In this document: positions 1-64,000 of the stretch, piece after piece
Layout of the letters: each line of letters opens with the position of its first letter
Position numbering within the stretch: the first letter of the stretch is position 1
Source of the DNA: Escherichia phage vB_EcoS_VAH1
Length of the DNA stretch: 64,000 bases
Sequence record: MK373792.1
Strand: one strand, 5' to 3'
The notes under the pieces: model-generated
Database searches by the model: none
Told to the model about the DNA's origin: nothing
The model's input: the letters and a program-made list of their open reading frames with translations, nothing else
Made by a program: the position numbers and the translations under genes

Positions 1-647
1 CTGAGACTGGCAAAGACGTTACCGCTCGCTCTGTTGGCTCTAAGCTGCGTAAAGAAGGTTTCGAAGTACAGAAAGCTAACGAAGTACAGAAATCTCCGTG
101 GACTCCTGAGCAGGAAGCTGAACTGGTTGATTTCCTGAACGCTCATGCTGGTCAGTATACCTATGCTGAAATCGCTGCTGCTGTAGCTGGTGGTCAGTTC
201 GGTGCTAAACAGGTACAGGGTAAGATCCTGAGTCTGGAAATGACCGCTTCTGTTAAACCAACCGAAAAAGCTGCTGCTGTTCGTTCCTTCACTCCGGATG
301 AAGAAACTGATTTTGTTAATCAGGTTGTTGCTGGGGCTACTATTGAAGCTATCGCTGCTCACTTCGGTCGTAATATCAAACAGATCCGTGGTAAAGCTCT
401 GAGTCTGCTTCGTGAAGGTCGTATCGCTGCTATGCCGGTACAGGAAACTTCAAGTGCTAAAACTCGTGAAGATCTGCTAGAAGGTCTGGATCTGGTTAAC
501 ATGACCGTTGCTGAGATCGCTGAGAAAACTGGTAAATCTGAGCGCGGTGTTAAATCTATGCTGTCTCGTCGTGGTCTGGTTGCTAAGGACTATGATGGTG
601 CCGCTAAGCGTGCTAAACTGGATGCAAAAGCTGCGGCTGCTGAATAA
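1..647 (+). CDS. 5'-truncated CDS; protein with three tandem helix-turn-helix-like repeats (putative DNA-binding/transcription factor)
   Basis: Frame open from the window edge to the stop at 645-647. Three ~40-aa repeats of the form TxAEIAxxxG...K.....L. Codon usage is strongly E. coli-optimal. Confidence 0.6.
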   Translation, partial: ETGKDVTARSVGSKLRKEGFEVQKANEVQKSPWTPEQEAELVDFLNAHAGQYTYAEIAAAVAGGQFGAKQVQGKILSLEMTASVKPTEKAAAVRSFTPDEETDFVNQVVAGATIEAIAAHFGRNIKQIRGKALSLLREGRIAAMPVQETSSAKTREDLLEGLDLVNMTVAEIAEKTGKSERGVKSMLSRRGLVAKDYDGAAKRAKLDAKAAAAE

Positions 648-664
648 TCTGGTAAATTAAACCT

Positions 665-698
665 AAGGGGAGGGGGCTATGCTCCTTCCCCTTTTTGC
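665..698 (+). terminator. Rho-independent terminator after the HTH-repeat gene
   Basis: GC-rich imperfect hairpin AAGGGGAGG...CCTTCCCCTT followed by TTTTTGCATTT. Confidence 0.6.
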
Positions 699-729
699 AT
701 TTAGAAGGCACGAAAGCGTGCAAAGGAGA

Positions 730-2202
730 ATGACCTTGTTTAACGTGCAAGCTGTAGTGTTGAAGATGCTTCTAGCTTCCGAACAGAAGCAAATAGCATT
801 GGAAACATTCTCAAAACTGCATAAAGATCATTTTAATGACGCTTTCTCCTCAATTTACCAAGCCGTCCAGAATTATTATAAAAAATATAACACAATGCCG
901 TCCATTGACGCACTTATGCTTGAAGCTAATAGGAACGCCCGCCTTTCTCAAGCTCTAGTCGTCTTAGCTAACACTCAAATTCCAGAAGTGAGCATGGAAC
1001 AGGCACTTGAAGTCCTAGAGGCCGAATATACACAGGATTTATTCCTGAAGCTTCTAGAAACAGACGTGCTTCAAGATTTAACAATGCTGGATCAGGGAGA
1101 AATTCTCAACCGAGTTGCCTCCCTTCACTTAAAATTAGAAGAGAAAGTAACGAATACTGGAAAAGTATTCAACGCAGATAACATGCGTATTTTCCAGAGA
1201 GAAGAAGATACCAAACTGAACTTAATCGCTCTTGGTATTTGTAATGAGTTCGACGCTCAAATCGGTTTAGCTCGCACAGAAACGTTACTGCTTGGTGGTT
1301 GGCGTGGTACTGGTAAATCCATTATCTGTTCAAACATACAGGTTCAGCAATATTTGAATGGGGATATTGCTCCATACTTCTCAATTGAGATGAAAGAACA
1401 TGAAGTATTTAGACGTAATCTAGCCATGTTAGCTGGTGTATCAGCATTAGCAATGCGTAATAATACTCTAGAAGGTGCAGCTCTGTTGAGATTAGCCAGA
1501 ACTAGAGCTAGAATGTTTAATGGTGGTGAAGAGCTTTTCGACAACTTCGTTAAACAGTATACAATGGCTAAGATGAGTGATTTCTACGATATGGAGAGTA
1601 AGCTAATAGAGGGATATGAACTACATACTCCTATGATTATCGTTTATGACCCTGAACTGTCCATTACAACAGTTGACGTAGAATTAAATAAATTAGTTGC
1701 TAGATATGGTGATAAAGTTACAGTAGCTCTACTTGACTATATTAACCAAACCCGACTTCCAGACTCTAAAACCATTGATATGTATGACTGGAAAGAACAG
1801 ATGGTTGTTAGCTCGTCTTTCAAATCTATCTGCCAGAAACATAACGTGGCTGGTGTAGCTCCTTACCAGATCGATCAAGATGGTAGAACACGTATGTCAA
1901 AGGGTATTCTTGATTCCGCAGATATGGCTGCTAATCTTAATGCTGCAAAAGCTGATAATGGTCAAGGTGCTATTATGTTTGACTTCGTTAAGACTCGTTC
2001 TTCTGATAGCGTGAAGTTTATGCCTAAAATGAACTGGGAAACCTTGCGGATGGATAACACTACCAACCTAGCAATGGAAGATATATCTCAAATGGAAGCT
2101 GAGTTCATTATCCCTATTGAGAAGGATAAGCCGGCTCAACCTAAACGTGCTAAGAAAGACAAAACTGAAAATTCAACAGGTGAACAGGCCAGCGATATAT
2201 GA
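730..2202 (+). CDS. DnaB-like replicative DNA helicase
   Basis: Walker A-like GGWRGTGKS and DnaB-like N-terminal domain. The ORF-track start at 679 lies inside the terminator hairpin; ATG at 730 follows the RBS AAGGAGA. Confidence 0.7.
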   Translation: MTLFNVQAVVLKMLLASEQKQIALETFSKLHKDHFNDAFSSIYQAVQNYYKKYNTMPSIDALMLEANRNARLSQALVVLANTQIPEVSMEQALEVLEAEYTQDLFLKLLETDVLQDLTMLDQGEILNRVASLHLKLEEKVTNTGKVFNADNMRIFQREEDTKLNLIALGICNEFDAQIGLARTETLLLGGWRGTGKSIICSNIQVQQYLNGDIAPYFSIEMKEHEVFRRNLAMLAGVSALAMRNNTLEGAALLRLARTRARMFNGGEELFDNFVKQYTMAKMSDFYDMESKLIEGYELHTPMIIVYDPELSITTVDVELNKLVARYGDKVTVALLDYINQTRLPDSKTIDMYDWKEQMVVSSSFKSICQKHNVAGVAPYQIDQDGRTRMSKGILDSADMAANLNAAKADNGQGAIMFDFVKTRSSDSVKFMPKMNWETLRMDNTTNLAMEDISQMEAEFIIPIEKDKPAQPKRAKKDKTENSTGEQASDI

Positions 2203-2732
2203 TAACACAGGAAAGGCTAAAAGAGTTATTTGATTACTCCCCAGGAACTGGGGAGTTTACTAGAAAAGTATCTAGAGGTAATCAGAAAGCTGGTAGTATA
2301 GCTGGTTCTTTAAGAAAAGATGATTATATATGTATATGGGTAGATGGAAAGCCTTACTATGCGCATCAACTAGCTTTTCTCTATATGGAAGGTTATTTAC
2401 CTGAAGAAGTAGACCATATAAACCGTATACGAAGTGATAATCGTTGGGTTAACCTTAAAGATTCTTCTCACCAAGAGAATAGCAGGAATAAAGCAGCTAA
2501 AAGTAAATCAGGGTATATAGGAGTTAGTTGGAATAAACAAAGGCAAAAATGGCAAGTTCAACTAAGAGATACCAATAAAAAGAAAATATTCGGTGGATAT
2601 TTTGAGTACCAGAATTTAGAATCAGCCGTAGATAAGATTAATAAGCTACGATTACAATTTCATGGGGAAAATGCTATTCAAGAAATATTCGACCCGTCTA
2701 ATTATCCTGCATTAGAGGAGATAAATTCATGA
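2199..2732 (+). CDS. HNH homing endonuclease (MITQERLKEL family, AP2-like C-terminal domain)
   Basis: YAHQLAFLYMEGY...VDHINRIRSDNRWVNL HNH motif. Paralog of 9787..10263 and 42044..42541. ATGA start/stop overlap with the upstream gene. Confidence 0.8.
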   Translation: MITQERLKELFDYSPGTGEFTRKVSRGNQKAGSIAGSLRKDDYICIWVDGKPYYAHQLAFLYMEGYLPEEVDHINRIRSDNRWVNLKDSSHQENSRNKAAKSKSGYIGVSWNKQRQKWQVQLRDTNKKKIFGGYFEYQNLESAVDKINKLRLQFHGENAIQEIFDPSNYPALEEINS

Positions 2733-3619
2733 GTAGAATAACAGAATTACTTGATCTTAAGGGAATTGAGTATAAAGATACTGGTGGAGATATTTTAATC
2801 TGTTGCTTAAATCCAGATCATGATGATAAACACCCAAGTTTGCGTATTGATCCTGAAACCGGGATTATGCACTGCTTGAGTTGCGGGTTTGGCAAAGGTA
2901 TACCTAGTATTTATCATTATTTTAATGAGACTCAATATAGACAATCTCCAAGACTATCCCAAGTACGTAAAAAGATTTCAGAGATTAGAAATGGATCTAC
3001 GAATCTTGCAATCCCAGAATCTGCCTGCCTTTTCGAAGGTGATTTCCGAGGTATCAGTTCTAAGACCTTGAAGAAATATTTTGCTTTCCAACATCAAGAG
3101 AACTGGGAAGGCAGAATTGTATTCCCAATCACAGATGCTGTTGGACGCAATATCCTATTTTTGGGTCGTTCTATAAACAGTTCTGCCCCTCCTAAATACT
3201 TAGTAAAACCAAAACAAGTTTCACCACCGATTTTCCCTGTACGATATAATACTCCAGTTCTTGTTCTAGTTGAAGGTATCTTTGATATGCTGAACCTAGA
3301 GGATAATGGTATAGACTATGCTTCTTGCTGCTTTGGTACACATCAGTTTACCTCGGATAACATTGCAGATAAGTTCAGTCCGTATATTATTGCTGGTGTT
3401 AAAGTTGTTGTTATCTTACTAGATAATGATGCTTCTGGTAATAAAGCCGCACAAGCACTGGCTAAGCTAATTCGTACAAAAACGCGTTTAACACCTGTAG
3501 TTGCTAACTTTCTTCTGCCTGAAGGTAAAGACCCAGGTGACTTAAATAAAGAAGAAATTGATATGTTAGCAAAACGTATTGAAATTTTAGTTGCTGAATC
3601 GCTTAAAGATTTGGTATAA
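2729..3619 (+). CDS. DNA primase (zinc ribbon plus Toprim)
   Basis: CCLNPDHDDKHPSLRID...CLSCGFGKG zinc-binding motif; Toprim-like VLVEGIFDM and ILLDNDASGNKAA. Confidence 0.8.
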   Translation: MSRITELLDLKGIEYKDTGGDILICCLNPDHDDKHPSLRIDPETGIMHCLSCGFGKGIPSIYHYFNETQYRQSPRLSQVRKKISEIRNGSTNLAIPESACLFEGDFRGISSKTLKKYFAFQHQENWEGRIVFPITDAVGRNILFLGRSINSSAPPKYLVKPKQVSPPIFPVRYNTPVLVLVEGIFDMLNLEDNGIDYASCCFGTHQFTSDNIADKFSPYIIAGVKVVVILLDNDASGNKAAQALAKLIRTKTRLTPVVANFLLPEGKDPGDLNKEEIDMLAKRIEILVAESLKDLV

Positions 3620-3645
3620 TAGTCCTAAATAACTGAGGAGCTACT

Positions 3646-3975
3646 ATGGAATATGTATATATTTATGCGGATGTTCCAGTGTATGATAGTATAACACACA
3701 AAGAGGTTAAACTAGAGCGGTTTACAACACTGGAGTCCCTTAATAAACGAAAGAATTTCCATTTATTTGGTGATCCTAAATTACCTGCATCTTATATTTA
3801 CTTTAAAGTAAAAGATACAGGTCAAGAGGTATACCTAACATATGATTGGGCTGTTGTAGAAAATACTGAGCAATCTATGAAAGCGCTAGATGCTTTTCTG
3901 CGTATAGATGAAGAATTTCGGGTACTAGAAAAGCAGCGCAATGAAATGCGTAAATTACTACATACCTATAAATAG
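3646..3975 (+). CDS. hypothetical protein
   Basis: ORF with RBS GAGGAG upstream, embedded in a plus-strand operon. Confidence 0.5.
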   Translation: MEYVYIYADVPVYDSITHKEVKLERFTTLESLNKRKNFHLFGDPKLPASYIYFKVKDTGQEVYLTYDWAVVENTEQSMKALDAFLRIDEEFRVLEKQRNEMRKLLHTYK

Positions 3976-3978
3976 TAT

Positions 3979-4007
3979 TTGCTATTATCCCAATATTTTG
4001 ATATAAT
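3979..4007 (+). promoter_or_regulatory. sigma70-type early promoter upstream of the DNA polymerase gene
   Basis: TTGCTA (3979-3984), 17-bp spacer, TATAAT (4002-4007), in an AT-rich context. Confidence 0.5.
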
Positions 4008-4068
4008 ATATTGGTAAGTTAGAGAAGAAACACTGAAGTTATACTTACTTACCAAGAGGAGATTAAAT

Positions 4069-6636
4069 TTGAAAATCGCAGTAGTTGATAAAGCTCTAAA
4101 TAACACTCGTTATGATAAACATTTCCAGCTATACGGCGAGGAAGTTGATGTATTCCATATGTGTAACGAGAAGTTGTCCGGTCGTTTGCTCAAAAAGCAT
4201 ATTACTATAGGGACTCCGGAAAACCCATTTGACCCGAATGATTATGATTTTGTTATACTGGTAGGTGCCGAACCTTTCCTGTACTTTGCAGGTAAGAAAG
4301 GTATTGGTGATTATACTGGTAAACGTGTAGAGTATAATGGATATGCTAACTGGATTGCGAGTATCAGCCCAGCCCAGTTACACTTTAAACCTGAAATGAA
4401 ACCAGTTTTTGATGCAACAGTAGAGAATATCCACGATATTATCAATGGTCGTGAGAAGATTGCAAAAGCTGGTGATTACCGTCCTATTACTGACCCTGAT
4501 GAGGCAGAAGAATATATCAAGATGGTGTATAATATGGTTATCGGACCTGTCGCATTCGACTCCGAAACCTCAGCACTATACTGTCGAGATGGTTATCTAC
4601 TTGGTGTTTCTATATCTCACCAAGAGTATCAGGGTGTATATATCGATTCTGATTGCCTCACAGAGGTTGCAGTATATTACCTCCAGAAAATCCTGGATAG
4701 TGAAAACCACACTATTGTTTTTCACAACTTGAAGTTTGATATGCACTTTTATAAGTACCATCTGGGACTTACTTTTGATAAAGCACATAAAGAACGCAGG
4801 CTCCATGATACCATGTTGCAGCACTATGTTCTAGATGAACGTCGTGGTACTCATGGCTTGAAATCTCTAGCAATGAAGTATACCGATATGGGTGACTATG
4901 ACTTTGAACTAGATAAGTTCAAAGATGATTACTGCAAAGCACATAAAATCAAGAAAGAAGATTTCACCTATGATTTAATTCCGTTTGATATTATGTGGCC
5001 TTACGCTGCGAAAGATACAGATGCCACCATACGTTTGCACAACTTCTTCTTACCAAAGATTGAGAAGAATGAAAAACTTTGCAGTCTGTATTACGATGTT
5101 TTGATGCCTGGTTGCGTATTCTTGCAACGTGTTGAAGATCGTGGTGTACCTATTTCTATCGATCGTTTAAAAGAAGCTCAGTATCAGTTAACCCATAATC
5201 TGAATAAAGCCCGTGAGAAACTGTACACTTATCCAGAAGTTAAACAGCTAGAACAAGATCAGAATGAAGCGTTTAACCCGAACTCTGTTAAGCAGCTGCG
5301 CGTTCTTCTGTTTGATTACGTTGGCTTAACTCCAACAGGTAAACTGACGGATACTGGAGCAGATTCTACAGATGCAGAAGCTCTGAATGAGCTGGCTACG
5401 CAGCATCCAATTGCTAAAACTCTACTAGAGATTCGTAAGCTGACTAAGCTGATCTCTACTTATGTTGAGAAGATTCTACTGAGTATTGATGCAGATGGTT
5501 GCATTCGTACTGGTTTCCATGAACATATGACTACTTCTGGTCGTCTGAGTTCTTCTGGTAAACTGAACCTGCAACAGCTACCTCGTGATGAATCTATTAT
5601 CAAGGGTTGTGTAGTTGCACCACCTGGATACCGTGTAATCGCGTGGGACTTAACAACTGCGGAAGTTTACTATGCTGCTGTTCTATCTGGGGATAGAAAT
5701 ATGCAACAGGTATTTATCAACATGAGAAATGAACCCGATAAATACCCAGACTTCCACTCTAACATCGCCCACATGGTATTTAAATTGCAATGTGAACCTC
5801 GTGATGTTAAGAAGCTGTTCCCAGCTCTACGTCAGGCAGCTAAGGCAATTACCTTTGGTATTTTGTATGGTTCTGGCCCGGCTAAAGTAGCACATTCTGT
5901 TAACGAAGCATTGCTCGAACAAGCAGCCAAAACTGGGGAACCGTTTGTTGAATGTACTGTTGCAGATGCTAAAGAGTACATTGAGACTTACTTTGGTCAA
6001 TTCCCACAGCTTAAGCGTTGGATTGATAAGTGCCACGATCAGATCAAGAATCATGGATTTATCTATAGTCACTTTGGTCGTAAACGTCGTCTGCATAATA
6101 TCCATTCCGAAGACCGTGGTGTTCAGGGTGAAGAAATTCGTTCTGGATTTAACGCAATCATTCAGTCTGCTTCTTCTGATAGTCTCCTTTTAGGTGCTGT
6201 AGATGCAGATAATGAGATCATTTCTCTTGGTTTAGAACAAGAGATGAAGATTGTTATGTTGGTTCATGACTCCGTAGTTGCTATTGTTCGTGAGGATTTG
6301 ATCGACCAATACAATGAAATCCTGATTCGTAATATTCAGAAAGACCGTGGTATCAGTATTCCTGGCTGTCCGATTGGTATTGATTCAGATTCTGAAGCCG
6401 GGGGTTCTCGTGACTATTCTTGTGGTAAGATGAAGAAACAGCACCCATCAATTGCTTGTATTGATGATGATGAATATACTCGTTACGTTAAAGAAATGCT
6501 ACTTGATGCAGATTTCGAGTATAAGAAACTAGCTGCGATGGATAAAGAGCATCCAGACCACAGCAAGTACAAGGATGATAAGTTTATTGCTGTATGTAAA
6601 GATCTGGATAACGTGAAAAGGATTCTCGGTGCTTAA
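4069..6636 (+). CDS. DNA polymerase, family A, with 3'-5' exonuclease domain (T5 DNA polymerase-like)
   Basis: 855 aa; TTG start after RBS AAGAGGA. Exonuclease motif FDSETSAL; polymerase motif B RQAAKAITFGILYGSG; motif C LVHDSV. Confidence 0.95.
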   Translation: MKIAVVDKALNNTRYDKHFQLYGEEVDVFHMCNEKLSGRLLKKHITIGTPENPFDPNDYDFVILVGAEPFLYFAGKKGIGDYTGKRVEYNGYANWIASISPAQLHFKPEMKPVFDATVENIHDIINGREKIAKAGDYRPITDPDEAEEYIKMVYNMVIGPVAFDSETSALYCRDGYLLGVSISHQEYQGVYIDSDCLTEVAVYYLQKILDSENHTIVFHNLKFDMHFYKYHLGLTFDKAHKERRLHDTMLQHYVLDERRGTHGLKSLAMKYTDMGDYDFELDKFKDDYCKAHKIKKEDFTYDLIPFDIMWPYAAKDTDATIRLHNFFLPKIEKNEKLCSLYYDVLMPGCVFLQRVEDRGVPISIDRLKEAQYQLTHNLNKAREKLYTYPEVKQLEQDQNEAFNPNSVKQLRVLLFDYVGLTPTGKLTDTGADSTDAEALNELATQHPIAKTLLEIRKLTKLISTYVEKILLSIDADGCIRTGFHEHMTTSGRLSSSGKLNLQQLPRDESIIKGCVVAPPGYRVIAWDLTTAEVYYAAVLSGDRNMQQVFINMRNEPDKYPDFHSNIAHMVFKLQCEPRDVKKLFPALRQAAKAITFGILYGSGPAKVAHSVNEALLEQAAKTGEPFVECTVADAKEYIETYFGQFPQLKRWIDKCHDQIKNHGFIYSHFGRKRRLHNIHSEDRGVQGEEIRSGFNAIIQSASSDSLLLGAVDADNEIISLGLEQEMKIVMLVHDSVVAIVREDLIDQYNEILIRNIQKDRGISIPGCPIGIDSDSEAGGSRDYSCGKMKKQHPSIACIDDDEYTRYVKEMLLDADFEYKKLAAMDKEHPDHSKYKDDKFIAVCKDLDNVKRILGA

Positions 6637-7126
6637 TTTCAAATTGCCCGTATATGCTTTACGGGCATTTGTATCAATTGAGCAAGAAGGTGATTATTCC
6701 GTAATTACAACAAGATATAATAAATATGTGCTAGATAACAGGAAGTTGCCTGGTACTTTTTCTCAACGTAGGCTTATTCTATTTGAGAAACGGAAAGAAT
6801 TACCATACAAGCTCTATCCTATTAGAGGTAGAATATCAATGTTGTCTCAATTAGTTGGGTCAAAGCGTAGCCAATTTATAGATTCTGATGGAAATCTTAT
6901 TAACTGGAAGAAAACTACGTTCTATGATGTTGTCACCTCTAAAGTTTTGCATTCAGCTAGAATTTATAACGGAAAATACCAATGCTATGTAGCTAAAGTT
7001 CCATATCCATTTGTATTATCCTATGTTCCAGCTTATATAAGCTATATTCTGGTAAATAATAGCCCTGTTATTTATCAAGTCCATCAAGAGGAGCCTGAAA
7101 TTCCTAGACTTAGAATAAAATTATGA
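6629..7126 (+). CDS. hypothetical protein
   Basis: ORF overlapping the polymerase stop; no recognisable motifs. Confidence 0.4.
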   Translation: MLNFKLPVYALRAFVSIEQEGDYSVITTRYNKYVLDNRKLPGTFSQRRLILFEKRKELPYKLYPIRGRISMLSQLVGSKRSQFIDSDGNLINWKKTTFYDVVTSKVLHSARIYNGKYQCYVAKVPYPFVLSYVPAYISYILVNNSPVIYQVHQEEPEIPRLRIKL

Positions 7127-7275
7127 AGGTTGTTATATCTAATAAAGCCTATTTCAAGCCCGATGATGAACTTTGGGATTATTGTAGTAAGCAAACCACT
7201 TATCACATAGAGACAATGACTAGTAAATACCCTATTATGTATAAGAATAGTGGTGTTGTTGCCCAAAGAGATTAA
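7123..7275 (+). CDS. N-terminal fragment of SF2 DNA helicase (frame 1 of 3)
   Basis: ATG at 7123; 50 codons ending just inside the start of the next helicase ORF in another frame. Confidence 0.4.
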   Translation: MKVVISNKAYFKPDDELWDYCSKQTTYHIETMTSKYPIMYKNSGVVAQRD

Positions 7276-7702
7276 GTGGATTCCTATTACGCGTCTGGAC
7301 TTATTAGATGCTAAAGGAATAAAATACGAATTAGTCGATAAACGCACATTAGCTCCAGTAGATATACCAAAACCTGAGTTCAAGCTGCGTGAAGAAGACC
7401 AGCTCCCAATATATAAAGAGTGTGATGATACCTGTATTATTAATGGTAAGCCTGGATTTGGTAAAACTATCCTAGCCCTTGCACTTGCGTATAAATTTGG
7501 CCAGAAAACTTTGGTAATCTGTACAAATACATCCATACGTGAAATGTGGGCGGCAGAAGTTCGTAAATGGTTTGGGTTTGAACCAGGCATCATAGGTTCT
7601 GGGAAGTACAATATTGATCCACCAATTGTAGTCAGCAATATTCAAACAGTAAATAAACATGCGAATAATCTTTCTAAAGTATTCGGTACTGTTTATAGTT
7701 GA
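7250..7702 (+). CDS. SF2 ATP-dependent DNA helicase, Walker A segment (frameshifted gene)
   Basis: Walker A GKPGFGKT. Ends ...KVFGTVYS* immediately before the helicase motif II in the next frame. Confidence 0.7.
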   Translation: MVLLPKEIKWIPITRLDLLDAKGIKYELVDKRTLAPVDIPKPEFKLREEDQLPIYKECDDTCIINGKPGFGKTILALALAYKFGQKTLVICTNTSIREMWAAEVRKWFGFEPGIIGSGKYNIDPPIVVSNIQTVNKHANNLSKVFGTVYS

Positions 7703-8477
7703 TGAAGTTCACCATTGTGTGGCTACAACTTTCACTAATTTCCTAGAAATATCATGTGCTCGCTATAAAATTGGACTATCCGGTACACTAAAACGAAAAG
7801 ATGGTTTACAAGTTATGTTCAAAGATTTCTTTGGATATAAGATATTTAGCCCGCCGGTTAATAATACTGTTGCACCTACAATCCATAGGTACTCCGTGCC
7901 TGTTGAGCTATCAGGAAACCAAAACGTGCCGTGGGCATTACGTGCTAACGATGTGTATAATCATCCTGAATATCGAGAGACTATTATAAACCTAGCACAT
8001 TTATATGTGAATATGGGGCATAAAGTACTCATTGTAAGTGATAGAACAGAGTTAATCCAAACAGTACTAGAAGCTCTTACGCAGCGGGGTGTTACAACAT
8101 ATGAAATTATAGGGGCAACCCACTTAGATGACCGATTAAAAATTCAGGAAGATATAGCAAAAGGTGGGCCTTGTGTACTTGCAGCAGCTCAAAGTATCTT
8201 CTCTGAAGGTATTTCTCTTAATGAGCTATCTTGTTTAATAATGGGAAGCCTCATTAATAATGAATCTCTCATTGAACAGCTTGCAGGCCGTGTTCAACGT
8301 ATTGTCGATGGTAAACTCGACCCTATTGTTGTAGATCTAATTATGAAAGGTGGCACTGGACTAAGACAGGCTTCTGGACGTATGGCAGTATATCGTAACA
8401 ACGGGTGGAAAACTATTACTATGACCCCGGAGAAAGCAGTTCAATTAGCTAAAATTGCATTTGGCAACAGCTCATAA
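7659..8477 (+). CDS. SF2 ATP-dependent DNA helicase, DExH and C-terminal domain (frameshifted gene)
   Basis: LFIVDEVHH (motif II), LSGTLKRKDG, and C-terminal helicase domain with QLAGRVQR. Confidence 0.7.
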   Translation: MRIIFLKYSVLFIVDEVHHCVATTFTNFLEISCARYKIGLSGTLKRKDGLQVMFKDFFGYKIFSPPVNNTVAPTIHRYSVPVELSGNQNVPWALRANDVYNHPEYRETIINLAHLYVNMGHKVLIVSDRTELIQTVLEALTQRGVTTYEIIGATHLDDRLKIQEDIAKGGPCVLAAAQSIFSEGISLNELSCLIMGSLINNESLIEQLAGRVQRIVDGKLDPIVVDLIMKGGTGLRQASGRMAVYRNNGWKTITMTPEKAVQLAKIAFGNSS

Positions 8478-8489
8478 ATGATGTATAAT
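8461..8489 (+). promoter_or_regulatory. sigma70-like promoter P1 (TTGGCA-17-TATAAT)
   Basis: TTGGCA at 8461-8466, TATAAT at 8484-8489. Shares the 20-mer GTATAATATATACATAAATT with P2. Confidence 0.4.
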
Positions 8490-8562
8490 ATATACATAAA
8501 TTTGAGAGAGAGAAAGTTTCGGATTGATAAGAAAGTCCGAAGCAGAAAAATAAAAATTTTAG

Positions 8563-8592
8563 TTGCTAAATTCTCTCGAAATCTAGTATAAT
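8563..8592 (+). promoter_or_regulatory. sigma70-like promoter P2 (TTGCTA-18-TATAAT)
   Basis: TTGCTA at 8563-8568, TATAAT at 8587-8592. Second copy of the 20-mer containing the -10 element. Confidence 0.4.
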
Positions 8593-8976
8593 ATATACAT
8601 AAATTCGAGGAGAAAACAAAAATTAAATTCTTCGATTATGAAAAGCTATACTTACTAGCTAGAGGAAATTCCGACTTAATTATTAAGTTATTCAAAAGAA
8701 TGCTTACAGAGCCTGATGCTCACCAATTATTGGTCGGTTCCTCATTCATTTTGAATGAATCAACAATAGTTGATAATCAAAATAAATTGTCTAATAGACA
8801 ACTGGCAGAATATCTAGGAATTTTAAGTCTACGAAATTATGCCGAATACAAGTTTACAAACGATCCTAGTTTGGACATACAATATGTTCCAGTATGGATA
8901 CCTCGTTTAGTAATCGACACTAACCCACTAATCGCAATTAACAAATCGAAATTAATCTTTAAAGAGGAAATAAAAT

Positions 8977-9750
8977 ATGGCTAAGTCTTGGGGCGAAACT
9001 ACTGGCGGTTCTAACGATAAAATCGAATTCCTGAAGTTCAACAACGGTATCACTCATGTTCGTATCGTTTCTGGTGTTCTTCCACGTTATGTCTACTGGC
9101 TGACTAATAAAGAGGGTAGCGTAGCTCCTTTCGAATGTCTCCGTTTTAACCGTGACAAAGAGAGCTTTGTTCGTGGTAAAGCTGATCCGGTTCATGAGAT
9201 GGGCTTCTTTGAGAAAGAGCTGGATAAAGATGGTAATCGCGTTCCGCTGAAACCGAAGAAAAACTATATCGCTTTTGTTATCGACCGTTCTGATAACAAA
9301 CTGAAAGTAATGGAAGTCAAAGCTACTATTCTGAAAGGCATCCAGTCTATCATGAAGCAGTTGAGTCTGGCAACTCCGTTTGATATTGATATTTCTATCG
9401 AGAAAAAAGGTAAAGGTTTCGATACTGAGTATGATGTACAGCAGATTGCTGCTATGCAATTCCAGATTAAGCTGCAAGATCCTAACAGTGCAGAATCTAA
9501 GCAATATGCTGCGGATGTAGATCTGATTGGTGAAGCTATGTGTGATGAAGATGGCGACATCATTAAGTTCGAGAAAGTTCCTTCTCTGGAGCAAACCTAT
9601 CCGGTTCCTACCTATGAAGAGCAGAAAGAAGCAATTCAAGCCTTCATGGAAGGTCGTGAGAATAAAGATGATGATGCCAAATCTGGTAACAGCAATGCTG
9701 GTTCCCAGAAAGGTATTGACCAAGAAGCTGCAAGCGATCTGGATGACTAA
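8977..9750 (+). CDS. putative ssDNA-binding/DNA-binding protein with acidic C-terminal tail
   Basis: Strong RBS AAAGAGGAAA; highly optimal codon usage; acidic C-terminus ...QEAASDLDD; followed by a terminator. Confidence 0.55.
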   Translation: MAKSWGETTGGSNDKIEFLKFNNGITHVRIVSGVLPRYVYWLTNKEGSVAPFECLRFNRDKESFVRGKADPVHEMGFFEKELDKDGNRVPLKPKKNYIAFVIDRSDNKLKVMEVKATILKGIQSIMKQLSLATPFDIDISIEKKGKGFDTEYDVQQIAAMQFQIKLQDPNSAESKQYAADVDLIGEAMCDEDGDIIKFEKVPSLEQTYPVPTYEEQKEAIQAFMEGRENKDDDAKSGNSNAGSQKGIDQEAASDLDD

Positions 9751-9755
9751 TAAAT

Positions 9756-9782
9756 AGAGGGGCTTCGGCCCCTTTCTTTTTA
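9756..9782 (+). terminator. Rho-independent terminator
   Basis: AGGGGC-TTCG-GCCCCT hairpin followed by TTCTTTTT. Confidence 0.7.
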
Positions 9783-9786
9783 ACCA

Positions 9787-10263
9787 ATGATTACACAAGA
9801 GCGATTAAAAGAGCTGTTAGATTATAATCCTGAGACTGGAGTATTTACCTGGAAAGTATCTCGTGGTAGAGTTTCAAAAGGATCTGTAGCTGGAACAGCA
9901 GTATCAGTAGGGAATAGGTACACCCGCTGGGAGATTCGAGTTGAAGGAAAAAGATATAAGGCGCATCAGTTAGCATTTCTATACGTTCATGGTTATATTC
10001 CACCTGAGATTGATCATGAAGATAGGAATCCATTGAATAATGCAATACTTAACCTAATAGACTCTTCAAAGTCTCGTAATCAATTAAATAAGAATAAAAA
10101 CTTCGGTAAAGAAACACCAAAAGGAGTCTTTGTAAAAGCCTCTACTGGAAGATACTTCGTACAGATTCAAGGAAAGCACTACGGCTACTTTGATGACGTA
10201 GAACAGGCCAGAACTGTTGCTAATGAGGTATATGATAGGTTGTTAAATGAGAATACTGTTTAG
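9787..10263 (+). CDS. HNH homing endonuclease (MITQERLKEL family)
   Basis: N-terminus MITQERLKELLDYNPETGVFTWKVSRG; HNH motif YKAHQLAFLYVHGYIPPEIDHEDRNPLNN. Confidence 0.8.
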   Translation: MITQERLKELLDYNPETGVFTWKVSRGRVSKGSVAGTAVSVGNRYTRWEIRVEGKRYKAHQLAFLYVHGYIPPEIDHEDRNPLNNAILNLIDSSKSRNQLNKNKNFGKETPKGVFVKASTGRYFVQIQGKHYGYFDDVEQARTVANEVYDRLLNENTV

Positions 10264-11224
10264 TGCTGATCACCATATCAAGCTAGGGCAGGATAAGGTA
10301 CCTAAAGAGTTTCAGAAGCGTCGCTTCCTGATGCTAGGAGAACGGTTAAATGATATATTCCATAATCATAACTGTGATCTTCATATTGCTGGTGGTGATA
10401 TACTTGATGTTGCCGACCCGTCGTCAGAAGAAATAGAACTGCTTGAACAGTTCATGTCAAGACTTGACCATCCAGGCAAAATCTTTACTGGAAATCATGA
10501 AATGTTAACTAAAACCATTTCATGTCTATACCATTATGCGGGAGTTATTAATAAAGTAACTAGTGGGAAGTGGGAAGTAATTACCAAACCATATCGTTCC
10601 CCTGAATTTGATATTGTTCCGTATGATGAGATTCATAAACCCAAGTGGAAACCTGCTGAATCAAAACTATGTTTCACGCATGTTCGTGGTGAAATCCCTC
10701 CACATGTAAAACCAGAAATTGATCTAACTAAGTACAACTGTTATGATACTGTAATTGCTGGCGATTTACATTCTTATACTAATAGCCAGACTATCGGGTC
10801 TACTAGACTCCTTTACCCAGGGTCTCCATTAACTACATCGTTCCATAGAGAACGCACAAAAGGTACAAATGGTTGCTTTATCATTGATACCGACACATTA
10901 AAAGTAGAATGGATTGAACTAGGTGATTTACCACAACTGATTCGTAAAACAATCGGAGCTGGGGAAGAGATGGAACCTAGTGATTATGATCGTGTAGTCT
11001 ACGAAGTTACTGGTGACGTTGTTCAATTAAAGTCTATCAAAGACTCTGATTTATTAGATAAGAAGATTAACCATCGAGTTACTAAAGATGCTAAGTTAAA
11101 TCTTGTTGATCTTGATATGTTGGGCGAACTTGAACTTTACTTCCGTGAAGTCGAGAAGCTATCTCAAGGCGACATTGATAGAATCTTGGCTAGAGCTGCG
11201 AAATATGTCAAAGATTACAATTAA
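10247..11224 (+). CDS. SbcD/Mre11-like recombination nuclease (metallophosphoesterase)
   Basis: Phosphoesterase motifs SADHH, GGDILD, GNHE, GDLH. Confidence 0.85.
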   Translation: MRILFSADHHIKLGQDKVPKEFQKRRFLMLGERLNDIFHNHNCDLHIAGGDILDVADPSSEEIELLEQFMSRLDHPGKIFTGNHEMLTKTISCLYHYAGVINKVTSGKWEVITKPYRSPEFDIVPYDEIHKPKWKPAESKLCFTHVRGEIPPHVKPEIDLTKYNCYDTVIAGDLHSYTNSQTIGSTRLLYPGSPLTTSFHRERTKGTNGCFIIDTDTLKVEWIELGDLPQLIRKTIGAGEEMEPSDYDRVVYEVTGDVVQLKSIKDSDLLDKKINHRVTKDAKLNLVDLDMLGELELYFREVEKLSQGDIDRILARAAKYVKDYN

Positions 11225-13043
11225 GACACTAAAATTTAGTAACGTTATGTCTTACGGTAAGGACATCGTAATTCATTTCGATAAGAATCCAGTTACTCAA
11301 CTAATTGGTGGCAATGGGCTAGGGAAATCCACCATCGCTACTGTTATCGAGGAATTGTTTTATAACAAGAACTCACGTGGTATTAAGAAGGATGCTCTAT
11401 TCTCTTGGAATGCCCCTAAGAAAGAATATGATATGCACGCTTATTTCTCGAAAGATGATGATGAGTATGAGCTGCATAAAGTAGTTAAATCAACTGCTAA
11501 AGTAACGTTGATTAAGAATGGGGAAGATATTAGTGGACATACGGCAACCCAAACATATAAAATGATTGAAGAGATTATGGGCGGTGACTTTCAAACGTTC
11601 ACCAAACTGATTTATCAATCAGTGGGTTCCAACCTAGATTTTCTAAAAGCAACAGATGCAACACGTAAGGCTTTTCTTGTCAACTTGTTTAATCAAGAAC
11701 AATACAAAGAAATGTCGGAAACTATTAAGGCTGACCGTAAAGAAATAGCAAATACCTTAAATAATTTGCAGGGCCAAATGGCTGTAATTACGAAAATCCT
11801 TAATGGAAAAAATAATCTAGGAACTTTGCAGGAACCTATAGAAGTACCGGAGTTTGATGAAGAGCCATTAGCACAAGAACTTACTGAATCGAAAATTAAG
11901 GCGGCATTAGCCAAGTCTCAAGAGGCTAATATTACTAAGTTGCGTAATTTGGACAAAGCTGTACAAGTTGCCGAACAATCTTTCGAACCTTTCAAAAATT
12001 TGCCCGCGCCCACCGACCAAAGTGAAGAGATCTCGAGTGTTACGCGTGACCTAACGATTGTGACCTCACGTGCGAGCGAAGTTAAGAAACGTTATCAGAA
12101 GTTCAAGCAAGAGGCTTCAAATACTGAATGCCCTACTTGTGGCACTCATCTGGATACAACTGCTGCTCAAAAAGCAATGGATATGGCTAGAATAGAATAT
12201 GATCCTCTGTTCAAAGAGAAGCAATCTCTTGAAGCTAAGCTAGAACAGTTGAAGAAAGAACAACTTGAGTACGTTGCGTATACTAGAGCAAAGGATGCTC
12301 TTGATAAAGCGGTGGTAGCTAGAGACGAGTTCAAAAATTCAATGAGTGATGCTTCTTTTGAAGAACTCAATGTGCAAATCCTACAGGTGCAAATACGACA
12401 ATTAGAACAGGCAATCGCTGATGGACGTTCTAAGGTTGCAATTGCCAAAGAGCATAATGCAAATGTCGAATTAGCCAATGCAAAATATAAAGCAAAGCTA
12501 GAACAGATTGAGAAAGCTGAAGCAGAAATGTCTGAGATTACTTCCAAACTGAATGGAGTATCTGAAGCTGTTGCTGATCTCGATATTCTGATTGCTGCAT
12601 TGAAAAATCTGGTGGGATATAAGCTAGAACATAGTGTGAAAGTATTTGAAGAACTAATTAATAAATACCTTTCCATTATGACTGGTGGTAAATTCGCACT
12701 TGGATTCGAACTTGATGAAACGAAGTTACAAGTAGTAATCTTCAATGATGGAAACCGTACCAGTATGGAGAACTGCTCTACTGGTCAGCAAAGTCGAATT
12801 AATCTAGCAACCCTGTTAGCTATTCGAATGCTGTTAACATCTATTAGTAAAGTTAATATTAATCTTCTATTCCTTGATGAAGTAATTAGCTTTATTGATA
12901 CGAAAGGACTTGATACTCTCGTTGAATTATTAAATGAGGAAGAAAGTCTAAATTCTATCATTGTTTCTCATGGGCATACGCATCCATTAGCTCATAAGAT
13001 TACTGTCAAAAAAGATGCAGAAGGATTTTCCTACTTAGAATAA
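11205..13043 (+). CDS. SbcC/Rad50-like ATPase
   Basis: Walker A GGNGLGKST; long coiled coil with CPTCG zinc-hook-like motif; signature CSTGQQSRINLATLLA; Walker B LLFLDEV. Start set at ATG 11205, overlapping the sbcD-like stop. Confidence 0.85.
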   Translation: MSKITIKTLKFSNVMSYGKDIVIHFDKNPVTQLIGGNGLGKSTIATVIEELFYNKNSRGIKKDALFSWNAPKKEYDMHAYFSKDDDEYELHKVVKSTAKVTLIKNGEDISGHTATQTYKMIEEIMGGDFQTFTKLIYQSVGSNLDFLKATDATRKAFLVNLFNQEQYKEMSETIKADRKEIANTLNNLQGQMAVITKILNGKNNLGTLQEPIEVPEFDEEPLAQELTESKIKAALAKSQEANITKLRNLDKAVQVAEQSFEPFKNLPAPTDQSEEISSVTRDLTIVTSRASEVKKRYQKFKQEASNTECPTCGTHLDTTAAQKAMDMARIEYDPLFKEKQSLEAKLEQLKKEQLEYVAYTRAKDALDKAVVARDEFKNSMSDASFEELNVQILQVQIRQLEQAIADGRSKVAIAKEHNANVELANAKYKAKLEQIEKAEAEMSEITSKLNGVSEAVADLDILIAALKNLVGYKLEHSVKVFEELINKYLSIMTGGKFALGFELDETKLQVVIFNDGNRTSMENCSTGQQSRINLATLLAIRMLLTSISKVNINLLFLDEVISFIDTKGLDTLVELLNEEESLNSIIVSHGHTHPLAHKITVKKDAEGFSYLE

Positions 13044-13046
13044 AAC

Positions 13047-13529
13047 ATGGCTGTAGATAGTAGAGAGAAAGGTAAACGTGGTGAATATCAGGTAAGAGAT
13101 ATTCTACGTGAGCGTACAGGTCTTGAGTGGGAACGTGTTCCTGGCTCTGGTGCTTTTGGCCAGAGCCACGGACTGAAGGGTGACATCTACCTTCCACCAC
13201 AAAGCGGGCACATTAGTAAATACTGCTTCGAAGTTAAGTGGTATAAAGATGATAATATATCAAGTAATTTATTTAATGTTGGTGAATCCACTCTAGAGAA
13301 GTGGTGGCAGCAGTGCTCACGTGAAGGTGAGCAGATGAACTCCAAACCTGCATTAATATTCAAAAAAGACAGAGGACAGTGGTTAATAGCTTTGGATAGC
13401 TCAGACCCGATGGTTGACAACTTAATGAGTCGTACCCATATGGTGTTAAATAAGAAAGACATGGAAATCGTAATTGGTTTATTTGAGCCGTGGCTACATA
13501 ATGCATCTGTTGAGGACTTAATTAAATAA
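13047..13529 (+). CDS. putative PD-(D/E)XK nuclease-fold protein
   Basis: GDIYL...FEVKWYK resembles a restriction-endonuclease-like D...E.K motif; lies between the SbcC-like and flap endonuclease genes. Confidence 0.45.
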   Translation: MAVDSREKGKRGEYQVRDILRERTGLEWERVPGSGAFGQSHGLKGDIYLPPQSGHISKYCFEVKWYKDDNISSNLFNVGESTLEKWWQQCSREGEQMNSKPALIFKKDRGQWLIALDSSDPMVDNLMSRTHMVLNKKDMEIVIGLFEPWLHNASVEDLIK

Positions 13530-14404
13530 TGAGTAAATCCTGGGGAAAATTTATTGAAGAAGAGGAAGCTGAAATGGCTTCTCGTCGTAACCTAATGATT
13601 GTCGATGGAACTAACTTAGGCTTTCGCTTCAAACATAACAATAGTAAAAAACCATTTGCCTCAAGTTATGTTTCCACTATTCAGTCTCTAGCAAAATCTT
13701 ATTCTGCTAGAACTACAATAGTTTTAGGGGATAAAGGGAAGTCTGCATTCCGCTTAGAGCATCTCCCTGAGTATAAAGGGAATCGAGATGAGAAATACTC
13801 GCAGCGTACGGAAGAGGAGAAAGCGCTAGATGAGCAGTTCTTCGAGTATTTGAAAGATGCTTTCGAGCTGTGCGAAACCACATTCCCAACATTCACTATT
13901 CGTGGTGTAGAAGCAGATGATATGGCAGCTTATATTGTTAAGCTCATTGGTCATCTTTATGATCACGTTTGGTTGATCTCTACTGATGGTGACTGGGATA
14001 CTTTATTAACAGATAAAGTTTCTCGTTTCTCTTTCACAACACGTCGTGAATACCATCTTCGTGATATGTATGAGCATCATAATGTTGACGATGTAGAGCA
14101 GTTTATCTCTCTAAAAGCAATTATGGGTGATTTAGGGGATAATATCCGTGGTGTTGAAGGTATTGGGGCAAAACGCGGGTATAACATTATTCGTGAATTC
14201 GGTAACGTTCTGGATATTATTGATCAGCTTCCACTGCCTGGAAAACAGAAATATATACAGAATTTAAATGCTTCGGAAGAATTGCTTTACCGAAACCTAA
14301 TTCTGGTTGATTTACCTACCTACTGTGTGGATGCTATTGCTGCTGTAGGTCAAGACGTATTAGATAAGTTTACAAAAGATATTTTGGAGATTGCAGAACA
14401 ATGA
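13529..14404 (+). CDS. flap endonuclease / 5'-3' exonuclease (T5 D15-like)
   Basis: N-terminal LMIVDGTNLGFRF and a helix-hairpin-helix region GIGAKRG typical of FEN/5' nuclease family. Confidence 0.9.
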   Translation: MSKSWGKFIEEEEAEMASRRNLMIVDGTNLGFRFKHNNSKKPFASSYVSTIQSLAKSYSARTTIVLGDKGKSAFRLEHLPEYKGNRDEKYSQRTEEEKALDEQFFEYLKDAFELCETTFPTFTIRGVEADDMAAYIVKLIGHLYDHVWLISTDGDWDTLLTDKVSRFSFTTRREYHLRDMYEHHNVDDVEQFISLKAIMGDLGDNIRGVEGIGAKRGYNIIREFGNVLDIIDQLPLPGKQKYIQNLNASEELLYRNLILVDLPTYCVDAIAAVGQDVLDKFTKDILEIAEQ

Positions 14405-14847
14405 TTAAAATTAAGTTAACTCATCCAGATTGTATGCCTAAGATTGGCTCTGAAGATGCCGCAGGTATGGATCTGCGAGCATTTTTTGGTACTAATCCTG
14501 CAGCGGATTTACGTGCTATTGCACCAGGCAAATCCCTAATGATTGACACCGGTGTCGCGGTAGAAATTCCACGAGGTTGGTTCGGTTTGGTGGTTCCGCG
14601 TAGTTCTTTAGGTAAGCGCCATCTGATGATTGCAAATACCGCAGGAGTGATCGACTCAGACTATCGTGGGACTATTAAGATGAACCTCTATAACTACGGT
14701 TCTGAAATTCAAACTCTGGAGAATTTTGAAAGACTTTGTCAGCTAGTAGTAGTACCACACTATTCAACTCATAATTTTGAAATCGTTGACGAACTAGAGG
14801 AGACTATTCGTGGAGAAGGTGGATTTGGAAGCTCAGGAAGCAAGTAA
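14401..14847 (+). CDS. dUTPase
   Basis: dUTPase motifs AAGMDLRA, VIDSDYRG and C-terminal GEGGFGSSG. Confidence 0.85.
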   Translation: MIKIKLTHPDCMPKIGSEDAAGMDLRAFFGTNPAADLRAIAPGKSLMIDTGVAVEIPRGWFGLVVPRSSLGKRHLMIANTAGVIDSDYRGTIKMNLYNYGSEIQTLENFERLCQLVVVPHYSTHNFEIVDELEETIRGEGGFGSSGSK

Positions 14848-15073
14848 TTTTGTTGATCCTAATATGGTAGGTATTGATACTAATATGTCAACTTATCAGA
14901 CTAAAACTACAGAACCAGAAACATTTGTGCTAAAAACAGACAAAGAAGGTAATGTTACTTTCTGGGATCCTGAAGGTTTTGTAGAACTTTGTACTAATAC
15001 AGATAATGAGCAGTTAAAATTACTACTAACTATTTATAATCTTGGTATTATAGAAGGTTGTAGAAAAGAATAA
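14810..15073 (+). CDS. hypothetical small protein
   Basis: ORF overlapping the dUTPase end; stops just before the bidirectional terminator. Confidence 0.35.
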   Translation: MEKVDLEAQEASNFVDPNMVGIDTNMSTYQTKTTEPETFVLKTDKEGNVTFWDPEGFVELCTNTDNEQLKLLLTIYNLGIIEGCRKE

Positions 15074-15075
15074 CA

Positions 15076-15116
15076 GAAAAAACCCCAGTGGATTTTGTCC
15101 ACTGGGGTTTCTTTTT
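15076..15116. terminator. bidirectional Rho-independent terminator between convergent early and late transcription units
   Basis: A-run, CCCCAGTGGA-TTTTG-TCCACTGGGG hairpin, T-run. Confidence 0.7.
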
Positions 15117-15117
15117 A

Positions 15118-18100
15118 CTATACCTTATTTGCTAGTAGAGAATTAACTACTAGGGTTAGGTCTGCAATTTGCTTTTTAAGATCAGATACTTCTGATTCTA
15201 GGGCTGAGATCCTGCTATCAGATTCTCTGCCTGCCTGTACTAATAGACCTGTTATAGCCGCATAGTCAACAGAATAGAAACGTTCCTCACCAACTAGTTG
15301 CTCACCAGTAAGTGTAGGCCCTTCAAGATCTGTATATTTTGTAAACCCACTTACAGCTTCAGGTAGAGCTTCCATTACTTCCTGAGCTATAACACCAGCG
15401 TAAGGTAGCCCATTTTCCTTAAGGGTATAAGTATAGCCTTTCATTTTACGCAATGATTCAGTGGCGTTTTGGATTTCCTCAATATTATCCTTCAGATCTC
15501 TATCGGATGACTGGGTAATGTTTGTTGCTTCAACTTTTCCATTAACATTAAAAACACGGGATCCATCAGAGCTTTGCTGAGCATAAAACAAATAACCATC
15601 TGATAGCTTACATTCAACAACAGAGGGCCTCCCAGTAGTATTACCCCATAGCAAGATAGTAGCACTTTTTGCGGCTGTCTGATTATTTTCGTAACTAAAC
15701 GTCCTACCATTACCCCGCCGTACAACCACTGCAGATCCATCAGCAAATATACCCCCATTATAATTAGGAGTTCTTAATGTGATATTATCGCTTACAGTTA
15801 GAGTACTGCTATTCATATCGTTATGTATGATAACATCCTTAGCAGCCCCACCTTTCCCCACATACCACAGTCTACCAGAATCTGTTCTACATGCTAAATA
15901 GCCAACTTGAGACGTATCGGTTCCGGTAAGTCTTATCGATAAGGCCTCACCAGCTTTAGTTATCGAAACAGGCACACCAAAATCAGCAAATTTATCTGTA
16001 ATTAATCTGTTCCATGCCCCAATAGTACCACCATCAATACTTCTAGCCCAGAATTTAGATCCACGACCTGCAAACTGGGTAGCATAATTACCGCTAAACC
16101 CTACATGGATACCACCATATACAACATTGTTTTCCGGAGTATTAACTTGACCAGCAATACCATAAAACTTATTGACAGTGTTATGTTGTGTATTCCAGTC
16201 TACACCAGTAGAAGATAGAATACCAGAAGGAGCTGAAAAAGTTCCTTCTTTATTGAAGTTAAAGAATTGATGGTTAATTCCTGCTGGATCTCTAACAATA
16301 ACCTGACCAGCATTTTCACTAGCTCTAAACTCTGCACCATATATTGTATCTCCCACTCTATACCTAGAATAGAAGGTGGCATTAGATACAGATATACCAT
16401 CAGCAATAACACCATTACCAGCCGCTATAGTACCACTAAAAGTAATCTTAGGAGCATATAAAGACAGTTCGTCCCCGACGTTCATACCGTTAGAAAGAAC
16501 TATACGCTCACCATTTCCTATGTAATAGTTCCCTTCCGTTGTTGCTTGATAGAAACCTATACGGTTTAAAGAAAAATCAAACATAGTAAGAACATCAGTT
16601 GAATCTGTTGCAGGATTAGCGGTCCCCCATGCGTAAGTTGTATTTTTATACGTAAAGTTTGACGTTGGTACAGTTACTTCACAGAATGCAGGAACACGTA
16701 GCTGAACAGGAAAACCACGGGCCTCAATATAAATTGCAACATATCTTTCAGCATCTTTGGAAGAAGAAAGAATACATTTCATTGCAATCTCACTTCTCGC
16801 ATAGTTATTGAAGTACCCGTACCCACCATCTTTACGATCACTCCAGCCCCCGCACCTAATAAAGCCATTGAAGCTACAACAGTTCATAGGGTCATTGCCA
16901 GTAGAGGATCGTGTTTTTATATCAATAAAAGCACCAGAGGCATATAGTGAACGGTAAGCAAGATCAATAATGACAGGATAATACTTTCCATCTTCAACAC
17001 CAGCAGGTGCATTAAGTGTTACCCATTCACCACCACCTATAGAGGGTATCTGGAGGTTATTTTTTGCTTCTGATATAGAGCGGCCACCGGTACCTCCTTG
17101 TCCTACTGCAAGAGGTATATATGATCTATTCTCTATATCATAAGCTCCCCAAAGTTTACCACTAGTAATAATGATTTTAGCATTATTACCTGGGTTTAAC
17201 AGTTGGGTCTCAGAGCTAAGCTGTACAAGCCTATTTACATCATCTATTCTAGCATTTTTTGTCCATAAAGGGCCGCTTTCTGGTCTCCAACGATATGAGT
17301 ATATTGCTTTAGTGGACGAGCCTACAAATAAGCCTGCAAATGAAGGTACACCATCAGTACCTGAAATAAATCCTGTAAGAACTGTTTCACCTACTGCTAT
17401 ACTAGGAAAACCTGTAGCCGTTTCATATATTCTTAGAAACCCCAGGAAATTGGAGGGATTACCAGAAATATCTGGACAATCCCTTGGGGAATCCCCAAGA
17501 CCGATAGAAGCTTTCATACCAGAAGCTACATTTTCAGCTTTAGTAGCAGATGCCGCCGCATTAGTTTCTGATGTTTTAGCATTGGTTTCTGATGCTTTAG
17601 CAGCATTAGCACTGTTAGCAGCAGCATTTTTACTATTATTAGCATTAGTTTCTGAAGTTTTAGCCGCAGCAGCCGAAGCACTGGCATTAGTTTCTGATGT
17701 TTTAGCTGCTGAAGCAGAAGCAGCCGCAGCAGTTTTGCTACTATTAGCATTGGTTTCTGAGGTTTTAGCTGCGGTTTCACTAGCCTTTGCTTTAGTTTCT
17801 GAAGTTTTAGCAGCAGTTTCACTAGCTTTTGCATTAGTTTCAGAAGTTTTTGCAGCTTTAGCGCTATTAGCAGAAGCAGTAGCAGAAGAAGCAGACTGAG
17901 TTGCAGACTGCTGAGAAGATGCCGCAGAAATTTCTGCTTCATTTTCAGAATCTTTGGCATTTAGCTCCGACTGTTTTGCATTAATTTCAGATTGCTTAGC
18001 TGCTGCAGCAGATGCTTTAGAAGACTCTATAGCAGAGACTAGCTCTCCTGCTGTAATAGAGCTGATTGTACTTCCCAGAACTATAGTATATTTAGGATAT

Positions 18101-18168
18101 TTACTTGCAGTTATACTATTCTGGTCCATAGTGACCATTTGCTGTAAAATTATTTTAGTTATAGCCAT
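15118..18168 (-). CDS. L-shaped tail fibre protein with C-terminal intramolecular chaperone (peptidase S74-like)
   Basis: 1016 aa; N-terminal low-complexity A/S/T/E/K repeats; C-terminal ...GYTYTLKENG...SDLKKQIADL resembles the auto-cleaving chaperone of phage fibres. Confidence 0.8.
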   Translation of the reverse strand: MAITKIILQQMVTMDQNSITASKYPKYTIVLGSTISSITAGELVSAIESSKASAAAAKQSEINAKQSELNAKDSENEAEISAASSQQSATQSASSATASANSAKAAKTSETNAKASETAAKTSETKAKASETAAKTSETNANSSKTAAAASASAAKTSETNASASAAAAKTSETNANNSKNAAANSANAAKASETNAKTSETNAAASATKAENVASGMKASIGLGDSPRDCPDISGNPSNFLGFLRIYETATGFPSIAVGETVLTGFISGTDGVPSFAGLFVGSSTKAIYSYRWRPESGPLWTKNARIDDVNRLVQLSSETQLLNPGNNAKIIITSGKLWGAYDIENRSYIPLAVGQGGTGGRSISEAKNNLQIPSIGGGEWVTLNAPAGVEDGKYYPVIIDLAYRSLYASGAFIDIKTRSSTGNDPMNCCSFNGFIRCGGWSDRKDGGYGYFNNYARSEIAMKCILSSSKDAERYVAIYIEARGFPVQLRVPAFCEVTVPTSNFTYKNTTYAWGTANPATDSTDVLTMFDFSLNRIGFYQATTEGNYYIGNGERIVLSNGMNVGDELSLYAPKITFSGTIAAGNGVIADGISVSNATFYSRYRVGDTIYGAEFRASENAGQVIVRDPAGINHQFFNFNKEGTFSAPSGILSSTGVDWNTQHNTVNKFYGIAGQVNTPENNVVYGGIHVGFSGNYATQFAGRGSKFWARSIDGGTIGAWNRLITDKFADFGVPVSITKAGEALSIRLTGTDTSQVGYLACRTDSGRLWYVGKGGAAKDVIIHNDMNSSTLTVSDNITLRTPNYNGGIFADGSAVVVRRGNGRTFSYENNQTAAKSATILLWGNTTGRPSVVECKLSDGYLFYAQQSSDGSRVFNVNGKVEATNITQSSDRDLKDNIEEIQNATESLRKMKGYTYTLKENGLPYAGVIAQEVMEALPEAVSGFTKYTDLEGPTLTGEQLVGEERFYSVDYAAITGLLVQAGRESDSRISALESEVSDLKKQIADLTLVVNSLLANKV
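17500..17930 (-). repeat. in-frame tandem nonapeptide-encoding repeats (AAKTSETNA-like) inside the tail fibre gene
   Basis: About 10 imperfect 27-bp units visible on the plus strand as GCATTAGTTTCTGATGTTTTAGC-like repeats. Confidence 0.6.
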
Positions 18169-18590
18169 TATTGAGTTACTCCATCACTAATATAAACTTT
18201 GCCTTCCATAATACGGAAAGAACTAGCAGCACTACCAACAGCTGTTCTAGTAATAATTACATCATAGTATCCAGCTAATCTCTGTCTAGGATTATATCTA
18301 TCCCTTTCTTTAGATGCTTTGGAAGCAATAGTTGTTACGGCACTAACAGGTAGACTTATAGATGCTACACCTTGTGTAGCATCTACAATAGATGTAGTAA
18401 AAGATGCTAAAGTTTCAGCTCCATCTTCTAAACTACTTTTAATACTTCCTCTAAGAGAGAAGCCAGTAAGATCTACTGGCTTAGATGTAGCAGGATAAAC
18501 ACTATCATCTACATCCATAAATTGCATAAGTAAACCATAAGGTACGTTTTCGTCTACTACTAAATCAATAACTCTATTTTCTGTACTCAT
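18168..18590 (-). CDS. tail collar-like protein
   Basis: 140-aa ORF between the fibre and baseplate genes; assignment by position only. Confidence 0.45.
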
Positions 18591-18595
18591 TATTT

Positions 18596-20698
18596 TTACC
18601 TTATATGGATATACCCGTTTTGCAGGTCTATCTTCATTTTGTAAGATCCCTCTGGATTAGAGGATAGTGCTGCTGCACGATCATATATAATATTTACACC
18701 AATTTGTGATAAGAAAGCATTATTAGCAACAATTTTACTAGCAGTTACCGTACCATTAACTATCATATCACCATGTAAAACCATTGCAGGGCTAGCCCAT
18801 GCTGAACCATTCCACTGCCTAGTAAACGCTGTTCCTGGTGCTCCACTTTTATACTCGGTTAATACATCATATTTAACAGGGCCAGTACCAAAGTTAGATG
18901 TAAAGAATGAATTAGCTTGTGAATCATTCCATGCTGTTAAATTAGCGATAGCAAGAGAATACATTCCAGGACCACGTTGTCCTGTATCTCCTGGCCTGCC
19001 ATCGGCACCTGGTTTACCGTCTGCTCCAGGCCTACCATCAACACCTTCTGTACCGCTCCATTGAACCACGTCTGACCAACTAGTTCCAGATACTAACTGA
19101 TTAGTAACAGGGTCTAAAGTACCTGTAGAACAGTAAATATTTTGAGTATTAGATGTTCTATTGGGTGGAGTCTTTGACCAACCTGAAGGTGGGTATGCAG
19201 GGCTTGTAGGTTTAGCAGGTAGTGAGGTTCCTAGAATATAGATAAATACTGTTTGCTTGCCCTGTATACCTGTCTGTATATCAATATCACCATTTGGTGT
19301 ACCAATTACAACCCCGCTAGAAATCCTTAATGTATCTCCATCATAACGTATATACTGAGTAGCATTACCAATATCTAGTTTTGGTTTAGCAGTAGCATTA
19401 TCCATGCCCATCCAGATACCAGATTTTGTATCGCCCCAAGTTTTACCCTGAGTATAGATTGCTGGGTTATCTTGACCGGTTAAATTAGTCATGACAAAGT
19501 TAGCAGCGTTAATAGTTTTAGTTATTACACTTCCATCAACGTTAACTATCTTTTTAATAGGGTCGAAAGATATTGGTGCTTTTCCTTCAGCATCTAGAAG
19601 ACCTATATTAATAGCACCGGTGGAGGCATCTATTAGGAAGGTTTGTTTCCAGGTAGATCCATCTTTAATTTTACCCTTAATGTACGCATAATTTACTTCG
19701 ATACCAGTTTCATTAACAAAACTATTGTCTAACGGTGTGCTCTCATTTAATATAAATGTCTGTACTGCGGAATCAGTAACATCTTGAGCGCCTGGTCCCC
19801 AGGCAATAGATGACACTTTAAATTTATGCTCTACTTTCCATGGGAATGATATAATTGTTGCCGACTGAGCAGCCCCCACGTTGATTTTTTGTGCTTTAGT
19901 CCATCCAGTTCTTGCAAACTCTGCCGAATCTATATAAGATAGAACGAACTCACGAACATTAGCACCTGCACCTCTATTCCAATCCCATTGTACACGCAAG
20001 TCATAGCGTTCTTTACCATCTGCAATACGCGCTGCTTTAAATTCAATATTAATAGGTGCAGTAGGGGGAACAAAATTATACTTAACTTCAAAAACAGTGG
20101 GATACTCATAGTATCCAGATGAATCAATAGTAACACCGTCTGGTAGGCTTATTTGACCAGAAATTCTTACTTTATAGAACCCGATTGGCACACCACCAAA
20201 CATAATAGTTGGCATTAGTGCACCAACGTAATATTTAACCCATGGATTATTGGCATTAGAATTATTTTTTAATTCTATAGTGCAATAATCGGCCTCCCCT
20301 GTAGTATCTATATAAACTATTGGTGCTCCAACACCAACATCTACTAGTTCTGACTCGCATCTAGCACCCATGATTTTGGGTGCTGATTTCATTTTAAAGG
20401 TTTGCTTATCAGATAGGTTAATTCCTATCTGTGCATTAAGGAGTTCAGAGTCTATTATGGAATCATAAAATGCACCCTGAACTTCATAAGTTGTTGTAGG
20501 TTTTAGATTATTAATAGTTACAGAGAAAGTATCAACACCCGTGAAGTCTCTACGAGTAATATTACTACCTTCCTTTAGCCAAAAAGATCTGCCTATAACG
20601 TCATAATCTGAGTAAATAGAATGCTGGATATACGCCAACGTATACCCAGTTAAGACGCTATTTAGGACCATTTTAGCTGGTGCATTATTTGAAATCAT
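18596..20698 (-). CDS. baseplate/central fibre protein with short collagen-like segment
   Basis: 700 aa; G-X-Y run [27 protein letters not shown]; position in the tail module. Confidence 0.6.
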
Positions 20699-23548
20699 TT
20701 AAATAGTAGCCCAACTAACAGATTGTTCTCCGCTTTCTCCTTCAGCCCGTATTCTAAATCGTAATTTACGATTGATACCTAGAGCACTTGAGTTCAGCAA
20801 AGCAAAATCCGCCTTATTATATGTTAATAGGTAATCATAAGTATAGACATCTTCTATTCTAACACTACGAAGCATTCTATCTTGAGAATCATAAATTTCC
20901 AGAGTATAATAGATTTCAGGAATTATCTCCTCCTCTGGAATCTTATCCCAGGCAAGTTTGACATCTGGACCAACAAATTCAGTCACATCTCCTGAAGCAG
21001 TATTAACAACTCTAAAGTTACTAACTACACTTAAGTTCTTAGCTGAATTAAGGTCTACAGATAGTGTAACTGGGGAACTACGTCTACCATTAATATCTAC
21101 TGCGCGTAGCTCAAAAATAGCTAAACCAGCAGGCTCTCCTATAATCTCCTGAACCATTCTTTCATTAGGATTATTTTCCAGTTGTTGAACTATATAGGGA
21201 TCAACATGTCCAGAATGTGCAATAGAATAGTATACTACGTTATTTGTAAGACTAGGAAGCCAGGATAACTCACCATTCTTACCTATAGCACCAACTACGC
21301 CACCTGGAGTAGGGGTGTATTTAAAATCTCTAGGAGGTAGAACATTATTACTAATATCAGGAATATCATTACCACTATTATCTACCTGTTCTGAATTAAT
21401 AAATACATCTTCCCCATACTCTTGGAGAACTAGATTAATTTTACCATCACGAGTATTTTCTACTTCGTCAACCAGGAAGAATTTGTCCTTCCAGCCATAA
21501 CGTTCGTATGTGAAAGCAATAGGATCGTTAGGTTCTATACCTATAAATTTATATGGTACAGAAAAACTTAAAGTACGGGAGTATCTAGATTTCTTAAGTT
21601 CTCTATCTGCGTAACTCCTAGCGGTGTAGTAGTTAGTAATATTTGCAAAAGATAGCTGAAGTTTTTTGTCCAAACCCTTATCTTGTTCTTTAAACTTAGA
21701 GTTATAGAACGTAATAGAGTTTGTTTTCCAGCTTAGTGCAGGGTCTACTAGAGATGCTTGTACTGAGTTAAACTTATTTCTACCAGTAGTATCAGATAAG
21801 TCTAAGTCCCCATAAGTATCTAGAAAACTTATCTTCAAAGGAGTTGTAGAATGTTTTTCTACTGTTATTCTATACTCACCTGATAGGTTATTTATAGCTC
21901 CGCCAAAAGAATCCAGTACTCCTTGAACATTTTTAAATACTGATTCGGAGGTATCTAATATAGTGTTTAACTGAACTACTTGGCGGTGTTCAGAGATAGA
22001 ATCACTCCAACCAACATATCTCCAATATGGTTGCCAGCTAACCTGATAAGATTCATCAATTATATCTAGAATTTTTGCTTCTGATATAATCTTTTGTAGT
22101 GGGAACTGATCTAGAGTTATATTAGCTCCATAACGTTCAGAGGTTAGATAGTCCATAAGCTGCCAGATACCGTTAAGGCTAGTTTTATCAGCTTTAACAG
22201 ACCCATCAGAACTATATACTTTGACTTTCTTACCTTGTACTTCAGCACTAATTTCTGGAATTTCAGTTCTATTCTCATTAATAGTAAATCTAACTACAGC
22301 GTAGGCTGTGTCTAAGAGCTTATAACGAGAATCCCAGTATTCTGGTCCATTGCCGTTTTGATTCTGTAAATAGAAACCTTTTCTTTTAGCAATATCCACT
22401 AATACTTGAGCTGCTGTCTGGTCTGGTTTGCCATGAAAGGTCCATATTCTTATGTCACCATTACCATCATTATACTTATACTCCTGACCATGAACAGAAG
22501 GTTGAGAAGTGCTTGTACCCGCAGCTAATCTATGCATTGTATCACCCACTAGTTTCTTACGACCGAAGCAGGTTCTAGCATTGGAATCCGTTTCATCGAA
22601 ACAGATCATTGGGCTGTCCCCAATATAGAAATCTAGGAATCCGTCAATTTCTCCTTCCGAAAAAGCATAGACTACATACACTATATTAGGGTTATTTAGC
22701 TCAGTATCTGCAAAAATAGGGATACCAGGAATTTTCTGAACTCCATATACAACAGGTATAAATTTAGCAGCTAAGTTAAAGTCTAAGTCAACTTCTTTAG
22801 TTACAGTCTCATAATACTTTTTAAGACTGTAACTTCTTGATAGACCAAAGAGTTTCTTCTTGGACTGAAGTTTATAACGCTCTTCTTTTACTTGATACTT
22901 AGCTAAGATAGTGGTACTTTTATTAGAGTGGAAGAATCCATAGTCTTCTTGGTATTCAGGACGTTTAGCCCCATTAGAAGGCTGTAATTGCCCATTAACA
23001 ACTTCAAGTCCTCGATGAGAAGCATCATCGGTATAACGACCATTCACCCTATCAAAGTCATAGAACTGGTTGGAACAGTTCCATGTGATAACAGAGGTTC
23101 CTATCCCTGAAGTAGTAACATTATCTTTTATTCCGCCTCCGGTAATTCTACCGCGGAAGAATAATAAAGGCCCGTCTGTACTAGGATCTACGGGAAGAAT
23201 ATTTCCTTCTTCATCAATTATCGCTTGGTGTATAGTAATAGTTCTATCTAAGAAAGATACCCCATTTTGAACTAGTTTTAACACTTCATCTTCTGCTGTA
23301 CCAGTTATTGTAAAAGATAAGCTACCAATAGATAGTTGACGGTTCTGCTTATGGGAGCTTATACTTTTTACTTTACCTGATCTGTACAAAATACCATTAT
23401 ATGTAACATCTCTAAAATAGTCTGTCAGGTAGATATAAGTAGCAGCAGAGCCAGATGAACTAGGAAGTTCTAAAGCTATAAGACAAGCTGTTTTTAGCTT
23501 GTCATGAGTATTAAGGTATGTTTTAGCACTATCGAGTATCTGCTTCAT
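20699..23548 (-). CDS. baseplate hub protein (T5 pb3-like)
   Basis: 949-aa ORF immediately downstream of the Dit-like gene in the tail operon. Confidence 0.65.
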   Translation of the reverse strand: MKQILDSAKTYLNTHDKLKTACLIALELPSSSGSAATYIYLTDYFRDVTYNGILYRSGKVKSISSHKQNRQLSIGSLSFTITGTAEDEVLKLVQNGVSFLDRTITIHQAIIDEEGNILPVDPSTDGPLLFFRGRITGGGIKDNVTTSGIGTSVITWNCSNQFYDFDRVNGRYTDDASHRGLEVVNGQLQPSNGAKRPEYQEDYGFFHSNKSTTILAKYQVKEERYKLQSKKKLFGLSRSYSLKKYYETVTKEVDLDFNLAAKFIPVVYGVQKIPGIPIFADTELNNPNIVYVVYAFSEGEIDGFLDFYIGDSPMICFDETDSNARTCFGRKKLVGDTMHRLAAGTSTSQPSVHGQEYKYNDGNGDIRIWTFHGKPDQTAAQVLVDIAKRKGFYLQNQNGNGPEYWDSRYKLLDTAYAVVRFTINENRTEIPEISAEVQGKKVKVYSSDGSVKADKTSLNGIWQLMDYLTSERYGANITLDQFPLQKIISEAKILDIIDESYQVSWQPYWRYVGWSDSISEHRQVVQLNTILDTSESVFKNVQGVLDSFGGAINNLSGEYRITVEKHSTTPLKISFLDTYGDLDLSDTTGRNKFNSVQASLVDPALSWKTNSITFYNSKFKEQDKGLDKKLQLSFANITNYYTARSYADRELKKSRYSRTLSFSVPYKFIGIEPNDPIAFTYERYGWKDKFFLVDEVENTRDGKINLVLQEYGEDVFINSEQVDNSGNDIPDISNNVLPPRDFKYTPTPGGVVGAIGKNGELSWLPSLTNNVVYYSIAHSGHVDPYIVQQLENNPNERMVQEIIGEPAGLAIFELRAVDINGRRSSPVTLSVDLNSAKNLSVVSNFRVVNTASGDVTEFVGPDVKLAWDKIPEEEIIPEIYYTLEIYDSQDRMLRSVRIEDVYTYDYLLTYNKADFALLNSSALGINRKLRFRIRAEGESGEQSVSWATI

Positions 23549-24159
23549 AGACTTTCCCTCAAGGAAAGTGAAATACCAGAATAAGTACCATTGTTATTTA
23601 GGGTAGAACCGAAGGAATCTCCGTTCATTAGCTTAGTTCTAAATAAGATACCGTTAAAAACTGGTTTTTCACTACCCGTAGTAGTAATAAATAGATCAGG
23701 ATACAGGGAAATATTCCATACGTTTCCTGAACTACTAAAATTTGTTATTTTATAAACTTTAGGATGATTAGATAACTTAAATAAATCCCCAGCTTTTGGC
23801 TGCCCAGCTAATGTTCCATTAGTATTTAGTATAATTTGAGAACCTTTTTGACCGGCAGGTATGGTAACACTCTTAGTATCACCACGTACTCTAAATGCTT
23901 CATACTGAGGCAGGAGTACATCTAAATAATCTCCAGTTCTTTTATATTCTAAAAGCCTAGAGTCTAGAAATGCATATTCATCCGGGAAAAGTTCCGGGTA
24001 TGAGATATTAATTCCCCAGTATTGAGCAGATATTTTAACCTCTTTGACTTTACCATTAGGTAATTCATCACGAATCATAGGGTCGTTATCTACTAAATTG
24101 ACGCTTTCAAAACCTAACCCTGGGTACTCTGGGTTCGTGTATGGATCTGGTAGTCTCAT
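23545..24159 (-). CDS. distal tail protein (Dit-like)
   Basis: 204-aa ORF directly after the tape measure gene; conserved siphophage order TMP-Dit-hub. Confidence 0.6.
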   Translation of the reverse strand: MRLPDPYTNPEYPGLGFESVNLVDNDPMIRDELPNGKVKEVKISAQYWGINISYPELFPDEYAFLDSRLLEYKRTGDYLDVLLPQYEAFRVRGDTKSVTIPAGQKGSQIILNTNGTLAGQPKAGDLFKLSNHPKVYKITNFSSSGNVWNISLYPDLFITTTGSEKPVFNGILFRTKLMNGDSFGSTLNNNGTYSGISLSLRESL

Positions 24160-24228
24160 AGTTAATTTCTCCTCTTTAATAACAATATTATAATAGTATT
24201 GGAAAATTTTATCAAGAAATTTTTATTT

Positions 24229-24262
24229 TTCCATAAAGAAAAGGAGGACATAAAGTCCTCCT
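24229..24262 (-). terminator. Rho-independent terminator after the tape measure gene
   Basis: On the minus strand: GGAGGAC-TTTAT-GTCCTCC hairpin followed by TTTTCTTTATGG. Confidence 0.6.
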
Positions 24263-24268
24263 CCAATA

Positions 24269-27200
24269 TTAAGAATTACCAAGAGATTTCAGGGTGGTTC
24301 CATTCTCATTAAGAGCCAGTTCCACGGCATCTCTGAAAGCAGTACTATTATTCGATGCAAAATCTCTGAAGCTTGCTGCATCCATAGTGCTGATATTCAG
24401 GATAATAGGTCTACCAGAAGAGGACCTTGATCCTTCGGAAAGCTGATCATTAGGCGTAGCTTTCATAGGAACCATAGGAGTAATTACCTCGGTACCGTGC
24501 TCACCCATTTGATAGCTTACTCCAGGATACATCATACCGCCTTCCGCACGTGGAACAAAGGAGTTAGCATTACCGATACCTTTATCACCACGTAGATAGG
24601 ATAATTCTCCTGAGCTAGCCTGCATAGATACATCAACGTTCTTCTGTCGTTCACCTAGGGTTAAATACTGAGTAGTATCTGCTCCAGAGTCAGCGATAGA
24701 AGACATACCAGATGCGGAAGATGCCTGAGCAAGAGCTAGTGCACCTGCCAAACCTGCCGCCACCATTAGAGGAATAGAGAACGGATATGGTACAGCTGTT
24801 GCTGCTTGCATTACTGCTACTGCTGTCTGAATGATAATCTGTTTCTTAGCTGCATCCTGTTGAATTTTAAGCTTTTCAGCTTCTAATTTCTTCAGTTTAG
24901 CTTTAGATGCCTCAGATTTACCATCACGCTTCTGTTCTGCGGCAATAGCCTGATCAATTGCACTAACCTGCTGACTAGTACTGTATTGAATCATAGAAGC
25001 CACAGTTTGCATACCAGAAGCAATCATAGACGTAGTATCTAAAGATCCCTGAGAGAATTGAATCATAGCATTAGTTAAATTACCCATGCTTTGAGCCACA
25101 GCGGTTGCTTCGGAATTTAATTCAGATAACTTAGAGATCGCCTGGTCATAAGAAGCCATTCTATTTTGCATATCAGCAAAATCTTTATCTTCTCCGATTA
25201 ACCCAGTAGTAGGAGTATAAGTAGCCCCAACAGAAGATCCTACCTGTTGCTGCATTTGACTTTCTCTCTGCTTTCTGAGTTGCTCTAGAGCAGCAACAGT
25301 TTTATAAATCTCATTACGATACTTAAGCTCTTCTTCCGTATTACCCTTAGATAGTTCCAGCTGTTGCTGCAGAATGGATAGTCTTTCCGTAAGAATTTGG
25401 GATTGGCCAGTAACATTTCTTTGTGTTTGGCTGACTTCTAGTGCATCCATGAGAGCTGATACATGTGAGGCAGTTGCTTGTTTTTCTGCTTCCCATAGCT
25501 CTCTGCTTATTTGTGCTTGCGCACGTCTAGACTGTTCCGCCTCTTTTTGTTTATCTGCCTGTTTTGTATACCATTCGTACTTCTCTTTCTCTATAGTTAG
25601 TTCTAGTTTTAGCTGAGCTAATCTATATTGAGTAGTAGTCATAGTACGGTCATTCAGAAGAGCTATCTCACGATCTACACCAAGAATTTTATCTGTGTAA
25701 TCCTTAACCTTCTTCTGAGCTTCCATACCCTGATTGGTAAGTTTAAGTTTCTCCAGCTGAATTTTTTCAATTTCTTTCTCAACAGCTTTATTTCCCTGGT
25801 TTGTTTGAAGAACACGTCGTAAAGCAGCTTCTTGCTCTTCTAACTGTTGCAACTCTAAACGTCTACCAGCTTCCTGAGCTTTTTCCTTATCCTTAGTTTG
25901 ATTATACACATCAGCTATTTTCTGTTGAACTGCTAACTGATTTTTAGTTTCATTACCAGTTAGTTTAACATACTCAGATAGAGCCTGAGAAGCAGTTTTC
26001 ATCTCAGATAACGTATTATAGCCTAAGTTAAGATTTTTAACGTACTCATCAGCACTTTTACCTGTTCCTATAGATAGGGACTCTATATTTTTTATAACAG
26101 CTACTAAAGTAGCGCTAGTTTTAGCCGCGGTATCTGTACTCTGAGCAACGTTCTGCATATCATTAGCTAAGTCACCAGCTGTTTTCTTAGTTTGATTATA
26201 CGCTTTCTGTTCTTCGGTTAGTCCTTTTAGTACTGCAGAGTTAAAATCATATACAGCACCAGGATCAGTAGTATCCCTATGTAGGTTAATCTGTTTTTGG
26301 AATTCTGGGTTAGCTTTTGCAGCGGCAGCACCCGCAGCTTGATAGGCTGACTTCCAAGCATTAAGGTTTTCAGTAGAGTCATCAACTTCTTTGCTTAACC
26401 TTGCTATCTGTAGTCCCATAGCTGCGGTTTCCTCTACGAACTTTTTATTAGCTTCGGAAGAACCTATGCGCATCCCTCCTACTTCAAATCCCCCAGCAGC
26501 TAACCCAACAGGCATTCCCTCACCCACCAACCTAATAGCGGCGGCAGTACTAGCGTCTGCTTGGGACATTCGTTTATCGAACTCAGATTTTAGCTTATTA
26601 CGCTTATCAAGGGATTCCCTATACATATCTAGAGCTTTATTATACCCTTCTTCAGAAGCGGCTAAACTTAAAGCAACAGCACCAACGTTGGTAGGATCTA
26701 TCTGTCTATTAGTCTTTTCTTGGGCTCTAGCTGCTTCAGCAGATACAGAAGCCTGAGAAGTATAGAATACCGTATTGATGGCATCGATTACTGGTCCTAA
26801 ATACTTAGCAGCAGCCTGCTGAATCTTTCTCAGTGCGGCATCAGCATTAGCGGCAAATTGCTCCCATGGAGTAGCTCGCAGAACTTCATCTAGATACCCA
26901 AAACGTCTGGTAGATTCTGCTATAACAGCATTGGCATACGCCTGCTGTTTCTGGAAAGTAGTAAGACTATTAATGTTATAAGTTATACCTGTGTTAGCAG
27001 CATTTAGCTGTTTAACATAGTCAGCATATGCGTCATTAAGACGAATAGTAACACCAAGTTCATCCAGAAGTTCTATTTCCTGTTTTGATACACCCTTGAT
27101 TACACGATTAAGCGCATCAGTCATATCAACACCAAGAACAGCAGCAGCACGACGAGCTACTAGACCAAATTTATTAAGTTGTTCAGCATCAAATCCGTAC

Positions 27201-27976
27201 GCAGAAGCAGAGGATGCTTGTCTCATTGCTTCTTCAAAGGAGATAGCATATCCGGCAGCTTCTTGTAGTGATCTAGCAAGAGACTGAACAGGAGTACCCG
27301 TCTGAGTACCTACTATAACACCAAATTTTTCTAGACGATTTAGCTGATCACCTAACTTAAGTTGCTCGAATGCAGATTGCAAAACGAAGATGTTGGAAGC
27401 AAGAGCTGCATACATAATAGGTAAACTACCACCGATCTTAGCCATTGCTGCAAAATCACGGGTAGCCCCACGTGCCGAACCAGAAGTATTACCAATAGCT
27501 CTAGAAGCTCTACCAGCGGCACTAGCAGTATCATTAAAACCTCTAGCTGTACCACCTAAAACTCTATTGGTGTCATACAATCTATCTTGAACTTTCTCTG
27601 TTGCAGCTGCAACATCATTACCCATTGCTTTAACAGATCTAGAAACTCCATCGAATCCAATTTCTAGTTTATCTGTTACTTCAATAAGTTGGATAGCCAG
27701 GTAATCTAGCTTATCACCAATACCATCAATGGATTTAGTGATACCAGCCATACCCCTACTAGCCTGCATTTTAGTAAGACTTCTTGCTGCTCTATCTGCT
27801 GCCCTCTCAATGGAGTATAGAGTTTTGGGCATTTTACCTAACTGTTCGTTTGTTAGTTCAGAAGCAGCAGCAGCGTTCTCTAATGCATCAGCTACGTTTT
27901 CAATAGACTTTGCAGTACGGGTTGCCCCCTTCTGTTTAACGTCTATTAATAATTCTCGTATTAGCTTATCAGTCAT
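24269..27976 (-). CDS. tail tape measure protein
   Basis: 1235 aa, largely alpha-helical/coiled-coil with hydrophobic segments, in the tail operon. Confidence 0.9.
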   Translation of the reverse strand: MTDKLIRELLIDVKQKGATRTAKSIENVADALENAAAASELTNEQLGKMPKTLYSIERAADRAARSLTKMQASRGMAGITKSIDGIGDKLDYLAIQLIEVTDKLEIGFDGVSRSVKAMGNDVAAATEKVQDRLYDTNRVLGGTARGFNDTASAAGRASRAIGNTSGSARGATRDFAAMAKIGGSLPIMYAALASNIFVLQSAFEQLKLGDQLNRLEKFGVIVGTQTGTPVQSLARSLQEAAGYAISFEEAMRQASSASAYGFDAEQLNKFGLVARRAAAVLGVDMTDALNRVIKGVSKQEIELLDELGVTIRLNDAYADYVKQLNAANTGITYNINSLTTFQKQQAYANAVIAESTRRFGYLDEVLRATPWEQFAANADAALRKIQQAAAKYLGPVIDAINTVFYTSQASVSAEAARAQEKTNRQIDPTNVGAVALSLAASEEGYNKALDMYRESLDKRNKLKSEFDKRMSQADASTAAAIRLVGEGMPVGLAAGGFEVGGMRIGSSEANKKFVEETAAMGLQIARLSKEVDDSTENLNAWKSAYQAAGAAAAKANPEFQKQINLHRDTTDPGAVYDFNSAVLKGLTEEQKAYNQTKKTAGDLANDMQNVAQSTDTAAKTSATLVAVIKNIESLSIGTGKSADEYVKNLNLGYNTLSEMKTASQALSEYVKLTGNETKNQLAVQQKIADVYNQTKDKEKAQEAGRRLELQQLEEQEAALRRVLQTNQGNKAVEKEIEKIQLEKLKLTNQGMEAQKKVKDYTDKILGVDREIALLNDRTMTTTQYRLAQLKLELTIEKEKYEWYTKQADKQKEAEQSRRAQAQISRELWEAEKQATASHVSALMDALEVSQTQRNVTGQSQILTERLSILQQQLELSKGNTEEELKYRNEIYKTVAALEQLRKQRESQMQQQVGSSVGATYTPTTGLIGEDKDFADMQNRMASYDQAISKLSELNSEATAVAQSMGNLTNAMIQFSQGSLDTTSMIASGMQTVASMIQYSTSQQVSAIDQAIAAEQKRDGKSEASKAKLKKLEAEKLKIQQDAAKKQIIIQTAVAVMQAATAVPYPFSIPLMVAAGLAGALALAQASSASGMSSIADSGADTTQYLTLGERQKNVDVSMQASSGELSYLRGDKGIGNANSFVPRAEGGMMYPGVSYQMGEHGTEVITPMVPMKATPNDQLSEGSRSSSGRPIILNISTMDAASFRDFASNNSTAFRDAVELALNENGTTLKSLGNS

Positions 27977-27988
27977 ATTTTATTTTTC

Positions 27989-28024
27989 CCAATAAAAAAG
28001 GCTCTGGGCAAATCACCCAGAGCC
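27989..28024 (-). terminator. hairpin plus T-run element immediately upstream of the tape measure start codon
   Basis: On the minus strand: GGCTCTGGG-TGATTTG-CCCAGAGCC then TTTTTTATTGGGAAAAATAAAAT-ATG. Confidence 0.5.
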
Positions 28025-28059
28025 AAGCCTCATCGTGGAACGCCCATTGGAGGAAACTT

Positions 28060-28428
28060 TTACCGTGCTCGAGATTTGGCGTGCGGCTTAACGTTAGGTA
28101 TTCTACCGTTTTGCGGCTTATGCTTCTCAGCACGTTTACGTGCAGCGTCTACAGCTTTAGCATCAAATATATTGATGATGTGTAGAACAAATTCTTTTTC
28201 TATAGGATCGGTAATCCCATAAATATCGAATAAAACACCTAAAGCAGCTTTGTCTTTACCTATAAATATAGGAAAGTCGCCAGGTATGAAACAGTCAACT
28301 AGACTATTATAAATATTCATACTAATAGCTACAATAGGTGGAAAATCTTCAAGTTCAACAGGCATAGCCTTAGGATCAGGTTCTATACCCATTGATTCAC
28401 AAAGTATTAAATATTGTTGTTTAGTCAT
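28060..28428 (-). CDS. putative tail assembly chaperone
   Basis: Small ORF directly upstream of the tape measure gene; assignment by position only. Confidence 0.4.
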   Translation of the reverse strand: MTKQQYLILCESMGIEPDPKAMPVELEDFPPIVAISMNIYNSLVDCFIPGDFPIFIGKDKAALGVLFDIYGITDPIEKEFVLHIINIFDAKAVDAARKRAEKHKPQNGRIPNVKPHAKSRAR

Positions 28429-28489
28429 TTTAGATGCTGAGCTTTTAATACACTTATCTGCAAAATCAGCAACAGCATCTAGTAATTCT

Positions 28490-28894
28490 TTACGCTTTTG
28501 AGCTACGAAAAGTGTCTAAATGGAACACTGTCTGGTTGATCCAAGAATCAAACGCAGCAGAGTTCTGCATAAGCATTACAGCATTATCACGACTAAATGG
28601 AACTTCAGTAGCAGGATCAGCATCTGTTTCAATCAGCATCAGTTTTTCAACGTCACCTACAGTCAAACCAGTCCAACCTTTAATCGCAGCATCAACGAAA
28701 GCTTCAATAAACTTATCATCATCTTGTACCTGAATCAAAGTACCATTAACCCACTCGTCACGCTTAGCAGAGGTGATAACTCGTTTAGAAGTAGCACGAG
28801 ACATATAATTAAGCTCTAGCTTAAAGTTCGGCATACCTGGGTATGAAAGAGTGACAGTACGAGTTTCTAGAGTAATATCTTTTAAGTTAATCAT
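28490..28894 (-). CDS. putative tail assembly chaperone
   Basis: Small ORF upstream of the tape measure gene; assignment by position only. Confidence 0.4.
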   Translation of the reverse strand: MINLKDITLETRTVTLSYPGMPNFKLELNYMSRATSKRVITSAKRDEWVNGTLIQVQDDDKFIEAFVDAAIKGWTGLTVGDVEKLMLIETDADPATEVPFSRDNAVMLMQNSAAFDSWINQTVFHLDTFRSSKA

Positions 28895-29790
28895 TATTTT
28901 CTTTCTCCAAAGAAGTTTATTTCTACAGGATCTGAATCAGCAGTAGGAATTACATCATACTCTACCTGATACAAATCTGAGAAGTTTAGGCGTTTTGAAA
29001 TACGTGCTAAAGGGAATGTTATAGAAACATACTTATTTTTAATAATTAGTGGAGTTCTTGTTTCAGGGTCTAGATTCAAGAACTTATCTCCTACCAATCT
29101 CTTAACGTAATAGAAAGCTAGTGTTGCGGAAGCATTCATTTCATTGACATAAGCTCGTTTATTAGTATAAACTTTGTTTATATCAAATATACTTCTATCT
29201 TCTCTCCAAGAACATTGTTGTTGGAAGGACATAGATGCTGAAATTAATGCCGGCAGCGGCGCGCTATTAGTATACACAGCTGGAGGACTATACGGAAGTA
29301 CTTCACCTTGTGTAATTGTATATCCATCACGGAAAGTAGATACTTCAGAGAATTTTCCAGACTCAATACCAACATTTAGAATTGGTACACTCTTATCTAG
29401 AGAAAAATCAACTGTTGATACATAACAGTTTTCGAAATAAATACAGCTATTATTATAATTAATAATATACATATTGAACATAATAGGTTCAATATTAGGA
29501 GTATTTCTTGGCAAAAATAAAGAATTTCCCTCACGCGTGAATCCCATCCAATCAAAGAAATTAGACTCAATAAGCGTAGTACTGAAATTTATTGCCAATG
29601 AAATAGATGAAGGATCTTGAGCATTAATAATAGAGTCTGCATAGTTAGTACGATTATGGATAGTACGTCTAAGAGTCTTAAACTCTTGAAAAGACGTACT
29701 AGCATCATAGTTAGAGAGGGCATCGAAATGATACCCCCTACCATCGTACTCAATAACTATTTTAGACTCTCGCATGAGAGAATAAAACAT
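28894..29790 (-). CDS. tail protein
   Basis: 298-aa ORF between the tail tube and chaperone genes. Confidence 0.45.
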   Translation of the reverse strand: MFYSLMRESKIVIEYDGRGYHFDALSNYDASTSFQEFKTLRRTIHNRTNYADSIINAQDPSSISLAINFSTTLIESNFFDWMGFTREGNSLFLPRNTPNIEPIMFNMYIINYNNSCIYFENCYVSTVDFSLDKSVPILNVGIESGKFSEVSTFRDGYTITQGEVLPYSPPAVYTNSAPLPALISASMSFQQQCSWREDRSIFDINKVYTNKRAYVNEMNASATLAFYYVKRLVGDKFLNLDPETRTPLIIKNKYVSITFPLARISKRLNFSDLYQVEYDVIPTADSDPVEINFFGERK

Positions 29791-29794
29791 TTAA

Positions 29795-31186
29795 TTAACC
29801 ACCTGTTACAGTAATCTGTTTAGTACCTTTAACTCCAGAACCATCTTTAGCAGTAGCTTCTACAGTTACTGCACCAGTTTTACTAGCATGTGCTGTTAAT
29901 AGTCCTGTTGCACTGATAGTAGCTGCATCGCCAGCAGTAATAGCCCAGGTAACATCCTTATTCCTTGCGGAAGAAGGAGTAACTTCAACGCTCATCTGAA
30001 GAGTTTGTCCAGTCCGAACAGAAGTAGCATCACCGGCAGATTTAACAGTAATTGCGGTTACAGCATCAATAGCACCATCACCATTAACAATCAAATTATT
30101 AATAGTTGTTTTGGTATATTTACTAGAGAAGCCCAAGTAACCCTCATCACCAGCATCCAGATCTGACGGAATAGCCTTAAATTCTACCGAAGTACCAAGT
30201 ACATCATCAGTCTCAATAGTAGGAATATTAACGTGTGCCTGTTTAGCTACCAGAATAGCGGCAGGACGTTCATCATCGTATTCACCACCAAGTACCAGAG
30301 CGATTTCGAAGCGGTTAACTACTTTCAGAGTTTTGATAAGATCTTTATACAGTTCCATAGAACCAAGAGATTTATCATTCAGATAGGCAGTTAATGAACC
30401 AGTTAATTCAAAAGCACCAGTAAAGGAACCAATTGGAATAGTAACACGGGACATTACATTAGGTGTTAGGTAAGTAATGTTGTTGTTAATAGTAAAAGTA
30501 CCACCGGTAATTGGTATGTCATAAGACTTATTGGTATCCATATCCTTGATCTTCAAGACGGTTAGTTTGTTCTTAATGTAAGAACCCTGGATAGTCATAT
30601 AAGTTTCATCATCAATACCTATTTCATCCGGATCAAATGGTTGCTCATCCAGCGGGATTAACTGGTTACCATTACCAGACCAAGTTACACGACCAATATC
30701 TTCGATATCAACGTTAACTTCTGCCTGATTAATCTGACAGGAATCAATATAACTCCATGCTTTATCAGTCAGAATATAAATATGTAACATTGCTAACTCA
30801 TGATAGGAGTTATCTTTGAAGTTAACCATGAAGTTAGTTGCGTTATTGTGTGCCCCTGTATTACCTTCTAAGTTAATAGCTTTACCACTAGAAAGTGCAT
30901 GCCATAACATATAGTCAGGAACAATTTGTTTGCTAGTAGTTTTATCTTTATACGGTAGGATGTAAGTAGAGAAACTCCACTCAGCTGCGTTTAAAGAATC
31001 GTTAAAACGTTTAGAACCACGAGTTGGACGCGGACCAGCTTCATTAACAGTAATATCTGTTGAGTTACTGTCCTGACCCCAAGAAATATCATCCTGAACT
31101 AGAATCTCTTGCGTGTTGGTCTTATTATGACCAGTCTTAACCGTAGACACGAAGATTCGAGTATTACGTAATAGTTGTAAAGACAT
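29795..31186 (-). CDS. major tail tube protein with C-terminal Ig-like (Big_2-like) domain
   Basis: 463 aa; C-terminal ...VKSAGDATSVRTGQTLQMSVEVTPSSARNKDVTWAI...VTVEATAKDGSGVKGTKQITV is a typical bacterial Ig-like domain. Confidence 0.8.
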   Translation of the reverse strand: MSLQLLRNTRIFVSTVKTGHNKTNTQEILVQDDISWGQDSNSTDITVNEAGPRPTRGSKRFNDSLNAAEWSFSTYILPYKDKTTSKQIVPDYMLWHALSSGKAINLEGNTGAHNNATNFMVNFKDNSYHELAMLHIYILTDKAWSYIDSCQINQAEVNVDIEDIGRVTWSGNGNQLIPLDEQPFDPDEIGIDDETYMTIQGSYIKNKLTVLKIKDMDTNKSYDIPITGGTFTINNNITYLTPNVMSRVTIPIGSFTGAFELTGSLTAYLNDKSLGSMELYKDLIKTLKVVNRFEIALVLGGEYDDERPAAILVAKQAHVNIPTIETDDVLGTSVEFKAIPSDLDAGDEGYLGFSSKYTKTTINNLIVNGDGAIDAVTAITVKSAGDATSVRTGQTLQMSVEVTPSSARNKDVTWAITAGDAATISATGLLTAHASKTGAVTVEATAKDGSGVKGTKQITVTGG

Positions 31187-31212
31187 TTAATTATTTTCTC
31201 CTAATCTGTAAC

Positions 31213-31698
31213 TTATCTGCGAAGTGACCTACGTGGAGGCTGATACCTCACTGTTACATTTATTTCTGCTAAACCATATGGGGCCAGTAGACCCTCATCT
31301 GTACTAACTGATGTAATGATCATATCAGTTACCTCACATGGGAAGGTCGATCCATTAGGTTTACTAACAGTATATTCTAAATTTCCACCTGTGTCAATAA
31401 CGGTTTTTATATCCGCTACGAGTTTTTCAAGTTGCTCTTGAATGTCTGTTTTCTCTTTATCGTACACCAGGATTGGAAGTTCTAAAAACATCCACTGTTG
31501 GCCTGAAGGAAGATACTGCCCAGTTTCAGTTCCGATATGAACTGCTACATAAGGAAACTCTCGTATTTCCTCAAATTTATAAGTTTGACGAGAAACGTTT
31601 CCATATAGGTTATTAAAATATTCGTCAGGTTGAGAACCATCCATTTGTTTAGAGATTCGGTCAACCATAGCTTGTGCAATACTTGTTCTATGGTCCAT
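31213..31698 (-). CDS. putative tail terminator protein
   Basis: 161-aa ORF immediately upstream of the tail tube gene. Confidence 0.5.
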   Translation of the reverse strand: MDHRTSIAQAMVDRISKQMDGSQPDEYFNNLYGNVSRQTYKFEEIREFPYVAVHIGTETGQYLPSGQQWMFLELPILVYDKEKTDIQEQLEKLVADIKTVIDTGGNLEYTVSKPNGSTFPCEVTDMIITSVSTDEGLLAPYGLAEINVTVRYQPPRRSLRR

Positions 31699-31701
31699 TT
31701 A

Positions 31702-32469
31702 CTAGGTTCCTTGATTAACCTTAATTTTATATCTGGAGTGAATTAGGTCTCTTGCAGCTTTTGCTATAGCCTCACCAATAAGTTTTTGTGGGTTTCTAGC
31801 GCCAGGATAAGGTCGTAGGGATAATCTTCTGTATGTAGATACTGCCGGATTGAACACAGAATATGGACGAGTCATATAATTATATGTTACGTTTAGTTCA
31901 GGAGAGCCTTTACTAGTTTCAGAATCACGAAGCATAACATCTTTAATTTTTAAAGAGTTTGCAAAGCGACCGGTTCTAAACTTTAATGGTGCTCCAGCTT
32001 TTTTCATATCCTTTATTAAGTATTCTTTAGCAACTATCTCTAGTATAATCTTCATATTGCTGTTAGACACGAAACGTCCAGAAGCACCTGTTACTGCACC
32101 AGAATATCCATCTTCAACATCACTAGGATCACCAAAGTTTACCTGCACTCTACCAGTAGAACGTTTTTTACCTACTGAGGATTTTTTACCAGCGGTTGCT
32201 TGTATTAGATTCTCCAGAGCACCTAAATCTCCAGAAAGATCTAAACTAGAGGATACAGCTTTTAATATAGAAGCTGTTCTAATATTAAGGAGATCTTGTG
32301 ATACAGGTTTTGAAAACTTAAAAGATACTTGAGCAACAGTACCATCTCGGGTAGGATCTTTTAACCCTGTTTCAACAGAATATACAACGGTATTCTTATT
32401 GTTTTCAGATCGGCTTGCAGTATCTAGCTGCTCTTTAATAATTTGTCTAGCTAGATCAGAAAGAGACAT
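31702..32469 (-). CDS. putative head-tail joining / tail completion protein
   Basis: Position between the head and tail modules. Confidence 0.4.
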   Translation of the reverse strand: MSLSDLARQIIKEQLDTASRSENNKNTVVYSVETGLKDPTRDGTVAQVSFKFSKPVSQDLLNIRTASILKAVSSSLDLSGDLGALENLIQATAGKKSSVGKKRSTGRVQVNFGDPSDVEDGYSGAVTGASGRFVSNSNMKIILEIVAKEYLIKDMKKAGAPLKFRTGRFANSLKIKDVMLRDSETSKGSPELNVTYNYMTRPYSVFNPAVSTYRRLSLRPYPGARNPQKLIGEAIAKAARDLIHSRYKIKVNQGT

Positions 32470-32981
32470 TATACTCTCCTATATACTTCAATAATAGTAC
32501 GAATATGCTCTGGAATACCAGATTTAGTGTTATTGAAGGTTACTGTTTCACCACCAATTGTTCTAGCTTGGCGATAATCTTGTTTGTGCCAATGATCTAC
32601 TAGCATACATGCTGCAAGTTTGAGATCTTCAGGAATTGGGTTAAATCCACCTTGTGTGTACTCTACATCCATATAACCTTCTGGAGGACTAAATTTAAGA
32701 AGTATAACCCCATCAGAGTATAACTTATACTGTTCGGGATCTATCTCCTTATCATTAATAGTCATTTTGGTTACTGAAGTAGCTGAGGGAGAACTTAAAA
32801 AATATTTTTTTCTAGTAGGTTTTGTATTGATTAACTGGTCTACCGCATCAGCATCATCCATACCTAAAAGGCTAGTAATCAGCGCATTGGCAGCAGTAAT
32901 CATCATCTCTACTCCAGATTCTAGTTCAGGTCGTTTTAACCCGCCGTATAATCTATAGTCTTCAGCTGTGATTATTTGCAT
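32469..32981 (-). CDS. putative head completion protein
   Basis: Position immediately after the major capsid terminator. Confidence 0.4.
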   Translation of the reverse strand: MQIITAEDYRLYGGLKRPELESGVEMMITAANALITSLLGMDDADAVDQLINTKPTRKKYFLSSPSATSVTKMTINDKEIDPEQYKLYSDGVILLKFSPPEGYMDVEYTQGGFNPIPEDLKLAACMLVDHWHKQDYRQARTIGGETVTFNNTKSGIPEHIRTIIEVYRRV

Positions 32982-32988
32982 TTATTTT

Positions 32989-33022
32989 TCCCAATAAAAA
33001 AGGAGAGCCGAAGCTCTCCTTA
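32989..33022 (-). terminator. Rho-independent terminator after the major capsid protein gene
   Basis: On the minus strand: AGGAGAGC-TTCG-GCTCTCCT then TTTTTTATTGGG. Confidence 0.65.
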
Positions 33023-33040
33023 TCGGCTGAAAAGCCTGTA

Positions 33041-34417
33041 TTAAACGGAAGCGTAAGCACCAGATACAACGCCATTATTAAAGTAACGTTGCAGGTTAAC
33101 ACGCTGAGTAACGTAGTATGCGTCACGCTGTTTACCAGCTTGGCGCTCACGTTCAACAGTAACAGCACGCTGACGTGGCATTACGAAGTTATCTTTATAA
33201 ACAATAACTGCGAACTCTTTATCAGCCGCTTTAGCTGGGAAGTACTCAGAAACTACAACCGGCAGACCGTAAATACGACCAACTTGACCTTGCAGTTTAA
33301 CAGCATCATTACCAACCTGGGAAACATCCTGCCATTCTTCATCTTCCAGCAGATCGTAGTAAGCATCCATAGATACAATCAGTACCAGTTTGCTTAGCTT
33401 CAGACCATGACGGCCCAGTTTACGACGCAGTTTAGAGATAGTTTTAGCAGTTACCAGAACAGAACCATCAGCTTTAGCTTCGGTAGTAACTTTAGCACTA
33501 TCTTCACTAGCAAGAGTCAGCAGACCTTTCGGTTTACCAGAACCATCACCAGTCATGAAAGCTTCTTCGATAGAAACAGCATGTGCTTCAATCAGACGCT
33601 TACGCAGCAGCGGCAGCAGGGAGAAGATTGCATCTTCTTCAGTTTCATCAGTAATAAAGGACTTAGCAGCCAGTTTATAGGTCTTAAACTGGATTTCTTT
33701 AAGAGCGCCTTTAACTTCGTTACCAGTAGTTGTATCATTACCATAAGTAGAAGCATCTACCCAAGTAGCTTTACCAGCTTCTGGTTCAACCAGCATAGTA
33801 AGAATCTTACTGGACATCGGCAGTTCTTCGAACAGTGCACCAACTACCAGCTCTTTCTGCAGGTCACGAATGATACGCTGAGAGAAGATAGTTTCATAGC
33901 TTTCACTAGAAACTTCTACAGAAGAAGAGTTATTTACTGCCTTAAGATGATTCTGACCGTGTTCGGTTTCGAATACACCTTTTTCCATTACGTAAGACAA
34001 CAGAACCAGTTTTTCTACTTCATCTTCAAAGTTTTCCTGAGTACCATACAGTGCTTTAGCTACGCTATCACCGACGAAGGAACGACCTTCACGAGCTGTC
34101 AGCAGGGATTTGATTTCATCCTGAAGACCAACAATAGTTTCCTGCTGTTTTTCTACGGTTTGTGCAAACAGTTCTGCACTCTTCTTAGATTTCTCATCCA
34201 GCGACTTAACCAGTTCCAGAGCCTCTTCCAGACGCTTACGGTCTTCGCCAACTGCTTTAGAAACCAGGTCATTCATACGAGCCAGTTCTTTTTCTTCCTG
34301 CTCTTTACGCATACGTTCAGCTTCCTGAGCTTTCTGAGCAGCGGTCAGACCTTCCAGAGATTTAGCCAGATCACCCAGACCAAGTTCTTCTTTCAGCTTA
34401 TTAATATCAATAGTCAT
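33041..34417 (-). CDS. major capsid protein (HK97-fold)
   Basis: 458 aa; follows the protease gene, followed by a strong terminator; optimal codon usage; N-terminal coiled-coil scaffold-like delta domain. Confidence 0.9.
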   Translation of the reverse strand: MTIDINKLKEELGLGDLAKSLEGLTAAQKAQEAERMRKEQEEKELARMNDLVSKAVGEDRKRLEEALELVKSLDEKSKKSAELFAQTVEKQQETIVGLQDEIKSLLTAREGRSFVGDSVAKALYGTQENFEDEVEKLVLLSYVMEKGVFETEHGQNHLKAVNNSSSVEVSSESYETIFSQRIIRDLQKELVVGALFEELPMSSKILTMLVEPEAGKATWVDASTYGNDTTTGNEVKGALKEIQFKTYKLAAKSFITDETEEDAIFSLLPLLRKRLIEAHAVSIEEAFMTGDGSGKPKGLLTLASEDSAKVTTEAKADGSVLVTAKTISKLRRKLGRHGLKLSKLVLIVSMDAYYDLLEDEEWQDVSQVGNDAVKLQGQVGRIYGLPVVVSEYFPAKAADKEFAVIVYKDNFVMPRQRAVTVERERQAGKQRDAYYVTQRVNLQRYFNNGVVSGAYASV

Positions 34418-34434
34418 TTTTAAATAATTCTCCG

Positions 34435-35067
34435 TTATTCTTTAACGTAGCCTAAAGCTATCGCAAGTTTTTCTAGTTCAGAAAGATTACGTTCTTGAGC
34501 TGGGACAGCTTTAGAACTTATTGCAGTAAAAGATTTACGCCATTCAGTATAATCATGACCATTCATGCTCTTAGCGAGATTGAACGTTGAGTCCTGATTA
34601 CAAGGTACAGAAACTACCGAAACTTCGTATAGTTCTAAATCTTTAATAATAAATATATCAGTAGCTTCATCCCACTCTGCATCTAGGCAGCGGAATCCGA
34701 TACTAAAAGTTTTCAGTACACCGTTTTTAATTAGTGAAAAGATAGCCGGGTCAGAACTTTCATAGATCTCGCATTCGATTTCGAGACCCATTTCAGTAGG
34801 GTTAAGATCAATACACTTGCCGATTGGACGACGATGATCGTGTCCGAAAAGAATAATCGGGTTTTTCATGTAGTTAGCAAGTGCATTAGATGTTTTCCAC
34901 GCAGAAGCAGGAATTACATCACCAGCGCGATCTTTACTAATTGTGTTAGCGAATCCACGGATTTTTACAACACCTTCTTTGGATTCGCTATCAATAGATT
35001 TAATATAAGCATCTAAATGAACGGGTGCTGATTTTAACTTGTTATAGTCAATAGCAGCTTGTGTCAT
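34435..35067 (-). CDS. prohead protease
   Basis: 210-aa ORF between the decoration/portal genes and the capsid gene; contains HDHRRPIG-like motif. Confidence 0.7.
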   Translation of the reverse strand: MTQAAIDYNKLKSAPVHLDAYIKSIDSESKEGVVKIRGFANTISKDRAGDVIPASAWKTSNALANYMKNPIILFGHDHRRPIGKCIDLNPTEMGLEIECEIYESSDPAIFSLIKNGVLKTFSIGFRCLDAEWDEATDIFIIKDLELYEVSVVSVPCNQDSTFNLAKSMNGHDYTEWRKSFTAISSKAVPAQERNLSELEKLAIALGYVKE

Positions 35068-35070
35068 TTA

Positions 35071-35562
35071 TTAGCCTCCAACACCAGGATTAACTGTAGT
35101 TACACACTCGTTAGAGGTTAAACTAGCTTGTTTACTATCAGTAACTACTACTTTATAAGTACCAGCGTCATCCTCAGCAGCACTAGCCTTAGTAAAGTTA
35201 GGTCCTGATGCTTCTTCTAGAGGGGAACCATCCTTAGTCCAAGCATACGTATATGGGGCTGTACCGCCACTAACTGTTACGCTTAGATTAATTGCCGCTC
35301 CAGTATCAACTGCCAAAGTTTTCTCTAGATTCTTGGTAAAAGCCAGCGGAGGGGTAGGAGGAGCAGGAGGAACTGCTTTACCATAAGCCTCTACAAATTT
35401 CTTCCATACTTTACGGTTAGTATGCGCAGATGAAAGCCCTAGTTCTCTACGCAGAAAAGCATAGCTAGGAACATATTTATTCGCAGCAACCGTAGCAAAG
35501 AAGATATGAGATTCTGGCAGTTTTTCACCAAAAATGGTCTTTAGACCATTATAATCAATCAT
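35071..35562 (-). CDS. capsid decoration protein with Ig-like domain
   Basis: 163 aa; C-terminal Ig-like segment ...TVSGGTAPYTYAWTKDGSPL.... Confidence 0.6.
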   Translation of the reverse strand: MIDYNGLKTIFGEKLPESHIFFATVAANKYVPSYAFLRRELGLSSAHTNRKVWKKFVEAYGKAVPPAPPTPPLAFTKNLEKTLAVDTGAAINLSVTVSGGTAPYTYAWTKDGSPLEEASGPNFTKASAAEDDAGTYKVVVTDSKQASLTSNECVTTVNPGVGG

Positions 35563-36776
35563 TCTTTATCTCCCTCGGTGGAACCTTGAGGTCTACCACC
35601 TTCTTGACCAGATACACCTGTTGCAGAACCAGCAACGTTAGCAGGAATACGAATCCTATCCATCTGCTCATCATCTAAAGGTTCAAGGTTCAGCTCTAAA
35701 CGAGCTTCGTTACCAGTCATAATACCATTATTAACCAATGAGGTTAAATGTTTAGCCTCAGCTTCTTTATCTGGTGTTAATGCAGCTACCTCCTTAGTAT
35801 TGGGGGTAATCTTATAACCAAAAAAGAAAGTAAGAGAACTAGTCAGTTTGTTCAGCATAGGAATGATAGTCATATAATAGAACAATTCGATGTTTGGTCG
35901 AATATTCGCATTATTACCACCATCAAGTAGTACTTGCGGAACTCCAAAGGCTAGACAAATAGATTTATTAAATCCTTCGATGTCTTCCTTAAAGTCTAGA
36001 TCTTTAAAAGAGGATATTTGGGAGTACGGTTTAGCTTTCATACCACCATCTAGAATCAGGACAGAAGACTGACCCGTACTAGGATTATAATCGAGTTGTA
36101 ATTCTTCTTGTTTACGCTCACGCAATTTCTTGTTCAGGATTTCATCCGTCTCAAGAATAAGACCAATCACGGTTCCGTTATCTAGGAATTTCTCTTTAAA
36201 GTTAAGCATCTTAGAACGCTTCTCAAGAGAATCAATAACAGTAGCAACACGAGATTGTCCAGAAATTTGAGAATTTGTGCCACACACGTAACTGTTATCC
36301 TTTATAAAGATAATCTCATCTACGCGATAGTCTATCTGATTATTAAATATAAATTTTTTGATAAACTTATTGGCATCTGCCTCGACCTGCATAAGAGCGG
36401 CCGGGACATGGTAAAGCGATGTGCCATCCCAATAGATGTATGCACAACCTTCAAAAAGTAGGTCAGTGACTACAAGTCTACGGAATGTGCTTATATCCAT
36501 GAATGGATTAGGTCGTACATTTAAGAGAGTGTCTAGAGTCTTTGTCTTGATGCCATTGGCATACGTGACAATATTATATTTATCTCCGACAGTATAAGAA
36601 CACTCCGCCGCACTATCTATAACCATATTGGCAGTTCGATTGAGAATCTCAATCTTGCTATAGGCTTGTCCAGTGGTAAAAGGCTTACGGTTAGTGCGAT
36701 GACTAACTGGTTCCATGTCTCTTATAATACGTTGACCCGGATTTAACTTTTCAGTAATCCAGCTTTTTAAACCCAT
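35559..36776 (-). CDS. portal protein
   Basis: 405 aa, directly downstream of the terminase and HNH genes. Confidence 0.8.
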   Translation of the reverse strand: MGLKSWITEKLNPGQRIIRDMEPVSHRTNRKPFTTGQAYSKIEILNRTANMVIDSAAECSYTVGDKYNIVTYANGIKTKTLDTLLNVRPNPFMDISTFRRLVVTDLLFEGCAYIYWDGTSLYHVPAALMQVEADANKFIKKFIFNNQIDYRVDEIIFIKDNSYVCGTNSQISGQSRVATVIDSLEKRSKMLNFKEKFLDNGTVIGLILETDEILNKKLRERKQEELQLDYNPSTGQSSVLILDGGMKAKPYSQISSFKDLDFKEDIEGFNKSICLAFGVPQVLLDGGNNANIRPNIELFYYMTIIPMLNKLTSSLTFFFGYKITPNTKEVAALTPDKEAEAKHLTSLVNNGIMTGNEARLELNLEPLDDEQMDRIRIPANVAGSATGVSGQEGGRPQGSTEGDKE

Positions 36777-37213
36777 TATAAGAACCTTGCGAATCCTGAT
36801 TTTATTTCAGTCTTGACTTGTGTCTTTTCTTGAGGATTCTGTAATTTGTCTTTCTGCTTTTGAACCCACACTTTTTGCTTATTAGCAGAAAATAAAGGAG
36901 GTTCTTTTGTGTAAACCTTATGTAATAGTTGGTGATGGTGTACACAAAGGGTAACAGTGTCTTCTACTAGCTCATGCCTATATCGATCATAGAATGCCGT
37001 CCTATTTGAAAGGACTGTTTCTTCGTCAGTGAAATCCAATTGGAGTTCTTTAGCAAATTTTTTAACTAGTAGAGACACCGTATGGTAATGATGAAGCTCT
37101 AATTCTTCAGCACAACCGCAGATAGCACATTGAGAGTCTTTTTTATATTGACTTTTTATTCCGTCTCTCATAAGGGATATAGCATCGCGTTTATATTTTA
37201 TATTGCTTGCCAT
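36776..37213 (-). CDS. HNH endonuclease (terminase-associated)
   Basis: CAICGC...ELHHYH...LCVHHHQLLH zinc-finger/HNH motif. Start set at ATG 37211-37213 after RBS GAGGAG. Confidence 0.7.
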   Translation of the reverse strand: MASNIKYKRDAISLMRDGIKSQYKKDSQCAICGCAEELELHHYHTVSLLVKKFAKELQLDFTDEETVLSNRTAFYDRYRHELVEDTVTLCVHHHQLLHKVYTKEPPLFSANKQKVWVQKQKDKLQNPQEKTQVKTEIKSGFARFL

Positions 37214-37327
37214 AGTGTTCTCCTCAACTGTATGAATATAGTATACATAATCGTATCGAATTTGTAAAGGGGATTTTAAAATACAGGAATGGGATACCAA
37301 CTGAGTAGTATCCCATCCTATACTTAT

Positions 37328-37840
37328 TTATTTACCGCGGGAAATAGAGTAAATTCCATAGCGCAGCGCATCACAAAGGTGAGAGTTAGCATCATGACGT
37401 GGTTTTTCACGTGATAATTTCTCTTCACCTTCTTGGAAATCCCACTTATAGTTCTGCAATGCATGGATTAGTGAGGAACATGAAGCATCTACAATAATCT
37501 TGCCCTGCTGGAATAGCGCTTGCAAGCATGCTAGACCATCTAGGACAGATTTTTTAGCTGGAGCTGATGCAATTTCGTGCTCGTAAGCTAAGTCCTGGCG
37601 GAACTGAGCGGCGGCAGAGTCAACAAAAATACGATCAACTTTATAACGATCTATACAGTGCTGAATATAAGCAGCATGCTGAGCTGTAGTTTTTTCAGCC
37701 TGCTGGTATTCTTCTAACACGTAGTAGGTATCCGTATCGTAATGATATTTAATAGTAAGAACTGCTGTAGGATCACGATAACCAACGTCAATACCAAGCA
37801 ACGTTTCGAATGCTTCATCATCTTTAAAGAAGTGACGCAT
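37328..37840 (-). CDS. terminase large subunit, C-terminal nuclease domain (frame open up to about 37941)
   Basis: Terminase nuclease region. The frame continues upstream as NYFRQEYEADFSVFEGQIFDTFNAIDHV... to a stop adjacent to the frameshift site. Confidence 0.8.
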   Translation of the reverse strand: MRHFFKDDEAFETLLGIDVGYRDPTAVLTIKYHYDTDTYYVLEEYQQAEKTTAQHAAYIQHCIDRYKVDRIFVDSAAAQFRQDLAYEHEIASAPAKKSVLDGLACLQALFQQGKIIVDASCSSLIHALQNYKWDFQEGEEKLSREKPRHDANSHLCDALRYGIYSISRGK

Positions 37841-38643
37841 ACCTTTGAGATCTTTAACATGATCAATAGCATTAAAGGTATCAAAGATCTGGCCTTCGAA
37901 TACAGAGAAGTCAGCCTCGTATTCTTGGCGGAAGTAGTTTTACTAACTGTACGACGTGCTTCCTCAATGTCATTCAGGTCAGCACGTGGGTTATCACGAT
38001 ATGTACCATGAATAGATACCCAGTTAGGCAACGTATCATCAAATCCGTAGGCGTAAAATTCTTTAAACCAGTTACCCCCACGAGGGGTGGAAATAAATAG
38101 AGCTTTAGAATTAGGTTTATCTAGAGTAGGACGCAGCTGAACCCTGAAGGCATCACCACCCACATCGGAAATTGCCGCCTCGTCAAAGATGATAAAATCA
38201 TATGAACGTCCAACTGCGGAGTCAGCCTGAGCCGCGGAAGCTAGTTTAAATAGAGAACCATTAGCTAACTCAATCTCTTTATCTTTAGCGTTTTCACGTT
38301 CGGTTTGTAGGCCATACTTCTTAATAAGACCACGAATCTGAGACCATCCGATATTGGCCAGTGAGTAGTTAGGGGCAACTACTAGCACCTTCACATTAGG
38401 TTCCAGCAATTTTAGGAACCCAAGTGTATACGCTATAAAAGATTTACCTACACGGCGTGATACACACGCCGTTACAAAACGATGTCTAGGGTCTTCTAGC
38501 GCATTGATAATTGCTATTTGAGGGCCGTTAGGTGTAATACCCTCTTGTGCTAGTATTCCGGAAACGGGTAAACGAAAGAAACGCTTATCTATTCCGAAAT
38601 CAATAACATCTACTGTATTAACATAAGGTCTTGATACTTCCAT
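37714..38643 (-). CDS. terminase large subunit, N-terminal ATPase domain (frameshifted gene)
   Basis: Walker A-like SRRVGKS and Walker B YDFIIFDEAA. After ...DIEEARRTVSK the frame turns into low-complexity garbage. Confidence 0.85.
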   Translation of the reverse strand: MEVSRPYVNTVDVIDFGIDKRFFRLPVSGILAQEGITPNGPQIAIINALEDPRHRFVTACVSRRVGKSFIAYTLGFLKLLEPNVKVLVVAPNYSLANIGWSQIRGLIKKYGLQTERENAKDKEIELANGSLFKLASAAQADSAVGRSYDFIIFDEAAISDVGGDAFRVQLRPTLDKPNSKALFISTPRGGNWFKEFYAYGFDDTLPNWVSIHGTYRDNPRADLNDIEEARRTVSKTTSAKNTRLTSLYSKARSLIPLMLLIMLKISKVCVTSLKMMKHSKRCLVLTLVIVILQQFLLLNIITIRIPTTC

Positions 38644-39125
38644 TACTTCTTACCTCCAGTAGCTAGGGAAGTGATTAAGTCCATGTAATTTTGATCCCCA
38701 GCTCCAGCAATAATGTTATTCTGGATATTGGTCTGATTAGCAGGAGCTCGGACGGCAGCTTTAGCTTTTTCTAGCTCTACCATCATCTTCATTTCTTCCA
38801 TCTTCATTTTGTGTGCTTTCCAGAGAATATCCATAATATCTTGGTCAGAACCCATGCCGGTTTCTTCCAGTTCCTCTAGTTTACGCTTGATAACTTCATC
38901 CAGAACACCAAATAAACGATCCCTATTACGGAAACCACTCTCCATAAAAATATCATTTAAGTAGTTCTTAACTTCACTACGATTCATAATATCTCGGAAA
39001 GCAATTTCGGACATTCCAAGACTACGTGCGGCAGAAGGCACATCGCTGCCACACTGTAAATAAGCTTCAATTACATCCATCCCTTCAGGGGACATAAGAT
39101 CTGGTACTAATACATCATTTGCCAT
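38643..39125 (-). CDS. putative terminase small subunit (HTH protein)
   Basis: 160-aa ORF immediately upstream of the terminase large subunit; HTH-like [19 protein letters not shown]. Confidence 0.5.
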
Positions 39126-39135
39126 ATTTCCTCCT

Positions 39136-40665
39136 TTAGGTAAGGCGTTGAACTGTTACTCTTAATCTAGGTAGGAAAACTGCGCTACCCAAACTCACGT
39201 GCATAACTACTCCTAACTCTACATTTCCATTTCCTAGATTTTTAACGGTATATATAAAACTGTTTCTACTAAGAGCATTGTTAGGTGTATATCTAAAAGC
39301 AGATGTAGTATGAAAAGGTACTAGATAACCCACAGGTAGCGTTAAAATCTGGTGGAATATTGCATCTCCATTACTATAACTATGCGCTTTTCTTCCTTGT
39401 ACTTGAAATACACCATTATTCCATGTATTAGCTGGAACACCCGCACAATTAAGATTACCTGATATAACTTCAGTAGTAAGAATTACGGTAGCATTTCCGC
39501 CTGGTATACCTAGCCCAATAGTTGATAAACCAACGTATCTATCCCCAGTTCCTGGATAGTGGGGTGTAATATCATCTCCCATATAAGAACTACCTACATT
39601 TCCACTAAAAAGTCGAAGTGGAACTGCTGATGGTCCCCAAACAATCCCATGTTCATTACCAATAGTATTATTATTTGAGTTTACATACCATTGTTTACCG
39701 GCCCCAAATTTATAAATACTAATTTGAGATTTAGCCCCTCCGTAATCTACAGGAGACCACAACCCTCCATTACTAGACCCTACAAGTTCACACCTTGCAG
39801 TGGTATCCCCAAAAACCCCAGTATACGCTGCGTTATTCCCTATATACTCCATATCAGGACGGTAACCTAGGTTACCAAAAGCATTCTGATTTATAAATTT
39901 ATACCCGGTATTAGGGAGACTTACCCCTTTAATTATGAAATTAGAAGGAGATATAAGAATATCAGAACCAGTAAAGGGATTGCCTGAAATACTCATACCT
40001 CCATTCGAGTACCTTAAATTAAGAACATACCAAATAACCTTAGTAGGAGTTATATTATACCAGTCCTGTATTACCGTAGGATTGCCAGACTGATTAGCCA
40101 AATTAGTAGTAGATCCCCTACAAACAAATCTGTTCCCACCGTCGTGGTACATAGTATTTACACTACCTGGGAGCCCTTGCCTAACCCCACCATACCCACG
40201 TATATTAGAATTACAAACATAAAACCAATCATGCCCTCTATGCGCTGCTCCTAGAGGTGACATCCATCCGGGATCCCAATAGTACGGGTTATTCCCATCT
40301 ACAGGTACTGTACTACTGTTAGTAGGAAACCCTAATTGTGCAAAAGCTTCTGCAACAGTAACACCTACAGGAGCTCCCGCACCGGGCCTAACTATACCAT
40401 GGTAGGTACTATGTAATGTAGTACCCCCTGTGCCACTCCTAGATATAGATTCTTCATGCCCTAGAGAGGGATTATAATTATAAGTTCCAGATGCTAGACT
40501 ATTACCAAAGGCAAATCCACTGGTTTGAGAAACACTAGCAAAAGATCTAAAGGGATCTGCCTGGGTGGCAACTATAGTTTGACCAACTTTACTCTGAGTA
40601 CCATTAAGAAAAGCTCTGTGAGTACCATTTATCTCAATAGCAGTTAGTAACTCTACCTGGGTCAT
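39136..40665 (-). CDS. receptor-binding tail protein (T5 pb5-like), C-terminal part
   Basis: 509-aa Gly/Asn/Thr/Ser-rich ORF next to a divergent llp-like lipoprotein gene; overlaps the preceding 85-aa ORF by 32 nt in another frame. Confidence 0.55.
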
Positions 40666-40891
40666 TAGATTTAATATTTATTATGTCAGAGGGCATTTGA
40701 CATACAAAAAACCCATTCCCGGCATTACCTAATGCAGCCTCATAAGTACCATCAACTAGGACAAATGGCATATCACTATGAAAAATACTATTGGCATTTG
40801 GACTATAGTGACGATTAATGTCACCACCAGATTCAGTATTTAAAGATAGTACGGTCTTACCATCGCTATATTTTCCAGCGAAAAAACCCAT
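40634..40891 (-). CDS. receptor-binding tail protein, N-terminal 85-aa fragment
   Basis: Strong RBS AGGAGA before the ATG at 40889-40891; ends in frame conflict with 39136..40665. Confidence 0.5.
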   Translation of the reverse strand: MGFFAGKYSDGKTVLSLNTESGGDINRHYSPNANSIFHSDMPFVLVDGTYEAALGNAGNGFFVCQMPSDIINIKSNDPGRVTNCY

Positions 40892-40916
40892 ATAATCTCC
40901 TATTATAAAAATGTAT

Positions 40917-40945
40917 TTGCTTTCATCCCTCTATTTTGCTATAAT
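40917..40945 (+). promoter_or_regulatory. sigma70-type promoter for the llp-like gene
   Basis: TTGCTT (40917-40922), 17-bp spacer, TATAAT (40940-40945). Confidence 0.55.
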
Positions 40946-40976
40946 AGATTCATAAATTAGAAATGGAGAGATAAAT

Positions 40977-41243
40977 ATGAAAAAGTTTGTGATTGCACTA
41001 GTTGCCGCAGTTATGTTGTCTGGTTGTGCACCTACCCCCAAACCATTTTGTACGGGATTTGTAAAATCTTTTGGCGGTGCTGGGGAGGAGCATTACGGCC
41101 TCAAGGTTCAAAAAGTTCGTATTAAGGGAGATCGCTTCCCAGTAGTACAGCTCCGTACTAAGTTTGGGTGGTGGGATCTCAGTCAGTTTGACCTTAAATA
41201 CGGTGATTGTAAATTTAAACTAGAGCAATCTAACTACCTGTAA
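40977..41243 (+). CDS. llp: lipoprotein, Llp-like receptor-blocking/superinfection-exclusion candidate
   Basis: Signal peptide with lipobox LSGC (MKKFVIALVAAVMLSGC); divergent to and adjacent to the receptor-binding protein gene, as for llp/oad in T5. Confidence 0.65.
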   Translation: MKKFVIALVAAVMLSGCAPTPKPFCTGFVKSFGGAGEEHYGLKVQKVRIKGDRFPVVQLRTKFGWWDLSQFDLKYGDCKFKLEQSNYL

Positions 41244-41419
41244 TTAGTATAAAGCAAAAAGACATCCAAGTAAACTAAATTTTTTATTTCTTGGATGGTG
41301 TACTGGCAGAAACCACTATATAAGAAAAGTAGAAGTCCTTCTAGGAGTTCACAGGCACGGTTGGTTGTACACAAATTATAGAATATTTCAAAAATCACAT
41401 TTATAGGAGTATGAAAGAT

Positions 41420-41548
41420 ATGTCAAACAAAAGAAAGAGCAGACGCGGAGAAGTGTACGATAGCTGGATTAATAGTTTTGGACTTGGTACTATCCTATTC
41501 TTTATTTTCGTAGGTTTTTGGTTAGCAGCTATGGCGGGGTGGATTTAA
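41420..41548 (+). CDS. small membrane protein (42 aa)
   Basis: Basic N-terminus plus one TM helix; RBS AGGAG about 10 nt upstream; stop overlaps the next start (TAATG). Confidence 0.4.
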   Translation: MSNKRKSRRGEVYDSWINSFGLGTILFFIFVGFWLAAMAGWI

Positions 41549-41655
41549 TGGAATGGGTAATTATTGCACTACTAGGGATTGTGATTATCGGGCAATGTAT
41601 TTTAGATAATCACTTAGCTAGAATTGAAACCTTATTAACGGAGAAACGTAAATGA
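41548..41655 (+). CDS. small membrane protein (35 aa)
   Basis: One TM helix; translationally coupled to its neighbours. Confidence 0.35.
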   Translation: MEWVIIALLGIVIIGQCILDNHLARIETLLTEKRK

Positions 41656-41846
41656 TGGAAGTAGTAGCTACACTAATAGTAATACTAGTATGGGCAACTT
41701 TCATTGTTTCTTATAACGCGTATGTTCGCCTAAAAACTCTAGAAGCTCAAGTAAAACAACAACAAGTTACTCTAGAAAAGCTAGTACTACTGCAACGTTG
41801 TGATAGCACCCGTATTCTGCAAATTGAGAGGGAATTAGATGTTTAG
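41652..41846 (+). CDS. small membrane protein (64 aa)
   Basis: N-terminal TM helix followed by a coiled-coil-like tail; ATGA overlap with the previous ORF. Confidence 0.5.
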   Translation: MMEVVATLIVILVWATFIVSYNAYVRLKTLEAQVKQQQVTLEKLVLLQRCDSTRILQIERELDV

Positions 41847-42057
41847 TATTATAATTGCTTTTATTATCGGGGTACTTGCGGGAATTTTCGGAATGACTGC
41901 GGCTATTAACAAGCATCGTAAGTATACTGCGGAAGTATCGCGGGAGATTGCGGAAAGGGAGCGGAAGTTTGACGAGAAACGTGCGGAGTTTGAGCGGGAG
42001 TGGAATGATGGTTCAAGAAGTTCTCGGAGGAGATTCAAGATAGATGGCAAATCATAA
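41839..42057 (+). CDS. small membrane protein (72 aa)
   Basis: N-terminal TM helix and a charged C-terminal tail. Confidence 0.5.
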   Translation: MFSIIIAFIIGVLAGIFGMTAAINKHRKYTAEVSREIAERERKFDEKRAEFEREWNDGSRSSRRRFKIDGKS

Positions 42058-42541
42058 ACCTCTACTTCCCTTAGCAGAATACCAGAAGAAATTTGATTAT
42101 GACCCTGAAACCGGTATGTTTACTTGGAATTCAGGGAGTCGTAAAGGTAAACCAGCAGGTAGTAGAAATAGTTCAGGAATATCCCTATCAATGGGTAGTA
42201 ATGGGCTATATAAGGCCCATCGGGTAGCGTATCTATACATGACAGGAGAAGACCCGGGTGAATTTCTCATTGATCACAAAGATCAAGACCCCTTCAACAA
42301 TAGGTGGAATAACTTACGTAAAGCAACAAATGCAGAGAATGGAAAAAACTCTTCGGGATGGAAGAATGAGTCTACAGGGGTTAAGGGAGTATATAAACGC
42401 GAGGAGGGAAAGTTCGAAGCAAAACTACGTGTAAATGGTAATAGAATTACCATAGGAACTTTTAAAACTCTTGAGCAGGCTGAAAAAGAACTTAGAAAAG
42501 CCAGGGAGCATTACCACGGTGAGTTTGCAAACCATAATTAA
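42044..42541 (+). CDS. HNH homing endonuclease
   Basis: PETGMFTWNSGSRKGKPAGS...YKAHRVAYLYMTGEDPGEFLIDHKDQDPFNNRWNNL; same family as 2199..2732 and 9787..10263. Confidence 0.8.
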   Translation: MANHKPLLPLAEYQKKFDYDPETGMFTWNSGSRKGKPAGSRNSSGISLSMGSNGLYKAHRVAYLYMTGEDPGEFLIDHKDQDPFNNRWNNLRKATNAENGKNSSGWKNESTGVKGVYKREEGKFEAKLRVNGNRITIGTFKTLEQAEKELRKAREHYHGEFANHN

Positions 42542-42716
42542 TTAGCGCTATTAACCTTTTTGCCAAATTCTTTGGATTACGTACGCGTGGGTGTGCTCAC
42601 TGCCACCGGCGAAAATACTTAGTCTGCTAACCGCCACCCCCGTTACTATTACCATGCTAACTGTTTCACCCTGCAACCATTTTAATTGCAAGGTGAAACA
42701 ATTTCAACTTTAATTA

Positions 42717-43451
42717 TTACGCAACTTTTAATTTCTCAATATACTGTTGCGGGCTGCAACTATATTCTGCGCGTTCTTCTTCAGTCATACCTTCCCAACA
42801 TAATTGCAAGCGATCGGCTAGGAACTGATAATCATTATCATCCTCAAGAGATTCGTCAATAAAGGTTTCACCTATCAATGTGACACCGATTGATAGAATA
42901 TCATTAACGGCTTGCGCGTCCAGCGTTTTAAATCCGTATGATGCCGCCGCTGCCAATACTCCCTTATGATCGTCGATCATCGTGAAATCAGCGTTCGGAT
43001 ATAGCTGTTTAAATAGCTCAAAGTAATGACTTTTATATATAGCGTCCTTACTGTGGTATATTTCGCTAACCTTATCAGCTTCAAAATATTTGTGAAGCGT
43101 ATCGCGGGAAAATACACGGATATTACTATTTCCACGCCCTCGCAGTCCTTGTTTGCGCAGGTAATAATAATCTGACTTGCTCATCAGTCGAGCGGTACAA
43201 ATAACGTTTAACGTGTTGGCGTCATTCATGCACTGGCGCATATATGTAACAAGCGGCAATAGTGTATCTTGCATTATTAAATCATGTTTGCAGGCTTCAT
43301 TTTTATACTTATTTAAATCTAAATTGCCCTCGCTATCAAAGCAAGGCGCTACGCGATGGAAAGAATTGATGATTGTTCCGTCCAGATCCCAAATCATGAC
43401 GCGGGAAATATGCGGGAAATTACGGGTAATATTCGTTTTAACTTGATTCAT
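42717..43451 (-). CDS. dmp: 5'-deoxyribonucleotidase, HAD-superfamily (T5 dmp-like)
   Basis: HAD motif I IWDLDGTI; 244 aa; adjacent to the A1/A2-like genes. Confidence 0.75.
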   Translation of the reverse strand: MNQVKTNITRNFPHISRVMIWDLDGTIINSFHRVAPCFDSEGNLDLNKYKNEACKHDLIMQDTLLPLVTYMRQCMNDANTLNVICTARLMSKSDYYYLRKQGLRGRGNSNIRVFSRDTLHKYFEADKVSEIYHSKDAIYKSHYFELFKQLYPNADFTMIDDHKGVLAAAASYGFKTLDAQAVNDILSIGVTLIGETFIDESLEDDNDYQFLADRLQLCWEGMTEEERAEYSCSPQQYIEKLKVA

Positions 43452-43491
43452 TTTGTTACGTTCTCCGTTTAAGGGATTAGATTAATTCAGC

Positions 43492-43518
43492 ATTGCCCGC
43501 TTATAAATAGCGGGCAAT
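43492..43518 (-). other. perfect 9-bp stem-loop downstream of the A2-like gene
   Basis: ATTGCCCGC-TTATAAATA-GCGGGCAAT; no U-tract follows on the minus strand. Confidence 0.4.
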
Positions 43519-43531
43519 AATAAATCAACTA

Positions 43532-43927
43532 TTAAAGACCATAAGCCAACGCATCAGCGATAAAACTAATATCCTCACCTGATACATCGGAACGGATGCC
43601 CGCGCATGTAAATACCTTCGCGCTCATTAGCTGATCATCAAGGCAAGCGGGGCAAGGCGCGACAACTGCAAAGGCTAGGCCTGATTTCACCGCGTCGATG
43701 ATAATCGTTTCCTGTTTTACCGTGTCAATGTAAACGCCTTTCGCCTTGATGCGGCTGGATAGTTTGCCCGTGGTATAGGCGAAAGTCGTGATCTGAAGCG
43801 CCTCGTTAAACTCCATCAAATCATCAACAACGTGACCGGCCTCAACGTGATACCGCTCACCATTTGAATAAACTAGGACGATGGAAGAATGAGCGCGATC
43901 GAATGGAATACGGTTATTAATAGCCAT
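43532..43927 (-). CDS. pre-early protein, A2-like by position
   Basis: 131-aa ORF immediately downstream of the A1-like gene; called by synteny with T5 only. Confidence 0.4.
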   Translation of the reverse strand: MAINNRIPFDRAHSSIVLVYSNGERYHVEAGHVVDDLMEFNEALQITTFAYTTGKLSSRIKAKGVYIDTVKQETIIIDAVKSGLAFAVVAPCPACLDDQLMSAKVFTCAGIRSDVSGEDISFIADALAYGL

Positions 43928-43996
43928 GTTTATAACTCCAATTAATTTAATAAACTTTTATAGCGGCGGTATATTTCATCCGCCCGCCTGATTTAA

Positions 43997-45661
43997 TTAC
44001 GAGAAAAATTTACCATTTTTAAAGTCGATCAAGGTGCGTTGACCGTTTGCATAGGTAATAACATGCGTTTGTGTCCAGCTTGACGCGCCAACGTTATAGC
44101 CCATATCAAGGGAACCAGACACGCCAGCGGTATAAACGCCGCCGTAGATGCTGGCGGTGTGAGTGTGCCCCGTGTTTAATTTGCCCAATTTCTTAAACTG
44201 TTTTGGATTTCCACGGCTCCCGTTAATGCCGTTGTGACCATGTACACCGCACTCAATGCCTGCAATCTTGAAAGATTGATCAGTCGTTAGGAAAATTGCG
44301 TTAAACTCACAACCTGCAACCTTGCGCAGCGCATAATCTAGCACGTTGAAGGTGTCATCTTTTTCTGCAATAGCTCCGTAAATCGCAGCATTAAGGCGGT
44401 GATACAGTTCCGCGTTGGCTGGGTCGTCTTTAATGTTGGCGTTACGATCATCCAGCCAACGTGATAGCGCCAGATCGTGATTAGATTCAACAATGATTGT
44501 TTGACTAAAATCACGTTCCATCGATTCCAGCACGCGCCCCGTATCGATAAGATCATCCAGAACTTTATCACGTCCGGCTGCATATTGTTTTGCTAGGAAT
44601 ACACCGGACGCACGATTATGATGATTGCGCGATGTAAAATCATGCACGTCATGGATAAACTGATATTTTGGTTTAAGAATATCAAGCAAGCTATTTTCGC
44701 CAGCCCATGACGCAGCGGCGCAATCGTCATCTAATTTTTCGGCGTGTATGTCACCGTATTGTAAACCTAAAACATGCCCCGATGTTTCATAGCATCCTGC
44801 GGGAGTAGCGCAAACATTCAGATCATAAAACACGCCGCTTTCGTCCATCGTTTCAAGCTGGCGCACAAAAAACTCACCGTCTTCGTCGAACTCAACAATA
44901 AGCGCACCGAAGTTATGCAGCGCCTCGGCCTTTTGTCCTGCTTTCTGCTGGATGTAATTTTTTAGCGTCGCCGTGCCGGTTGAATACATACGGCGTACTA
45001 CTTCACCTTTTAAAGCTGGAACGCTTTCGGCGGTGATTTTAGCGTGACCAATTGCCAGACCTTCAAGATTAAGCGCGGTTGCAGTTTCAGCGAATCCAGA
45101 AAGCGGATAATCTGCGGTGGGCAAAACATTAATTTCAGCCATGAAAGCAAAGCGGCGATTGTTTAAAAACACGTTTTTATTGCAGATATATTTGTCAAAC
45201 GCGGAATCATATTTGATTCCGTCAGCACCTTCCCCATTTTGAAAACCGTTTTTATTATAAATATACTTGCTAACCAGCAAATCAGCGCCAATAAATTGGG
45301 CATATTGTTCAAGCGAGGCTAAAAAGTTTTTATGCGGGAAAGTATTATTCTGAATCGATGTAATAATAAAGCGTTTACCTTGTTTTACTTCCCAGCTTTC
45401 CACCGTGCTAGAAATAACTCCAGCGGCTTCAGGGCGGTCATCGTTTTTTATGGCTTTTGCTACTTTCGCCGCTTTTGGTTTCGCTGGTTTATTTGCTTCC
45501 AACCAGTCACAAATCGCGGTCGAGTGTTTTGTAGTATCATAGACCGCTTTTGAAATATCGTCGCAGACTTCCAGTTTAGTAGCGCGCAGACGTTTACCGT
45601 AGAAATTGAAATCAGCGGCCATTTTCAGGATAACGGTTTGTTTTTCTGCGGAAATAATCAT
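43997..45661 (-). CDS. A1: pre-early A1-like protein with calcineurin-like metallophosphoesterase motifs
   Basis: 554 aa; metallophosphoesterase-like motifs GDIH, ESNHD, GHTHT; higher GC than the surrounding genome. Confidence 0.7.
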   Translation of the reverse strand: MIISAEKQTVILKMAADFNFYGKRLRATKLEVCDDISKAVYDTTKHSTAICDWLEANKPAKPKAAKVAKAIKNDDRPEAAGVISSTVESWEVKQGKRFIITSIQNNTFPHKNFLASLEQYAQFIGADLLVSKYIYNKNGFQNGEGADGIKYDSAFDKYICNKNVFLNNRRFAFMAEINVLPTADYPLSGFAETATALNLEGLAIGHAKITAESVPALKGEVVRRMYSTGTATLKNYIQQKAGQKAEALHNFGALIVEFDEDGEFFVRQLETMDESGVFYDLNVCATPAGCYETSGHVLGLQYGDIHAEKLDDDCAAASWAGENSLLDILKPKYQFIHDVHDFTSRNHHNRASGVFLAKQYAAGRDKVLDDLIDTGRVLESMERDFSQTIIVESNHDLALSRWLDDRNANIKDDPANAELYHRLNAAIYGAIAEKDDTFNVLDYALRKVAGCEFNAIFLTTDQSFKIAGIECGVHGHNGINGSRGNPKQFKKLGKLNTGHTHTASIYGGVYTAGVSGSLDMGYNVGASSWTQTHVITYANGQRTLIDFKNGKFFS

Positions 45662-45757
45662 ATTAATAAAACTCCATTAAAGGGATTAAAAACGTTTGTT
45701 ATTGGCAAATATTGCCAAATATAACGCCTTGAATAATAGGCGTTATAATTTGCAACA

Positions 45758-45955
45758 TTAATTTAAAGGCATAAGGCTAGAACTAACACCACAAGCAACG
45801 GCAACAATAAAGCAAAGTAAGCCTAAACGCTTCGCTAGTTTAGATTTACGTTTAAAATAATATGAATCTAAATCATTTTGAAAATAAGCAAATAATAATG
45901 AGGCCGCCATAATAAATAAGCCTAGAATGAGGGATTCAGTAGGGTAAAAGATCAT
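45758..45955 (-). CDS. small membrane protein
   Basis: 65 aa with two predicted TM helices. Confidence 0.45.
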   Translation of the reverse strand: MIFYPTESLILGLFIMAASLLFAYFQNDLDSYYFKRKSKLAKRLGLLCFIVAVACGVSSSLMPLN

Positions 45956-46011
45956 TTTAAAACTCCAGTCAAAGGGAAATTATAGTGGGGAATATTCCCC
46001 ACTAATTAAAT

Positions 46012-46428
46012 TTATTCACCTGCGGCCTGTTTTACTTCATCGGCAACGCCCAATAGTTGCGCCACGGCGTCCAGCGTTTCCAATTTTGCGCTTTCCAGTG
46101 ATGCCAGATCGTCAGCGTCTTTGATAATGCCGGAATCGATGGCATGTTTTGCAATGACGCGTACATAATGCGCCTTGCGAATTGAACTGCCGCCGCCAAC
46201 TTTGCGCGGCTTATCGCTTTTCTGATACGCTTTTGCGCTGGTCAATTTTGAGCGAACAGACACGGGAGAAGCCGCGCCAACTGTTTTTGCAATCTCTTTC
46301 AGGCCGTCGCTGTTAGCGAACTCCAAGCCGTTTTCATTGATGAGCTGTTGATACATGGTAACAGCCTGTTGGGTGTTTTCTTCATTCCATGCGAATTTTG
46401 CGGATTTTTCGGTTTTAACGTTAGCCAT
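46012..46428 (-). CDS. hypothetical pre-early protein
   Basis: 138-aa ORF with RBS GGAG; preceded by an operator-like palindrome. Confidence 0.5.
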   Translation of the reverse strand: MANVKTEKSAKFAWNEENTQQAVTMYQQLINENGLEFANSDGLKEIAKTVGAASPVSVRSKLTSAKAYQKSDKPRKVGGGSSIRKAHYVRVIAKHAIDSGIIKDADDLASLESAKLETLDAVAQLLGVADEVKQAAGE

Positions 46429-46463
46429 GATTGTAACTCCTATCGATTTAATTTAAGGGATAA

Positions 46464-46512
46464 GATTAACATAATGTTAATCGTTATATACCCCGAACTA
46501 CTGGGGTATATA
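46464..46512. promoter_or_regulatory. operator-like 19-bp palindrome plus 10-bp-stem hairpin
   Basis: GATTAACAT-A-ATGTTAATC (46464-46482) and TATATACCCC-GAACTACT-GGGGTATATA (46485-46512). Confidence 0.45.
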
Positions 46513-46526
46513 AAAGTAACACTAAA

Positions 46527-46778
46527 TTACGCTACAGCTTCCCATTTTTCGTTGCGCTGGATAACCTTTACAACGTCGCCGGATTTAACCCGAACGCTAT
46601 AAATAGTTTTTCCGTTGTTACTCCGTTCCGTTTCAGCGTATACCGCGTCAATCACATCAAACGGCATAAGCGCCGCGCCTTTGATGCGTTCGGCCTTTCC
46701 GGTTAATTCGTCCGTTTTAGTAACGAAAGGGATGAAAACGGATTGACCAATTTTTGGCGCATTAGTAACGTTTTTCAT
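46527..46778 (-). CDS. hypothetical pre-early protein
   Basis: 83-aa ORF with RBS GGAG. Confidence 0.5.
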   Translation of the reverse strand: MKNVTNAPKIGQSVFIPFVTKTDELTGKAERIKGAALMPFDVIDAVYAETERSNNGKTIYSVRVKSGDVVKVIQRNEKWEAVA

Positions 46779-47010
46779 GGTATAAACTCCAGTTTATTCA
46801 GTGGATTGTTCCGCATTACCTGCTGTAAAAATAGTGGCAGGTAATAAGTAACAATCCGCTCGCCATTATAATCAATTTAAAGAACTCCTCTCAGGCCGCT
46901 ATATCCCAGTTAGGGGGCGGGGCACATTATGGTAAGTGCCGACCGTCAAATTGTATCAAGTTATCGCTCTTATCGAACTGGGTACATCTTAAAGCCTATC
47001 GGCTAGGGTG

Positions 47011-47214
47011 TCAAACAATTTTTTGCAGTTTTTTATGATTTTCTTTCAAGTCAATCATAATGTTTCGCCAGATCATTTCCAGACCTTGCTGGCGGCCTTT
47101 CTTGTACTGCGTGAATCTATATTTTACGGATTGCTGAGCTATTGTCAACAATTTTTTAGTAGTACCATCCAATTTTTTGGCGGGTTTACCAGTGATCAAT
47201 AAAGTTTGTTTCAT
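47011..47214 (-). CDS. hypothetical basic small protein
   Basis: 67-aa Lys-rich ORF. Confidence 0.4.
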   Translation of the reverse strand: MKQTLLITGKPAKKLDGTTKKLLTIAQQSVKYRFTQYKKGRQQGLEMIWRNIMIDLKENHKKLQKIV

Positions 47215-47715
47215 ATCTGCGATTCCTTATATTATATAAGTTTTCCGCCGATAGACTTTAAGATATACCCAATTTTTAAAGAGCGCGGCGGTAAACTTCC
47301 CCGCCGTTGTAGTCCGTTGCCGTCCTACGAGATAAATAATAGGTGATTCCCAAAAATGGCGCAACCTTATTTTTGTAAAGAAACGTAAAGAAAGCAAATA
47401 ATCGCAGGGTGTCCGGCGATTGCCTAAGTTTAAAGGAAACGGGCGCGCGAATACCATAAAACCGAGCAGATAGGCAAGTAATTTTTTCATTTATATTTGC
47501 TTTGCCCTACTTGACAAATCTTAAAAAGCTCGTGGTAGCGATAAACGAGGGTAGGCAATGCAATGGCATACCTGAAAATTTTACCGCTTTCTAGGGCGTT
47601 TTAGGCGGCTCATTTTCGATTTAACAAATATTTAACAAAAGCAAAATTGAAAAATAGTTTGAAAAGGTATTGACTTTTTAAAATCAAGACTAAACGAGTT
47701 ATTTTATAAAATTAA

Positions 47716-48234
47716 TTAATTGACAATTCCAAATTCAGCTTTTTTAGTTTCTACCCATAATAATAACTCTTGTAAATCATAACCTGATTTACTAACACTT
47801 TTGTTACTAGTAGGATCTTTAACTATAGCGCGCAAATAGTTTCTTCCGTTATTATCAACTCTAGAACCATTATAATAGATATGCTTAGGCAACTTATTAG
47901 CACGCTTATAATCTTTCTTGTTATTCATATTCTGCTTATGATCTACTAAGCGAAGATTATTAATGTTATTATTAGCACGGTTACGATCATTATGATCGAT
48001 TGTTAGATTGCTATCAATCTCACCATTAAATAATACCCATATTATTCTATGCACTGCGTATTGTTCGCCTGCTAACTTTACTCGATAGTAACCTGTGTTA
48101 CTATAATGCCCTGCAATATCACCCACCTTACTATTACCTTTCTGTACTTTCCACCTTAGAAATGATGGGGATGTTTCATCATAATAAAAGTTATCATTAG
48201 CAAGCGAATAATCTATATCTTTAAATAGACCCAT
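47716..48234 (-). CDS. HNH homing endonuclease
   Basis: YAVHRIIWVLFNGEIDSNLTIDHNDRNRANNNINNLRL HNH motif; AP2-like C-terminal domain. Confidence 0.75.
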   Translation of the reverse strand: MGLFKDIDYSLANDNFYYDETSPSFLRWKVQKGNSKVGDIAGHYSNTGYYRVKLAGEQYAVHRIIWVLFNGEIDSNLTIDHNDRNRANNNINNLRLVDHKQNMNNKKDYKRANKLPKHIYYNGSRVDNNGRNYLRAIVKDPTSNKSVSKSGYDLQELLLWVETKKAEFGIVN

Positions 48235-48425
48235 TGTTATAGTTTCCTTATGTTATTAGTTTAATCTCTATTATATTATATCAAAATCATTAGCAGACTA
48301 CCTAATGAGTTTTTCAGGTTTAATTAGCAGACTCATAATCACTCTAAAAACCTATTAGCCAACTAACTATATTTTATTATATAATAACAACATAAATTAG
48401 TTAGTGAGAAACACTATCATTTAAG

Positions 48426-48533
48426 TTATCCACAGGTTTATACATTTTGTAAATTTGATTGACACAATAGGAAGGCTTTATAGCACTTTTACACAGACTT
48501 ATCCACAGGTTATTCCACTGTATAAATATACAG
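48426..48533. promoter_or_regulatory. DnaA-box pair plus 16-bp palindrome module (copy 1)
   Basis: TTATCCACA at 48426-48434 and 48499-48507; palindrome CTGTATAAATATACAG at 48518-48533. Confidence 0.55.
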
Positions 48534-48799
48534 GGTAAAGGGGAAGCATATTATAATGATGCCCAAAATAAGCGGCCTAAAACGCTTTCTAACGAGCTAA
48601 ATGCGGTGGGGTAATATTAAAGTAAAGCCTTCACCCGTCGCCCTGGTGGCTTCACCGTGTTTTGCTCTTTACTGTACCGCTGCGCGGTTAGCATAAAACT
48701 AGGCGTTAGGCAAGGAAAATAAAAAGGTAAAATAATATTTGCCTATGCTAGAAAATTACCTTTACCATTCACTCACCGATTAACGAGGGAGGCCAACAA

Positions 48800-49777
48800 A
48801 TGAGGCTGTATAAACCAGATAACGCAACCGTCTTAAAAGGTGCGCTGCGTAACCTGCTGGACGGTAGCAGAACAACCAGCATCAAACATTTTGTTAACAA
48901 GGCCGAAGATATTCACCAAAACTTTTTTGATGATTTCGATGCCTATGATATGAGTAGTTTTTTGCAACTGTATAAGCAAGGGGCAACGATTATCTTGTAT
49001 AATCGAGATAATCACTTGCTTACTAGCAGGGGGCCGGATACTGATTTTATAATCGTAAAAGGTAGCATAGTAAAAGCCTATGATACTGGGGCGGGCTTAG
49101 AAGTTTTTTCAATAGAAAATTATGAAGCCAACCCCAATGATCTTTATGACGTAGAAAATTTTCTCGATTCATTTTGGCGTTATTTATCAGTTGGCTGGAA
49201 TCGGTCAATTGGTGACGGGTATCGTCTGGCGGCTGTAATGGCTTTTGATGACGATGGCAATTTTTTGCTACCACGGGAGCTATACCCATATGTATATGAT
49301 GGCGACATCGAAAGCGCGGGCTTTTCTTTCTGGAAGGAGGAGGATCAGCCTATTGACAACACGGAAAAACATGCTGTAAATTCTAACACTCAAACCATTG
49401 AAAACAAAGGAAAAAATGCCATGACCAAGATCGCTAATATCGTTGCCGCTAATAAGTCCGCCGTTGTAAATGCTGCAAAACTGGAAGCGGGTAAAATTGC
49501 ACTGACTCAAATTACGAAAGTAGCGGCTAAAAAAGCACCGTTTATTATCAAGGGTTATATTGATACGCCGATTGGTCGGGTAGTGATTGCCAACCTGCTG
49601 AGCGTAGCGGTTGACCAGTACGCCCCAAGTAACCAAAAGGCGAAAGCGGTAGCGGATGCAGCTATGGAAGCGGCTATGTTAGAAATGGTGCAATCTTTTA
49701 ACATTGCTGAGATGATTGATGAAATGGTGAAAGGTATTGATATTTCTACTTTTACCGTTAACACCGAAAACGAGTAA
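48800..49777 (+). CDS. hypothetical protein (pre-early region)
   Basis: 325-aa ORF with RBS GAGGGAGG; no recognisable motifs. Confidence 0.55.
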   Translation: MRLYKPDNATVLKGALRNLLDGSRTTSIKHFVNKAEDIHQNFFDDFDAYDMSSFLQLYKQGATIILYNRDNHLLTSRGPDTDFIIVKGSIVKAYDTGAGLEVFSIENYEANPNDLYDVENFLDSFWRYLSVGWNRSIGDGYRLAAVMAFDDDGNFLLPRELYPYVYDGDIESAGFSFWKEEDQPIDNTEKHAVNSNTQTIENKGKNAMTKIANIVAANKSAVVNAAKLEAGKIALTQITKVAAKKAPFIIKGYIDTPIGRVVIANLLSVAVDQYAPSNQKAKAVADAAMEAAMLEMVQSFNIAEMIDEMVKGIDISTFTVNTENE

Positions 49778-49897
49778 TAGTTAACCTAGTGTAAAGTTTT
49801 GTAAAGGTCGCCATAATCGGCGGCCTTTTTTGTTATAATGCCTTTACACCGTTCGAGGACGGTTGAAAATTTTCCCAAAAAATTTTGGAGGCTTAAA

Positions 49898-50128
49898 ATG
49901 GTTGCATATTCTTCTTCTGACGCTCTTTTCACTGGAAAAGGCTGGGTATCAAATCGCTGGATCATTCAAGAAATGGTGCAAGAATACGGCATTGCTAAAA
50001 CTTACACTACCATTCAGGCGCTTTATGATAATGATCAAATTGATCAGCAAACAGCGGGCTTTTTGCTGGATACCCTGAAGGCGGAACATTGCACTAAAAA
50101 ACAAGCTGCAAAAATTATTTTAATGTAA
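49898..50128 (+). CDS. hypothetical small protein
   Basis: RBS TGGAGG before ATG 49898; the ORF-track start at 49838 is an upstream in-frame Met without an RBS. Confidence 0.45.
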   Translation: MVAYSSSDALFTGKGWVSNRWIIQEMVQEYGIAKTYTTIQALYDNDQIDQQTAGFLLDTLKAEHCTKKQAAKIILM

Positions 50129-50177
50129 GTAATAACGGGGGATATACAGTATCCCCCACTAACTAGGGGAAATAAAA

Positions 50178-50324
50178 ATGGTTATTTTTCGGTCAATTCT
50201 AGCGGGTATCTTGGGCGCTATTTTATCCCTTTTTGCAATAGCTTTCGACGTTCACGCGGTTACTATTGGCGCGGGTATCGCTGTTTTTTCTTATTTGCTG
50301 GGCTGCATGAGTAAAGGAGAATAA
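50178..50324 (+). CDS. small membrane protein (48 aa)
   Basis: RBS AGGGGA; two hydrophobic helices; preceded by hairpin GGGGGATA-TACAG-TATCCCCC. Confidence 0.4.
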   Translation: MVIFRSILAGILGAILSLFAIAFDVHAVTIGAGIAVFSYLLGCMSKGE

Positions 50325-50326
50325 AA

Positions 50327-50539
50327 ATGATTCGTAACGTTTCCCTTGCCCGTTCCAAAGGCTTTAAGCTGGTGGACGTTAACACGTTCGAACGGGAAGA
50401 CTGTAAAATCGAATATATAGCACGGAATAAAAACGCCTTTCGTGTTACAGAAAAGAAATTTGATAAGCGTGGCAACGTGATAGCTGAAAAGGTTAAATAT
50501 TTTGCCACCTTTTACGCTGCATTTCGTGGGGTACTATGA
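50327..50539 (+). CDS. hypothetical small protein
   Basis: 70-aa ORF tightly packed after the previous gene. Confidence 0.45.
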   Translation: MIRNVSLARSKGFKLVDVNTFEREDCKIEYIARNKNAFRVTEKKFDKRGNVIAEKVKYFATFYAAFRGVL

Positions 50540-50766
50540 AAAGCGTTGTTGTTATTATCCTTGCAATGGTTGGCGGTTTTACTGCCACCTTATTTAAGAA
50601 TGATCCCCTTTTACTGGGGATTTTTATGCTTTTATCTGGTTATCTGATTGGGAGGCTAACAAATGATTCAACAAATTAAAAGGGCGTTCCAATATTGGGG
50701 CGTCCTGCCTTCAATCGGTTTTATTCTGATAATCATTAGTCAGCTAATGATTATAGGCGGAACTAT

Positions 50767-51126
50767 TTGGGAGCTATGCAAATGGTAATTTATGAGGGCA
50801 ATCGCTTTGTTACTAATTGCCGTCCGGCATTGTTAGCAAACTACTTAAACCAGCTTTCACCTGAATATAAGGGCGTCATTAATATTTACGAGGGAAAAGC
50901 GCATTATAAAATCAATGCGGTCGTTGCCCGTGAACTAGCGTTTCAATTTTTAACCTTTGCATCGTGTGATATTCAGGTCATGGGTGAGGCATTAATTGCA
51001 GAAAATGAAGACGATTTTATTAATATTTTTCGCAAGGTGTGCACCGAGCGCCTGATCATGAAAGGCGCATATATTCAATCAACGGCGGATAGTATTGAAA
51101 CAGCGTTTCGAAAGGTGGCGCAATGA
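50767..51126 (+). CDS. hypothetical protein
   Basis: 119-aa ORF. Confidence 0.5.
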   Translation: MGAMQMVIYEGNRFVTNCRPALLANYLNQLSPEYKGVINIYEGKAHYKINAVVARELAFQFLTFASCDIQVMGEALIAENEDDFINIFRKVCTERLIMKGAYIQSTADSIETAFRKVAQ

Positions 51127-51227
51127 GATTATATATTTTCATTGGTAATGTTAAGGCTGCAAATGATTCCGCCGGGGGCGATAATGTTCGCCACTATTGG
51201 CAAAATTATATTTACTAGGGCGTTATT

Positions 51228-51422
51228 ATGAGCAATAAAATTATTGTAACCAAAACTACCACAATGGTTGACGTTTTTTATGTGCCCGATACGCTGGAAA
51301 ACCGGCAAGCGGTCGAGCGTGGCGAGTATGATAAAGTGATTTATGATCACGATGGTTATTATAAGCATTTGGTGGATTCCTACGGGGAGGAGGAAAAAAT
51401 CACGCATCAATTACCGGACTGA
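51228..51422 (+). CDS. hypothetical small protein
   Basis: 64-aa ORF with an acidic C-terminus. Confidence 0.45.
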   Translation: MSNKIIVTKTTTMVDVFYVPDTLENRQAVERGEYDKVIYDHDGYYKHLVDSYGEEEKITHQLPD

Positions 51423-51661
51423 CAACAAGCGGGGCGCAACTATCAGGGAGTGCCCCCAATTCTCAAATGAGAATGATTCTCATTTGACCGCGCCCGCGAT
51501 GGTTAGCCTGCTAATGATTAGGGTGTTACGTGTCGCCTTGTGTGATAGTTAGCGAGCTAACTAATTTTCAAGCCTCCTCCAATTTTGCCCTTGTTTTAGT
51601 ATCCCCATCAAAATAAAACGCGTTAGAATGCGATTCAGGGCGTTTTAGGCCTATATTAGAA

Positions 51662-51789
51662 TTATCCACTGTGTAGGAATACTGTATAAATATACAGTAG
51701 GATAAGCTGTGGATAAGTCTGTTGATAACGCTTCAAAATGGCTAGAATTCTGTCAAGGCAAATCGTGCTGTTGATAAGTCTGTGGATAA
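51662..51789. promoter_or_regulatory. cluster of five DnaA-box-like sites plus 16-bp palindrome (copy 2)
   Basis: TTATCCACT (51662-51670), TGTGGATAA (51708-51716, 51781-51789), TGTTGATAA (51720-51728, 51769-51777); palindrome CTGTATAAATATACAG at 51682-51697. Confidence 0.6.
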
Positions 51790-51814
51790 CTTAAATAACA
51801 GTGTTTCTCACTTC

Positions 51815-51980
51815 CATTCTTAAATGAGAATCATTATCATTCGTATTCCACTTTTTAAATGAGAATCATTTCACTTTTTAAATGAGAATCATTTCACTTT
51901 TTAAATGAGAATCATTCCCTTTCTTAAATGCGAATCATTATCATTCGCATTTCACTTTTTAAATGAGATTGATTCTCATT
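51815..51980. repeat. tandem array of about six ~21-bp repeats (consensus TCACTTTTTAAATGAGAATCATT)
   Basis: Direct reading: repeated TTAAATGAGAATCATT cores with sub-repeats CATTATCATTCGCATT. Confidence 0.75.
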
Positions 51981-51999
51981 ATCATTCGCATTCAGGCGA

Positions 52000-52017
52000 G
52001 CAGGGCAATTGCCCTGC
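52000..52017. other. perfect 18-bp palindrome GCAGGGCAATTGCCCTGC
   Basis: Perfect dyad, followed by a short T-run (GCTTTTG). Confidence 0.5.
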
Positions 52018-52022
52018 GCTTT

Positions 52023-52803
52023 TGTGCAAATCCGACATTTGCTCCAAGGGTTACGTGCTGGCGTGTATGTGCGAATCCGACAATTTTTGGTAGTGTGCAA
52101 ATCCGACCCGAAAAATTTTTATAGTGTGCGAATCCGACAATGAATTTTCCCAAAAACTCCAGCAATCACGAACTGCGTTCGAATCCTGTGGGATATGTGC
52201 AAATCCGACACGGTTTTTCTAGGATTAAGATGTGCGAATCCTACAAGATTTTTGTGACTTCGATGAGAGGGTGTGTGATTGTATAGGTTTGAGGAGAAGT
52301 TGAGAGAGCGAGAAAAATTTGGGGAGCTAGAAGGATGTGGGCGCAGGATTGGTGCGAAGCACCTGATTTGCGGGGATTTTGGGGAAGAGTTGAGATAATT
52401 TGGGGAAATTTGAGATAGGTGCAGAAAAAGTAAAATTTTATTAGCAAAATGGGGCAAAATAGCTTGACAAGTGAAAATTCTTGTGGCTCTAAAAACTCAG
52501 GCAATCATGGGCCTTCGGCCCGAAATAATGCTGCTATTTTCAGGAGAGTAAGAGTTCCTAAAAACTTAGGCGTTTGTGCAAATCCGACCATAAATTTCTA
52601 GAAATGCAGTGTGCAAATCCGACAGTAATTTCTGGAAATGTGTTTTCAAAAAATGTCTCCTAGAAATAACCGCCCTCCCTATAACCGCCCTGTATTAAAC
52701 CGCCTAGTATATGTAACGTTGGAGAGAAACTGCCCTAGAATATGTGCAAATCCGATGAATATTTTTGTGCTTATCAATTTCCTAGAATATGTGCAAATCC
52801 GAT
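52023..52803 (+). repeat. dispersed array of ten 15-bp iterons, consensus TGTGC(A/G)AATCCGACA
   Basis: Copies at 52023, 52068, 52095, 52125, 52196, 52231, 52575, 52610, 52743 and 52790, all in the same orientation. The last two lie in a duplicated ~35-bp unit; TGTGCTTATCAATTTCCTAGAA is also duplicated. Confidence 0.75.
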
Positions 52804-53176
52804 GAATATTTTTGTGTGATCTCTAGAATTTGTGCTTATCAATTTCCTAGAAACTTAGGAGTCTAGAAGAAAGTGTTGTGCCATCCTAGCAGATGAGCGG
52901 CAACCGGTGTATCATCTTGAACACAGATATTGCCTTTAAATATTATAAGGTAAATTAAAAGTAAAGTAGCCCCCATTACATGTGTGCTTACTCGTGGGGC
53001 GCGTGATTAATTACGTAAGTCCTCGACTGTCATACCCCTGTTGCTCGGTCGCAAAGAGTTAACGAAGTCTCGTGTAATAATCATCGCCCCTAGAGTTCAA
53101 AACAAGAGTTGTTTTTAATCTATGTGATTATTATAACATGTGCCGCAATGAGTTGTCAAGAAGATTTTGTTAACTT

Positions 53177-53560
53177 TTATTCCTCCTCTTCGAGATTGGT
53201 ATTGGGATCGTAAATTTTCTTGGCTCCTGTATTTAATAGGAATCGCTCTGCAAGTTGTGGGTGAATATCAAAGAACTCTGTGCATCCTTCGAATCCCTTT
53301 AAATTACAGCGGTATTTCTTAAAGTAGATATGAGCAGCGGCTTCTAGATCTCTAGGATTATGGGTTTCATAAATCCCATACACGTATAAATCGTCAAAAC
53401 CTCGATAGACTATCTTATCTAAGTTTAGTGTTTGAATCCTATTATGTGGATTCATACTGATACCGATCTTTGTTCTTTTAGGGATCTTCGTCAGATCCCT
53501 ATTTGCAAGAATATATACTTTATATAGTGACATTCTTTCTAGCCTTGAGTTTGATACCAA
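53177..53560 (-). CDS. T5orf172 (GIY-YIG-like) domain protein
   Basis: KVYILANRD...KIGIS...RIQTLNLD...YVYGIYETHNP...GCTEFFDIH matches the T5orf172 domain pattern; TTG/ATG start ambiguous. Confidence 0.6.
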   Translation of the reverse strand: MVSNSRLERMSLYKVYILANRDLTKIPKRTKIGISMNPHNRIQTLNLDKIVYRGFDDLYVYGIYETHNPRDLEAAAHIYFKKYRCNLKGFEGCTEFFDIHPQLAERFLLNTGAKKIYDPNTNLEEEE

Positions 53561-54236
53561 GAGATGCGAAGTAGATATAAGTTGCTAAATAGGACATAGC
53601 AGATCCTGTCTCTTCGTAAGAGAGAGTTCCTTTCACGTACCTCTTATATTCTGGCTCTAGATTAATAATCGTAGTACTTGGCAATCCTAGCGAATTACAT
53701 AATGATTTGAATGTTTCTTTATCTCTATGAATCGCATAGTGAATGGCTTTCTCCATTGGAGTTAACTCTAGATCTTTGGTAATGGCTACATGCAAACTCG
53801 CTATAGTCATGCCAATCCCACGATACGTTTCTTCTTTATTAAGGGAAGGTCTCTGTTTTTCTAGCTCAGGAAGATGTGCAAATTCTCCCTTCTTTCTAGG
53901 AATCTTATCATCACTAAGTAATGCTGTTAAGAAATCTGTTTCTTCATAGGCTGGGAGCACTTCATCAATTAATACTAGAATAGAGCTAGCATTGATACCT
54001 TTCGCACTAGGATCTAAAGATTTTAATGCTTTATTAGTTTCAACGTAGGAGCCTGCTAACACAACTTTTGAGCTATTCCGATCATATTTAATTTTATTCG
54101 CTTCCCAACGCGCAGGACGATAATCAGATAGAAACATTACCGCATACTTTTGTTCATCTGTTAGCTCGGAGAAACATTTCTGGTTTGATTCTTTTGCTAG
54201 CGCAATAAGGTGCTTTAGTTTTTCTGCTTTATTCAT
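53520..54236 (-). CDS. hypothetical protein (possibly the N-terminal part of the T5orf172 protein)
   Basis: 238-aa ORF overlapping the downstream ORF by 41 nt in another frame. Confidence 0.5.
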   Translation of the reverse strand: MNKAEKLKHLIALAKESNQKCFSELTDEQKYAVMFLSDYRPARWEANKIKYDRNSSKVVLAGSYVETNKALKSLDPSAKGINASSILVLIDEVLPAYEETDFLTALLSDDKIPRKKGEFAHLPELEKQRPSLNKEETYRGIGMTIASLHVAITKDLELTPMEKAIHYAIHRDKETFKSLCNSLGLPSTTIINLEPEYKRYVKGTLSYEETGSAMSYLATYIYFASLGIKLKARKNVTI

Positions 54237-54238
54237 TG

Positions 54239-54628
54239 TTAGACCTCCTGAGCTTTATCTTCTGTATAGAAATCTTCGGTAGCTTGATAATGTAATGTAA
54301 AGAATTCAAAAGACAGGCAATCTGATGCTGTATTTTGAATGTATCTTAATTCATTAATAAAGGATTCTTTGAAGATCTTACGGTTAGGTTTTAGTTCTAT
54401 CAGTTGGTTAATAAGCTCATCGATTAATTCTATTGCATCATCTATATACTCATCCATAAATACTGGGGATTCATAGATTATTTCTTCAACTCCGTTAGTA
54501 ACTAAAGCGACTACAATTACCTCTCCCGTAGTTTCTTCAGGGTAAAGATAACCTGAATCTACTTTACGAACAGTAACGCGAGTTTGGCTAGTAATTTGAC
54601 GATTTATAGCAATAATATAATGTAACAT
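54239..54628 (-). CDS. hypothetical acidic protein
   Basis: 129-aa ORF. Confidence 0.5.
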   Translation of the reverse strand: MLHYIIAINRQITSQTRVTVRKVDSGYLYPEETTGEVIVVALVTNGVEEIIYESPVFMDEYIDDAIELIDELINQLIELKPNRKIFKESFINELRYIQNTASDCLSFEFFTLHYQATEDFYTEDKAQEV

Positions 54629-54702
54629 AAATTCTCCTAATATGCCTCTCCTATTAAAAGGTCTGGAGAGGCGTAGACCTATAAATTAGTTAACGATCTT
54701 TA

Positions 54703-55296
54703 TTAATCCTTTTTACTTTCGTTAATAACAGCTCCCAGTGCTTCCATAATTGTATCTTCTAGACTTCCATGTTTATCAGGATTGCTTAAGTGAATAGTAT
54801 ATGAGTTCCTAGAAACTCCAGAGTCCACAGGTGCTACGCTTTTCATGTCAGATTCAAAAGCTTCTTGAGTATGTTTCAACTGTGCAGAAGGTCCATAATC
54901 TTCACCAAACTTATATGACTGCGTACTACTTACCACACCCCCACAAGGAACATTGTGCAAATCCGATGATTTATTTAGCATTGAGATTGTCCCTGACTGC
55001 CACGGATCTCTAATAGTCACAGGAGTACTAGGACGGTTCACCTCAGTCTTCACGAGTTTATAGCCAGCATCTATTAATGCGTTAATAAGGTTATCAGCTG
55101 GAATGCGAGCCTTGCCAAAAATCTCACGAGCGTTGTTGAGCCTACCTTCAAAACCTTTACATGCTCTAATATTAGTGTGTGCAAAGGTTAGCTTCATAGA
55201 TTTGAATTGTACAGTAGCAGTTAAATCTTTAAAGCTATAATCCCATGTGTTCAGTTCATGGTCTGGTACTACTTGAATAGGTTGTTGTGTAAACAT
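54703..55296 (-). CDS. hypothetical protein
   Basis: 197-aa ORF. Confidence 0.5.
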   Translation of the reverse strand: MFTQQPIQVVPDHELNTWDYSFKDLTATVQFKSMKLTFAHTNIRACKGFEGRLNNAREIFGKARIPADNLINALIDAGYKLVKTEVNRPSTPVTIRDPWQSGTISMLNKSSDLHNVPCGGVVSSTQSYKFGEDYGPSAQLKHTQEAFESDMKSVAPVDSGVSRNSYTIHLSNPDKHGSLEDTIMEALGAVINESKKD

Positions 55297-55481
55297 TATT
55301 TATTCTCCAGTTTGTCTAACAGTTTATGGGCTGCTAGATTATATTGTTTGAGTTCACGATTAAGGATTTGGTTCTCACACTTTAGTTCTATGTTCTCCTT
55401 ATTAAGAATACTACAGATTAATAGGAGTGCTAATATAACTACTAACGAACCTACGAGCATTAAAAGAAAAAGAGTTTCCAT
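55296..55481 (-). CDS. small membrane protein
   Basis: 61 aa; TM helix plus coiled-coil tail. Confidence 0.4.
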   Translation of the reverse strand: METLFLLMLVGSLVVILALLLICSILNKENIELKCENQILNRELKQYNLAAHKLLDKLENK

Positions 55482-55714
55482 TATTTAATTCCCATATAGC
55501 GTTTGAGATACGTGATGAAGTCTTCCGCTGTATGCGCTACGCTACCTTGAGCTACAAATACTTTTAAGGTCGCTCGCTGTAGTTTAAGGGTAGCCAACTC
55601 ACCACGTAATTTTGTTATATCTTCAGCTAGTTCTCTAGCTCTGCGCATAATAGCAAATGATACAAATGTTACAATAAATAACATAACTGCTAAAATAATT
55701 ACTATGATCTCCAT
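55481..55714 (-). CDS. small membrane protein
   Basis: 77 aa; N-terminal TM helix. Confidence 0.4.
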   Translation of the reverse strand: MEIIVIILAVMLFIVTFVSFAIMRRARELAEDITKLRGELATLKLQRATLKVFVAQGSVAHTAEDFITYLKRYMGIK

Positions 55715-55992
55715 ATTAACATCCAGCTCTTATCGTATATTTGGGCATGTTCTACTAATTCATTTATCGATGTAGAATTATCGTAGATACCCTCTAGTAA
55801 ACGTTTTCTGTCAAATTTATCAACCAAGTACTCTGTGCCATTTATCACTACCCTATACAGCTCTGGAACTAAGGGGTGTTTGTTTGGTATTGGACGACTA
55901 CCTAAGTCTATTTCATTATACCCCCACGTTGTTTTAAATAGTTTATTACTAAGTGCTGCTAGTGGGTTTGACCATACAATATAGCTACTCAC
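55702..55992 (-). CDS. hypothetical protein
   Basis: 96-aa ORF. Confidence 0.45.
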   Translation of the reverse strand: MSSYIVWSNPLAALSNKLFKTTWGYNEIDLGSRPIPNKHPLVPELYRVVINGTEYLVDKFDRKRLLEGIYDNSTSINELVEHAQIYDKSWMLIWRS

Positions 55993-56431
55993 TACTTATC
56001 TCCATTCTTAACTTTGAAAACTTATTATACCAAACTATGTGATTATCGTCAATTACAAATTTATGGTAACATGCTGGTACGGTATAAGTTCCATAATCCG
56101 TGACACGCTGCACAACCTTGTGTGCACACAGTCGACACCCATGCCCTTCTAAATGAGATCTAGCAGTTTGCCAGTAATAACCATCATGATCTGGACAATA
56201 GATCTCGACTTGCTGTTGCATTGTCTTATAATTTACACGCTCATACCCGAAGAAAGCTCCATGAGCTGCAATGGCTTTCTTGATAAATATAAGGTTTAGT
56301 GCTTCTTGTTGAAAGTCGGGGTGTAGTTGCTTAATCTTAGTTCTATTAATAGACCCATCCGATTTGATGAACCTATTTATTGGGAAGTTGTTAGCTTCCT
56401 CGATTAATAATTCATTTACTTTCTCTCTCAT
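55985..56431 (-). CDS. hypothetical Cys/His-rich protein (putative zinc-binding)
   Basis: CPDHDGYYWQ...HGCRLCAH; start set at the internal ATG at 56429-56431, 2 nt downstream of the upstream gene's stop codon. Confidence 0.45.
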   Translation of the reverse strand: MREKVNELLIEEANNFPINRFIKSDGSINRTKIKQLHPDFQQEALNLIFIKKAIAAHGAFFGYERVNYKTMQQQVEIYCPDHDGYYWQTARSHLEGHGCRLCAHKVVQRVTDYGTYTVPACYHKFVIDDNHIVWYNKFSKLRMEISSE

Positions 56432-56432
56432 A

Positions 56433-56636
56433 TTATATACTCTCACAACTAAGGTGGAAACATTCGTAAGCATCCCCAGTAAACTCTTTATCTTGTAATA
56501 AGCACTTAGCCTGGTCTTCCGGTACTCCAGCATCTAATAATTGTTGTTTACTTGGCTTTTCAGCGAATACTTTTACAAAGTACTCACCATCTTGATTATA
56601 CTCATTTATATCTCTAGTAAGGACATATACTTGCAT
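56433..56636 (-). CDS. hypothetical small protein
   Basis: 67-aa ORF. Confidence 0.4.
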   Translation of the reverse strand: MQVYVLTRDINEYNQDGEYFVKVFAEKPSKQQLLDAGVPEDQAKCLLQDKEFTGDAYECFHLSCESI

Positions 56637-56692
56637 TTGAAGTTCCTTAAAAACATAAAAGGCCAGAACAACTAAGTCCTGGCCTCCTAAAA

Positions 56693-57064
56693 TTAATGAA
56701 GCTGTTTACCACTTCTTAACATAGTGGCCGTTTCCATAAGACCTAGCGTAGCATCACGCTTATTGATCTGTTTACCAAGTTCATCAGTACGTTTACTGAT
56801 GTAAGCATTAATAGCCATATTCATAGCTGTAGCGAGATCTTCTTTGGTTATCTCTTCATCGTCTAAAGCTAATTTAGCCAAAGAATCAAATGTGCTAGAG
56901 AGTCCTATAAGATCTGAGGTTTCTCCCGCCAAAATAAGATTAATATTATCTACTGTTACTTCTAGCATGGAGTTGACAATATCTTCACCGTCTATTAGAC
57001 CAGTTTCAATATTACTCTCCCACTCCTTCATCTGCTCCAATAATGGATTTTTCTTTTCTGTCAT
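56693..57064 (-). CDS. hypothetical protein
   Basis: Start set at the Met of MTEKKNPLLEQ; the ORF-track start at 57130 overlaps the upstream gene. Confidence 0.45.
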   Translation of the reverse strand: MTEKKNPLLEQMKEWESNIETGLIDGEDIVNSMLEVTVDNINLILAGETSDLIGLSSTFDSLAKLALDDEEITKEDLATAMNMAINAYISKRTDELGKQINKRDATLGLMETATMLRSGKQLH

Positions 57065-57473
57065 GGTAGAGGTTTCCTGTGTCAGTCGGTAAGAATGATG
57101 ATTGCGTTTTAGGTGGGTGTTGTTTAGCAATCCAGTTAAGAATCAGCACGCGACTAGGAACAATATCGGTATTATACCAAAAATCGTGAACCCATTGACG
57201 AGCATCTTCAAACTTACCAAATTTATATGCTTTCTTAAACAATTCAAATCCAAAACAATCTGGTGTAAAATCTACTTCGCGATATTGAATTACTTTAGAA
57301 CCAGTTAGGTCTTGTATCGCTGCATTAATTTCTGTATGTGAGAATTTTGTTTCATGAAACTTATTAAAGAATCGGTAGTTGAAGCGTCCGTTCGTTTCGA
57401 CAAACAACTGGATGAAAAGATCGTTAAATTGGTTATCAAACCAGTAATTCTGTAGTTGTTGTAGTGCTGTCAT
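57012..57473 (-). CDS. hypothetical protein
   Basis: 153-aa ORF. Confidence 0.45.
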   Translation of the reverse strand: MTALQQLQNYWFDNQFNDLFIQLFVETNGRFNYRFFNKFHETKFSHTEINAAIQDLTGSKVIQYREVDFTPDCFGFELFKKAYKFGKFEDARQWVHDFWYNTDIVPSRVLILNWIAKQHPPKTQSSFLPTDTGNLYHDRKEKSIIGADEGVGE

Positions 57474-57670
57474 TTACGAACCCCGTTAATCGCCATAATG
57501 ATGCCTTCATACATAAAAGGAAGTAACCCAGAAGTATAGAATATATTTTCTGTTATTTCTAGATGTCGAAAAAGTATATTAAATAATGCTGTTAGAAATA
57601 CAATCTGAGGCAGTAATACAAAATACTCAGTTACAATCTTTGGTGCCTGATAAACAAGACGTTTTACCAT
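57470..57670 (-). CDS. small membrane protein
   Basis: 66 aa, hydrophobic. Confidence 0.4.
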   Translation of the reverse strand: MVKRLVYQAPKIVTEYFVLLPQIVFLTALFNILFRHLEITENIFYTSGLLPFMYEGIIMAINGVRK

Positions 57671-57769
57671 TGTTTTTAAGTCTCCTTATTACTTTGGCCT
57701 GCTCCACAATAATGAAAACTGCGAGCACTAATAGTGCTATTAGCCCCGCAGTAATTGGTACTAAATCAA

Positions 57770-58096
57770 TCATGGGAGACGCCATACATAATTAGCTGTC
57801 TGTAGAACCTTAGGTGTGTCATCATGGTACATTACTACAGACTTTGGTGAATAACTATCAGCTAGTTCTTTACGAATCATCTTACATTCTTCACCAGTAT
57901 CGATATTTTTAACTATCACTTTCATATTAAGAGGTGTTAATACAGAAAGCGGTTTCCAGGAGTCCTCAATCTCAATTCCTACCTTTTTCTCGATTACCGT
58001 GAGAACTTCTAGTGTATCATCTGGAATACTAATATTATTATTCACAAACTGTAATATCTCATGTAAGGTATTTAATTCATTAAAATTAAGCTTCAT
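57770..58096 (-). CDS. hypothetical protein
   Basis: 108-aa ORF. Confidence 0.5.
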   Translation of the reverse strand: MKLNFNELNTLHEILQFVNNNISIPDDTLEVLTVIEKKVGIEIEDSWKPLSVLTPLNMKVIVKNIDTGEECKMIRKELADSYSPKSVVMYHDDTPKVLQTANYVWRLP

Positions 58097-58301
58097 CTTT
58101 AAGAATATCCTCTACCATATCACAGGACTGTTGCAATTCGTCAGCAATACGTTTAATATCGGTTTTTGTTACTTTACCAACTAACATCACCAGTAACATA
58201 GAAAAGATAATAAGTGGAACTGGAATAACAAATAAAGCTACCTTAACAACATTCTTTGGCGTCCATGTGTGGTACTTGGTAACCAGTACACCAAACCACA
58301 A
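58086..58301 (-). CDS. small membrane protein
   Basis: 71 aa with a TM segment. Confidence 0.4.
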   Translation of the reverse strand: MWFGVLVTKYHTWTPKNVVKVALFVIPVPLIIFSMLLVMLVGKVTKTDIKRIADELQQSCDMVEDILKDEA

Positions 58302-58336
58302 TCAAATAAAACGCTAGAATAAACATCATCATTTTT

Positions 58337-58612
58337 TTAATCTCCGTAATTATCTGAGCACGCATCATCACTTTTTGGTAATTTTGTATTCCCAGCTATT
58401 GCTTCAATATTGTTTAGTTTTTCTTTTAGAATATCTGAGCGTCTCTGTGCTAGTTCAATATCTTGTTCTTGTTCTATTAAGCGGCAGTGAAGTCCATCAT
58501 TAGTAATAAGCATACTTTCCATGTTTTTTCGTGCGTTTACAATCCCAATAACTCCACCAATCGCTACTAGTGTAGTAAGAACTAGTAACCCAATAAGAAT
58601 TTCTGTAATCAT
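58337..58612 (-). CDS. small membrane protein
   Basis: 91 aa; N-terminal TM helix. Confidence 0.45.
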   Translation of the reverse strand: MITEILIGLLVLTTLVAIGGVIGIVNARKNMESMLITNDGLHCRLIEQEQDIELAQRRSDILKEKLNNIEAIAGNTKLPKSDDACSDNYGD

Positions 58613-59148
58613 TTATTTAATTCCTCTAAAGTAGGTAAGGGTTTTGTATGATCAAAAGTTTCTATAACAGCGTTAGGCCCATGTAGTTCTAAACGTAGTT
58701 CATTAGCTCTTTGAACTGCCAACTCTAAATCTAGATACCTAAAGTAGCCTCCGTGTACTGTAATGCTTTCGGCGCTTCTGGCCTGGACTCTCCATTGTTG
58801 TCGATCTTTTTTCCAGGTAACTCCTAAGTATCCCCGAATTAGATTGAGCGATTCTGCTACGATTATTCTCTTGGGACGTACAATCTTTTAAATTACACCA
58901 TTATTATCTTTTCTTATATTATTTAAGTGGTGTACTAGATTTGGAATATACCCCTCCATGTACAAAAAAGCTAACCTATGGGCTGCATATCTTTTTCTAT
59001 TTATTCCAATAAATATATATAACCATCCTTATCAGGACTACCAGCAATACTACCTGCTTTACCTCGCCCTCTACTGACTTTCCTTATAAATTCGCCCGTT
59101 TCCGGGCGGTATTCAAATAGCTCTTTTAATCTTTCTTGTGTTATCATT
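58613..59148 (-). pseudogene. degenerate HNH homing endonuclease (MITQERLKEL family) with multiple frameshifts/stops
   Basis: Minus-strand translation from ATG 59146-59148 gives MITQERLKELFEYRPETGEFIRKVSRGRGKAGSIAGS... then a stop; HNH-like pieces (AHRLAFLYMEGYIPNLVHH, KDRQQWRVQ..., ...LELHGPNAV) continue in other frames. Confidence 0.6.
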
Positions 59149-59374
59149 TTTTCTTTAATTGCTTAACTTCACGCTCAAAGCTAGCCGCTCGTCGTTCTGC
59201 CACTGCTTGATGCTCCTTAGCAAAGCGTGCCTCTTGTTTTGCTAAGTTAAAGGCCATAGCGTTCTTGTTAAGAGAATCGTACATCTTCTTCATCGCCGGA
59301 ATAGACATTTTCATCAGTTGCCCCTCAAATCCTTGCATATCGAGGAGAATTGCCAGAACGTTAGCCATTTTCAT
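59144..59374 (-). CDS. hypothetical protein
   Basis: 76-aa ORF. Confidence 0.45.
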   Translation of the reverse strand: MKMANVLAILLDMQGFEGQLMKMSIPAMKKMYDSLNKNAMAFNLAKQEARFAKEHQAVAERRAASFEREVKQLKKK

Positions 59375-59471
59375 TTTTAGTCATGTTTTCCATTAGAATT
59401 TCCTCTCTCATTAATTTATGAACTTATTATACAGAATTTTAAGGCTTAAAGCAACTGAATTTTTTAATTAC

Positions 59472-59903
59472 TTACCAATCGTTAACAACACCAGAGAACT
59501 CAGAAGCAAAAACTTTTTCAAATTTTTCTGCAATTTCAGGATGATCTTTGCAGATCAGCTCAATGCATGCTTCTGGAGTCATTCCTTCATCTTCAGGATC
59601 ACCATAGTATTTATCCCAAAGATCATCGGGAATGATATGCTCTGCCAAATCTTGGAAAGAGATTAACTGATAACGTTCTGCCTCCTCAGCGATAAGAATT
59701 TCGCACAGATCTTTATCTATATCGCTACGATAATCCGCAATTAATAAGGCATTGCAAGCATGACATTCCCAGACCATCAAACGTTCAGAGATAGGATTAG
59801 ACTTATCCTGAACGTAAGACTGGAACAAGGTTCGGAAAGTTGCCTTAACTTGTTCAAACTTATCTGCTGCTGCGAAAACTAGAGCTTTATCAACTTTGTT
59901 CAT
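59472..59903 (-). CDS. hypothetical acidic protein
   Basis: 143-aa ORF. Confidence 0.5.
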   Translation of the reverse strand: MNKVDKALVFAAADKFEQVKATFRTLFQSYVQDKSNPISERLMVWECHACNALLIADYRSDIDKDLCEILIAEEAERYQLISFQDLAEHIIPDDLWDKYYGDPEDEGMTPEACIELICKDHPEIAEKFEKVFASEFSGVVNDW

Positions 59904-60070
59904 TTTGATTCCTTCTCATCAATTTATAAAGTAATTATACAGAAACTTAAGCATTTTAGCAAATAAAACTTTCAATTAAAATGCCTAATCCTGTGCCAAT
60001 AGCAATACAAATGATTATAAGTATTGCTATCGCTTGTATGCTTCGTTTAATAATAGCCTCAGCTATATAC

Positions 60071-60665
60071 TTAGACATTTATATCGCCACGTAATACAGC
60101 AGCTACATCTTCCCCTATTTGTAATACTTCGCCAGTAGTACAATTAACTACTCTATCATAGCTAGTAAACTTACCAGACACAATATCCTCTAGTGGAATT
60201 GGAGTTTTACTCATTTCAAATGAGACATTAATATAACGTGGATCACGTAAAGAAGTAGTATGTACATGTCCGTGAATATTTAGTTTTTGCCACGAAGTTC
60301 ATTAGGGTGCAAAGGGCAGTGAGATAGCCAAAACTTTTTGCCACCTCCAGTCTGTTTGCCTAGAGCTTGAATATCGTCATAAACTTCCGCTAAGTCCCTA
60401 ATACTCAGTCCTTGACGCTCCGCATCATGATTACCCATAATGAGTTGATTAGGGACATTGGATAAACCGACTTTAATTTGGCCAGACCTTCACGACCTAC
60501 TGCAATATCTCCTAGCAAAATAAGTTTTGTTCGTTTACCAATATGCTTGGATAAAGTATCTAGAATATACTCATCGTGCTCTTTCATGTTCTTAAACCAC
60601 GGACGGAAACGTAGTGCTCCGGGGTGGTCTAAGTGCAAGTCTGACCAGAATTTAACCTTCATCAC
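60071..60665 (-). CDS. calcineurin-like metallophosphoesterase, interrupted by two apparent frameshifts
   Basis: Frame 1 (60405..60665) has SDLHLDH...LLGDIAVGREG; frame 2 has MGNHDAERQGL; frame 3 has IHGHVHTTS... running to the stop at 60071-60073. Confidence 0.65.
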
Positions 60666-60682
60666 TTACTCCTTTTTTTGTA

Positions 60683-60952
60683 TTAAATTATATCAACCCA
60701 GGTAGTTAATACTCTAGTTTTAAACTCCTCGGGAGTCTCTCCTTCCTTAAGGTCTACCTCATTAAGGTAGGTAGTAAGCCTTGTTTCTATCTCTATTTCA
60801 GCAGGAGAATTAAAACAAAAATTGACTGCTATTCCAGAATATATTACTCCGGTATCTCCTTTGACGAAAGCATTAACTAATGCTCTCCAACGAAGGGCAT
60901 CAATACGCATTGCTCGTAATTCTTCTTGTACTTCTTTCATTCTATCATTCAT
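60683..60952 (-). CDS. hypothetical protein
   Basis: 89-aa ORF. Confidence 0.45.
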   Translation of the reverse strand: MNDRMKEVQEELRAMRIDALRWRALVNAFVKGDTGVIYSGIAVNFCFNSPAEIEIETRLTTYLNEVDLKEGETPEEFKTRVLTTWVDII

Positions 60953-61022
60953 TAAAGAATCCTCTGTACACCACAGCTATCTTCGAAGCGTGGTAAATGT
61001 TGTGATTTTCCCAGTTTCATCA

Positions 61023-61826
61023 TTAACTTGCGCAACCGTCAACTGCCCGTTGAAAAACACCGCCAGTATCAAGATAAACACGGTTCTGGTATAAAATCGG
61101 GTAAGGTACTCCAGTATGCCCGTGAAACACGAAATCTACCCCTTTAACTTCTGGCACTTCTACCATGTATTTCTCTTTAAACCCTGCATAACGCTGGAAA
61201 TATGAGTGTTCTTCACCATTTTTAGATAAGTGAAAACCTATTTCTTGGATTACATCTCGATCCCATAAGTATGGTTCAACATGGTATCCAGGATGGTCAT
61301 GTGTGGGTCTTCCTTAGATGCTTCTACTTGTGCAATAAGGTTATCCCATACTGGGGTTTCTACTTCGTTACCACATTCTTTGTACGTAAAAGGTACACCA
61401 CCATGAACAACACCATACTTTTTACCACGATGCAATACAGTCAGAAATACTGGCATTTTTTCAGCCATGTCTTCAGCAATATTTTTAATGGTATCTGCAT
61501 CTAGTTCATTCATAGCCCACATACCACCATTATACATCCAGTTAGCCCAATCTCCCACAATCATAAATTGGTCATGATTACCTCGGACACTGATAAAGCG
61601 TGGATTATACAGGAATTTGGAAAACTTGTAGGTTCTGCGTGCCTCGATCAATTAAATCTCCCACGCATACAACACAATCTTTCTTGCCGTTATAGCCAGC
61701 TAATTGTAGTGCATCTTCTAGTAAATCGTTACATCCATGAATATCACCAACGAAAAACAAGTTGGCGTCATCCGGCACTACTAGAGTTTTATGTACATTA
61801 AATTCTTTTTTCATAATTATTCCCAA
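61023..61826 (-). CDS. Ser/Thr protein phosphatase (PPP family, lambda-PPase-like), interrupted by two apparent frameshifts
   Basis: GDIHGC and GDLIDRG in 61605..61826; GNHD and VVHGG in 61250..61651; FVFHGHT in a third frame ending at about 61023. Confidence 0.7.
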
Positions 61827-62155
61827 ATAACAGTTAAAATAGTTGTGCCATAATCATTAGATAGCTGGAGAGTATAACCCTCTTTATAGAGGGCTTTTAT
61901 AGCTTCATAACTAATTTCATCACGATTAAACTGTACAAAACCCCCAATCTCCACAGAAGAAACTATTCTCTTTTAACATACTTATATGGTTTCTTTCTGC
62001 TCTTGAGAAGAGCAGCTCTATTAACTCTAGCTAAATGTTTTGCTTGCTCTGCTAACATTTAATCCTCCTATCAATCTATATAAATAGTATACCAAAATTT
62101 TTAGCAAAAAGCAAGTAAAATAAAAGCCTGATCCGCTAAGATCAGGCTTGGTTTA

Positions 62156-62455
62156 TTAATCCTCTGGATTATCGTCTAGGAAATTTTTAATAGCTTCGTG
62201 CATAGTTTCTTTACGAAGCTGACGTCCAACCAAAATATGATTAGCTTCTACTCGACCATTAGGTAAGCGATCCGCTAGAACTACTACAGGAACAGCTCTT
62301 ACTCCGAACTTCTGCATTAATTCTGTATTATCAGTCTCTTTGTGGACTTCCAAATTATAGTCATTGACTACTTTATCAAATACTACTGGCTCGAAAAGAG
62401 CACAAGGACGACACGTGGAACCTTTTAATAAATAAATAACTTTGCTCATATACAC
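62156..62455 (-). CDS. glutaredoxin/thioredoxin-fold protein (NrdH-like)
   Basis: CxxC motif CRPC near the N-terminus; about 95 aa. Confidence 0.6.
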   Translation of the reverse strand: MYMSKVIYLLKGSTCRPCALFEPVVFDKVVNDYNLEVHKETDNTELMQKFGVRAVPVVVLADRLPNGRVEANHILVGRQLRKETMHEAIKNFLDDNPED

Positions 62456-62560
62456 TCCTATTTTACTTGTTAAGCTCTTCTAAATCTGGTATATATCCAA
62501 GAAACTCCTCAATTAAAGCGTACTCCCCAGCAATCTCCTGTCTAGACTTATTCGCTAAGT

Positions 62561-62996
62561 CTACTGCAGAGCTAAGTCTTCATAATTGAAGATTCCTTTC
62601 ATACGTTTTCGGCCTGTTTCATCCGTAATTTGAACTCTCCATTTCTGCCTATCTTTAGCCCACATAACATTTGCATATCCGGATTTGGATTTTATGCTTT
62701 TATTACGACAATTTTGTGGTTTAGATGCAGAACGTAAATTTTTCCATCGGTTATTTTGTGGATTTCTATCTATGTGATCCACAAATTCAGGTATATATCC
62801 TTCCATATATATAGGCCCATCTATGGGCTCCCTGCCTCTCCCCTTCCCACCATTATCATTATGTAATCATTGTTGTACAGGGTTCCAGCTTCCATTCCCC
62901 TCTTTACATACTGATTATTACCATCTATCTTCCAGGTAAACACACCCGTTTCCGGGTTATAATCTAGTAATTCCTTTAATCTTTCTTGTGTTATCA
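62561..62996 (-). CDS. HNH homing endonuclease (MITQERLKEL family), apparently frameshifted
   Basis: GTG start at 62994-62996 gives VITQERLKELLDYNPETGVFTWKIDG... then a stop; the C-terminal HNH part YMEGYIPEFVDHIDRNPQNNRWKNL... is in another frame (62561..62806). Confidence 0.6.
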
Positions 62997-63003
62997 CAAT
63001 TTA

Positions 63004-63210
63004 TTAATGGCCTCCAAGAAGTTTTTTCATGCACCTAACAGTTGCAGTGCTGAGATCTAGAGTAGTTCCTAAACATTCTGTTAATGCTGCCTGGTAAGGC
63101 GCTTTTAAACGCCCTTCAGGGACTTCTACCTTTTTGTAGGTTTTATTCTTTACTTTATCCAACATAGCTTCAAGAACATTGAGAGGCAATTTCGCACCCT
63201 CAATATTCAC
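63004..63210 (-). CDS. hypothetical small protein
   Basis: 68-aa ORF with GTG/ATG start overlapping the upstream stop by 11 nt. Confidence 0.4.
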   Translation of the reverse strand: MNIEGAKLPLNVLEAMLDKVKNKTYKKVEVPEGRLKAPYQAALTECLGTTLDLSTATVRCMKKLLGGH

Positions 63211-63397
63211 ACCACATTTCGGTCAGCATGTTATTAAGATCAATACGAGTAAGTTTCTTGCCTTTAGACATAGTAGTTCCTGCCCTCTTCTCAAGTTTTT
63301 TACGCTCTGGTGAATCGAGGTCACGTAATGCGATGTTCAACTCATATGGAGCCATGTTATAATGTTCCGCCATTTGAGTGTAGAAACGATCAGACAT
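63200..63397 (-). CDS. hypothetical small protein
   Basis: 65-aa ORF. Confidence 0.4.
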   Translation of the reverse strand: MSDRFYTQMAEHYNMAPYELNIALRDLDSPERKKLEKRAGTTMSKGKKLTRIDLNNMLTEMWCEY

Positions 63398-63472
63398 AAT
63401 ATATACCTCTCTTAACTAATTTATGTATATATTATATAATAACTAGGGCTAAAAGTCAACTACTTTTTTATC

Positions 63473-63889
63473 TTAATCTACTACATGTATAAATCTTTTT
63501 CTAACTAGATACATAGTTATTGGGTAAATTGAGTACATAAGTATCGGGGAGAAAAGGGTGAAATACGCTGTAACTCCCCCAGCTAACATCAAAGGTATTA
63601 ATGCTAGAGTAAGGGCCATAAGAATCATACCGAATGAAACAGCCAAAGCTATGGATATAGGATTCTCTAGTTCCATCCATAACCAACAATATTTCGTATC
63701 TCTATGGCAATTGCATTTACAAACGCCGAATGAACCCATAATTATATACTCTAGTCCGTGAATAACCTTTATTAATAAGCTATTTCGGGTAGTTAATGCA
63801 ATGATAGTAAAGACTATCATTAAAACGAATACTACTAGACTTATTTTCCAGATACCTAGCAGCATCATAGTGAATAGTTCTGCAAACAT
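63473..63889 (-). CDS. integral membrane protein
   Basis: 138 aa with about four hydrophobic helices. Confidence 0.5.
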   Translation of the reverse strand: MFAELFTMMLLGIWKISLVVFVLMIVFTIIALTTRNSLLIKVIHGLEYIIMGSFGVCKCNCHRDTKYCWLWMELENPISIALAVSFGMILMALTLALIPLMLAGGVTAYFTLFSPILMYSIYPITMYLVRKRFIHVVD

Positions 63890-64000
63890 GGCTTTCTCCT
63901 ATCTTCAAAAATTTATTAAAGCCCCCTTTGCCTAAAAAGGCGGGAATATTCCCGCCTAAGTTATTAATTAAACTAGTTCGACATGACCGCCATCATAGGT

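Follow-up and report, generated by a model that had tools for sequence, protein, structure and literature searches.

The early region of Escherichia phage vB_EcoS_VAH1 raises the question why two of its genes are strongly biased towards the major codons of E. coli, whereas the genes around them are not. The analysed window comprises 64,000 nucleotides of sequence record MK373792.1, with the early replication module of a T5-like phage at positions 1..9750. Both genes are previously known from such phages, where they are named D5 and D11, and the finding of their conspicuous codon usage is correct and ordinary.

Genes of the early replication module

The following genes are relevant here:
3..647, plus strand: D5 (T5.118 orthologue), codons 42-255 plus stop, dsDNA-binding protein
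679..2202, plus strand: D6, DnaB-like helicase, the ORF directly after D5
8622..8984, plus strand: T5.125 orthologue, annotated from ATG 8700 (94 aa), codon adaptation index (CAI) 0.15
8977..9750, plus strand: D11 (T5.126 orthologue), gp32-like ssDNA-binding protein, 257 aa

The ORF at 1..647 is incomplete, with the first 41 codons of D5 cut off by the window edge. Its 214 residues are identical to residues 42-255 of T5 D5 over the aligned part, and a 99%-identical database protein differs by a single residue (K vs Q). The PHROG profile phrog_323 (“transcriptional regulator, D5-like”) matches T5 D5 with an E-value of 1.2e-71 and a database search retrieved 725 homologues; NCBIfam holds no model for D5, D11 or T5.125. 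The localization of D5, preceded by the split NAD-ligase genes and followed by the DnaB-like helicase, is that expected of its family, and the subsequent order of D6 helicase, primase and polymerase is the same as in T5. The ligB gene lies just beyond the window edge and is present in T5, DaisyDussoix, a Klebsiella phage and an environmental contig. The original prediction had proposed abundant DNA-binding proteins, and homology supports the DNA-binding part for dsDNA (D5) and ssDNA (D11). The phage DNA-binding protein of the DRT4 defence paper is T5 ORF55, neither D5 nor D11.

Codon usage within the window

CAI values were calculated with the E. coli weights of Sharp & Li (1987), taken from the literature rather than from a host genome. 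The 81 ORFs of the window have a mean CAI of 0.257 and a median of 0.234 (sd 0.104). D5 ranks at the top with 0.717 and D11 reaches 0.549, hence the CAI comparison suggested at the outset places both genes clearly above the mean. The only gene of the window on a par with them encodes the major head protein (33041..34417, minus strand; CAI 0.651). The codon adaptation of D5 and D11 far exceeds the background whatever their amino-acid composition. Redrawing of synonymous codons from the window background with a fixed protein sequence (2000 trials) resulted in expected values of 0.29 for D5 (sd 0.026; z = 16.7) and 0.28 for D11 (sd 0.022; z = 11.9), with a maximum of 0.385 for D5. A principal component analysis (PCA) of relative synonymous codon usage (RSCU), which needs no host reference, agrees with the CAI result: PC1 explains 25% of the variance, correlates with CAI (rho 0.83) and has D5, D11 and the capsid gene as its three extremes.

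In D5, CTG provides 13 of 15 Leu, CGT 10 of 12 Arg, GGT 14 of 17 Gly and GCT 32 of 35 Ala codons, while ATA, AGA, AGG, GGA, ACA and CAA are absent. The bias of D11 is milder (GAA 11/22, ATT 9/18, CAA 6/13), and the initial description of an almost exclusive use of major codons is accordingly apt for D5 but applies to D11 only moderately. A-ending codons of the phage-tRNA type, which were assigned via the anticodons of the T5 tRNAs, account for 3-7% in D5, D11 and the capsid gene (5% in the latter) compared with a median of 26.5%. The G+C content of D5 (0.48) and D11 (0.42) is above that of the neighbours (0.33-0.40), in line with the AT-richer surroundings noted originally, and GC3 amounts to 0.33 and 0.39, respectively.

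Codon usage in T5 and its relatives

Full-length T5 D5 has a CAI of 0.695, and the highest value at T5 positions 1..67400 is at most 0.56 for D3, which itself belongs to a DNA-binding family. Klebsiella phage vB_Kpn_B01, whose DNA is only ~67% identical to that of the window phage, shares the codon bias of D5 (CAI 0.73) and D11 (0.67). The other genes of its replication module from ligase to dUTPase range from 0.19 to 0.42, and a D3-like gene upstream of the module has 0.59. The codon identity at conserved residues between the window and vB_Kpn_B01 is 0.69 for D5 and 0.59 for D11, compared with 0.36-0.56 for nine other genes. In an environmental T5-like contig with 32% GC the D5 homologue has a CAI of 0.28, only slightly above its neighbours (0.14-0.25), on the E. 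coli scale, which is uninformative here because this scale may not apply to the host of the contig; so small a difference would fit a bias that follows the host, without confirming it.

Host-adapted codons in highly expressed phage genes have been described for T7, T4 and capsid genes generally. In accordance with this pattern, the most biased genes here encode the major capsid protein and stoichiometric DNA-binding proteins. The present phage differs in that an early gene (D5) outscores the capsid gene, and in that the bias mirrors, in inverted form, the set of codons that phage-encoded tRNAs decode. Nothing relevant on T5 codon usage or on the transcriptome of T5 infection was found in the literature searched.

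Promoters, terminators and the first cistron

The signals that flank D5 and D11 are as follows:
665..693, plus strand: intrinsic terminator at the end of the ligB-D5 unit, 13-bp stem and T-run, -22.9 kcal/mol
8461..8489, plus strand: predicted promoter P31A, TTGGCA-17-TATAAT, 11 of 12 consensus matches
8516..8543, plus strand: hairpin in the P31A transcript leader, -14.0 kcal/mol, z -5.9
8563..8592, plus strand: predicted promoter P31B, TTGCTA-18-TATAAT, 10 of 12 consensus matches
9756..9775, plus strand: intrinsic terminator at the end of the T5.125-D11 operon, -13.6 kcal/mol

Both predicted promoters fall inside the P31A and P31B annotations of T5 (AY543070) in a region that is 99% identical to T5; there is an overlap between the -35 hexamer of P31A and the 3' end of D10. 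An identical 20-mer, GTATAATATATACATAAATT, occurs in both promoters (8483..8502 and 8586..8605), and elsewhere in the window 19 of its 20 bases recur exactly once more, along with four near copies. This 20-mer largely represents a consensus of T5 early promoters. The tandem promoters with a duplicated 20-mer that had been assigned to D11 are thus present, but they are located 375-490 nt upstream of the gene with T5.125 in between, and would serve the T5.125-D11 operon rather than D11 alone. The hairpin between the two promoters is not followed by a T-run, and its sequence is conserved in vB_Kpn_B01.

The strong terminator expected after D11 was found at 9756..9775, with an 8-bp GC-rich stem, a UUCG loop and a CUUUUU tail, and the annotations of T5 and Stitch place a terminator at the same position. 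Its equivalent after D5 is even stronger, and none of 200 shuffled sequences folds equally well. The annotated ATG of D6 (679) falls within the loop of this terminator.

T5.125 probably starts at ATT 8622 (120 aa) and not at the annotated ATG 8700, as suggested by a Shine-Dalgarno sequence GAGGAG at 8607..8612 and by the profile phrog_4258, whose start precedes this ATG by 26 positions. These 26 codons are conserved in the orthologues of Stitch (120 aa) and the Klebsiella phage (117 aa), both with ATG at the codon equivalent to ATT 8622; among IMG/VR contigs this codon is ATT in 19 and ATG in six cases. The final 8 nt of T5.125 overlap the start of D11 (ATGGCTAA), which has its own Shine-Dalgarno sequence AAGAGGA at 8962..8968.

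Predicted four-module architecture of D5

D5 is predicted to consist of four helix-turn-helix (HTH) modules joined by linkers, and the window contains three whole modules and the tail of the first. The HTH-like repeats recognised in the original prediction are supported by the structural model, but their number is four in the full-length protein instead of three. The elements encoded in the window are:
96..242, plus strand: repeat 2, residues ~73-121, three-helix Myb/homeodomain-like HTH starting with WTPEQE
285..434, plus strand: repeat 3, residues ~136-185, three-helix HTH starting with FTPDEE
462..584, plus strand: repeat 4, residues ~195-235, sigma-70 region-4-like HTH
597..641, plus strand: C-terminal helix, residues 240-254, basic and Ala-rich

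A curated domain cut-off is passed by module 4 only (Sigma70_r4_2, 30.3 bits vs 25.7), which matches in 27 of 31 family members, whereas modules 1-3 remain below threshold. Repeat 2 (predicted helices 76-88, 95-101 and 109-118) has a sub-threshold Myb_DNA-binding match, and repeat 3 (139-150, 155-162 and 166-178) scores 22.1 bits in the window fragment and 21.8 bits in full T5 D5 against the HTH_23 cut-off of 24.6. Further helices of the model span residues 210-217, 221-231 and 240-254. Repeats 2 and 3 align in hhalign with a probability of 96% (E 1.7e-9); four of the five other module pairs reach 52-78%, while the pair of repeats 2 and 4 has just 4%. In the structural model the four helical modules are not packed together (pTM 0.39). 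A Foldseek search with this model revealed no solved structure that fits the whole chain (best E 0.02); every weak fold match is to an HTH protein, among them the Tc3 bipartite domain. Single-sequence and profile searches of D5 against PDB sequences provided nothing useful.

The chain of three-helix HTH modules resembles c-Myb R1R2R3, the bipartite domains of Tc3 and paired, and sigma-70 regions 3-4, and consecutive modules carry weak matches to Myb, homeodomain-like and sigma-70 region-4 domains. D5 is distinguished from all of these by its four modules and the C-terminal helix. In the older T5 literature D5 is described as a cooperative, non-sequence-specific dsDNA binder and not a site-specific factor; its mode of binding to DNA is inferred. 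The annotation note in AY543070 states that it binds dsDNA cooperatively and is needed for replication and late transcription.

D11 and the single-stranded DNA-binding protein of T5

D11 shows the core of a gp32-type OB-fold. Its own sequence has no direct Pfam match and stays below the gathering threshold of PF08804 (gp32), which is reached via two or three distant homologues only; one of them (P0037, E 2e-12 to D11) scores 26.9 bits vs the cut-off of 26.8 and another (P0036) 19.8 bits. The D11 family profile had no match among PDB sequences, the single-sequence search of the same set gave nothing useful, and Foldseek with D11 returned no significant match. In contrast to gp32 of T4 and RB69, D11 is devoid of the His-Cys3 zinc subdomain, because C54 is the sole invariant Cys in 25 aligned members, and its conserved N-terminus reads MAKSWG in place of the KRKST motif. 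Residues 228-257 have pLDDT values below 50 and form a flexible acidic C-terminal tail with the conserved tip EAASDLDD, in which E250 and L255 are invariant.

In 2013, the PC4-like protein T5.115 (PDB 4bg7) was reportedly proposed as the replicative SSB of T5. Its gene is located outside the window, two genes (ligA and ligB) upstream of D5; neither T5.125 nor D14 is this PC4-like protein. T5.115 likewise has an ssDNA-binding fold and is encoded in the same early module as D11, but it shows unremarkable codon usage (CAI 0.247 in T5 and 0.150 in the environmental relative), whereas D11 bears the signature of highly expressed genes. By the codon criterion it is D11 and not T5.115 that behaves as an abundantly made SSB, which bears on the older proposal. 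A 2026 preprint treats D11 as the T5 SSB within a group of DARNA-activating phage SSBs; it shows an AlphaFold model of T5 D11 and describes the cloning of T4 gp32 and T7 gp2.5 (bioRxiv 10.64898/2026.02.22.705581).

Origin of the codon bias

The codon bias very probably reflects that D5 and D11 coat DNA, are needed stoichiometrically and have been selected for host-major codons within the cassettes of T5-like phages. The four-HTH string of D5 on dsDNA and the OB-fold of D11 with its disordered acidic tail on ssDNA would cover DNA rather than catalyse a reaction. Stoichiometric need would therefore let selection for fast and efficient translation set the synonymous codons, which may have been pushed to those read by the most abundant host tRNAs, with the loss of nearly all A-ending codons that are used genome-wide and decoded by phage tRNAs. 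Each of the two genes sits in a cassette of the same design, in which two tandem strong sigma-70 early promoters would precede a first cistron that is small or weakly expressed. The second cistron would be the high-expression gene, which is equipped with a Shine-Dalgarno sequence of its own and whose ATG shares 8 nt with the end of the preceding gene, and a strong intrinsic terminator at the end may insulate the downstream enzyme genes. The first cistrons ligB (CAI 0.24) and T5.125 share their transcripts with D5 and D11, so that the bias cannot be due to transcript levels alone; the difference in output would arise at translation. A high protein output is suggested for both. Published proteomics backs it for D5, a major protein in phiR2-01 virion preparations (PMC8624392), while the abundance of D11 is deduced from codon bias and function, and nothing on its protein or ribosome-footprint levels was found in the literature.

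It has to be considered whether timing rather than amount is decisive, i.e. whether D5 and D11 are translated earliest, before the phage tRNAs accumulate. Their near avoidance of the codons matched by T5-encoded tRNAs fits this improbable scenario, but ligB and T5.125 immediately upstream use bulk phage codons on the same transcripts, and the late major capsid gene is biased like D5, which leaves abundance as the common property. A recent horizontal acquisition from an enterobacterial genome, to which the elevated G+C content of both genes might point, is very improbable and was rejected. Their GC3 is too low for it, and the combination of T-ending codons (GCT, GGT, CGT, GTT) with CTG is the signature of highly expressed genes, unlike that of average E. 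coli genes. Moreover, all homologues with a named source are phage proteins, the single environmental homologue with an inspected gene context resides in a T5-like replication module of identical order, and the bias recurs in a phage as distant as vB_Kpn_B01. Even less credible, and likewise rejected, is an artefact of amino-acid composition, short length or chance. D5 is indeed very Ala-rich (35 of 214 residues) and truncated in the window, yet CAI is normalised per amino acid, the fixed-protein resampling never approached the observed value, the full-length T5 gene scores almost as high, and CAI and the RSCU analysis concur independently.

Implications for T5-like phages

The preferred reading, selection on the codons of stoichiometrically needed DNA-coating proteins, adds little past confirmation. 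It illustrates that codon bias alone singles out the stoichiometric DNA-binding and capsid proteins of a T5-like phage, and that the genes concerned avoid codons for which the phage encodes tRNAs. A more far-reaching interpretation is tentative and rather doubtful as a whole, namely that D5 is a phage “chromatin” protein, D11 the replicative SSB, and D5, D11, D3 and A2 a DNA-coating set written in host codons. If true, D5 would represent a structurally undescribed type, with four HTH beads on loose tethers, and would polymerise along phage dsDNA. It would be made in amounts like those of a capsid protein, as judged by the highest CAI in the genome and its prominence in phiR2-01 virion preparations, and by coating the DNA it would block early promoters, which in turn would drive the switch from early to late. 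In T5-like phages, the role of stoichiometric replicative SSB would fall to the zinc-less, gp32-like D11 and not to the PC4-like protein, and the synthesis of D5, D11, D3 and A2 would be independent of the phage's own tRNAs. The D5 family is large (>700 homologues), and its members lack close relatives with a solved structure; the four-HTH architecture would be a reasonable structural target for understanding the early-to-late transcription switch of T5.

Codon usage of D5 and D11

The codon adaptation index (CAI) on the E. coli scale was computed for 81 non-overlapping ORFs of the window with the adaptiveness table of Sharp & Li (1987). It amounts to 0.717 for D5, the gene of a dsDNA-binding protein, and 0.549 for D11, the gene of a gp32-like ssDNA-binding protein, against a mean of 0.257 (median 0.234, sd 0.104), which confirms the host-like codon usage claimed in the original prediction. 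The only other window gene in this range encodes the major head protein (33041..34417, minus strand; CAI 0.651). With the protein sequence fixed and synonymous codons redrawn from the window background, the expected CAI is 0.29 for D5 and 0.28 for D11, and the observed values correspond to z = 16.7 and 11.9, which rules out an artefact of composition or chance. A principal-component analysis of RSCU, made without host information, places D5, D11 and the capsid gene as the three extremes of its first axis (25% of the variance; rho 0.83 with CAI).

The postulated near-exclusive use of major codons holds for D5, in which 13 of its 15 Leu codons are CTG, 10 of 12 Arg codons CGT, 14 of 17 Gly codons GGT and 32 of 35 Ala codons GCT, while ATA, AGA, AGG, GGA, ACA and CAA do not occur; D11 is clearly biased, but less pure. 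GC3 is only 0.33 in D5 and 0.39 in D11, so the preference for T-ending codons plus CTG is that of highly expressed enterobacterial genes and does not reflect a general GC shift. The anticodons of the T5 tRNAs match the A-ending codons CTA, GGA, ACA, TCA, CCA, ATA, CAA and probably AGA, which make up a median of 26.5% of the relevant codons in window genes, 3.3% in D5, 6.6% in D11 and 5.4% in the capsid gene. Chi octamers (GCTGGTGG) are present on the plus strand at 186..193, 10388..10395 and 50368..50375 (three versus 0.77 expected; 3 of 100 shuffles reach three). The copy within D5 is built from the optimal codons GCT GGT GG(T), and the marginal excess may be a by-product of codon choice.

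T5 positions 1..67400, which the window does not cover, were scored separately. The highest values are those of D3 (0.560), T5.089 (0.495) and A2 (0.453); since no gene of this part exceeds D3, D5 is the gene with the strongest host adaptation in this genome type as a whole, and D11 comes third or fourth by the same scores. D3 and A2 belong to the same PHROG 1725, annotated as 'DNA binding protein', and thus the top non-structural genes by CAI are all DNA binders. The pre-early A2 (window 46012..46428, minus strand; CAI 0.44) and the early D3 (T5 64174..64584, outside the window; CAI 0.56) appear to be paralogues and rank, after D5, among the non-structural genes with the strongest codon adaptation.

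Klebsiella phage vB_Kpn_B01 (genus Sugarlandvirus, ~67% DNA identity) exhibits a CAI of 0.732 for D5 and 0.668 for D11, with 0.19-0.42 for its other replication genes from ligase to dUTPase and 0.59 for an upstream D3-like gene. Where residues are conserved between the window and this phage, codon identity is 69% in D5, 59% in D11 and 36-56% in nine other genes, as is expected when synonymous sites are under sustained selection.

Gene order of the region

The first 10.3 kb of the window match 465 phage records, 424 of them with a query coverage of 80% or more, and Escherichia phages slur09, DaisyDussoix and T5 match best (94-97% identity). The gene order of T5 (AY543070) and DaisyDussoix, namely, ligA, ligB, D5, D6 (DnaB-like helicase), HNH endonuclease, primase, DNA polymerase, T5.123, D10 helicase, T5.125, D11 and D12/D13 nuclease, is found again in the window. 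The ORF predicted at 1..647 comprises the final 214 codons of D5, in frame from position 3, with the first 41 codons beyond the window, and the ORF 8977..9750 is D11.

Compared with T5 and DaisyDussoix, the D10 gene (7123..8477, plus strand) carries two single-base insertions, an extra C in a C-run (~7262) and an extra T in a T-run (~7692), which break it into three ORFs; the gene is either a real pseudogene or affected by sequencing errors in homopolymers. One GA more is present in the window in the (GA)n run at ~8505, and ORF 3646..3975 is present in DaisyDussoix and missing in T5. Two HNH_3 endonuclease genes (2199..2732 and 9787..10263, both plus strand) are paralogous, with 54% identity over 102 residues and the common N-terminus MITQERLKEL. 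The latter starts 12 nt past the D11 terminator and is present in slur09 but not in T5 or DaisyDussoix, and therefore looks like a homing-endonuclease insertion.

Promoters, terminators and operon layout

The signals flanking both genes are:

665..693, plus strand, terminator after D5 (13-bp hairpin with T-run, -22.9 kcal/mol)
8461..8489, plus strand, sigma-70-type site within P31A (TTGGCA-17-TATAAT)
8563..8592, plus strand, sigma-70-type site within P31B (TTGCTA-18-TATAAT)
9756..9775, plus strand, terminator after D11 (8-bp UUCG hairpin with T-run, -13.6 kcal/mol)

The strong terminator foreseen downstream of D11 was recovered, and so were the two promoter-like sites with their exact common 20-mer (GTATAATATATACATAAATT). 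Each lies inside a promoter annotated in T5 (P31A and P31B), and the surrounding sequence shares 99% identity with T5, but the two precede T5.125 and not D11 directly, and the 20-mer recurs elsewhere. At 63418..63436 (minus strand), 19 of its 20 bases occur a third time without mismatch (TATAATATATACATAAATT), and four more copies with 2-3 mismatches lie at 18686, 40940, 48380 (+) and 59413 (-), compared with 0.18 expected by chance. Judged from these matches, the 20-mer is best read as a conserved -10-plus-downstream block of T5 promoters and not as a private D11 duplication; a similar block is found in T5 promoter P-K28a. The Klebsiella phage harbors three promoter-like sites at the position of P31A/P31B. 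Between the two promoters, the leader of the P31A transcript contains a hairpin (8516..8543, plus strand; -14 kcal/mol, z -5.9) with no T-run after it, whose sequence is kept in the Klebsiella T5-like phage and which may be an mRNA-stabilising or processing element.

The final 8 nt of T5.125 overlap the start of D11 (ATGGCTAA), which has its own Shine-Dalgarno sequence AAGAGGA (8962..8968). The D5 unit of T5 is laid out like the D11 unit, with tandem promoters P-K28b and P-K28a, ligB (CAI 0.24), an 8-nt overlap (ATGTCTAA), D5 and the terminator. Because the first cistron of both units has bulk codon usage, we infer that the difference in output must arise at translation. The annotated ATG of D6 (679, plus strand) sits in the loop of the hairpin after D5; D6 is either translated from read-through transcripts with a partly sequestered start or begins downstream in frame (GTG 718, ATG 730).

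The annotated start of T5.125 is ATG 8700 (94 aa). Ahead of it lie 26 open codons whose protein sequence is conserved (nine synonymous and four conservative changes versus phage Stitch); they begin at ATT 8622, nine nt past the Shine-Dalgarno sequence GAGGAG (region 8607..8984, plus strand). Stitch has ATG at the equivalent codon, the orthologues comprise 120 aa (Stitch) and 117 aa (Klebsiella), and the start context in IMG/VR contains ATT in 19 contigs and ATG in six. T5.125 thus probably uses a non-canonical ATT start, which would agree with low expression of the gene that precedes D11.

The D5 protein

D5 matches PHROG 323 'transcriptional regulator, D5-like' (E 1.2e-71) and has more than 700 homologues, one of them on environmental contigs with the same PC4-ligA-ligB-D5-DnaB-primase-polymerase module. 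Its AlphaFold model is locally confident (pLDDT 86), but the pTM is 0.39; it predicts four helical modules (R1-R4; helices 11-58, 76-118, 139-178 and 210-231) plus a C-terminal helix. Profile-profile comparison shows the modules to be mutually related, with a probability of 96% for R2-R3, 52-78% for four of the other five pairs and only 4% for R2-R4. Module 4 lies above the Pfam cut-off for sigma-70 region 4, and the homeodomain-like and Myb matches of modules 1-3 are all sub-threshold; no solved structure matching the whole D5 chain was found. Model and module comparison therefore indicate that the three HTH-like repeats described originally are right for the part in the window, but that full D5 has four.

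In the T5 annotation (AY543070), D5 is listed as binding DNA and as being needed for both replication and late transcription. In virion preparations of the T5-like phage phiR2-01, D5 is among seven 'major' proteins (spectral count above 100) and the only one of them not known as structural (PMC8624392).

D11 and the single-strand DNA-binding protein of T5

D11 matches PHROG 1607 'single strand DNA binding protein' (E 7e-106), and its model (pLDDT 79, pTM 0.75) has a beta-rich core and a disordered N-terminus, with a predicted disordered C-terminal linker that ends in the conserved acidic tip EAASDLDD. Distant relatives just reach the Pfam family gp32, but the zinc ligands of gp32 are absent from D11, which has a single conserved Cys. 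A 2026 preprint already regards T5 D11, with its OB fold, as the SSB of the phage (bioRxiv 10.64898/2026.02.22.705581). A second protein has been proposed as the replicative SSB of T5 and is cited as the T5 SSB in later papers:

AY543070 64968..65276, outside the window, PC4-like T5.115 (PDB 4bg7)

In contrast to D11 (CAI 0.55), T5.115 has ordinary codon usage (0.247; 0.150 in an environmental relative). D11 carries the codon signature of a highly expressed gene and T5.115 does not; by the codon criterion, the abundantly made ssDNA binder would be D11.

Origin and significance of the codon bias

Two findings contradict early timing, instead of abundance, as the cause of the bias: cistrons transcribed together with D5 and D11 have a low CAI, and the late capsid gene is biased in the same way. 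Horizontal acquisition of the two genes conflicts with their low GC3, with named homologues that are phage proteins, with synteny that is conserved where the context was read, and with the retention of the bias in a diverged relative. The observation on D5 and D11 is accordingly confirmed, and its interpretation as very high expression is supported with corrections.

The two genes and their functions are annotated already, as are the promoters and the terminator, and host adaptation of codon usage is an established property of highly expressed phage genes. Our literature search found no paper naming D5 as the most codon-adapted gene of T5, but this is a point of detail that adds no new kind of feature. 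The codon bias of D5 and D11 represents ordinary, well-understood phage biology; only the codon contrast between T5.115 and D11 is of some specialist interest.

Follow-up and report, generated by a model that had tools for sequence, protein, structure and literature searches.

How many of the seven HNH-type open reading frames (ORFs) described in Escherichia phage vB_EcoS_VAH1 are mobile homing endonuclease genes, and have any of them decayed? Carriage of several HNH homing endonuclease genes is a textbook source of mosaicism in T5-like phages, and nine or ten heg genes are annotated in T5 itself. The DNA analyzed here, a stretch of 64,000 nucleotides (the window), comes from such a T5-like phage (Tequintavirus) and has 93–96% nucleotide identity to Tequintavirus genomes. 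A preliminary description had listed at least seven HNH homing endonuclease genes in the window, placed at gene junctions. All seven ORFs exist. Six of them, four intact and two frame-broken, are related members of the HNH_3 family and do lie at gene junctions, but the seventh (36776–37213) is a core nickase. Judging from sequence comparisons, we consider it probable (about 0.82) that the six are selfish, free-standing HNH_3 homing endonucleases, that the seventh is the SciA nickase, and that the two broken copies are intact in the phage itself. The features are as follows:

2199..2732, plus strand: intact free-standing HNH_3 homing endonuclease gene (site 1; Pfam HNH_3 E = 2.3e-13; phrog_99 E = 5e-66)
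2729..2827, plus strand: predicted homing target or immunity tract for the site-1 endonuclease, primase nt 1–99, with silent differences tied to endonuclease presence
9787..10263, plus strand: intact HNH_3 homing endonuclease gene (site 2; Pfam HNH_3 E = 3.5e-10)
10247..10312, plus strand: substitution cluster at the 5' end of D12 (66 nt), adjoining the site-2 endonuclease gene; a predicted target/immunity or co-conversion tract
36776..37213, minus strand: SciA-type site-specific nicking endonuclease (His-Me/HNH zinc-finger type; PDB 9qgv/9qgx, T5p149)
42044..42541, plus strand: intact HNH_3 homing endonuclease gene (Pfam HNH_3 E = 1.5e-13)
47716..48234, minus strand: pre-early gene of the HNH_3 family within the terminal repeat, orthologous to T5 hegG (P-TflVII; Pfam HNH_3 E = 1.5e-15)
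58293..63213, no strand assigned: patch dense in window-specific frame-breaking indels, spanning the two "degenerate" copies along with about eight further broken genes
58609..59147, minus strand: full-length HNH_3 homing endonuclease gene with three small indels (+TA, -G, +A) relative to intact orthologues
62463..62997, minus strand: full-length HNH_3 gene (GTG start) with three frame-breaking indels and an in-frame 3-nt gap, by alignment to Shivani, IrisVonRoten and HildyBeyeler

The four intact copies (2199–2732, 9787–10263, 42044–42541 and 47716–48234) matched Pfam HNH_3 (PF13392) with E-values of 1e-10 to 1e-15 and scores of 39.8–57 bits, compared to a curated cutoff of 24.8, and all four matched PHROG 99 (phrog_99). 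In a six-frame HMM search of the window, the joined frame segments of the broken copies, 58609 and 62463, spanned the whole family profile; the same search and tblastn (E ≤ 10) found no HNH copies beyond these two. Residues H56, H73, N81, N85 and N94 (numbered as in the 2199 copy) are invariant in the alignment, and H73, N81, N85 and N94 are conserved across nine family members. These four catalytic residues are also retained in the 58609 and 62463 copies once their indels are corrected.

The five copies that had originally been grouped together (2199, 9787, 42044, 58609 and 62463) are indeed related, with 29–60% amino acid identity after indel correction. The MITQERLKEL start ascribed to all five is present in four, while the 42044 copy starts with MANHKPLLPLAEYQKKFDYDPETGMFTW and has only the downstream motif. 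The 47716–48234 gene had been set apart as another type of HNH gene; it is a member of the same family, and its product is 100% identical to T5p009/T5.010 (hegG). The C-terminal part of the 2199 product gave a sub-threshold match to AP2 (E = 0.002; 18.8 bits, cutoff 33.3). A note in the Shivani record labels its orthologue "HNH and AP2/ERF".

The 36776–37213 gene, which had also been counted as a homing gene, is a different matter. Its product matched the PDB entries 9qgv_A and 9qgx ("Nicking endonuclease") over residues 1–145 with E = 3.7e-79, and is 82% identical to T5p149. The DT57C orthologue is annotated as sciA, and the DT57C and ESCO40 records describe a nicking site-specific endonuclease. 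A Pfam search gave no hit even at E ≤ 1 and PHROG only a weak HNH hit, and the identity was therefore taken from the PDB sequences and the record annotation. The locus, aligned over at least 80% of its length, is present in 434 of 442 relatives, as a late gene between the portal and large terminase genes. Compared to T5 SciA, the match is full length, with the same portal/terminase position and the same CxxC...HH...HHH pattern and no material difference, as befits an orthologue. Unlike the other six HNH genes, it is a core, non-mobile gene. SciA introduces the single-strand interruptions found at specific sites in the virion DNA of T5-type phages. Both sciA and sciB have been genetically linked to nicking in T5 (PMC3517423). 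The first 28 codons of T5p150 are 100% identical in the window. We rejected the idea that this stretch is a gene remnant and read it as promoter-region DNA into which the T5 annotation over-extends.

As the preliminary description had anticipated, the insertion sites of the HNH_3 genes are not conserved in every relative. All six are polymorphic, being empty, occupied by the same allele or occupied by another. Exact empty junctions were found at each of them, alternative HNH alleles occur at identical positions beside clean empty sites, and the window's own allele is carried by about 2–16% of phage records per site. Recombination breakpoints were found inside HNH_3 genes, at two sites within the conserved N-terminal segment.

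Site 1 lies between the replicative helicase and primase genes, where T5 has hegJ (P-TflX; T5.120) and Bf23 is empty. The insert is 530 bp long with ATGA overlaps at its borders. This site is occupied in 9 of 27 IMG/VR relatives, and the window's allele was found in 71 of 440 phage records. Over primase nt 1–99, the window differs from the endonuclease-free consensus at 16 positions, with a translation identical to the consensus. All 10 endonuclease-carrying genomes had 8–20 silent differences in this stretch, compared to 0–3 in the 17 endonuclease-free ones (Mann-Whitney p = 6e-6), an association that could partly stem from shared ancestry of the carriers and not from target immunity (the genomes are not independent samples). 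In the same comparison, differences in the left flank of site 1 were not associated with presence of the endonuclease.

At site 2, the endonuclease gene is inserted exactly at the D12 start codon, downstream of the D11 terminator hairpin, and its stop codon falls 17 nt inside D12. Compared to T5 and Bf23, 460 bp are cleanly inserted here, and the window's allele occurs in only 8 of 442 phage records. Among the IMG/VR relatives, 25 of 28 are empty at this site, and in the other three exactly the same position is taken by an unrelated HNH allele. Within its first 66 nt, D12 differs from the endonuclease-free consensus at 13 positions, compared to 11 in the next 534 nt; endonuclease-free genomes have 0–5. 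Part of the variant tract is also seen in a few endonuclease-free genomes, such as L036.

The 42044 gene is located at the margin of the terminal-repeat region, upstream of dmp; its allele is present in 32 of 257 records, the site is empty in T5 and OSYSP, and other HNH alleles are found there in LVR16A and MET_P1_179_112. The hegG orthologue was found in 17 of 477 records. The upstream flank of the 58609 site is 95–98% identical in carriers and mostly 81–86% identical in non-carriers. The 62463 gene sits between a hypothetical gene and a thioredoxin gene, a site that holds an intact gene in Shivani and another allele in IrisVonRoten and is empty in HildyBeyeler. The window copy is a mosaic, Iris-like to about nt 70 of the gene and Shivani-like thereafter; here, the haplotype of the upstream flank does not follow the presence or absence of the endonuclease.

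Since the junctions are empty or occupied by another allele in most relatives, and endonuclease-carrying genomes have silent tracts at the 5' ends of primase and D12, the data fit free-standing homing endonucleases. In such a scheme, each HNH_3 gene would be expressed with its host operon from a gene junction, with ATGA-type start/stop overlaps at two sites. During mixed infection, the enzyme would nick or cut a related phage's endonuclease-free allele near the insertion point. Repair by the phage recombination machinery, with the endonuclease-carrying genome as template, would then copy the gene together with nearby markers. Carrier genomes would be protected by the clusters of silent substitutions in the target. 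The predicted targets are, for site 1, the first ~100 nt of primase and, for site 2, the first ~66 nt of D12. A further, improbable reading is that the conserved N-terminal coding segment of ~100 nt, common to different alleles and paralogues, serves as a recombination handle for swapping cassettes that encode the endonuclease body.

We considered whether some HNH_3 genes are instead kept for a function in the phage, such as damage to host DNA by hegG or the exclusion of competitors. T5 hegG, identical in sequence to the window gene, is pre-early, and according to a preprint its expression alone is toxic, compacting and damaging host DNA. All copies are also under purifying selection, although this is equally expected of active homing genes. 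Given that each of the genes is absent from most relatives and that the T5 lifestyle requires none of them (HNH homing endonucleases are reportedly absent from phage Stitch; PMC4319617), we regard such a function as unlikely to explain their presence.

The last two copies had been described as decayed and placed at 58613..59148 and 62561..62996, extents that alignment corrects to 58609–59147 and 62463–62997. Their frame disruptions are real in this sequence. However, both corrected ORFs encode 178 amino acids, the 58609 ORF free of stops and 97% identical to S130, the 62463 ORF 97% identical to Shivani. Occupied IMG/VR alleles at the 58609 site are exactly 537 nt long, full length and in one frame in 11 of 11 cases, compared to 539 nt in the window, and the three 62463-site orthologues examined are likewise full length and in a single frame. 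Furthermore, the disruptions are not specific to the HNH genes. The 4.9-kb patch that contains them has 20 indels of lengths that are not multiples of three (4.1 per kb), compared to 3 found in the other 59 kb. These 20 strike all genes of the patch, including conserved phosphatase genes, and the six that fall in HNH genes represent no enrichment (p = 0.26). Neither copy contains nonsense substitutions, only three small indels each. Their pN/pS values are 0.07–0.26, compared to 0.05–0.08 for intact–intact pairs, while the broken neighbors have values of 0.07–0.18. Outside the patch, the essential D10 helicase and terminase (terL) genes carry homopolymer frameshifts with 97–99.6% amino acid identity on either side. 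Thus, with broken neighbors, no stop-creating substitutions, unrelaxed pN/pS and frameshifted D10 and terL, the apparent decay is probably a sequence artefact, and we infer that the indels are errors. Against this, several indels in the patch change the length by 2 nt or occur away from homopolymer runs, a pattern that is not classic for any one sequencing platform. The indels may be real slippage mutations.

Decay after fixation is an established expectation of the classic homing cycle, and each copy does differ from every intact orthologue by three indels that break the frame, some of them not homopolymer changes. It is nevertheless rather improbable that the two are genuine pseudogenes that went to fixation, lost selection and are now decaying. 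They show neither raised pN/pS, nor truncation, nor gene-specific disruption, and their alleles are far from fixed (57 of 357 and 12 of 419 records). HNH-specific decay was accordingly rejected. It is more doubtful still that the patch, which ends ~200–300 nt beyond the two endonuclease genes, is a real scar of error-prone break-induced repair or of repeated gene conversion between two homing sites; if it were, a block of dispensable early genes would have been inactivated at once. On the artefact reading, frameshift errors in D10, terL and the early-region patch would lead automatic annotation to about a dozen false pseudogene calls.

The same two copies had been reported to share a 5' region of ~50 bp, which was taken to suggest recent duplication or homing. 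The likeness exists (the two agree at 54 of their first 75 coding nt, including 26 of the first 30) but is not special, as the four MITQERLKEL copies, compared in all six pairings, share 52–57 of 75 nt at the 5' end of the coding sequence, while the 40 nt upstream are identical only at chance level (8–13 of 40). By these alignments, the shared stretch is conserved N-terminal coding sequence. A recent duplication or homing event between the two within the genome can hardly be credited, with 48% overall amino acid identity between them and orthologues of each, 96–98% identical, at its own locus in other phages.

Homing endonuclease genes in T5-like phages are an already known phenomenon, and the presence of these in this phage alters nothing in the known picture; the BF23 genome paper attributes the differences among T5-like genomes chiefly to them (PMC10644984). 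A modest practical gain is a pair of testable predicted targets for two uncharacterized enzymes: primase nt 1–99 for the hegJ-site enzymes and D12 nt 1–66 for the D11/D12-site enzyme.

By profile comparison, the closest solved relative of the six-gene family is I-HmuI of Bacillus phage SPO1 (PDB 1U3E), which was reached by the HNH_3 family profile of the window genes (E = 6e-8) and not by a PDB search with the 2199 protein as a single sequence. The HNH core aligns and the DH...N...N catalytic pattern is shared. The similarity is confined to ~75 residues, with nothing beyond the weak AP2 match in the C-terminal domain, and I-HmuI is encoded in an intron, whereas the window genes are free-standing between genes.

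The heg genes of T5 come from the same phage genus and protein family. Its hegJ occupies exactly the same junction as 2199–2732, with identical flanks and first ~100 nt, but the proteins are only 65% identical and the gene bodies 57–72% identical in nucleotide sequence. The D11/D12, dmp-proximal, 58609 and 62463 sites, all occupied in the window, lack endonuclease genes in T5. F-TflI, F-TflII and F-TflIV are named as characterized T5 H-N-H endonucleases (Akulenko et al. 2004, as cited in PMC10644984), while hegJ and hegG, the names under which two of the sites appear in the T5 RefSeq record, are annotated as "putative" (P-Tfl). The Seg proteins of T4-like phages are GIY-YIG enzymes from a different phage family whose homing was shown experimentally, whereas for the window genes homing is predicted. 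With the T4-like Seg and Mob proteins (e.g., SegB; PMC2330249), they nevertheless share an intergenic position and a sporadic distribution, and in both cases the expected action would be preferential inheritance together with flanking markers.

Many Tequintavirus (T5-like, Demerecviridae) genomes are 93–96% identical to the window, which is laid out as follows.

1–14.8 kb: replication genes (D5, helicase, primase, polymerase, D10–D15, dut)
15–40.7 kb, minus strand: tail, head and packaging genes
41–64 kb: terminal-repeat pre-early genes (dmp, A1, A2), then early genes

Between 40.7 and 48 kb, the late genes abut the terminal-repeat genes (dmp, A1, A2, hegG), with the early genes next. From this gene run, the long terminal repeat seems to be present in the source record as a single, collapsed or permuted copy. 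A 23-bp unit is repeated 4.1 times in tandem in a non-coding stretch downstream of the pre-early genes (51845–51939), where the window has one unit more than phage APCEc03.

All seven open reading frames (ORFs) listed in the preliminary description as HNH homing endonuclease genes were found, but one of them (36776–37213) is a nickase and not a homing gene. Four ORFs (2199–2732, 9787–10263, 42044–42541 and 47716–48234) matched Pfam HNH_3 as well as PHROG 99 (“HNH endonuclease”). Two extra copies, each spread over several frames, were located by tblastn with the window’s HNH proteins at about 59147–58615 and 62997–62573. Both were confirmed by a six-frame HMM search of the window, in which the segments of each copy jointly spanned the whole family profile and no further HNH copies were found. 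The extents first assigned to these broken copies were corrected to 58609–59147 and 62463–62997. The family profile matched the HNH homing endonuclease I-HmuI (1U3E) with E = 6e-8. Five copies had been grouped by a shared MITQERLKEL-like start; their indel-corrected proteins are 29–60% identical, and the start is present in four (2199, 9787, 58609 and 62463), while the 42044 copy starts otherwise. The gene at 47716–48234, which had been set apart as another type, is a member of the HNH_3 family too, and its protein is 100% identical to T5 hegG.

Each HNH_3 gene with ≈450-bp flanks was searched against 50,697 phage records, and a record was counted if its alignment covered 80% or more of the query.

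Occupancy of the six HNH_3 sites. Counts cover the window’s allele or a close variant and so give minimum values for the occupancy of each site by alleles of any kind.
2199–2732: helicase/primase site, 71 of 440 records
9787–10263: D11/D12 site, 8 of 442 records
42044–42541: site upstream of dmp, 32 of 257 records
47716–48234: hegG site, 17 of 477 records
58609–59147, minus strand: first broken copy, 57 of 357 records
62463–62997, minus strand: second broken copy, 12 of 419 records

The empty sites are exact. At the helicase/primase junction, which is empty in Bf23 and occupied in T5, the insert is 530 bp with ATGA overlaps at both bounds. There is a clean 460-bp insert at the D12 start codon, and a 550-bp insert at the junction of a hypothetical gene and thioredoxin, a site that is empty in HildyBeyeler. 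Among IMG/VR genomes, the helicase/primase site is occupied in 9 of 27 (eight T5-type genes and one window-type), and the D11/D12 site is empty in 25 of 28, the other three having an unrelated HNH gene of 527 bp inserted at exactly the same nucleotide. The 58609 site holds a 537-nt HNH gene in 11 of 28, in at least two allele groups, and a 171–174-nt filler ORF or other short sequences in the rest. Judged from these sequence comparisons, the six HNH_3 genes behave like ordinary T5-type free-standing homing endonuclease genes.

The nickase ORF is a different case. It had no Pfam match, but aligned over its whole length with PDB chains 9qgv and 9qgx (“Nicking endonuclease”; E = 3.7e-79), is 82% identical to T5p149, and is named sciA (“nicking site-specific endonuclease”) in the DT57C record. 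The portal/terminase locus that contains it is at least 80% alignable in 434 of 442 related records, which makes it a core gene; it is the conserved SciA nickase. Genetically, sciA and sciB have been identified as the source of the single-strand interruptions in T5 DNA (PMC3517423), and the window’s sciB orthologue is the ORF at 38643–39125 (98% identical). In T5, the sciA–terminase interval also contains T5p150, a 277-aa T5orf172/zinc-finger ORF that is absent from the window (window 37214–37330; L012 4732–5565). Only a promoter-like 84 nt, annotated in T5 as the first 28 codons of T5p150, is kept at 37214–37330. Most relatives (434 of 442) share this short arrangement.

Clustered changes were found next to two of the HNH_3 genes. 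Nucleotides 1–99 of primase differ from the consensus of 17 endonuclease-free genomes at 8–20 positions in all 10 carriers, including the window, compared to 0–3 in the endonuclease-free genomes themselves (Mann–Whitney p = 6e-6, for genomes that are not phylogenetically independent). The window’s 16 changes in this tract leave the protein identical to the consensus. No carrier/free pattern was seen on the helicase side of the site. Similarly, D12 in the window has 13 changes in nt 1–66, but only 11 in the next 534 nt. Such clustering would be expected if the target of the enzymes at these two sites were the 5′ end of the following gene in genomes that lack the endonuclease, with carriers made immune by silent changes there. 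Co-conversion of a diverged tract with the endonuclease gene could give the same flank pattern.

Recombination breakpoints lie inside the endonuclease genes. At the helicase/primase site, both flanks and the opening ≈100 nt of the gene (2199–2300) are the same in the window and T5, whereas the gene body is only 57–72% identical to that of T5. The 62463 copy resembles IrisVonRoten over roughly its first 70 nt (62928–62997) and Shivani thereafter. Both breakpoints join diverged alleles and are located within the conserved segment that codes for the N-terminus.

The two copies first described as decayed are indeed frame-broken in the sequence, but are probably broken only on paper, and neighboring genes are frameshifted too. 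APCEc03 proteins mapped to the window in a single frame throughout 41.4–58.1 kb, whereas nearly every gene at 58.3–63.3 kb was split or truncated, among them a phosphoesterase, which is spread over three frames, and a Ser/Thr phosphatase, spread over three or more. This 4.9-kb patch (58293–63213) contains 20 window-specific frame-breaking indels (4.1 per kb), of which the HNH genes hold six, with no enrichment (p = 0.26). The patch, the only oddity of the window, reaches 200–300 nt past the broken endonuclease genes on either side. Frameshifts were also found in two essential genes elsewhere.

7123–8477: D10 helicase, in three frames owing to indels at 7262 and 7692
37331–38643: large terminase, with a one-base deletion at 37937 in a T run (TTTTT to TTTT)

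The D10 indels are single-base homopolymer insertions (CC to CCC and TT to TTT), and each piece is 97–99% identical to the T5 protein; both terminase halves are 99.5% identical to T5 terminase. A viable phage cannot dispense with either gene, and the sequence therefore contains errors. The patch is most simply read as a low-quality or mis-assembled stretch; a mixed population or real mutations may instead be the cause.

Compared to intact orthologues, the 58609 copy has +TA, −G and +A, and the 62463 copy has +G, −2 nt, −G and one in-frame 3-nt gap. With the indels removed, both yield 178-aa ORFs without stop codons, which have 97% identity with the proteins of S130 and Shivani. Their pN/pS against orthologues is 0.07–0.26, compared to 0.05–0.08 for intact pairs, 0.07 for the intact helicase/primase copy and 0.07–0.18 for broken neighbor genes in the patch. 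All 11 IMG/VR alleles at the 58609 site are exactly 537 nt, and the two IMG/VR orthologues of the 62463 copy cover its full length in a single frame. That the copies are genuine pseudogenes is thus unlikely, the disruptions not being specific to HNH genes, but the idea retains some weight because several patch indels are dinucleotide changes. Recent duplication, proposed from a ≈50-bp 5′ region shared by these copies, was rejected: the stretch is the family’s conserved N-terminal coding sequence, identical at 54 of the first 75 coding nt in this pair and at 52–57 in other pairs of the four MITQERLKEL copies, whose upstream 40 nt are unrelated.

A non-HNH candidate mobile endonuclease, absent from the initial list, was also observed: a 127-aa ORF (53177–53560, minus strand) with T5orf172/MUG113 domains (Pfam E = 5e-12 and 4e-8), matching only the first 102 of 236 positions of phrog_18411 (“homing endonuclease”).

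What is mildly new is limited to two predicted targets open to testing, at the 5′ ends of primase (nt ≈18–95) and D12 (nt ≈10–66). HNH homing endonuclease genes are not new as such: T5 has them in its annotation, where two of the six sites carry RefSeq names, hegJ (P-TflX) and hegG (P-TflVII). According to the BF23 genome paper, homing endonuclease genes are the largest contributor to differences between T5-like genomes (PMC10644984). A separate count puts their number at nine in T5 and at zero in Stitch (PMC4319617).

Follow-up and report, generated by a model that had tools for sequence, protein, structure and literature searches.

In the deposited genome of Escherichia phage vB_EcoS_VAH1 (MK373792.1) one known helicase gene is annotated as three short proteins, and this split very probably results from indel errors in the assembly. 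The gene occupies 7123..8477 on the plus strand of the 64,000-nucleotide stretch that we analysed (hereafter the window) and, judged by its sequence, is the orthologue of phage T5 D10, a 450-aa UvsW/XPB-like SF2 branch-migration helicase. D10 helicase is well studied, and the locus itself is ordinary.

Identity and layout of the gene

The DNA of the region is 97% identical to T5 and to >400 Tequintavirus or Epseptimavirus records. T5 (NC_005859, AY587007) and Salmonella phage FGS029 each have one undivided CDS of 1353 nt here, D10 (450 aa; T5.124, 'putative ATP-dependent helicase'); in VAH1 the gene measures 1355 nt and retains 97% nucleotide identity to T5 D10. Its neighbours also match those in T5, with pol and T5.123 upstream and T5.125 and D11 downstream. 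A tblastn search of the window with T5 D10 recovered the whole protein, residues 1-450, as three collinear segments of 97-99% identity: residues 1-48 in frame 1, 45-190 in frame 2 and 191-450 in frame 3. Chance does not account for this: across the full length of the gene, DNA identity to T5 is 97%, and the two sequences differ in length only by two 1-base insertions.

The ORF listing bears out the three plus-strand ORFs in three frames described in the first-pass annotation. Fragment 1 (7123..7275, frame 1, 50 aa; QBQ80745.1, VAH1_00138) consists of D10 residues 1-46 followed by 4 out-of-frame residues, and it ends at a premature TAA at 7273..7275 (plus strand). Fragment 2 (7250..7702, plus strand, frame 2, 150 aa; QBQ80746.1) carries D10 residues about 47-190, includes Walker A without Walker B, and ends at a premature TGA at 7700..7702 (plus strand). 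Fragment 3 (7659..8477, plus strand, frame 0, 272 aa; QBQ80747.1, 'putative helicase') opens with 12 out-of-frame residues and continues with D10 residues 191-450. By exact-sequence look-up QBQ80745.1 and QBQ80747.1 match the 50-aa and 272-aa ORFs exactly, and QBQ80746.1 was deposited at 149 aa, one residue below the 150-aa ORF of fragment 2. Each of the three fragment proteins was found on one contig only, that of vB_EcoS_VAH1 (124,537 bp), and exact look-up in Logan/SRA-derived assemblies recovered neither the fragments nor a repaired VAH1 D10.

The SF2 motifs are distributed over the fragments as the first-pass annotation had proposed, with Walker A in 7250..7702 and the DExH and C-terminal domain in 7659..8477, and they run in canonical order across the junctions. 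Walker A/motif I (GKPGFGKT, residues 108-115) is encoded at 7445..7468 in fragment 2, while Walker B/motif II (DEVH, residues 193-196) is encoded at 7701..7712 and motif VI (QLAGRVQR, residues 385-392, with the arginine finger R389) at 8277..8300, both in fragment 3 and all on the plus strand. Motif III (SGT) occupies residues 219-221 of the repaired protein. Pfam assigns to fragment 2 the N-terminal portion of ResIII, which includes the P-loop, and to fragment 3 the C-terminal end of ResIII together with Helicase_C, so that the domains follow the same canonical order as motifs I, II, III and VI. Among solved structures, archaeal XPB/Rad25 and T4 UvsW (PDB 2OCA, 2FWR, 6P4F; E 1e-9 to 1e-17) come closest in sequence, in agreement with what has been reported for T5 D10, and they have the SF2 two-RecA-domain architecture in common with D10.

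Purified T5 D10 shows DNA-dependent ATPase activity and, by branch migration, unwinds DNA with three- and four-way branches; an R389N substitution abolishes its ATPase activity (PMC5180179). T5 D10 (YP_006952.1; Wong, Sayers & Sanders 2016, PMC5180179) has the same position and the same motifs I, II, III and VI with R389 as the VAH1 gene; it differs in being one ORF where the deposited VAH1 sequence has three. These ATPase and branch-migration activities have been shown biochemically for T5 D10 only (PMC5180179) and are predicted for VAH1 D10. In the literature D10 is regarded as a functional homologue of T4 UvsW in branch migration and, like UvsW, as a trigger of Retron-Eco11 (PMC5180179, PMC12746101). 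The kinship of D10 to UvsW/XPB is distant (20-30% identity), and D10 unwinding is reported to depend partly on sequence, unlike that of UvsW (PMC5180179).

Two single-base insertions

Length differences within D10 were read from a three-way DNA alignment and confirmed from the blastn gap listing. Relative to the 1353-nt ORF of T5, Kenya-K16 and FGS029, the only length differences in VAH1 D10 are two 1-base insertions. The first turns the CC of the relatives into CCC at 7262..7264 (plus strand; context GTTG[C]CCAAAG) and shifts the frame after residue 46. The second turns TT into TTT at 7692..7694 (plus strand; context ACTG[T]TTATAG); here the frame changes past residue 189, three codons short of Walker B. 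Because each insertion is +1, the frames follow one another in the order 1, 2, 0, and the deposited gene is broken into three ORFs instead of forming a single uninterrupted reading frame. These results support the earlier proposal of one helicase gene cut by two indels, which had suggested alignment to T5-like helicases as a way to place them; both fall within the intervals named there, 7250-7275 and 7660-7700.

Removal of both extra bases yields a 450-aa ORF that is identical to T5 D10 at 446/450 residues (4 differences), with all motifs including R389 intact. Residues 1-46 are identical between VAH1 and T5, and the segments downstream of both breaks contain 39 synonymous and 4 non-synonymous codon changes. 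With such a ratio the repaired frame still looks fully constrained.

Neither insertion was found in any other record searched. Using a 61-mer centred on each site, +C at 7262-7264 was present in 0/412 phage records and +T at 7692-7694 in 0/209, the best match in each case always being 60/61 with a 1-base gap. In IMG/VR, 30-32-mers containing the insertion matched 0 contigs, and the uninterrupted versions were present on 17 contigs for the first site and 26 for the second. Both indels are located in short repeat runs and are unique to the VAH1 record, as would be expected of artefacts.

A split gene of this kind could in principle still give full-length D10 through two programmed +1 ribosomal frameshifts. 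A stop codon does follow 3-4 codons past each insertion (GAT TAA G at 7270-7276 and AGT TGA T at 7697-7703), which is formally a prfB-type +1 geometry and resembles prfB-type sites in having the stop codon just 3' of each shift point. However, in AT-rich DNA a shifted frame can be expected to meet a stop early, and the VAH1 junctions differ from prfB-type sites in everything else that we compared. The P-site tRNA cannot re-pair in the +1 frame at either junction (GAU to AUU, AGU to GUU), and inspection of 7255-7280 and 7685-7705 revealed no upstream Shine-Dalgarno-like stimulator and no AGGAGG-like element. Functional recoding sites are conserved, yet these shift sites are unique to one record among >400 relatives, and similar breaks occur in many unrelated genes of the same record. 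We rejected a prfB-like programmed +1 frameshift on the grounds of conservation and of the slippery codon and stimulator alike, and we regard recoding as very doubtful.

It is scarcely credible that the three ORFs are independent small genes encoding the subunits of a split helicase, even though the deposited annotation of MK373792 does present three separate proteins. No Shine-Dalgarno sequence precedes the GTG at 7250 or the ATG at 7659, so fragments 2 and 3 lack a ribosome-binding site for re-initiation, and fragment 3 begins with residues that are out of frame. The second break falls inside RecA-like domain 1 and parts Walker A from Walker B within one nucleotide-binding fold. We therefore rejected re-initiation as separate genes. 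Homologues with separate small genes, which the first-pass annotation had named as the observation that would speak against a single gene, did not appear: T5, Kenya-K16, FGS029 and >400 others have one 1353-nt ORF, and no homologue has the three-ORF arrangement. The few D10 homologues that are split break elsewhere, inside Walker A, and do so by an intron-like insert and not by frameshifts.

The split homologues are those of Salmonella phages phA11, phC11 and Kenya-K44, in which the same D10 gene is also annotated in pieces (112 aa + 340 aa). There the split is caused by a 1007-nt insert inside the Walker A codons (..CCG GGT / insert ..G / TTT GGT AAA ACT; an example lies at 2501-4869 of one such sequence). 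The insert is present in only 3 phage records and on at least 24 independent metagenome or Logan contigs. Within it, a 238-aa ORF with a weak TnsA-like endonuclease match is flanked by two partial Rfam Intron_gpI matches (38.5 and 26.8 bits, both under the gathering threshold), and these matches suggest that D10 there harbours a group I intron encoding a homing endonuclease. VAH1 has no such insert. An intron or mobile-element split was rejected for VAH1 because its D10 aligns to T5 D10 without any insert, leaving nothing that could correspond to a group I intron.

Indels elsewhere in the record

The same type of defect was found at other places in the window. We searched for frame switches by tblastn of the annotated CDSs of T5, Kenya-K16, ESCO40 and NBEco001 against the window; as a control, the same test applied to T5 against Kenya-K16 found a frame switch in 0/38 and 1/34 genes. 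The large terminase gene terL (37328..38643, minus strand) has a 1-base deletion that reduces A5 to A4 on the sense strand at about 37937-37941, and the VAH1 TerL was deposited truncated at 309 aa (QBQ80776.1). Addition of one A gives a 438-aa protein that is 100% identical to T5 TerL and is present on 251 contigs. Over the full 61-mer the terL deletion was common to 0/102 records. The gene for the pb5-like receptor-binding tail protein (39136..40891, minus strand; 95-96% identity to ESCO40) has a 2-base deletion, TATA to TA, at about 40648, and putting TA back restores a 585-aa ORF.

Several early genes at 58.6-63.4 kb each contain one to four frame switches. Those broken include the HNH endonuclease, phosphoesterase (T5.034) and NinI-like phosphatase (T5.035) genes and the homologues of T5.036 and T5.038. 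We considered whether the frame switches at 58-63 kb are real lineage differences from T5, and rejected this because they persist against NBEco001, the closest relative across this region (92.5% identity), in identical sequence context. The interval 58300-63950 is dense in 1-2-base slippage-type indels, examples being those at 58831, 58902, 59020, 59371, 60284, 60459, 60464, 60673, 60689, 60982, 61053, 61300, 61621 and 61969. An extra GA is also present at 8504-8505, in a (GA)n tract of the D10-T5.125 intergenic promoter region (T5 promoters P31A/P31B).

We then restricted the count to clean indels, defined as 1-2 bases with at least 11/12 identical bases in each flank and seen against every reference covering the site. 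The window holds at least 17 unique clean indels, none a multiple of three, nearly all of which lengthen or shorten a mono- or dinucleotide repeat. Insertions account for 13 of the 17. Indels that are mostly insertions and sit in repeats are characteristic of consensus sequence from PacBio CLR data. Coding sequence, which makes up a fraction of 0.85 of the window, contains 14 of the 17 unique indels, a distribution that shows no depletion (binomial p = 0.73) and indicates that selection has not filtered the VAH1 indels. Real mutations in a propagating phage would be expected to be strongly depleted from essential coding sequence, and the observed spread thus fits error. Collectively, the same class of indel as in D10 occurs elsewhere in the record, indispensable genes included and with no coding depletion, as is expected of an artefact.

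These indels can be set against what is reported of the phage itself. The phage (MK373792) is described as coming from budgie droppings and as having been plaque-purified, CsCl-purified and imaged by electron microscopy (PMC6563267). On this account VAH1 is an infectious phage. A plaque-forming siphovirus needs both a large terminase and a receptor-binding protein, and the terL and receptor-binding protein indels consequently cannot represent the functional genome. Since these two genes are broken in a plaque-forming phage, the D10 indels of the same type are read as error too. As to whether the D10 insertions are mutations or sequencing errors, the evidence across the window favours error.

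Some observations count against this conclusion. Sequencing was by PacBio RSII/HGAP3 or MiSeq/SPAdes with annotation by Prokka, and a supplementary table gives VAH1 coverage as 850.5x (PMC6563267). At a reported depth of ~850x, residual consensus indels are unexpected for either platform. The indels are also clustered, which counts against uniform error: two fall in one 1.35-kb gene and a third lies ~800 nt downstream of the second D10 insertion, at 8504, so that three unique indels occur within 1.25 kb. Over the window the indels cluster at 7.2-8.5 kb, 37.9-40.6 kb and 58.3-63.9 kb, which suggests local assembly or consensus problems instead of uniform error.

Loss of D10 as an alternative

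The high reported coverage (850x, PMC6563267) speaks for the alternative that the insertions are real and that D10 is a recently inactivated pseudogene whose loss may have been tolerated or even selected, for example as escape from the D10-sensing Retron-Eco11. Once the first D10 frameshift is present a second one downstream would be neutral. Retron-Eco11 is triggered directly by D10 and by T4 UvsW, and T4 escapes the retron by a frameshift that truncates UvsW (PMC12746101). In T5, by contrast, 5/5 retron escapers had missense mutations, all located in the C-terminal RecA domain, and none had a truncation (PMC12746101); indirectly, these missense-only escapers suggest that T5 cannot afford a D10 null. 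We found no direct published test of D10-null lethality. Conditional-lethal mutants originally served to define the T5 'D' genes, and on that basis D10 would be essential.

The VAH1 sequence argues further against loss. D10 has no sign of relaxed constraint in its codon changes (39 synonymous to 4 non-synonymous), either insertion is common to none of >400 relatives, and in the relatives examined D10 is an intact 450-aa ORF or is interrupted only by an intron-like insert. Furthermore, the equivalent indels in terL and the receptor-binding protein gene cannot be real in a plaque-forming phage, and D10 loss explains neither of them. We therefore consider a recently inactivated D10 unlikely. It appears quite unlikely that the insertions are genuine in the VAH1 population and that the phage propagates without functional D10, the gene being dispensable on its host or lost under a helicase-sensing defence (type III-A3 retron).

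Other features of the window

Between about 41300 and 54700 the window passes from late genes and the lpp region to the terminal-repeat genes (among them dmp, A1 and A2), which lie at about 42.6-53 kb in single copy and are followed directly by homologues of the early genes from T5.019 on. This segment reads like a circularised or concatemer junction, unlike the linear map of T5 with a repeat at each end.

VAH1 has one 140-aa ORF at 18171-18590 (minus strand), as does Kenya-K16 at 20056-20480 (K129), whereas T5 NC_005859 has two ORFs there in different frames, T5.135 and T5.136 (collar protein for L-shaped fibre attachment). The T5.135/T5.136 split may reflect an error in the T5 reference record, or an oddity of it. 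HNH homing-endonuclease genes are located at 2199-2729, 9787-10263, 42092-42529 and 47719-48234, in positions that vary relative to T5; one HNH gene lies between D11 and D12, and it is present in FGS029 and missing from T5. These HNH gene differences are typical of mobile-element variation in T5-like phages.

Discussion

Taken together, the evidence points to assembly error as the source of the D10 split. The phage would carry an intact D10, a 450-aa SF2 helicase with two RecA-like domains, which like T4 UvsW would drive ATP-dependent branch migration and fork remodelling in recombination-dependent replication. The deposited assembly would then have a false extra base in each of two short homopolymer runs (CCC for CC and TTT for TT), and the annotation pipeline would have called three fragments as a result. 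We infer that both D10 indels are absent from the physical phage DNA. The VAH1 indels resemble homopolymer and short-repeat consensus errors known to produce split-gene annotations, being 1-2 bases long, unique to one record, blind to coding sequence and present in indispensable genes. They differ from typical records of this kind in that the reported coverage of VAH1 is high (850x, PMC6563267).

The split itself carries little biological weight, as D10 has been characterised and the break is best explained by a flaw in one GenBank record, MK373792. That record would gain from re-sequencing or polishing. QBQ80745-QBQ80747 and the truncated TerL QBQ80776 are already in UniProt and nr, where they may distort surveys of core genes, pangenomes and defence triggers. 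If the insertions were real after all, VAH1 would be the first natural D10-null Tequintavirus, and it would inform the question of whether D10, the Retron-Eco11 trigger, is dispensable for T5-like phages.

Follow-up and report, generated by a model that had tools for sequence, protein, structure and literature searches.

A T5-type L-shaped tail fibre gene in Escherichia phage vB_EcoS_VAH1, with a heptad-repeat stalk and a putative self-cleaving C-terminal chaperone

T5 pb1 and DT57C LtfA are the described fibres to which the fibre of Escherichia phage vB_EcoS_VAH1, a published Tequintavirus, is best compared. Fibres of this type are homotrimers, present in three copies on each virion, and bind a surface polysaccharide. 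T5 pb1 (Ltf, T5.133; PDB 4UW7 and 4UW8 for the C-terminus) is a fibre of 1396 aa that binds the polymannose O-antigen. Its chaperone has a Ser1264/Lys1269 pair, and the S1264A mutant blocks cleavage (PMC4690869). In DT57C LtfA, a helix begins at T40 and builds a three-helix coiled coil, and this stalk is resolved structurally for its first one or two heptads only (PMC10713586). The same cryo-EM paper is the source for the collar-anchor role assigned here to the first 39 residues. The DT57C fibre is branched, with LtfA and a second gene, LtfB. In-register deletions in ltf are already known in DT57C-like phages, and a one-residue deletion (A198) in LtfA's N-terminal part abolishes adsorption (PMC4728585).

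The VAH1 fibre gene was analysed in a window of 64,000 nucleotides (sequence record MK373792.1), and its locus has the same gene order as the phage T5 ltf locus (NC_005859). The gene adjoins the collar gene, directly downstream of it, in a pb3-pb4-collar-ltf tail-tip operon, and in the sequence TAATG its ATG overlaps the collar stop codon. A Pfam search of the neighbours identifies LtfC and PB4 domains, and the pb3-sized ORF matches weakly, below the cutoff. T5 has an annotated bidirectional terminator in a position equivalent to that of the terminator predicted on the other side of the VAH1 gene. In contrast to the branched fibre of DT57C, the window holds a single ltf followed by this terminator.

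The ORF list gives a minus-strand frame of 1016 aa, which is exactly the one claimed in an earlier note on this DNA, and the product is 100% identical to VAH1_00150, a protein labelled 'hypothetical protein' in the deposited record. The annotated PHROG matches are all tail proteins, tail fibres for the most part; an NCBIfam search of the fibre gave no match. Because of the synteny with T5, the N-terminal homology to LtfA and pb1, and the PHROG matches, the gene is, on sequence grounds, one for a T5-type (pb1/LtfA) L-shaped lateral tail fibre, which agrees with the tail fibre identity already proposed. As a side tail-fibre gene of a T5-like coliphage it is ordinary. VAH1_00150 can be re-annotated as an L-shaped tail fibre with an anchor, a coiled-coil stalk of 25 heptads, a linker, a distal receptor-binding region and a chaperone (Table 1), and the importance beyond annotation is small. 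It is very probable that the model as a whole is correct, with a collar anchor, a coiled-coil stalk, a linker, a beta-rich distal shaft, a self-cleaving chaperone and length changes in whole heptads.

Table 1. Features of the VAH1 ltf locus (positions in the 64,000-nucleotide window; residue numbers refer to the fibre)
Feature	Position	Strand	Remarks
Predicted bidirectional intrinsic terminator, between the convergent ltf and T5.132-like genes	15077..15113	.	-25.5 kcal/mol, z = -6.6
ltf gene, L-shaped (lateral) tail fibre	15118..18168	-	107.5 kDa precursor, 1016 aa
Putative intramolecular chaperone / Peptidase S74, aa 888-1016, 14.1 kDa	15121..15507	-	Pfam, motif, profile, Foldseek
Lys893 codon	15490-15492	-	motif checked by translation
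Ser888 codon	15505-15507	-	motif checked by translation
Distal shaft and presumed receptor-binding region, aa 375-887	15508..17046	-	predicted beta-rich (AF2)
QGGTGGRSISEAKNNLQI linker motif	17047..17100	-	holds the 690-bp deletion junction, 17084/17085
Conserved non-repetitive domain after the stalk, aa 225-356, ending in a WGAYD...PL motif	17101..17496	-	kept in the closest relatives and other T5-type fibres
Repeat block, 25 unbroken heptads, aa 43-217	17518..18042	-	probable trimeric alpha-helical coiled-coil stalk, ~26 nm
N-terminal anchor, aa 1-39, predicted to insert into the LtfC/p132 collar	18052..18168	-	DT57C LtfA match, T5 pb1 near-identity
LtfC/p132 collar protein, predicted attachment partner of the fibre	18168..18590	-	Pfam PF23926 LtfC, E = 4.6e-16

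The N-terminal residues are predicted to thread into the LtfC/p132 collar and so anchor the fibre to the tail tip. DT57C LtfA (PDB 8HQZ chain d) is the best solved sequence relative of the fibre; it matches VAH1 aa 4-253 (8hqz_d, phmmer, E = 5e-40), and its middle regions differ from those of VAH1. T5 pb1 is 73% identical to VAH1 over aa 1-212 (BLASTP, E = 2e-50), and the anchor region is almost identical in the two.

The unit of the repeat block that follows the anchor is 21 bp, or 7 aa, and there are also higher-order units of 42 and 105 bp. The heptad consensus is AxxSxxx, with position a occupied by Ala in 20 of the 25 copies and position d by Ser in 23. Protein autocorrelation at lag 7 is 0.46, compared with 0.18 +/- 0.03 in shuffles (z = +10), so the in-frame repeats described in the earlier note are real and far above chance. 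The 27-bp period given there is wrong, and the block is larger than the 'about ten units' placed at 17500-17930. The periods given by Tandem Repeats Finder for the block are 21, 42, 63 and 105 bp, without one of 27 bp, and the direct repeats are spaced by 63, 42, 21, 42, 42, 21, 21 and 147 bp. DNA autocorrelation has peaks at 42, 105, 63 and 21 bp and is at background level at 27 bp, and the protein autocorrelation at lag 9 is below chance (z = -2.6). The 27-bp reading is explained by the 9-mer AAKTSETNA, of which there are four copies (aa 105, 133, 154 and 168) that lie 28, 21 and 14 aa apart, in each case a multiple of 7. ORFs in other frames of the block (17171-17899 on the plus strand and 17526-17960 on the minus strand) were taken to be by-products of low-complexity sequence and not genes.

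The VAH1 block shares its heptad register with the T5 pb1 block, which has about 24 heptads compared with 25 in VAH1, and it follows directly, with no break of register, on the three-helix coiled coil of the DT57C LtfA structure. The features expected of a coiled coil are present, namely unbroken heptads, consistent a and d positions and an absence of proline. Over residues 40/43-217, three parallel alpha-helices would wind into a coiled coil around a small Ala/Ser core, giving a thin stalk of about 26 nm as the proximal arm of the L. The core is of Ala and Ser, not Leu, Ile or Val, and is weakly hydrophobic. Past about residue 60 the coiled-coil state is probable by analogy with LtfA, and the stalk past the resolved heptads may be less tight or less rigid than a canonical coiled coil. 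The earlier note did not identify the block as a coiled-coil stalk.

Stalk length varies in the family, with 11 to 41 heptads in related fibres. Among 36 related fibres (cluster representatives) with a common downstream junction, the length is identical in 31, and the differences in the other five (-14, -98, -105, +91 and +105 aa) can all be divided by 7. The comparison of repeat number among relatives that had been proposed earlier thus finds a number that is not invariant. Three of the four closest relatives have the same stalk length as VAH1, and the Stp1 stalk is shorter by exactly one 42-bp (14-aa) unit, or two heptads. Large unit duplications or deletions are found in other family members. 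An IMG/VR scan with aa 1-100 gave 5 loci only, T5 among them, and widened the sample little. Recombination between the degenerate 21-bp units may change stalk length over evolutionary time, and since the helix has to stay in register, only whole-heptad changes would persist. The rule from this survey, that stalk length changes in whole heptads only, agrees with the loss of function caused by deletion of a single residue in DT57C LtfA; the A198 position aligns with the VAH1 heptad block.

The largest length change in the gene lies outside the repeat block. Residues 225-356, which have no Pfam match, and the QGGTG...NL linker are predicted to join the stalk to the distal shaft, and inside this linker motif VAH1 lacks 230 aa (690 bp, in frame) that are present in its four closest relatives. 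This difference was absent from the earlier note. The fibres of Salmonella phage Kenya-K16, Escherichia phage JLBYU43, phage NBSal005 and Salmonella phage Stp1 share the modules of VAH1 and have 88-98% aa identity to it over aligned positions, but are 1236-1249 aa long, about 230 aa more. The relatives have three GGTG linker motifs, VAH1 has one hybrid copy, and the linker copies have the common microhomology CAAGGAGGTAC.GG. Since the multi-module shaft occurs in several diverged lineages, among them fibres that have other tips, the sequences favour a deletion in VAH1 over an insertion in the relatives. No long-form relative has the junction codons GGC CGC, so the immediate parent is not among the sampled genomes, and these data give the event no date. 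An engineered junction was considered in view of the GGCCGC at the site; the full restriction site and vector sequence are both absent. Larger length changes in such fibres may occur at QGGTG linkers, the 230-aa deletion being an example.

The repeat block has been read here as a coiled-coil stalk that changes length slowly. It is highly unlikely that it is instead a disordered or non-helical flexible linker, with the sevenfold periodicity merely a trace of duplication, since the 175 residues contain no Pro and a single Gly, and the strict a/d pattern is kept through 25 heptads even between units of differing sequence. A flexible linker could have the low-complexity composition of the block (32% Ala, 20% Ser) and its weakly hydrophobic core, and no homologue is solved past about residue 60; but it would not account for a block that runs on in register from the solved LtfA coiled coil, for family indels confined to multiples of 7, or for the deleterious single-residue deletion in DT57C (PMC4728585). 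Most improbable is a hypermutable contingency tract, in which frequent replication slippage would cause rapid switching of host range or adsorption in the population. Repeats prone to slippage are long and near-perfect in DNA and differ in copy number between close relatives, and the block is not of this kind. Its DNA repeats are degenerate, with Tandem Repeats Finder unit matches of 51-91%, scrambled synonymous codons and a longest exact repeat of 23 bp, which makes frequent slippage unlikely. The units are tandem and in frame, and the Stp1 difference of exactly one unit and the large duplications or deletions elsewhere in the family would suit such a tract; against this, the length is equal in most representatives and close relatives, and 21-bp units allow no frameshifting on/off switch. 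Of the expansion and contraction suggested in the earlier note, the variation among relatives holds as slow evolutionary change, and rapid slippage does not. As judged from these sequences, length change in the stalk is slow and recombinational.

The 230-aa shortening raises the separate question of whether the VAH1 fibre is a natural form. It could be a laboratory deletion that arose on a rough host on which side fibres are dispensable, leaving a fibre that is possibly poorly functional. Passage on E. coli C600 does yield, and select for, in-register ltf deletions made by recombination, with fibre-less mutants reaching about 30% of clones (PMC4728585), and VAH1 is the sole short form with such an anchor and receptor-binding region in the 120 best cluster representatives. 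A passage artefact is nevertheless unlikely, as the junction is in frame and lies at a natural module boundary, the receptor-binding region and the chaperone are intact, and the DNA on both sides of the junction shows 87-94% identity to the long-form relatives, none of which has the junction codons. More tentatively, and less likely than not, the QGGTG...NL linkers and the heptads may be in-register recombination points for tuning fibre length and swapping tips, with VAH1 a functional, natural short-arm variant of altered reach or host range and not an artefact of passage. If true, this would be one more example and not a principle, as module exchange at conserved motifs is already established.

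Beyond the linker, aa 375-887 would form a beta-rich distal shaft and tip that presumably binds a surface polysaccharide. The region is about 38% identical to Vequintavirus fibres, and the 3' part of ltf has 99-100% DNA identity to Salmonella phage Kenya-K16. The AF2 model of aa 357-1016 is of mediocre confidence (mean pLDDT 69). A fold search with it gave no match at E <= 0.001; all that it returned was weak similarity to T4 gp34 and pyocin fibres (E > 0.003). The region from the stalk to the chaperone is unrelated in sequence between T5 and VAH1, and T5 pb1 is without GGTG linker motifs.

The C-terminus resembles Peptidase S74, as the earlier note had proposed. Pfam PF13884 (Peptidase_S74) scores 54 bits (E = 2e-14) on aa 888-939, for a cut-off of 22, and the catalytic motif S888-D-R-D-L-K893 places a Ser-Lys pair five residues apart. 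S888, D889 and K893 are invariant in an alignment of 51 sequences, and S888 and K893 in one of 54 sequences as well. In the AF2 model of aa 801-1016 (pLDDT 79.7), a beta-hairpin at model residues 139-167 leads into a long C-terminal helix at 169-215. This agrees with the known chaperone fold, in which a mixed alpha/beta body is combined with a long hairpin and a trimerising helix at the C-terminus. All eight Foldseek matches with E <= 0.001 for this model are chaperone domains from 7dc3 and 3gw6 (top matches at probability 1.00, E about 1e-4), with TM-scores that are modest (0.3-0.58) for a query modelled as a monomer.

The chaperone sequence profile matches the MyRF ICA (E = 1.5e-14), DT57C LtfA (E = 4e-13), S16 gp37 and phi29 gp12. 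It did not recover T5 pb1 (4UW8) or the chaperone of the K1F endosialidase endoNF (3GW6) at E <= 1, and a pairwise BLASTP of the VAH1 C-terminus with that of T5 gave nothing significant; the link to these two structures is made by Pfam, the motif and Foldseek. T5 pb1 and VAH1 both carry the S-D-x-x-L-K motif, but differ in subtype, with SDRDLK and 129 aa in VAH1 and SDARLK and 133 aa in T5. VAH1 shares its Pfam family with the endoNF chaperone and the MyRF ICA (7DC3), although the passengers differ, being a sialidase tailspike in endoNF, a eukaryotic transcription factor in MyRF and a fibre in VAH1. The sequence and the predicted fold support a self-cleaving chaperone. This domain would drive trimerisation and folding of the distal part and then cut itself off before Ser888 by means of the Ser888/Lys893 pair. 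The predicted products are a mature fibre of 887 aa (93.4 kDa) and a released 14.1-kDa fragment. Useful boundaries for host-range engineering of T5-like phages are the heptad register, the QGGTG junctions and the last 30 residues, which are conserved.

Side tail fibres of E. coli lambdoid prophages, annotated as 'prophage tail fiber N-terminal domain and S74 family endopeptidase-containing protein', are 43% identical to the VAH1 fibre across 86% of the query. They share with it an Ala/Ser heptad region, one GGTG linker, the distal region and the chaperone, but have the attachment domain PF08400 instead of the T5-type collar anchor.

The ltf gene of vB_EcoS_VAH1, a Tequintavirus from budgie droppings (PMC6563267), encodes an L-shaped tail fibre of the T5 type, with a stalk of heptads that is probably a coiled coil and an intramolecular chaperone of the Peptidase S74 family, and is an ordinary gene. 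Stalk and chaperone have both already been described for T5 pb1 and DT57C LtfA, and the sole local peculiarity of the VAH1 fibre lies in 230 aa missing, in frame, at a linker motif. An earlier note had placed the gene correctly and broadly recognized the fibre, but was mistaken on the period of the repeats and on the slippage that it implied, and missed the shortening. The product is the Escherichia phage vB_EcoS_VAH1 'hypothetical protein VAH1_00150', at 100% identity. The start codon of ltf (ATG) overlaps with the upstream gene's stop codon (TAATG). The genes around ltf are in exactly the same order as in phage T5, which has an annotated bidirectional terminator at the equivalent position; the strong one in the window has a 16-bp stem (-25.5 kcal/mol, z = -6.6). 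The pb4 homologue contains a short collagen-like G-x-x run at about aa 549-576, with a weak Pfam Collagen match below the cut-off. Escherichia phage JLBYU43 carries an HNH endonuclease gene between its D13 and D14 homologues, an insert found neither in the window nor in the other relatives examined.

Features of the ltf region and of the loci compared (window coordinates unless a locus, L, is named; L001-L004 are the four closest relatives, with L001 Salmonella phage Kenya-K16 and L002 JLBYU43)
Feature	Location	Strand	Remarks
ltf	15118-18168	minus	one ORF, 1016 aa
ltf 3' part	15118-16670	minus	
ltf 5' part	16670-18168	minus	
Hybrid linker	17047-17100	minus	
Deletion junction	17084/17085		within or just past QGGTG codons
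C-terminal residues, aa 987-1016	15121-15210	minus	
Other-frame ORF	17171-17899	plus	242 aa
Other-frame ORF	17526-17960	minus	144 aa
LtfC-type collar protein gene	upstream of ltf	as ltf	Pfam PF23926
pb4 straight fibre gene	18596-20698, upstream of ltf	minus	four PB4 Pfam domains
pb3-sized ORF	upstream of ltf	as ltf	949 aa; Phage-tail_3 match weak, below cutoff
Bidirectional terminator	15077-15113, between ltf and T5.132-like gene	both	hairpin, T-runs on both strands
Genes for T5.132-like protein, dUTPase, flap endonuclease	downstream, past terminator	convergent to ltf	
Relatives' fibre loci	L001:2996-6736, L002:2993-6742, L003:2993-6736, L004:2993-6703		
HNH endonuclease gene	L002:416-925		corresponds to ~13043-13047

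The repeat block is built on heptads. Tandem Repeats Finder gave periods of 21, 42, 63 and 105 bp but no 27-bp period, copies of the direct repeats are spaced by 63, 42, 21, 42, 42, 21, 21 and 147 bp, and all pairs of exact 15-mers or longer are separated by multiples of 21 bp. Protein autocorrelation reaches 0.46 at lag 7, vs 0.18 +/- 0.03 in shuffles (z = +10), and falls below chance at lag 9 (z = -2.6). The in-frame repeats of the earlier note are thus real, but their 27-bp period is not. Its AAKTSETNA motif is present in four copies, but these lie 28, 21 and 14 residues apart and do not form a 27-bp unit. Residues 43-217 form 25 uninterrupted, proline-free heptads, with Ala at the first position in 20 and Ser at the fourth in 23. 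The two long ORFs that cross the block in other frames have Leu/Ala-rich products of low complexity. Most likely they simply reflect the composition of the repeats and are not genes.

Over its first 253 residues the protein matches DT57C LtfA (PDB 8hqz_d, E = 5e-40), and T5 pb1 is 73% identical over aa 1-212 and shares the heptad register. By cryo-EM, the DT57C LtfA N-terminus is threaded into the LtfC collar, and a long helix from T40 leads into a three-helix coiled coil directed radially outwards (PMC10713586). Since the repeat block continues this helix in register, it is read as the fibre's coiled-coil stalk, by inference past the first heptads, with a length of about 26 nm (175 residues, each adding roughly 0.148 nm). 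Its Ala/Ser core is unusually polar.

Heptad number varies among relatives, but slowly. The fibres of the four closest relatives (Kenya-K16, JLBYU43, NBSal005 and Stp1) have 88-98% amino-acid identity to that of VAH1, and the heptad count is unchanged in three; from Stp1 exactly one unit of 42 bp (14 aa) is missing. Under a slightly more generous scoring rule, 33 of 45 cluster representatives with a T5-type anchor, VAH1 included, have 26 heptads, and the remainder have 39, 24, 22, 12, 11 or 41. By this rule T5 has 23, and an IMG/VR locus, apparently phage SP01, has 39. Among the 36 of these 45 representatives that have a downstream junction in common, stalk length is the same in 31 and differs in five by -14, -98, -105, +91 and +105 residues, each a multiple of 7. 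Repeat number therefore does differ among related phages, as proposed earlier. The units are degenerate, with scrambled synonymous codons and a longest exact DNA repeat of 23 bp, which argues against the block being a slippage hot spot. A spontaneous DT57C mutant lost adsorption with the loss of one residue, A198 (PMC4728585). In the LtfA alignment this residue lies in the Ala/Ser-rich stalk region opposite the VAH1 heptad block, in keeping with a strict register requirement.

The fibres of the four closest relatives are 1236-1249 aa long, and 230 of their residues (690 bp) are missing, in frame, from that of VAH1. Each of these relatives has three copies of the linker '...WGxYD...PL..QGGTG..S.SEA..NL', and VAH1 has one hybrid copy, with the upstream side of the first motif and the downstream side of the third. 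The copies have CAAGGAGGTAC.GG in common at the deletion junction. The number of GGTG motifs ranges from one to four in other T5-type fibres and is one in the side fibres of prophages. Among the 120 best cluster representatives, only VAH1 combines this short form with its anchor and tip. The shortening may be of laboratory origin, since DT57C-like phages show in-register ltf deletions and repeat copy-number changes, some passage-selected on rough hosts (PMC4728585). Neither the junction codons nor the flanks (87-94% identity) correspond to those of any long-form genome sampled, so none of these is the immediate parent.

The 3' part of ltf, from about nt 1500 onward, has 99-100% DNA identity to Kenya-K16 and covers the distal shaft, tip and chaperone, vs 87-96% for the 5' part. 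This suggests that phages of E. coli and Salmonella recently exchanged the distal half. The L-shaped tail-fibre gene was exchanged among the T5-like isolates of the VAH1 study (PMC6563267). In the distal region, identity is about 38% with Vequintavirus fibres and 43% with side fibres of E. coli prophages. A sequence search of the PDB found no solved relative of this region, and the larger AF2 model (pLDDT 69) gave no more than weak, fibre-like fold matches.

The C-terminus resembles an S74 chaperone, as the earlier note had it (Pfam Peptidase_S74, aa 888-939, 54 bits vs a cut-off of 22). The S888-D-R-D-L-K893 segment has the spacing of T5 Ser1264/Lys1269. In T5, S1264A blocks auto-cleavage and the serine departs with the chaperone (PMC4690869). 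Two alignments, of 54 and 51 sequences, show no variation at S888 and K893; D889 is likewise invariant in that of 51. The domain profile matches chaperone-type domains of solved structure, namely MyRF ICA 7dc3 (1.5e-14), the DT57C LtfA C-terminus (4.4e-13), S16 gp37 6f45 (7e-11) and phi29 gp12 3gud (6e-6). Modeled with AF2 (pLDDT 79.7), aa 801-1016 form a mixed alpha/beta body with a long beta-hairpin and a 47-residue terminal helix, and all eight Foldseek matches at E <= 0.001 are to MyRF ICA or to the intramolecular chaperone of endosialidase, 3gw6. The predicted cleavage products would be aa 1-887 (93.4 kDa) and aa 888-1016 (14.1 kDa). Even T5-like fibres whose chaperones otherwise belong to another sequence subtype have almost the same last 30 or so residues, I[ST]ALESEVSDLKKQIADLTLVVNSLLANK, which may serve as a conserved 3' anchor for recombination when fibre tips are swapped.
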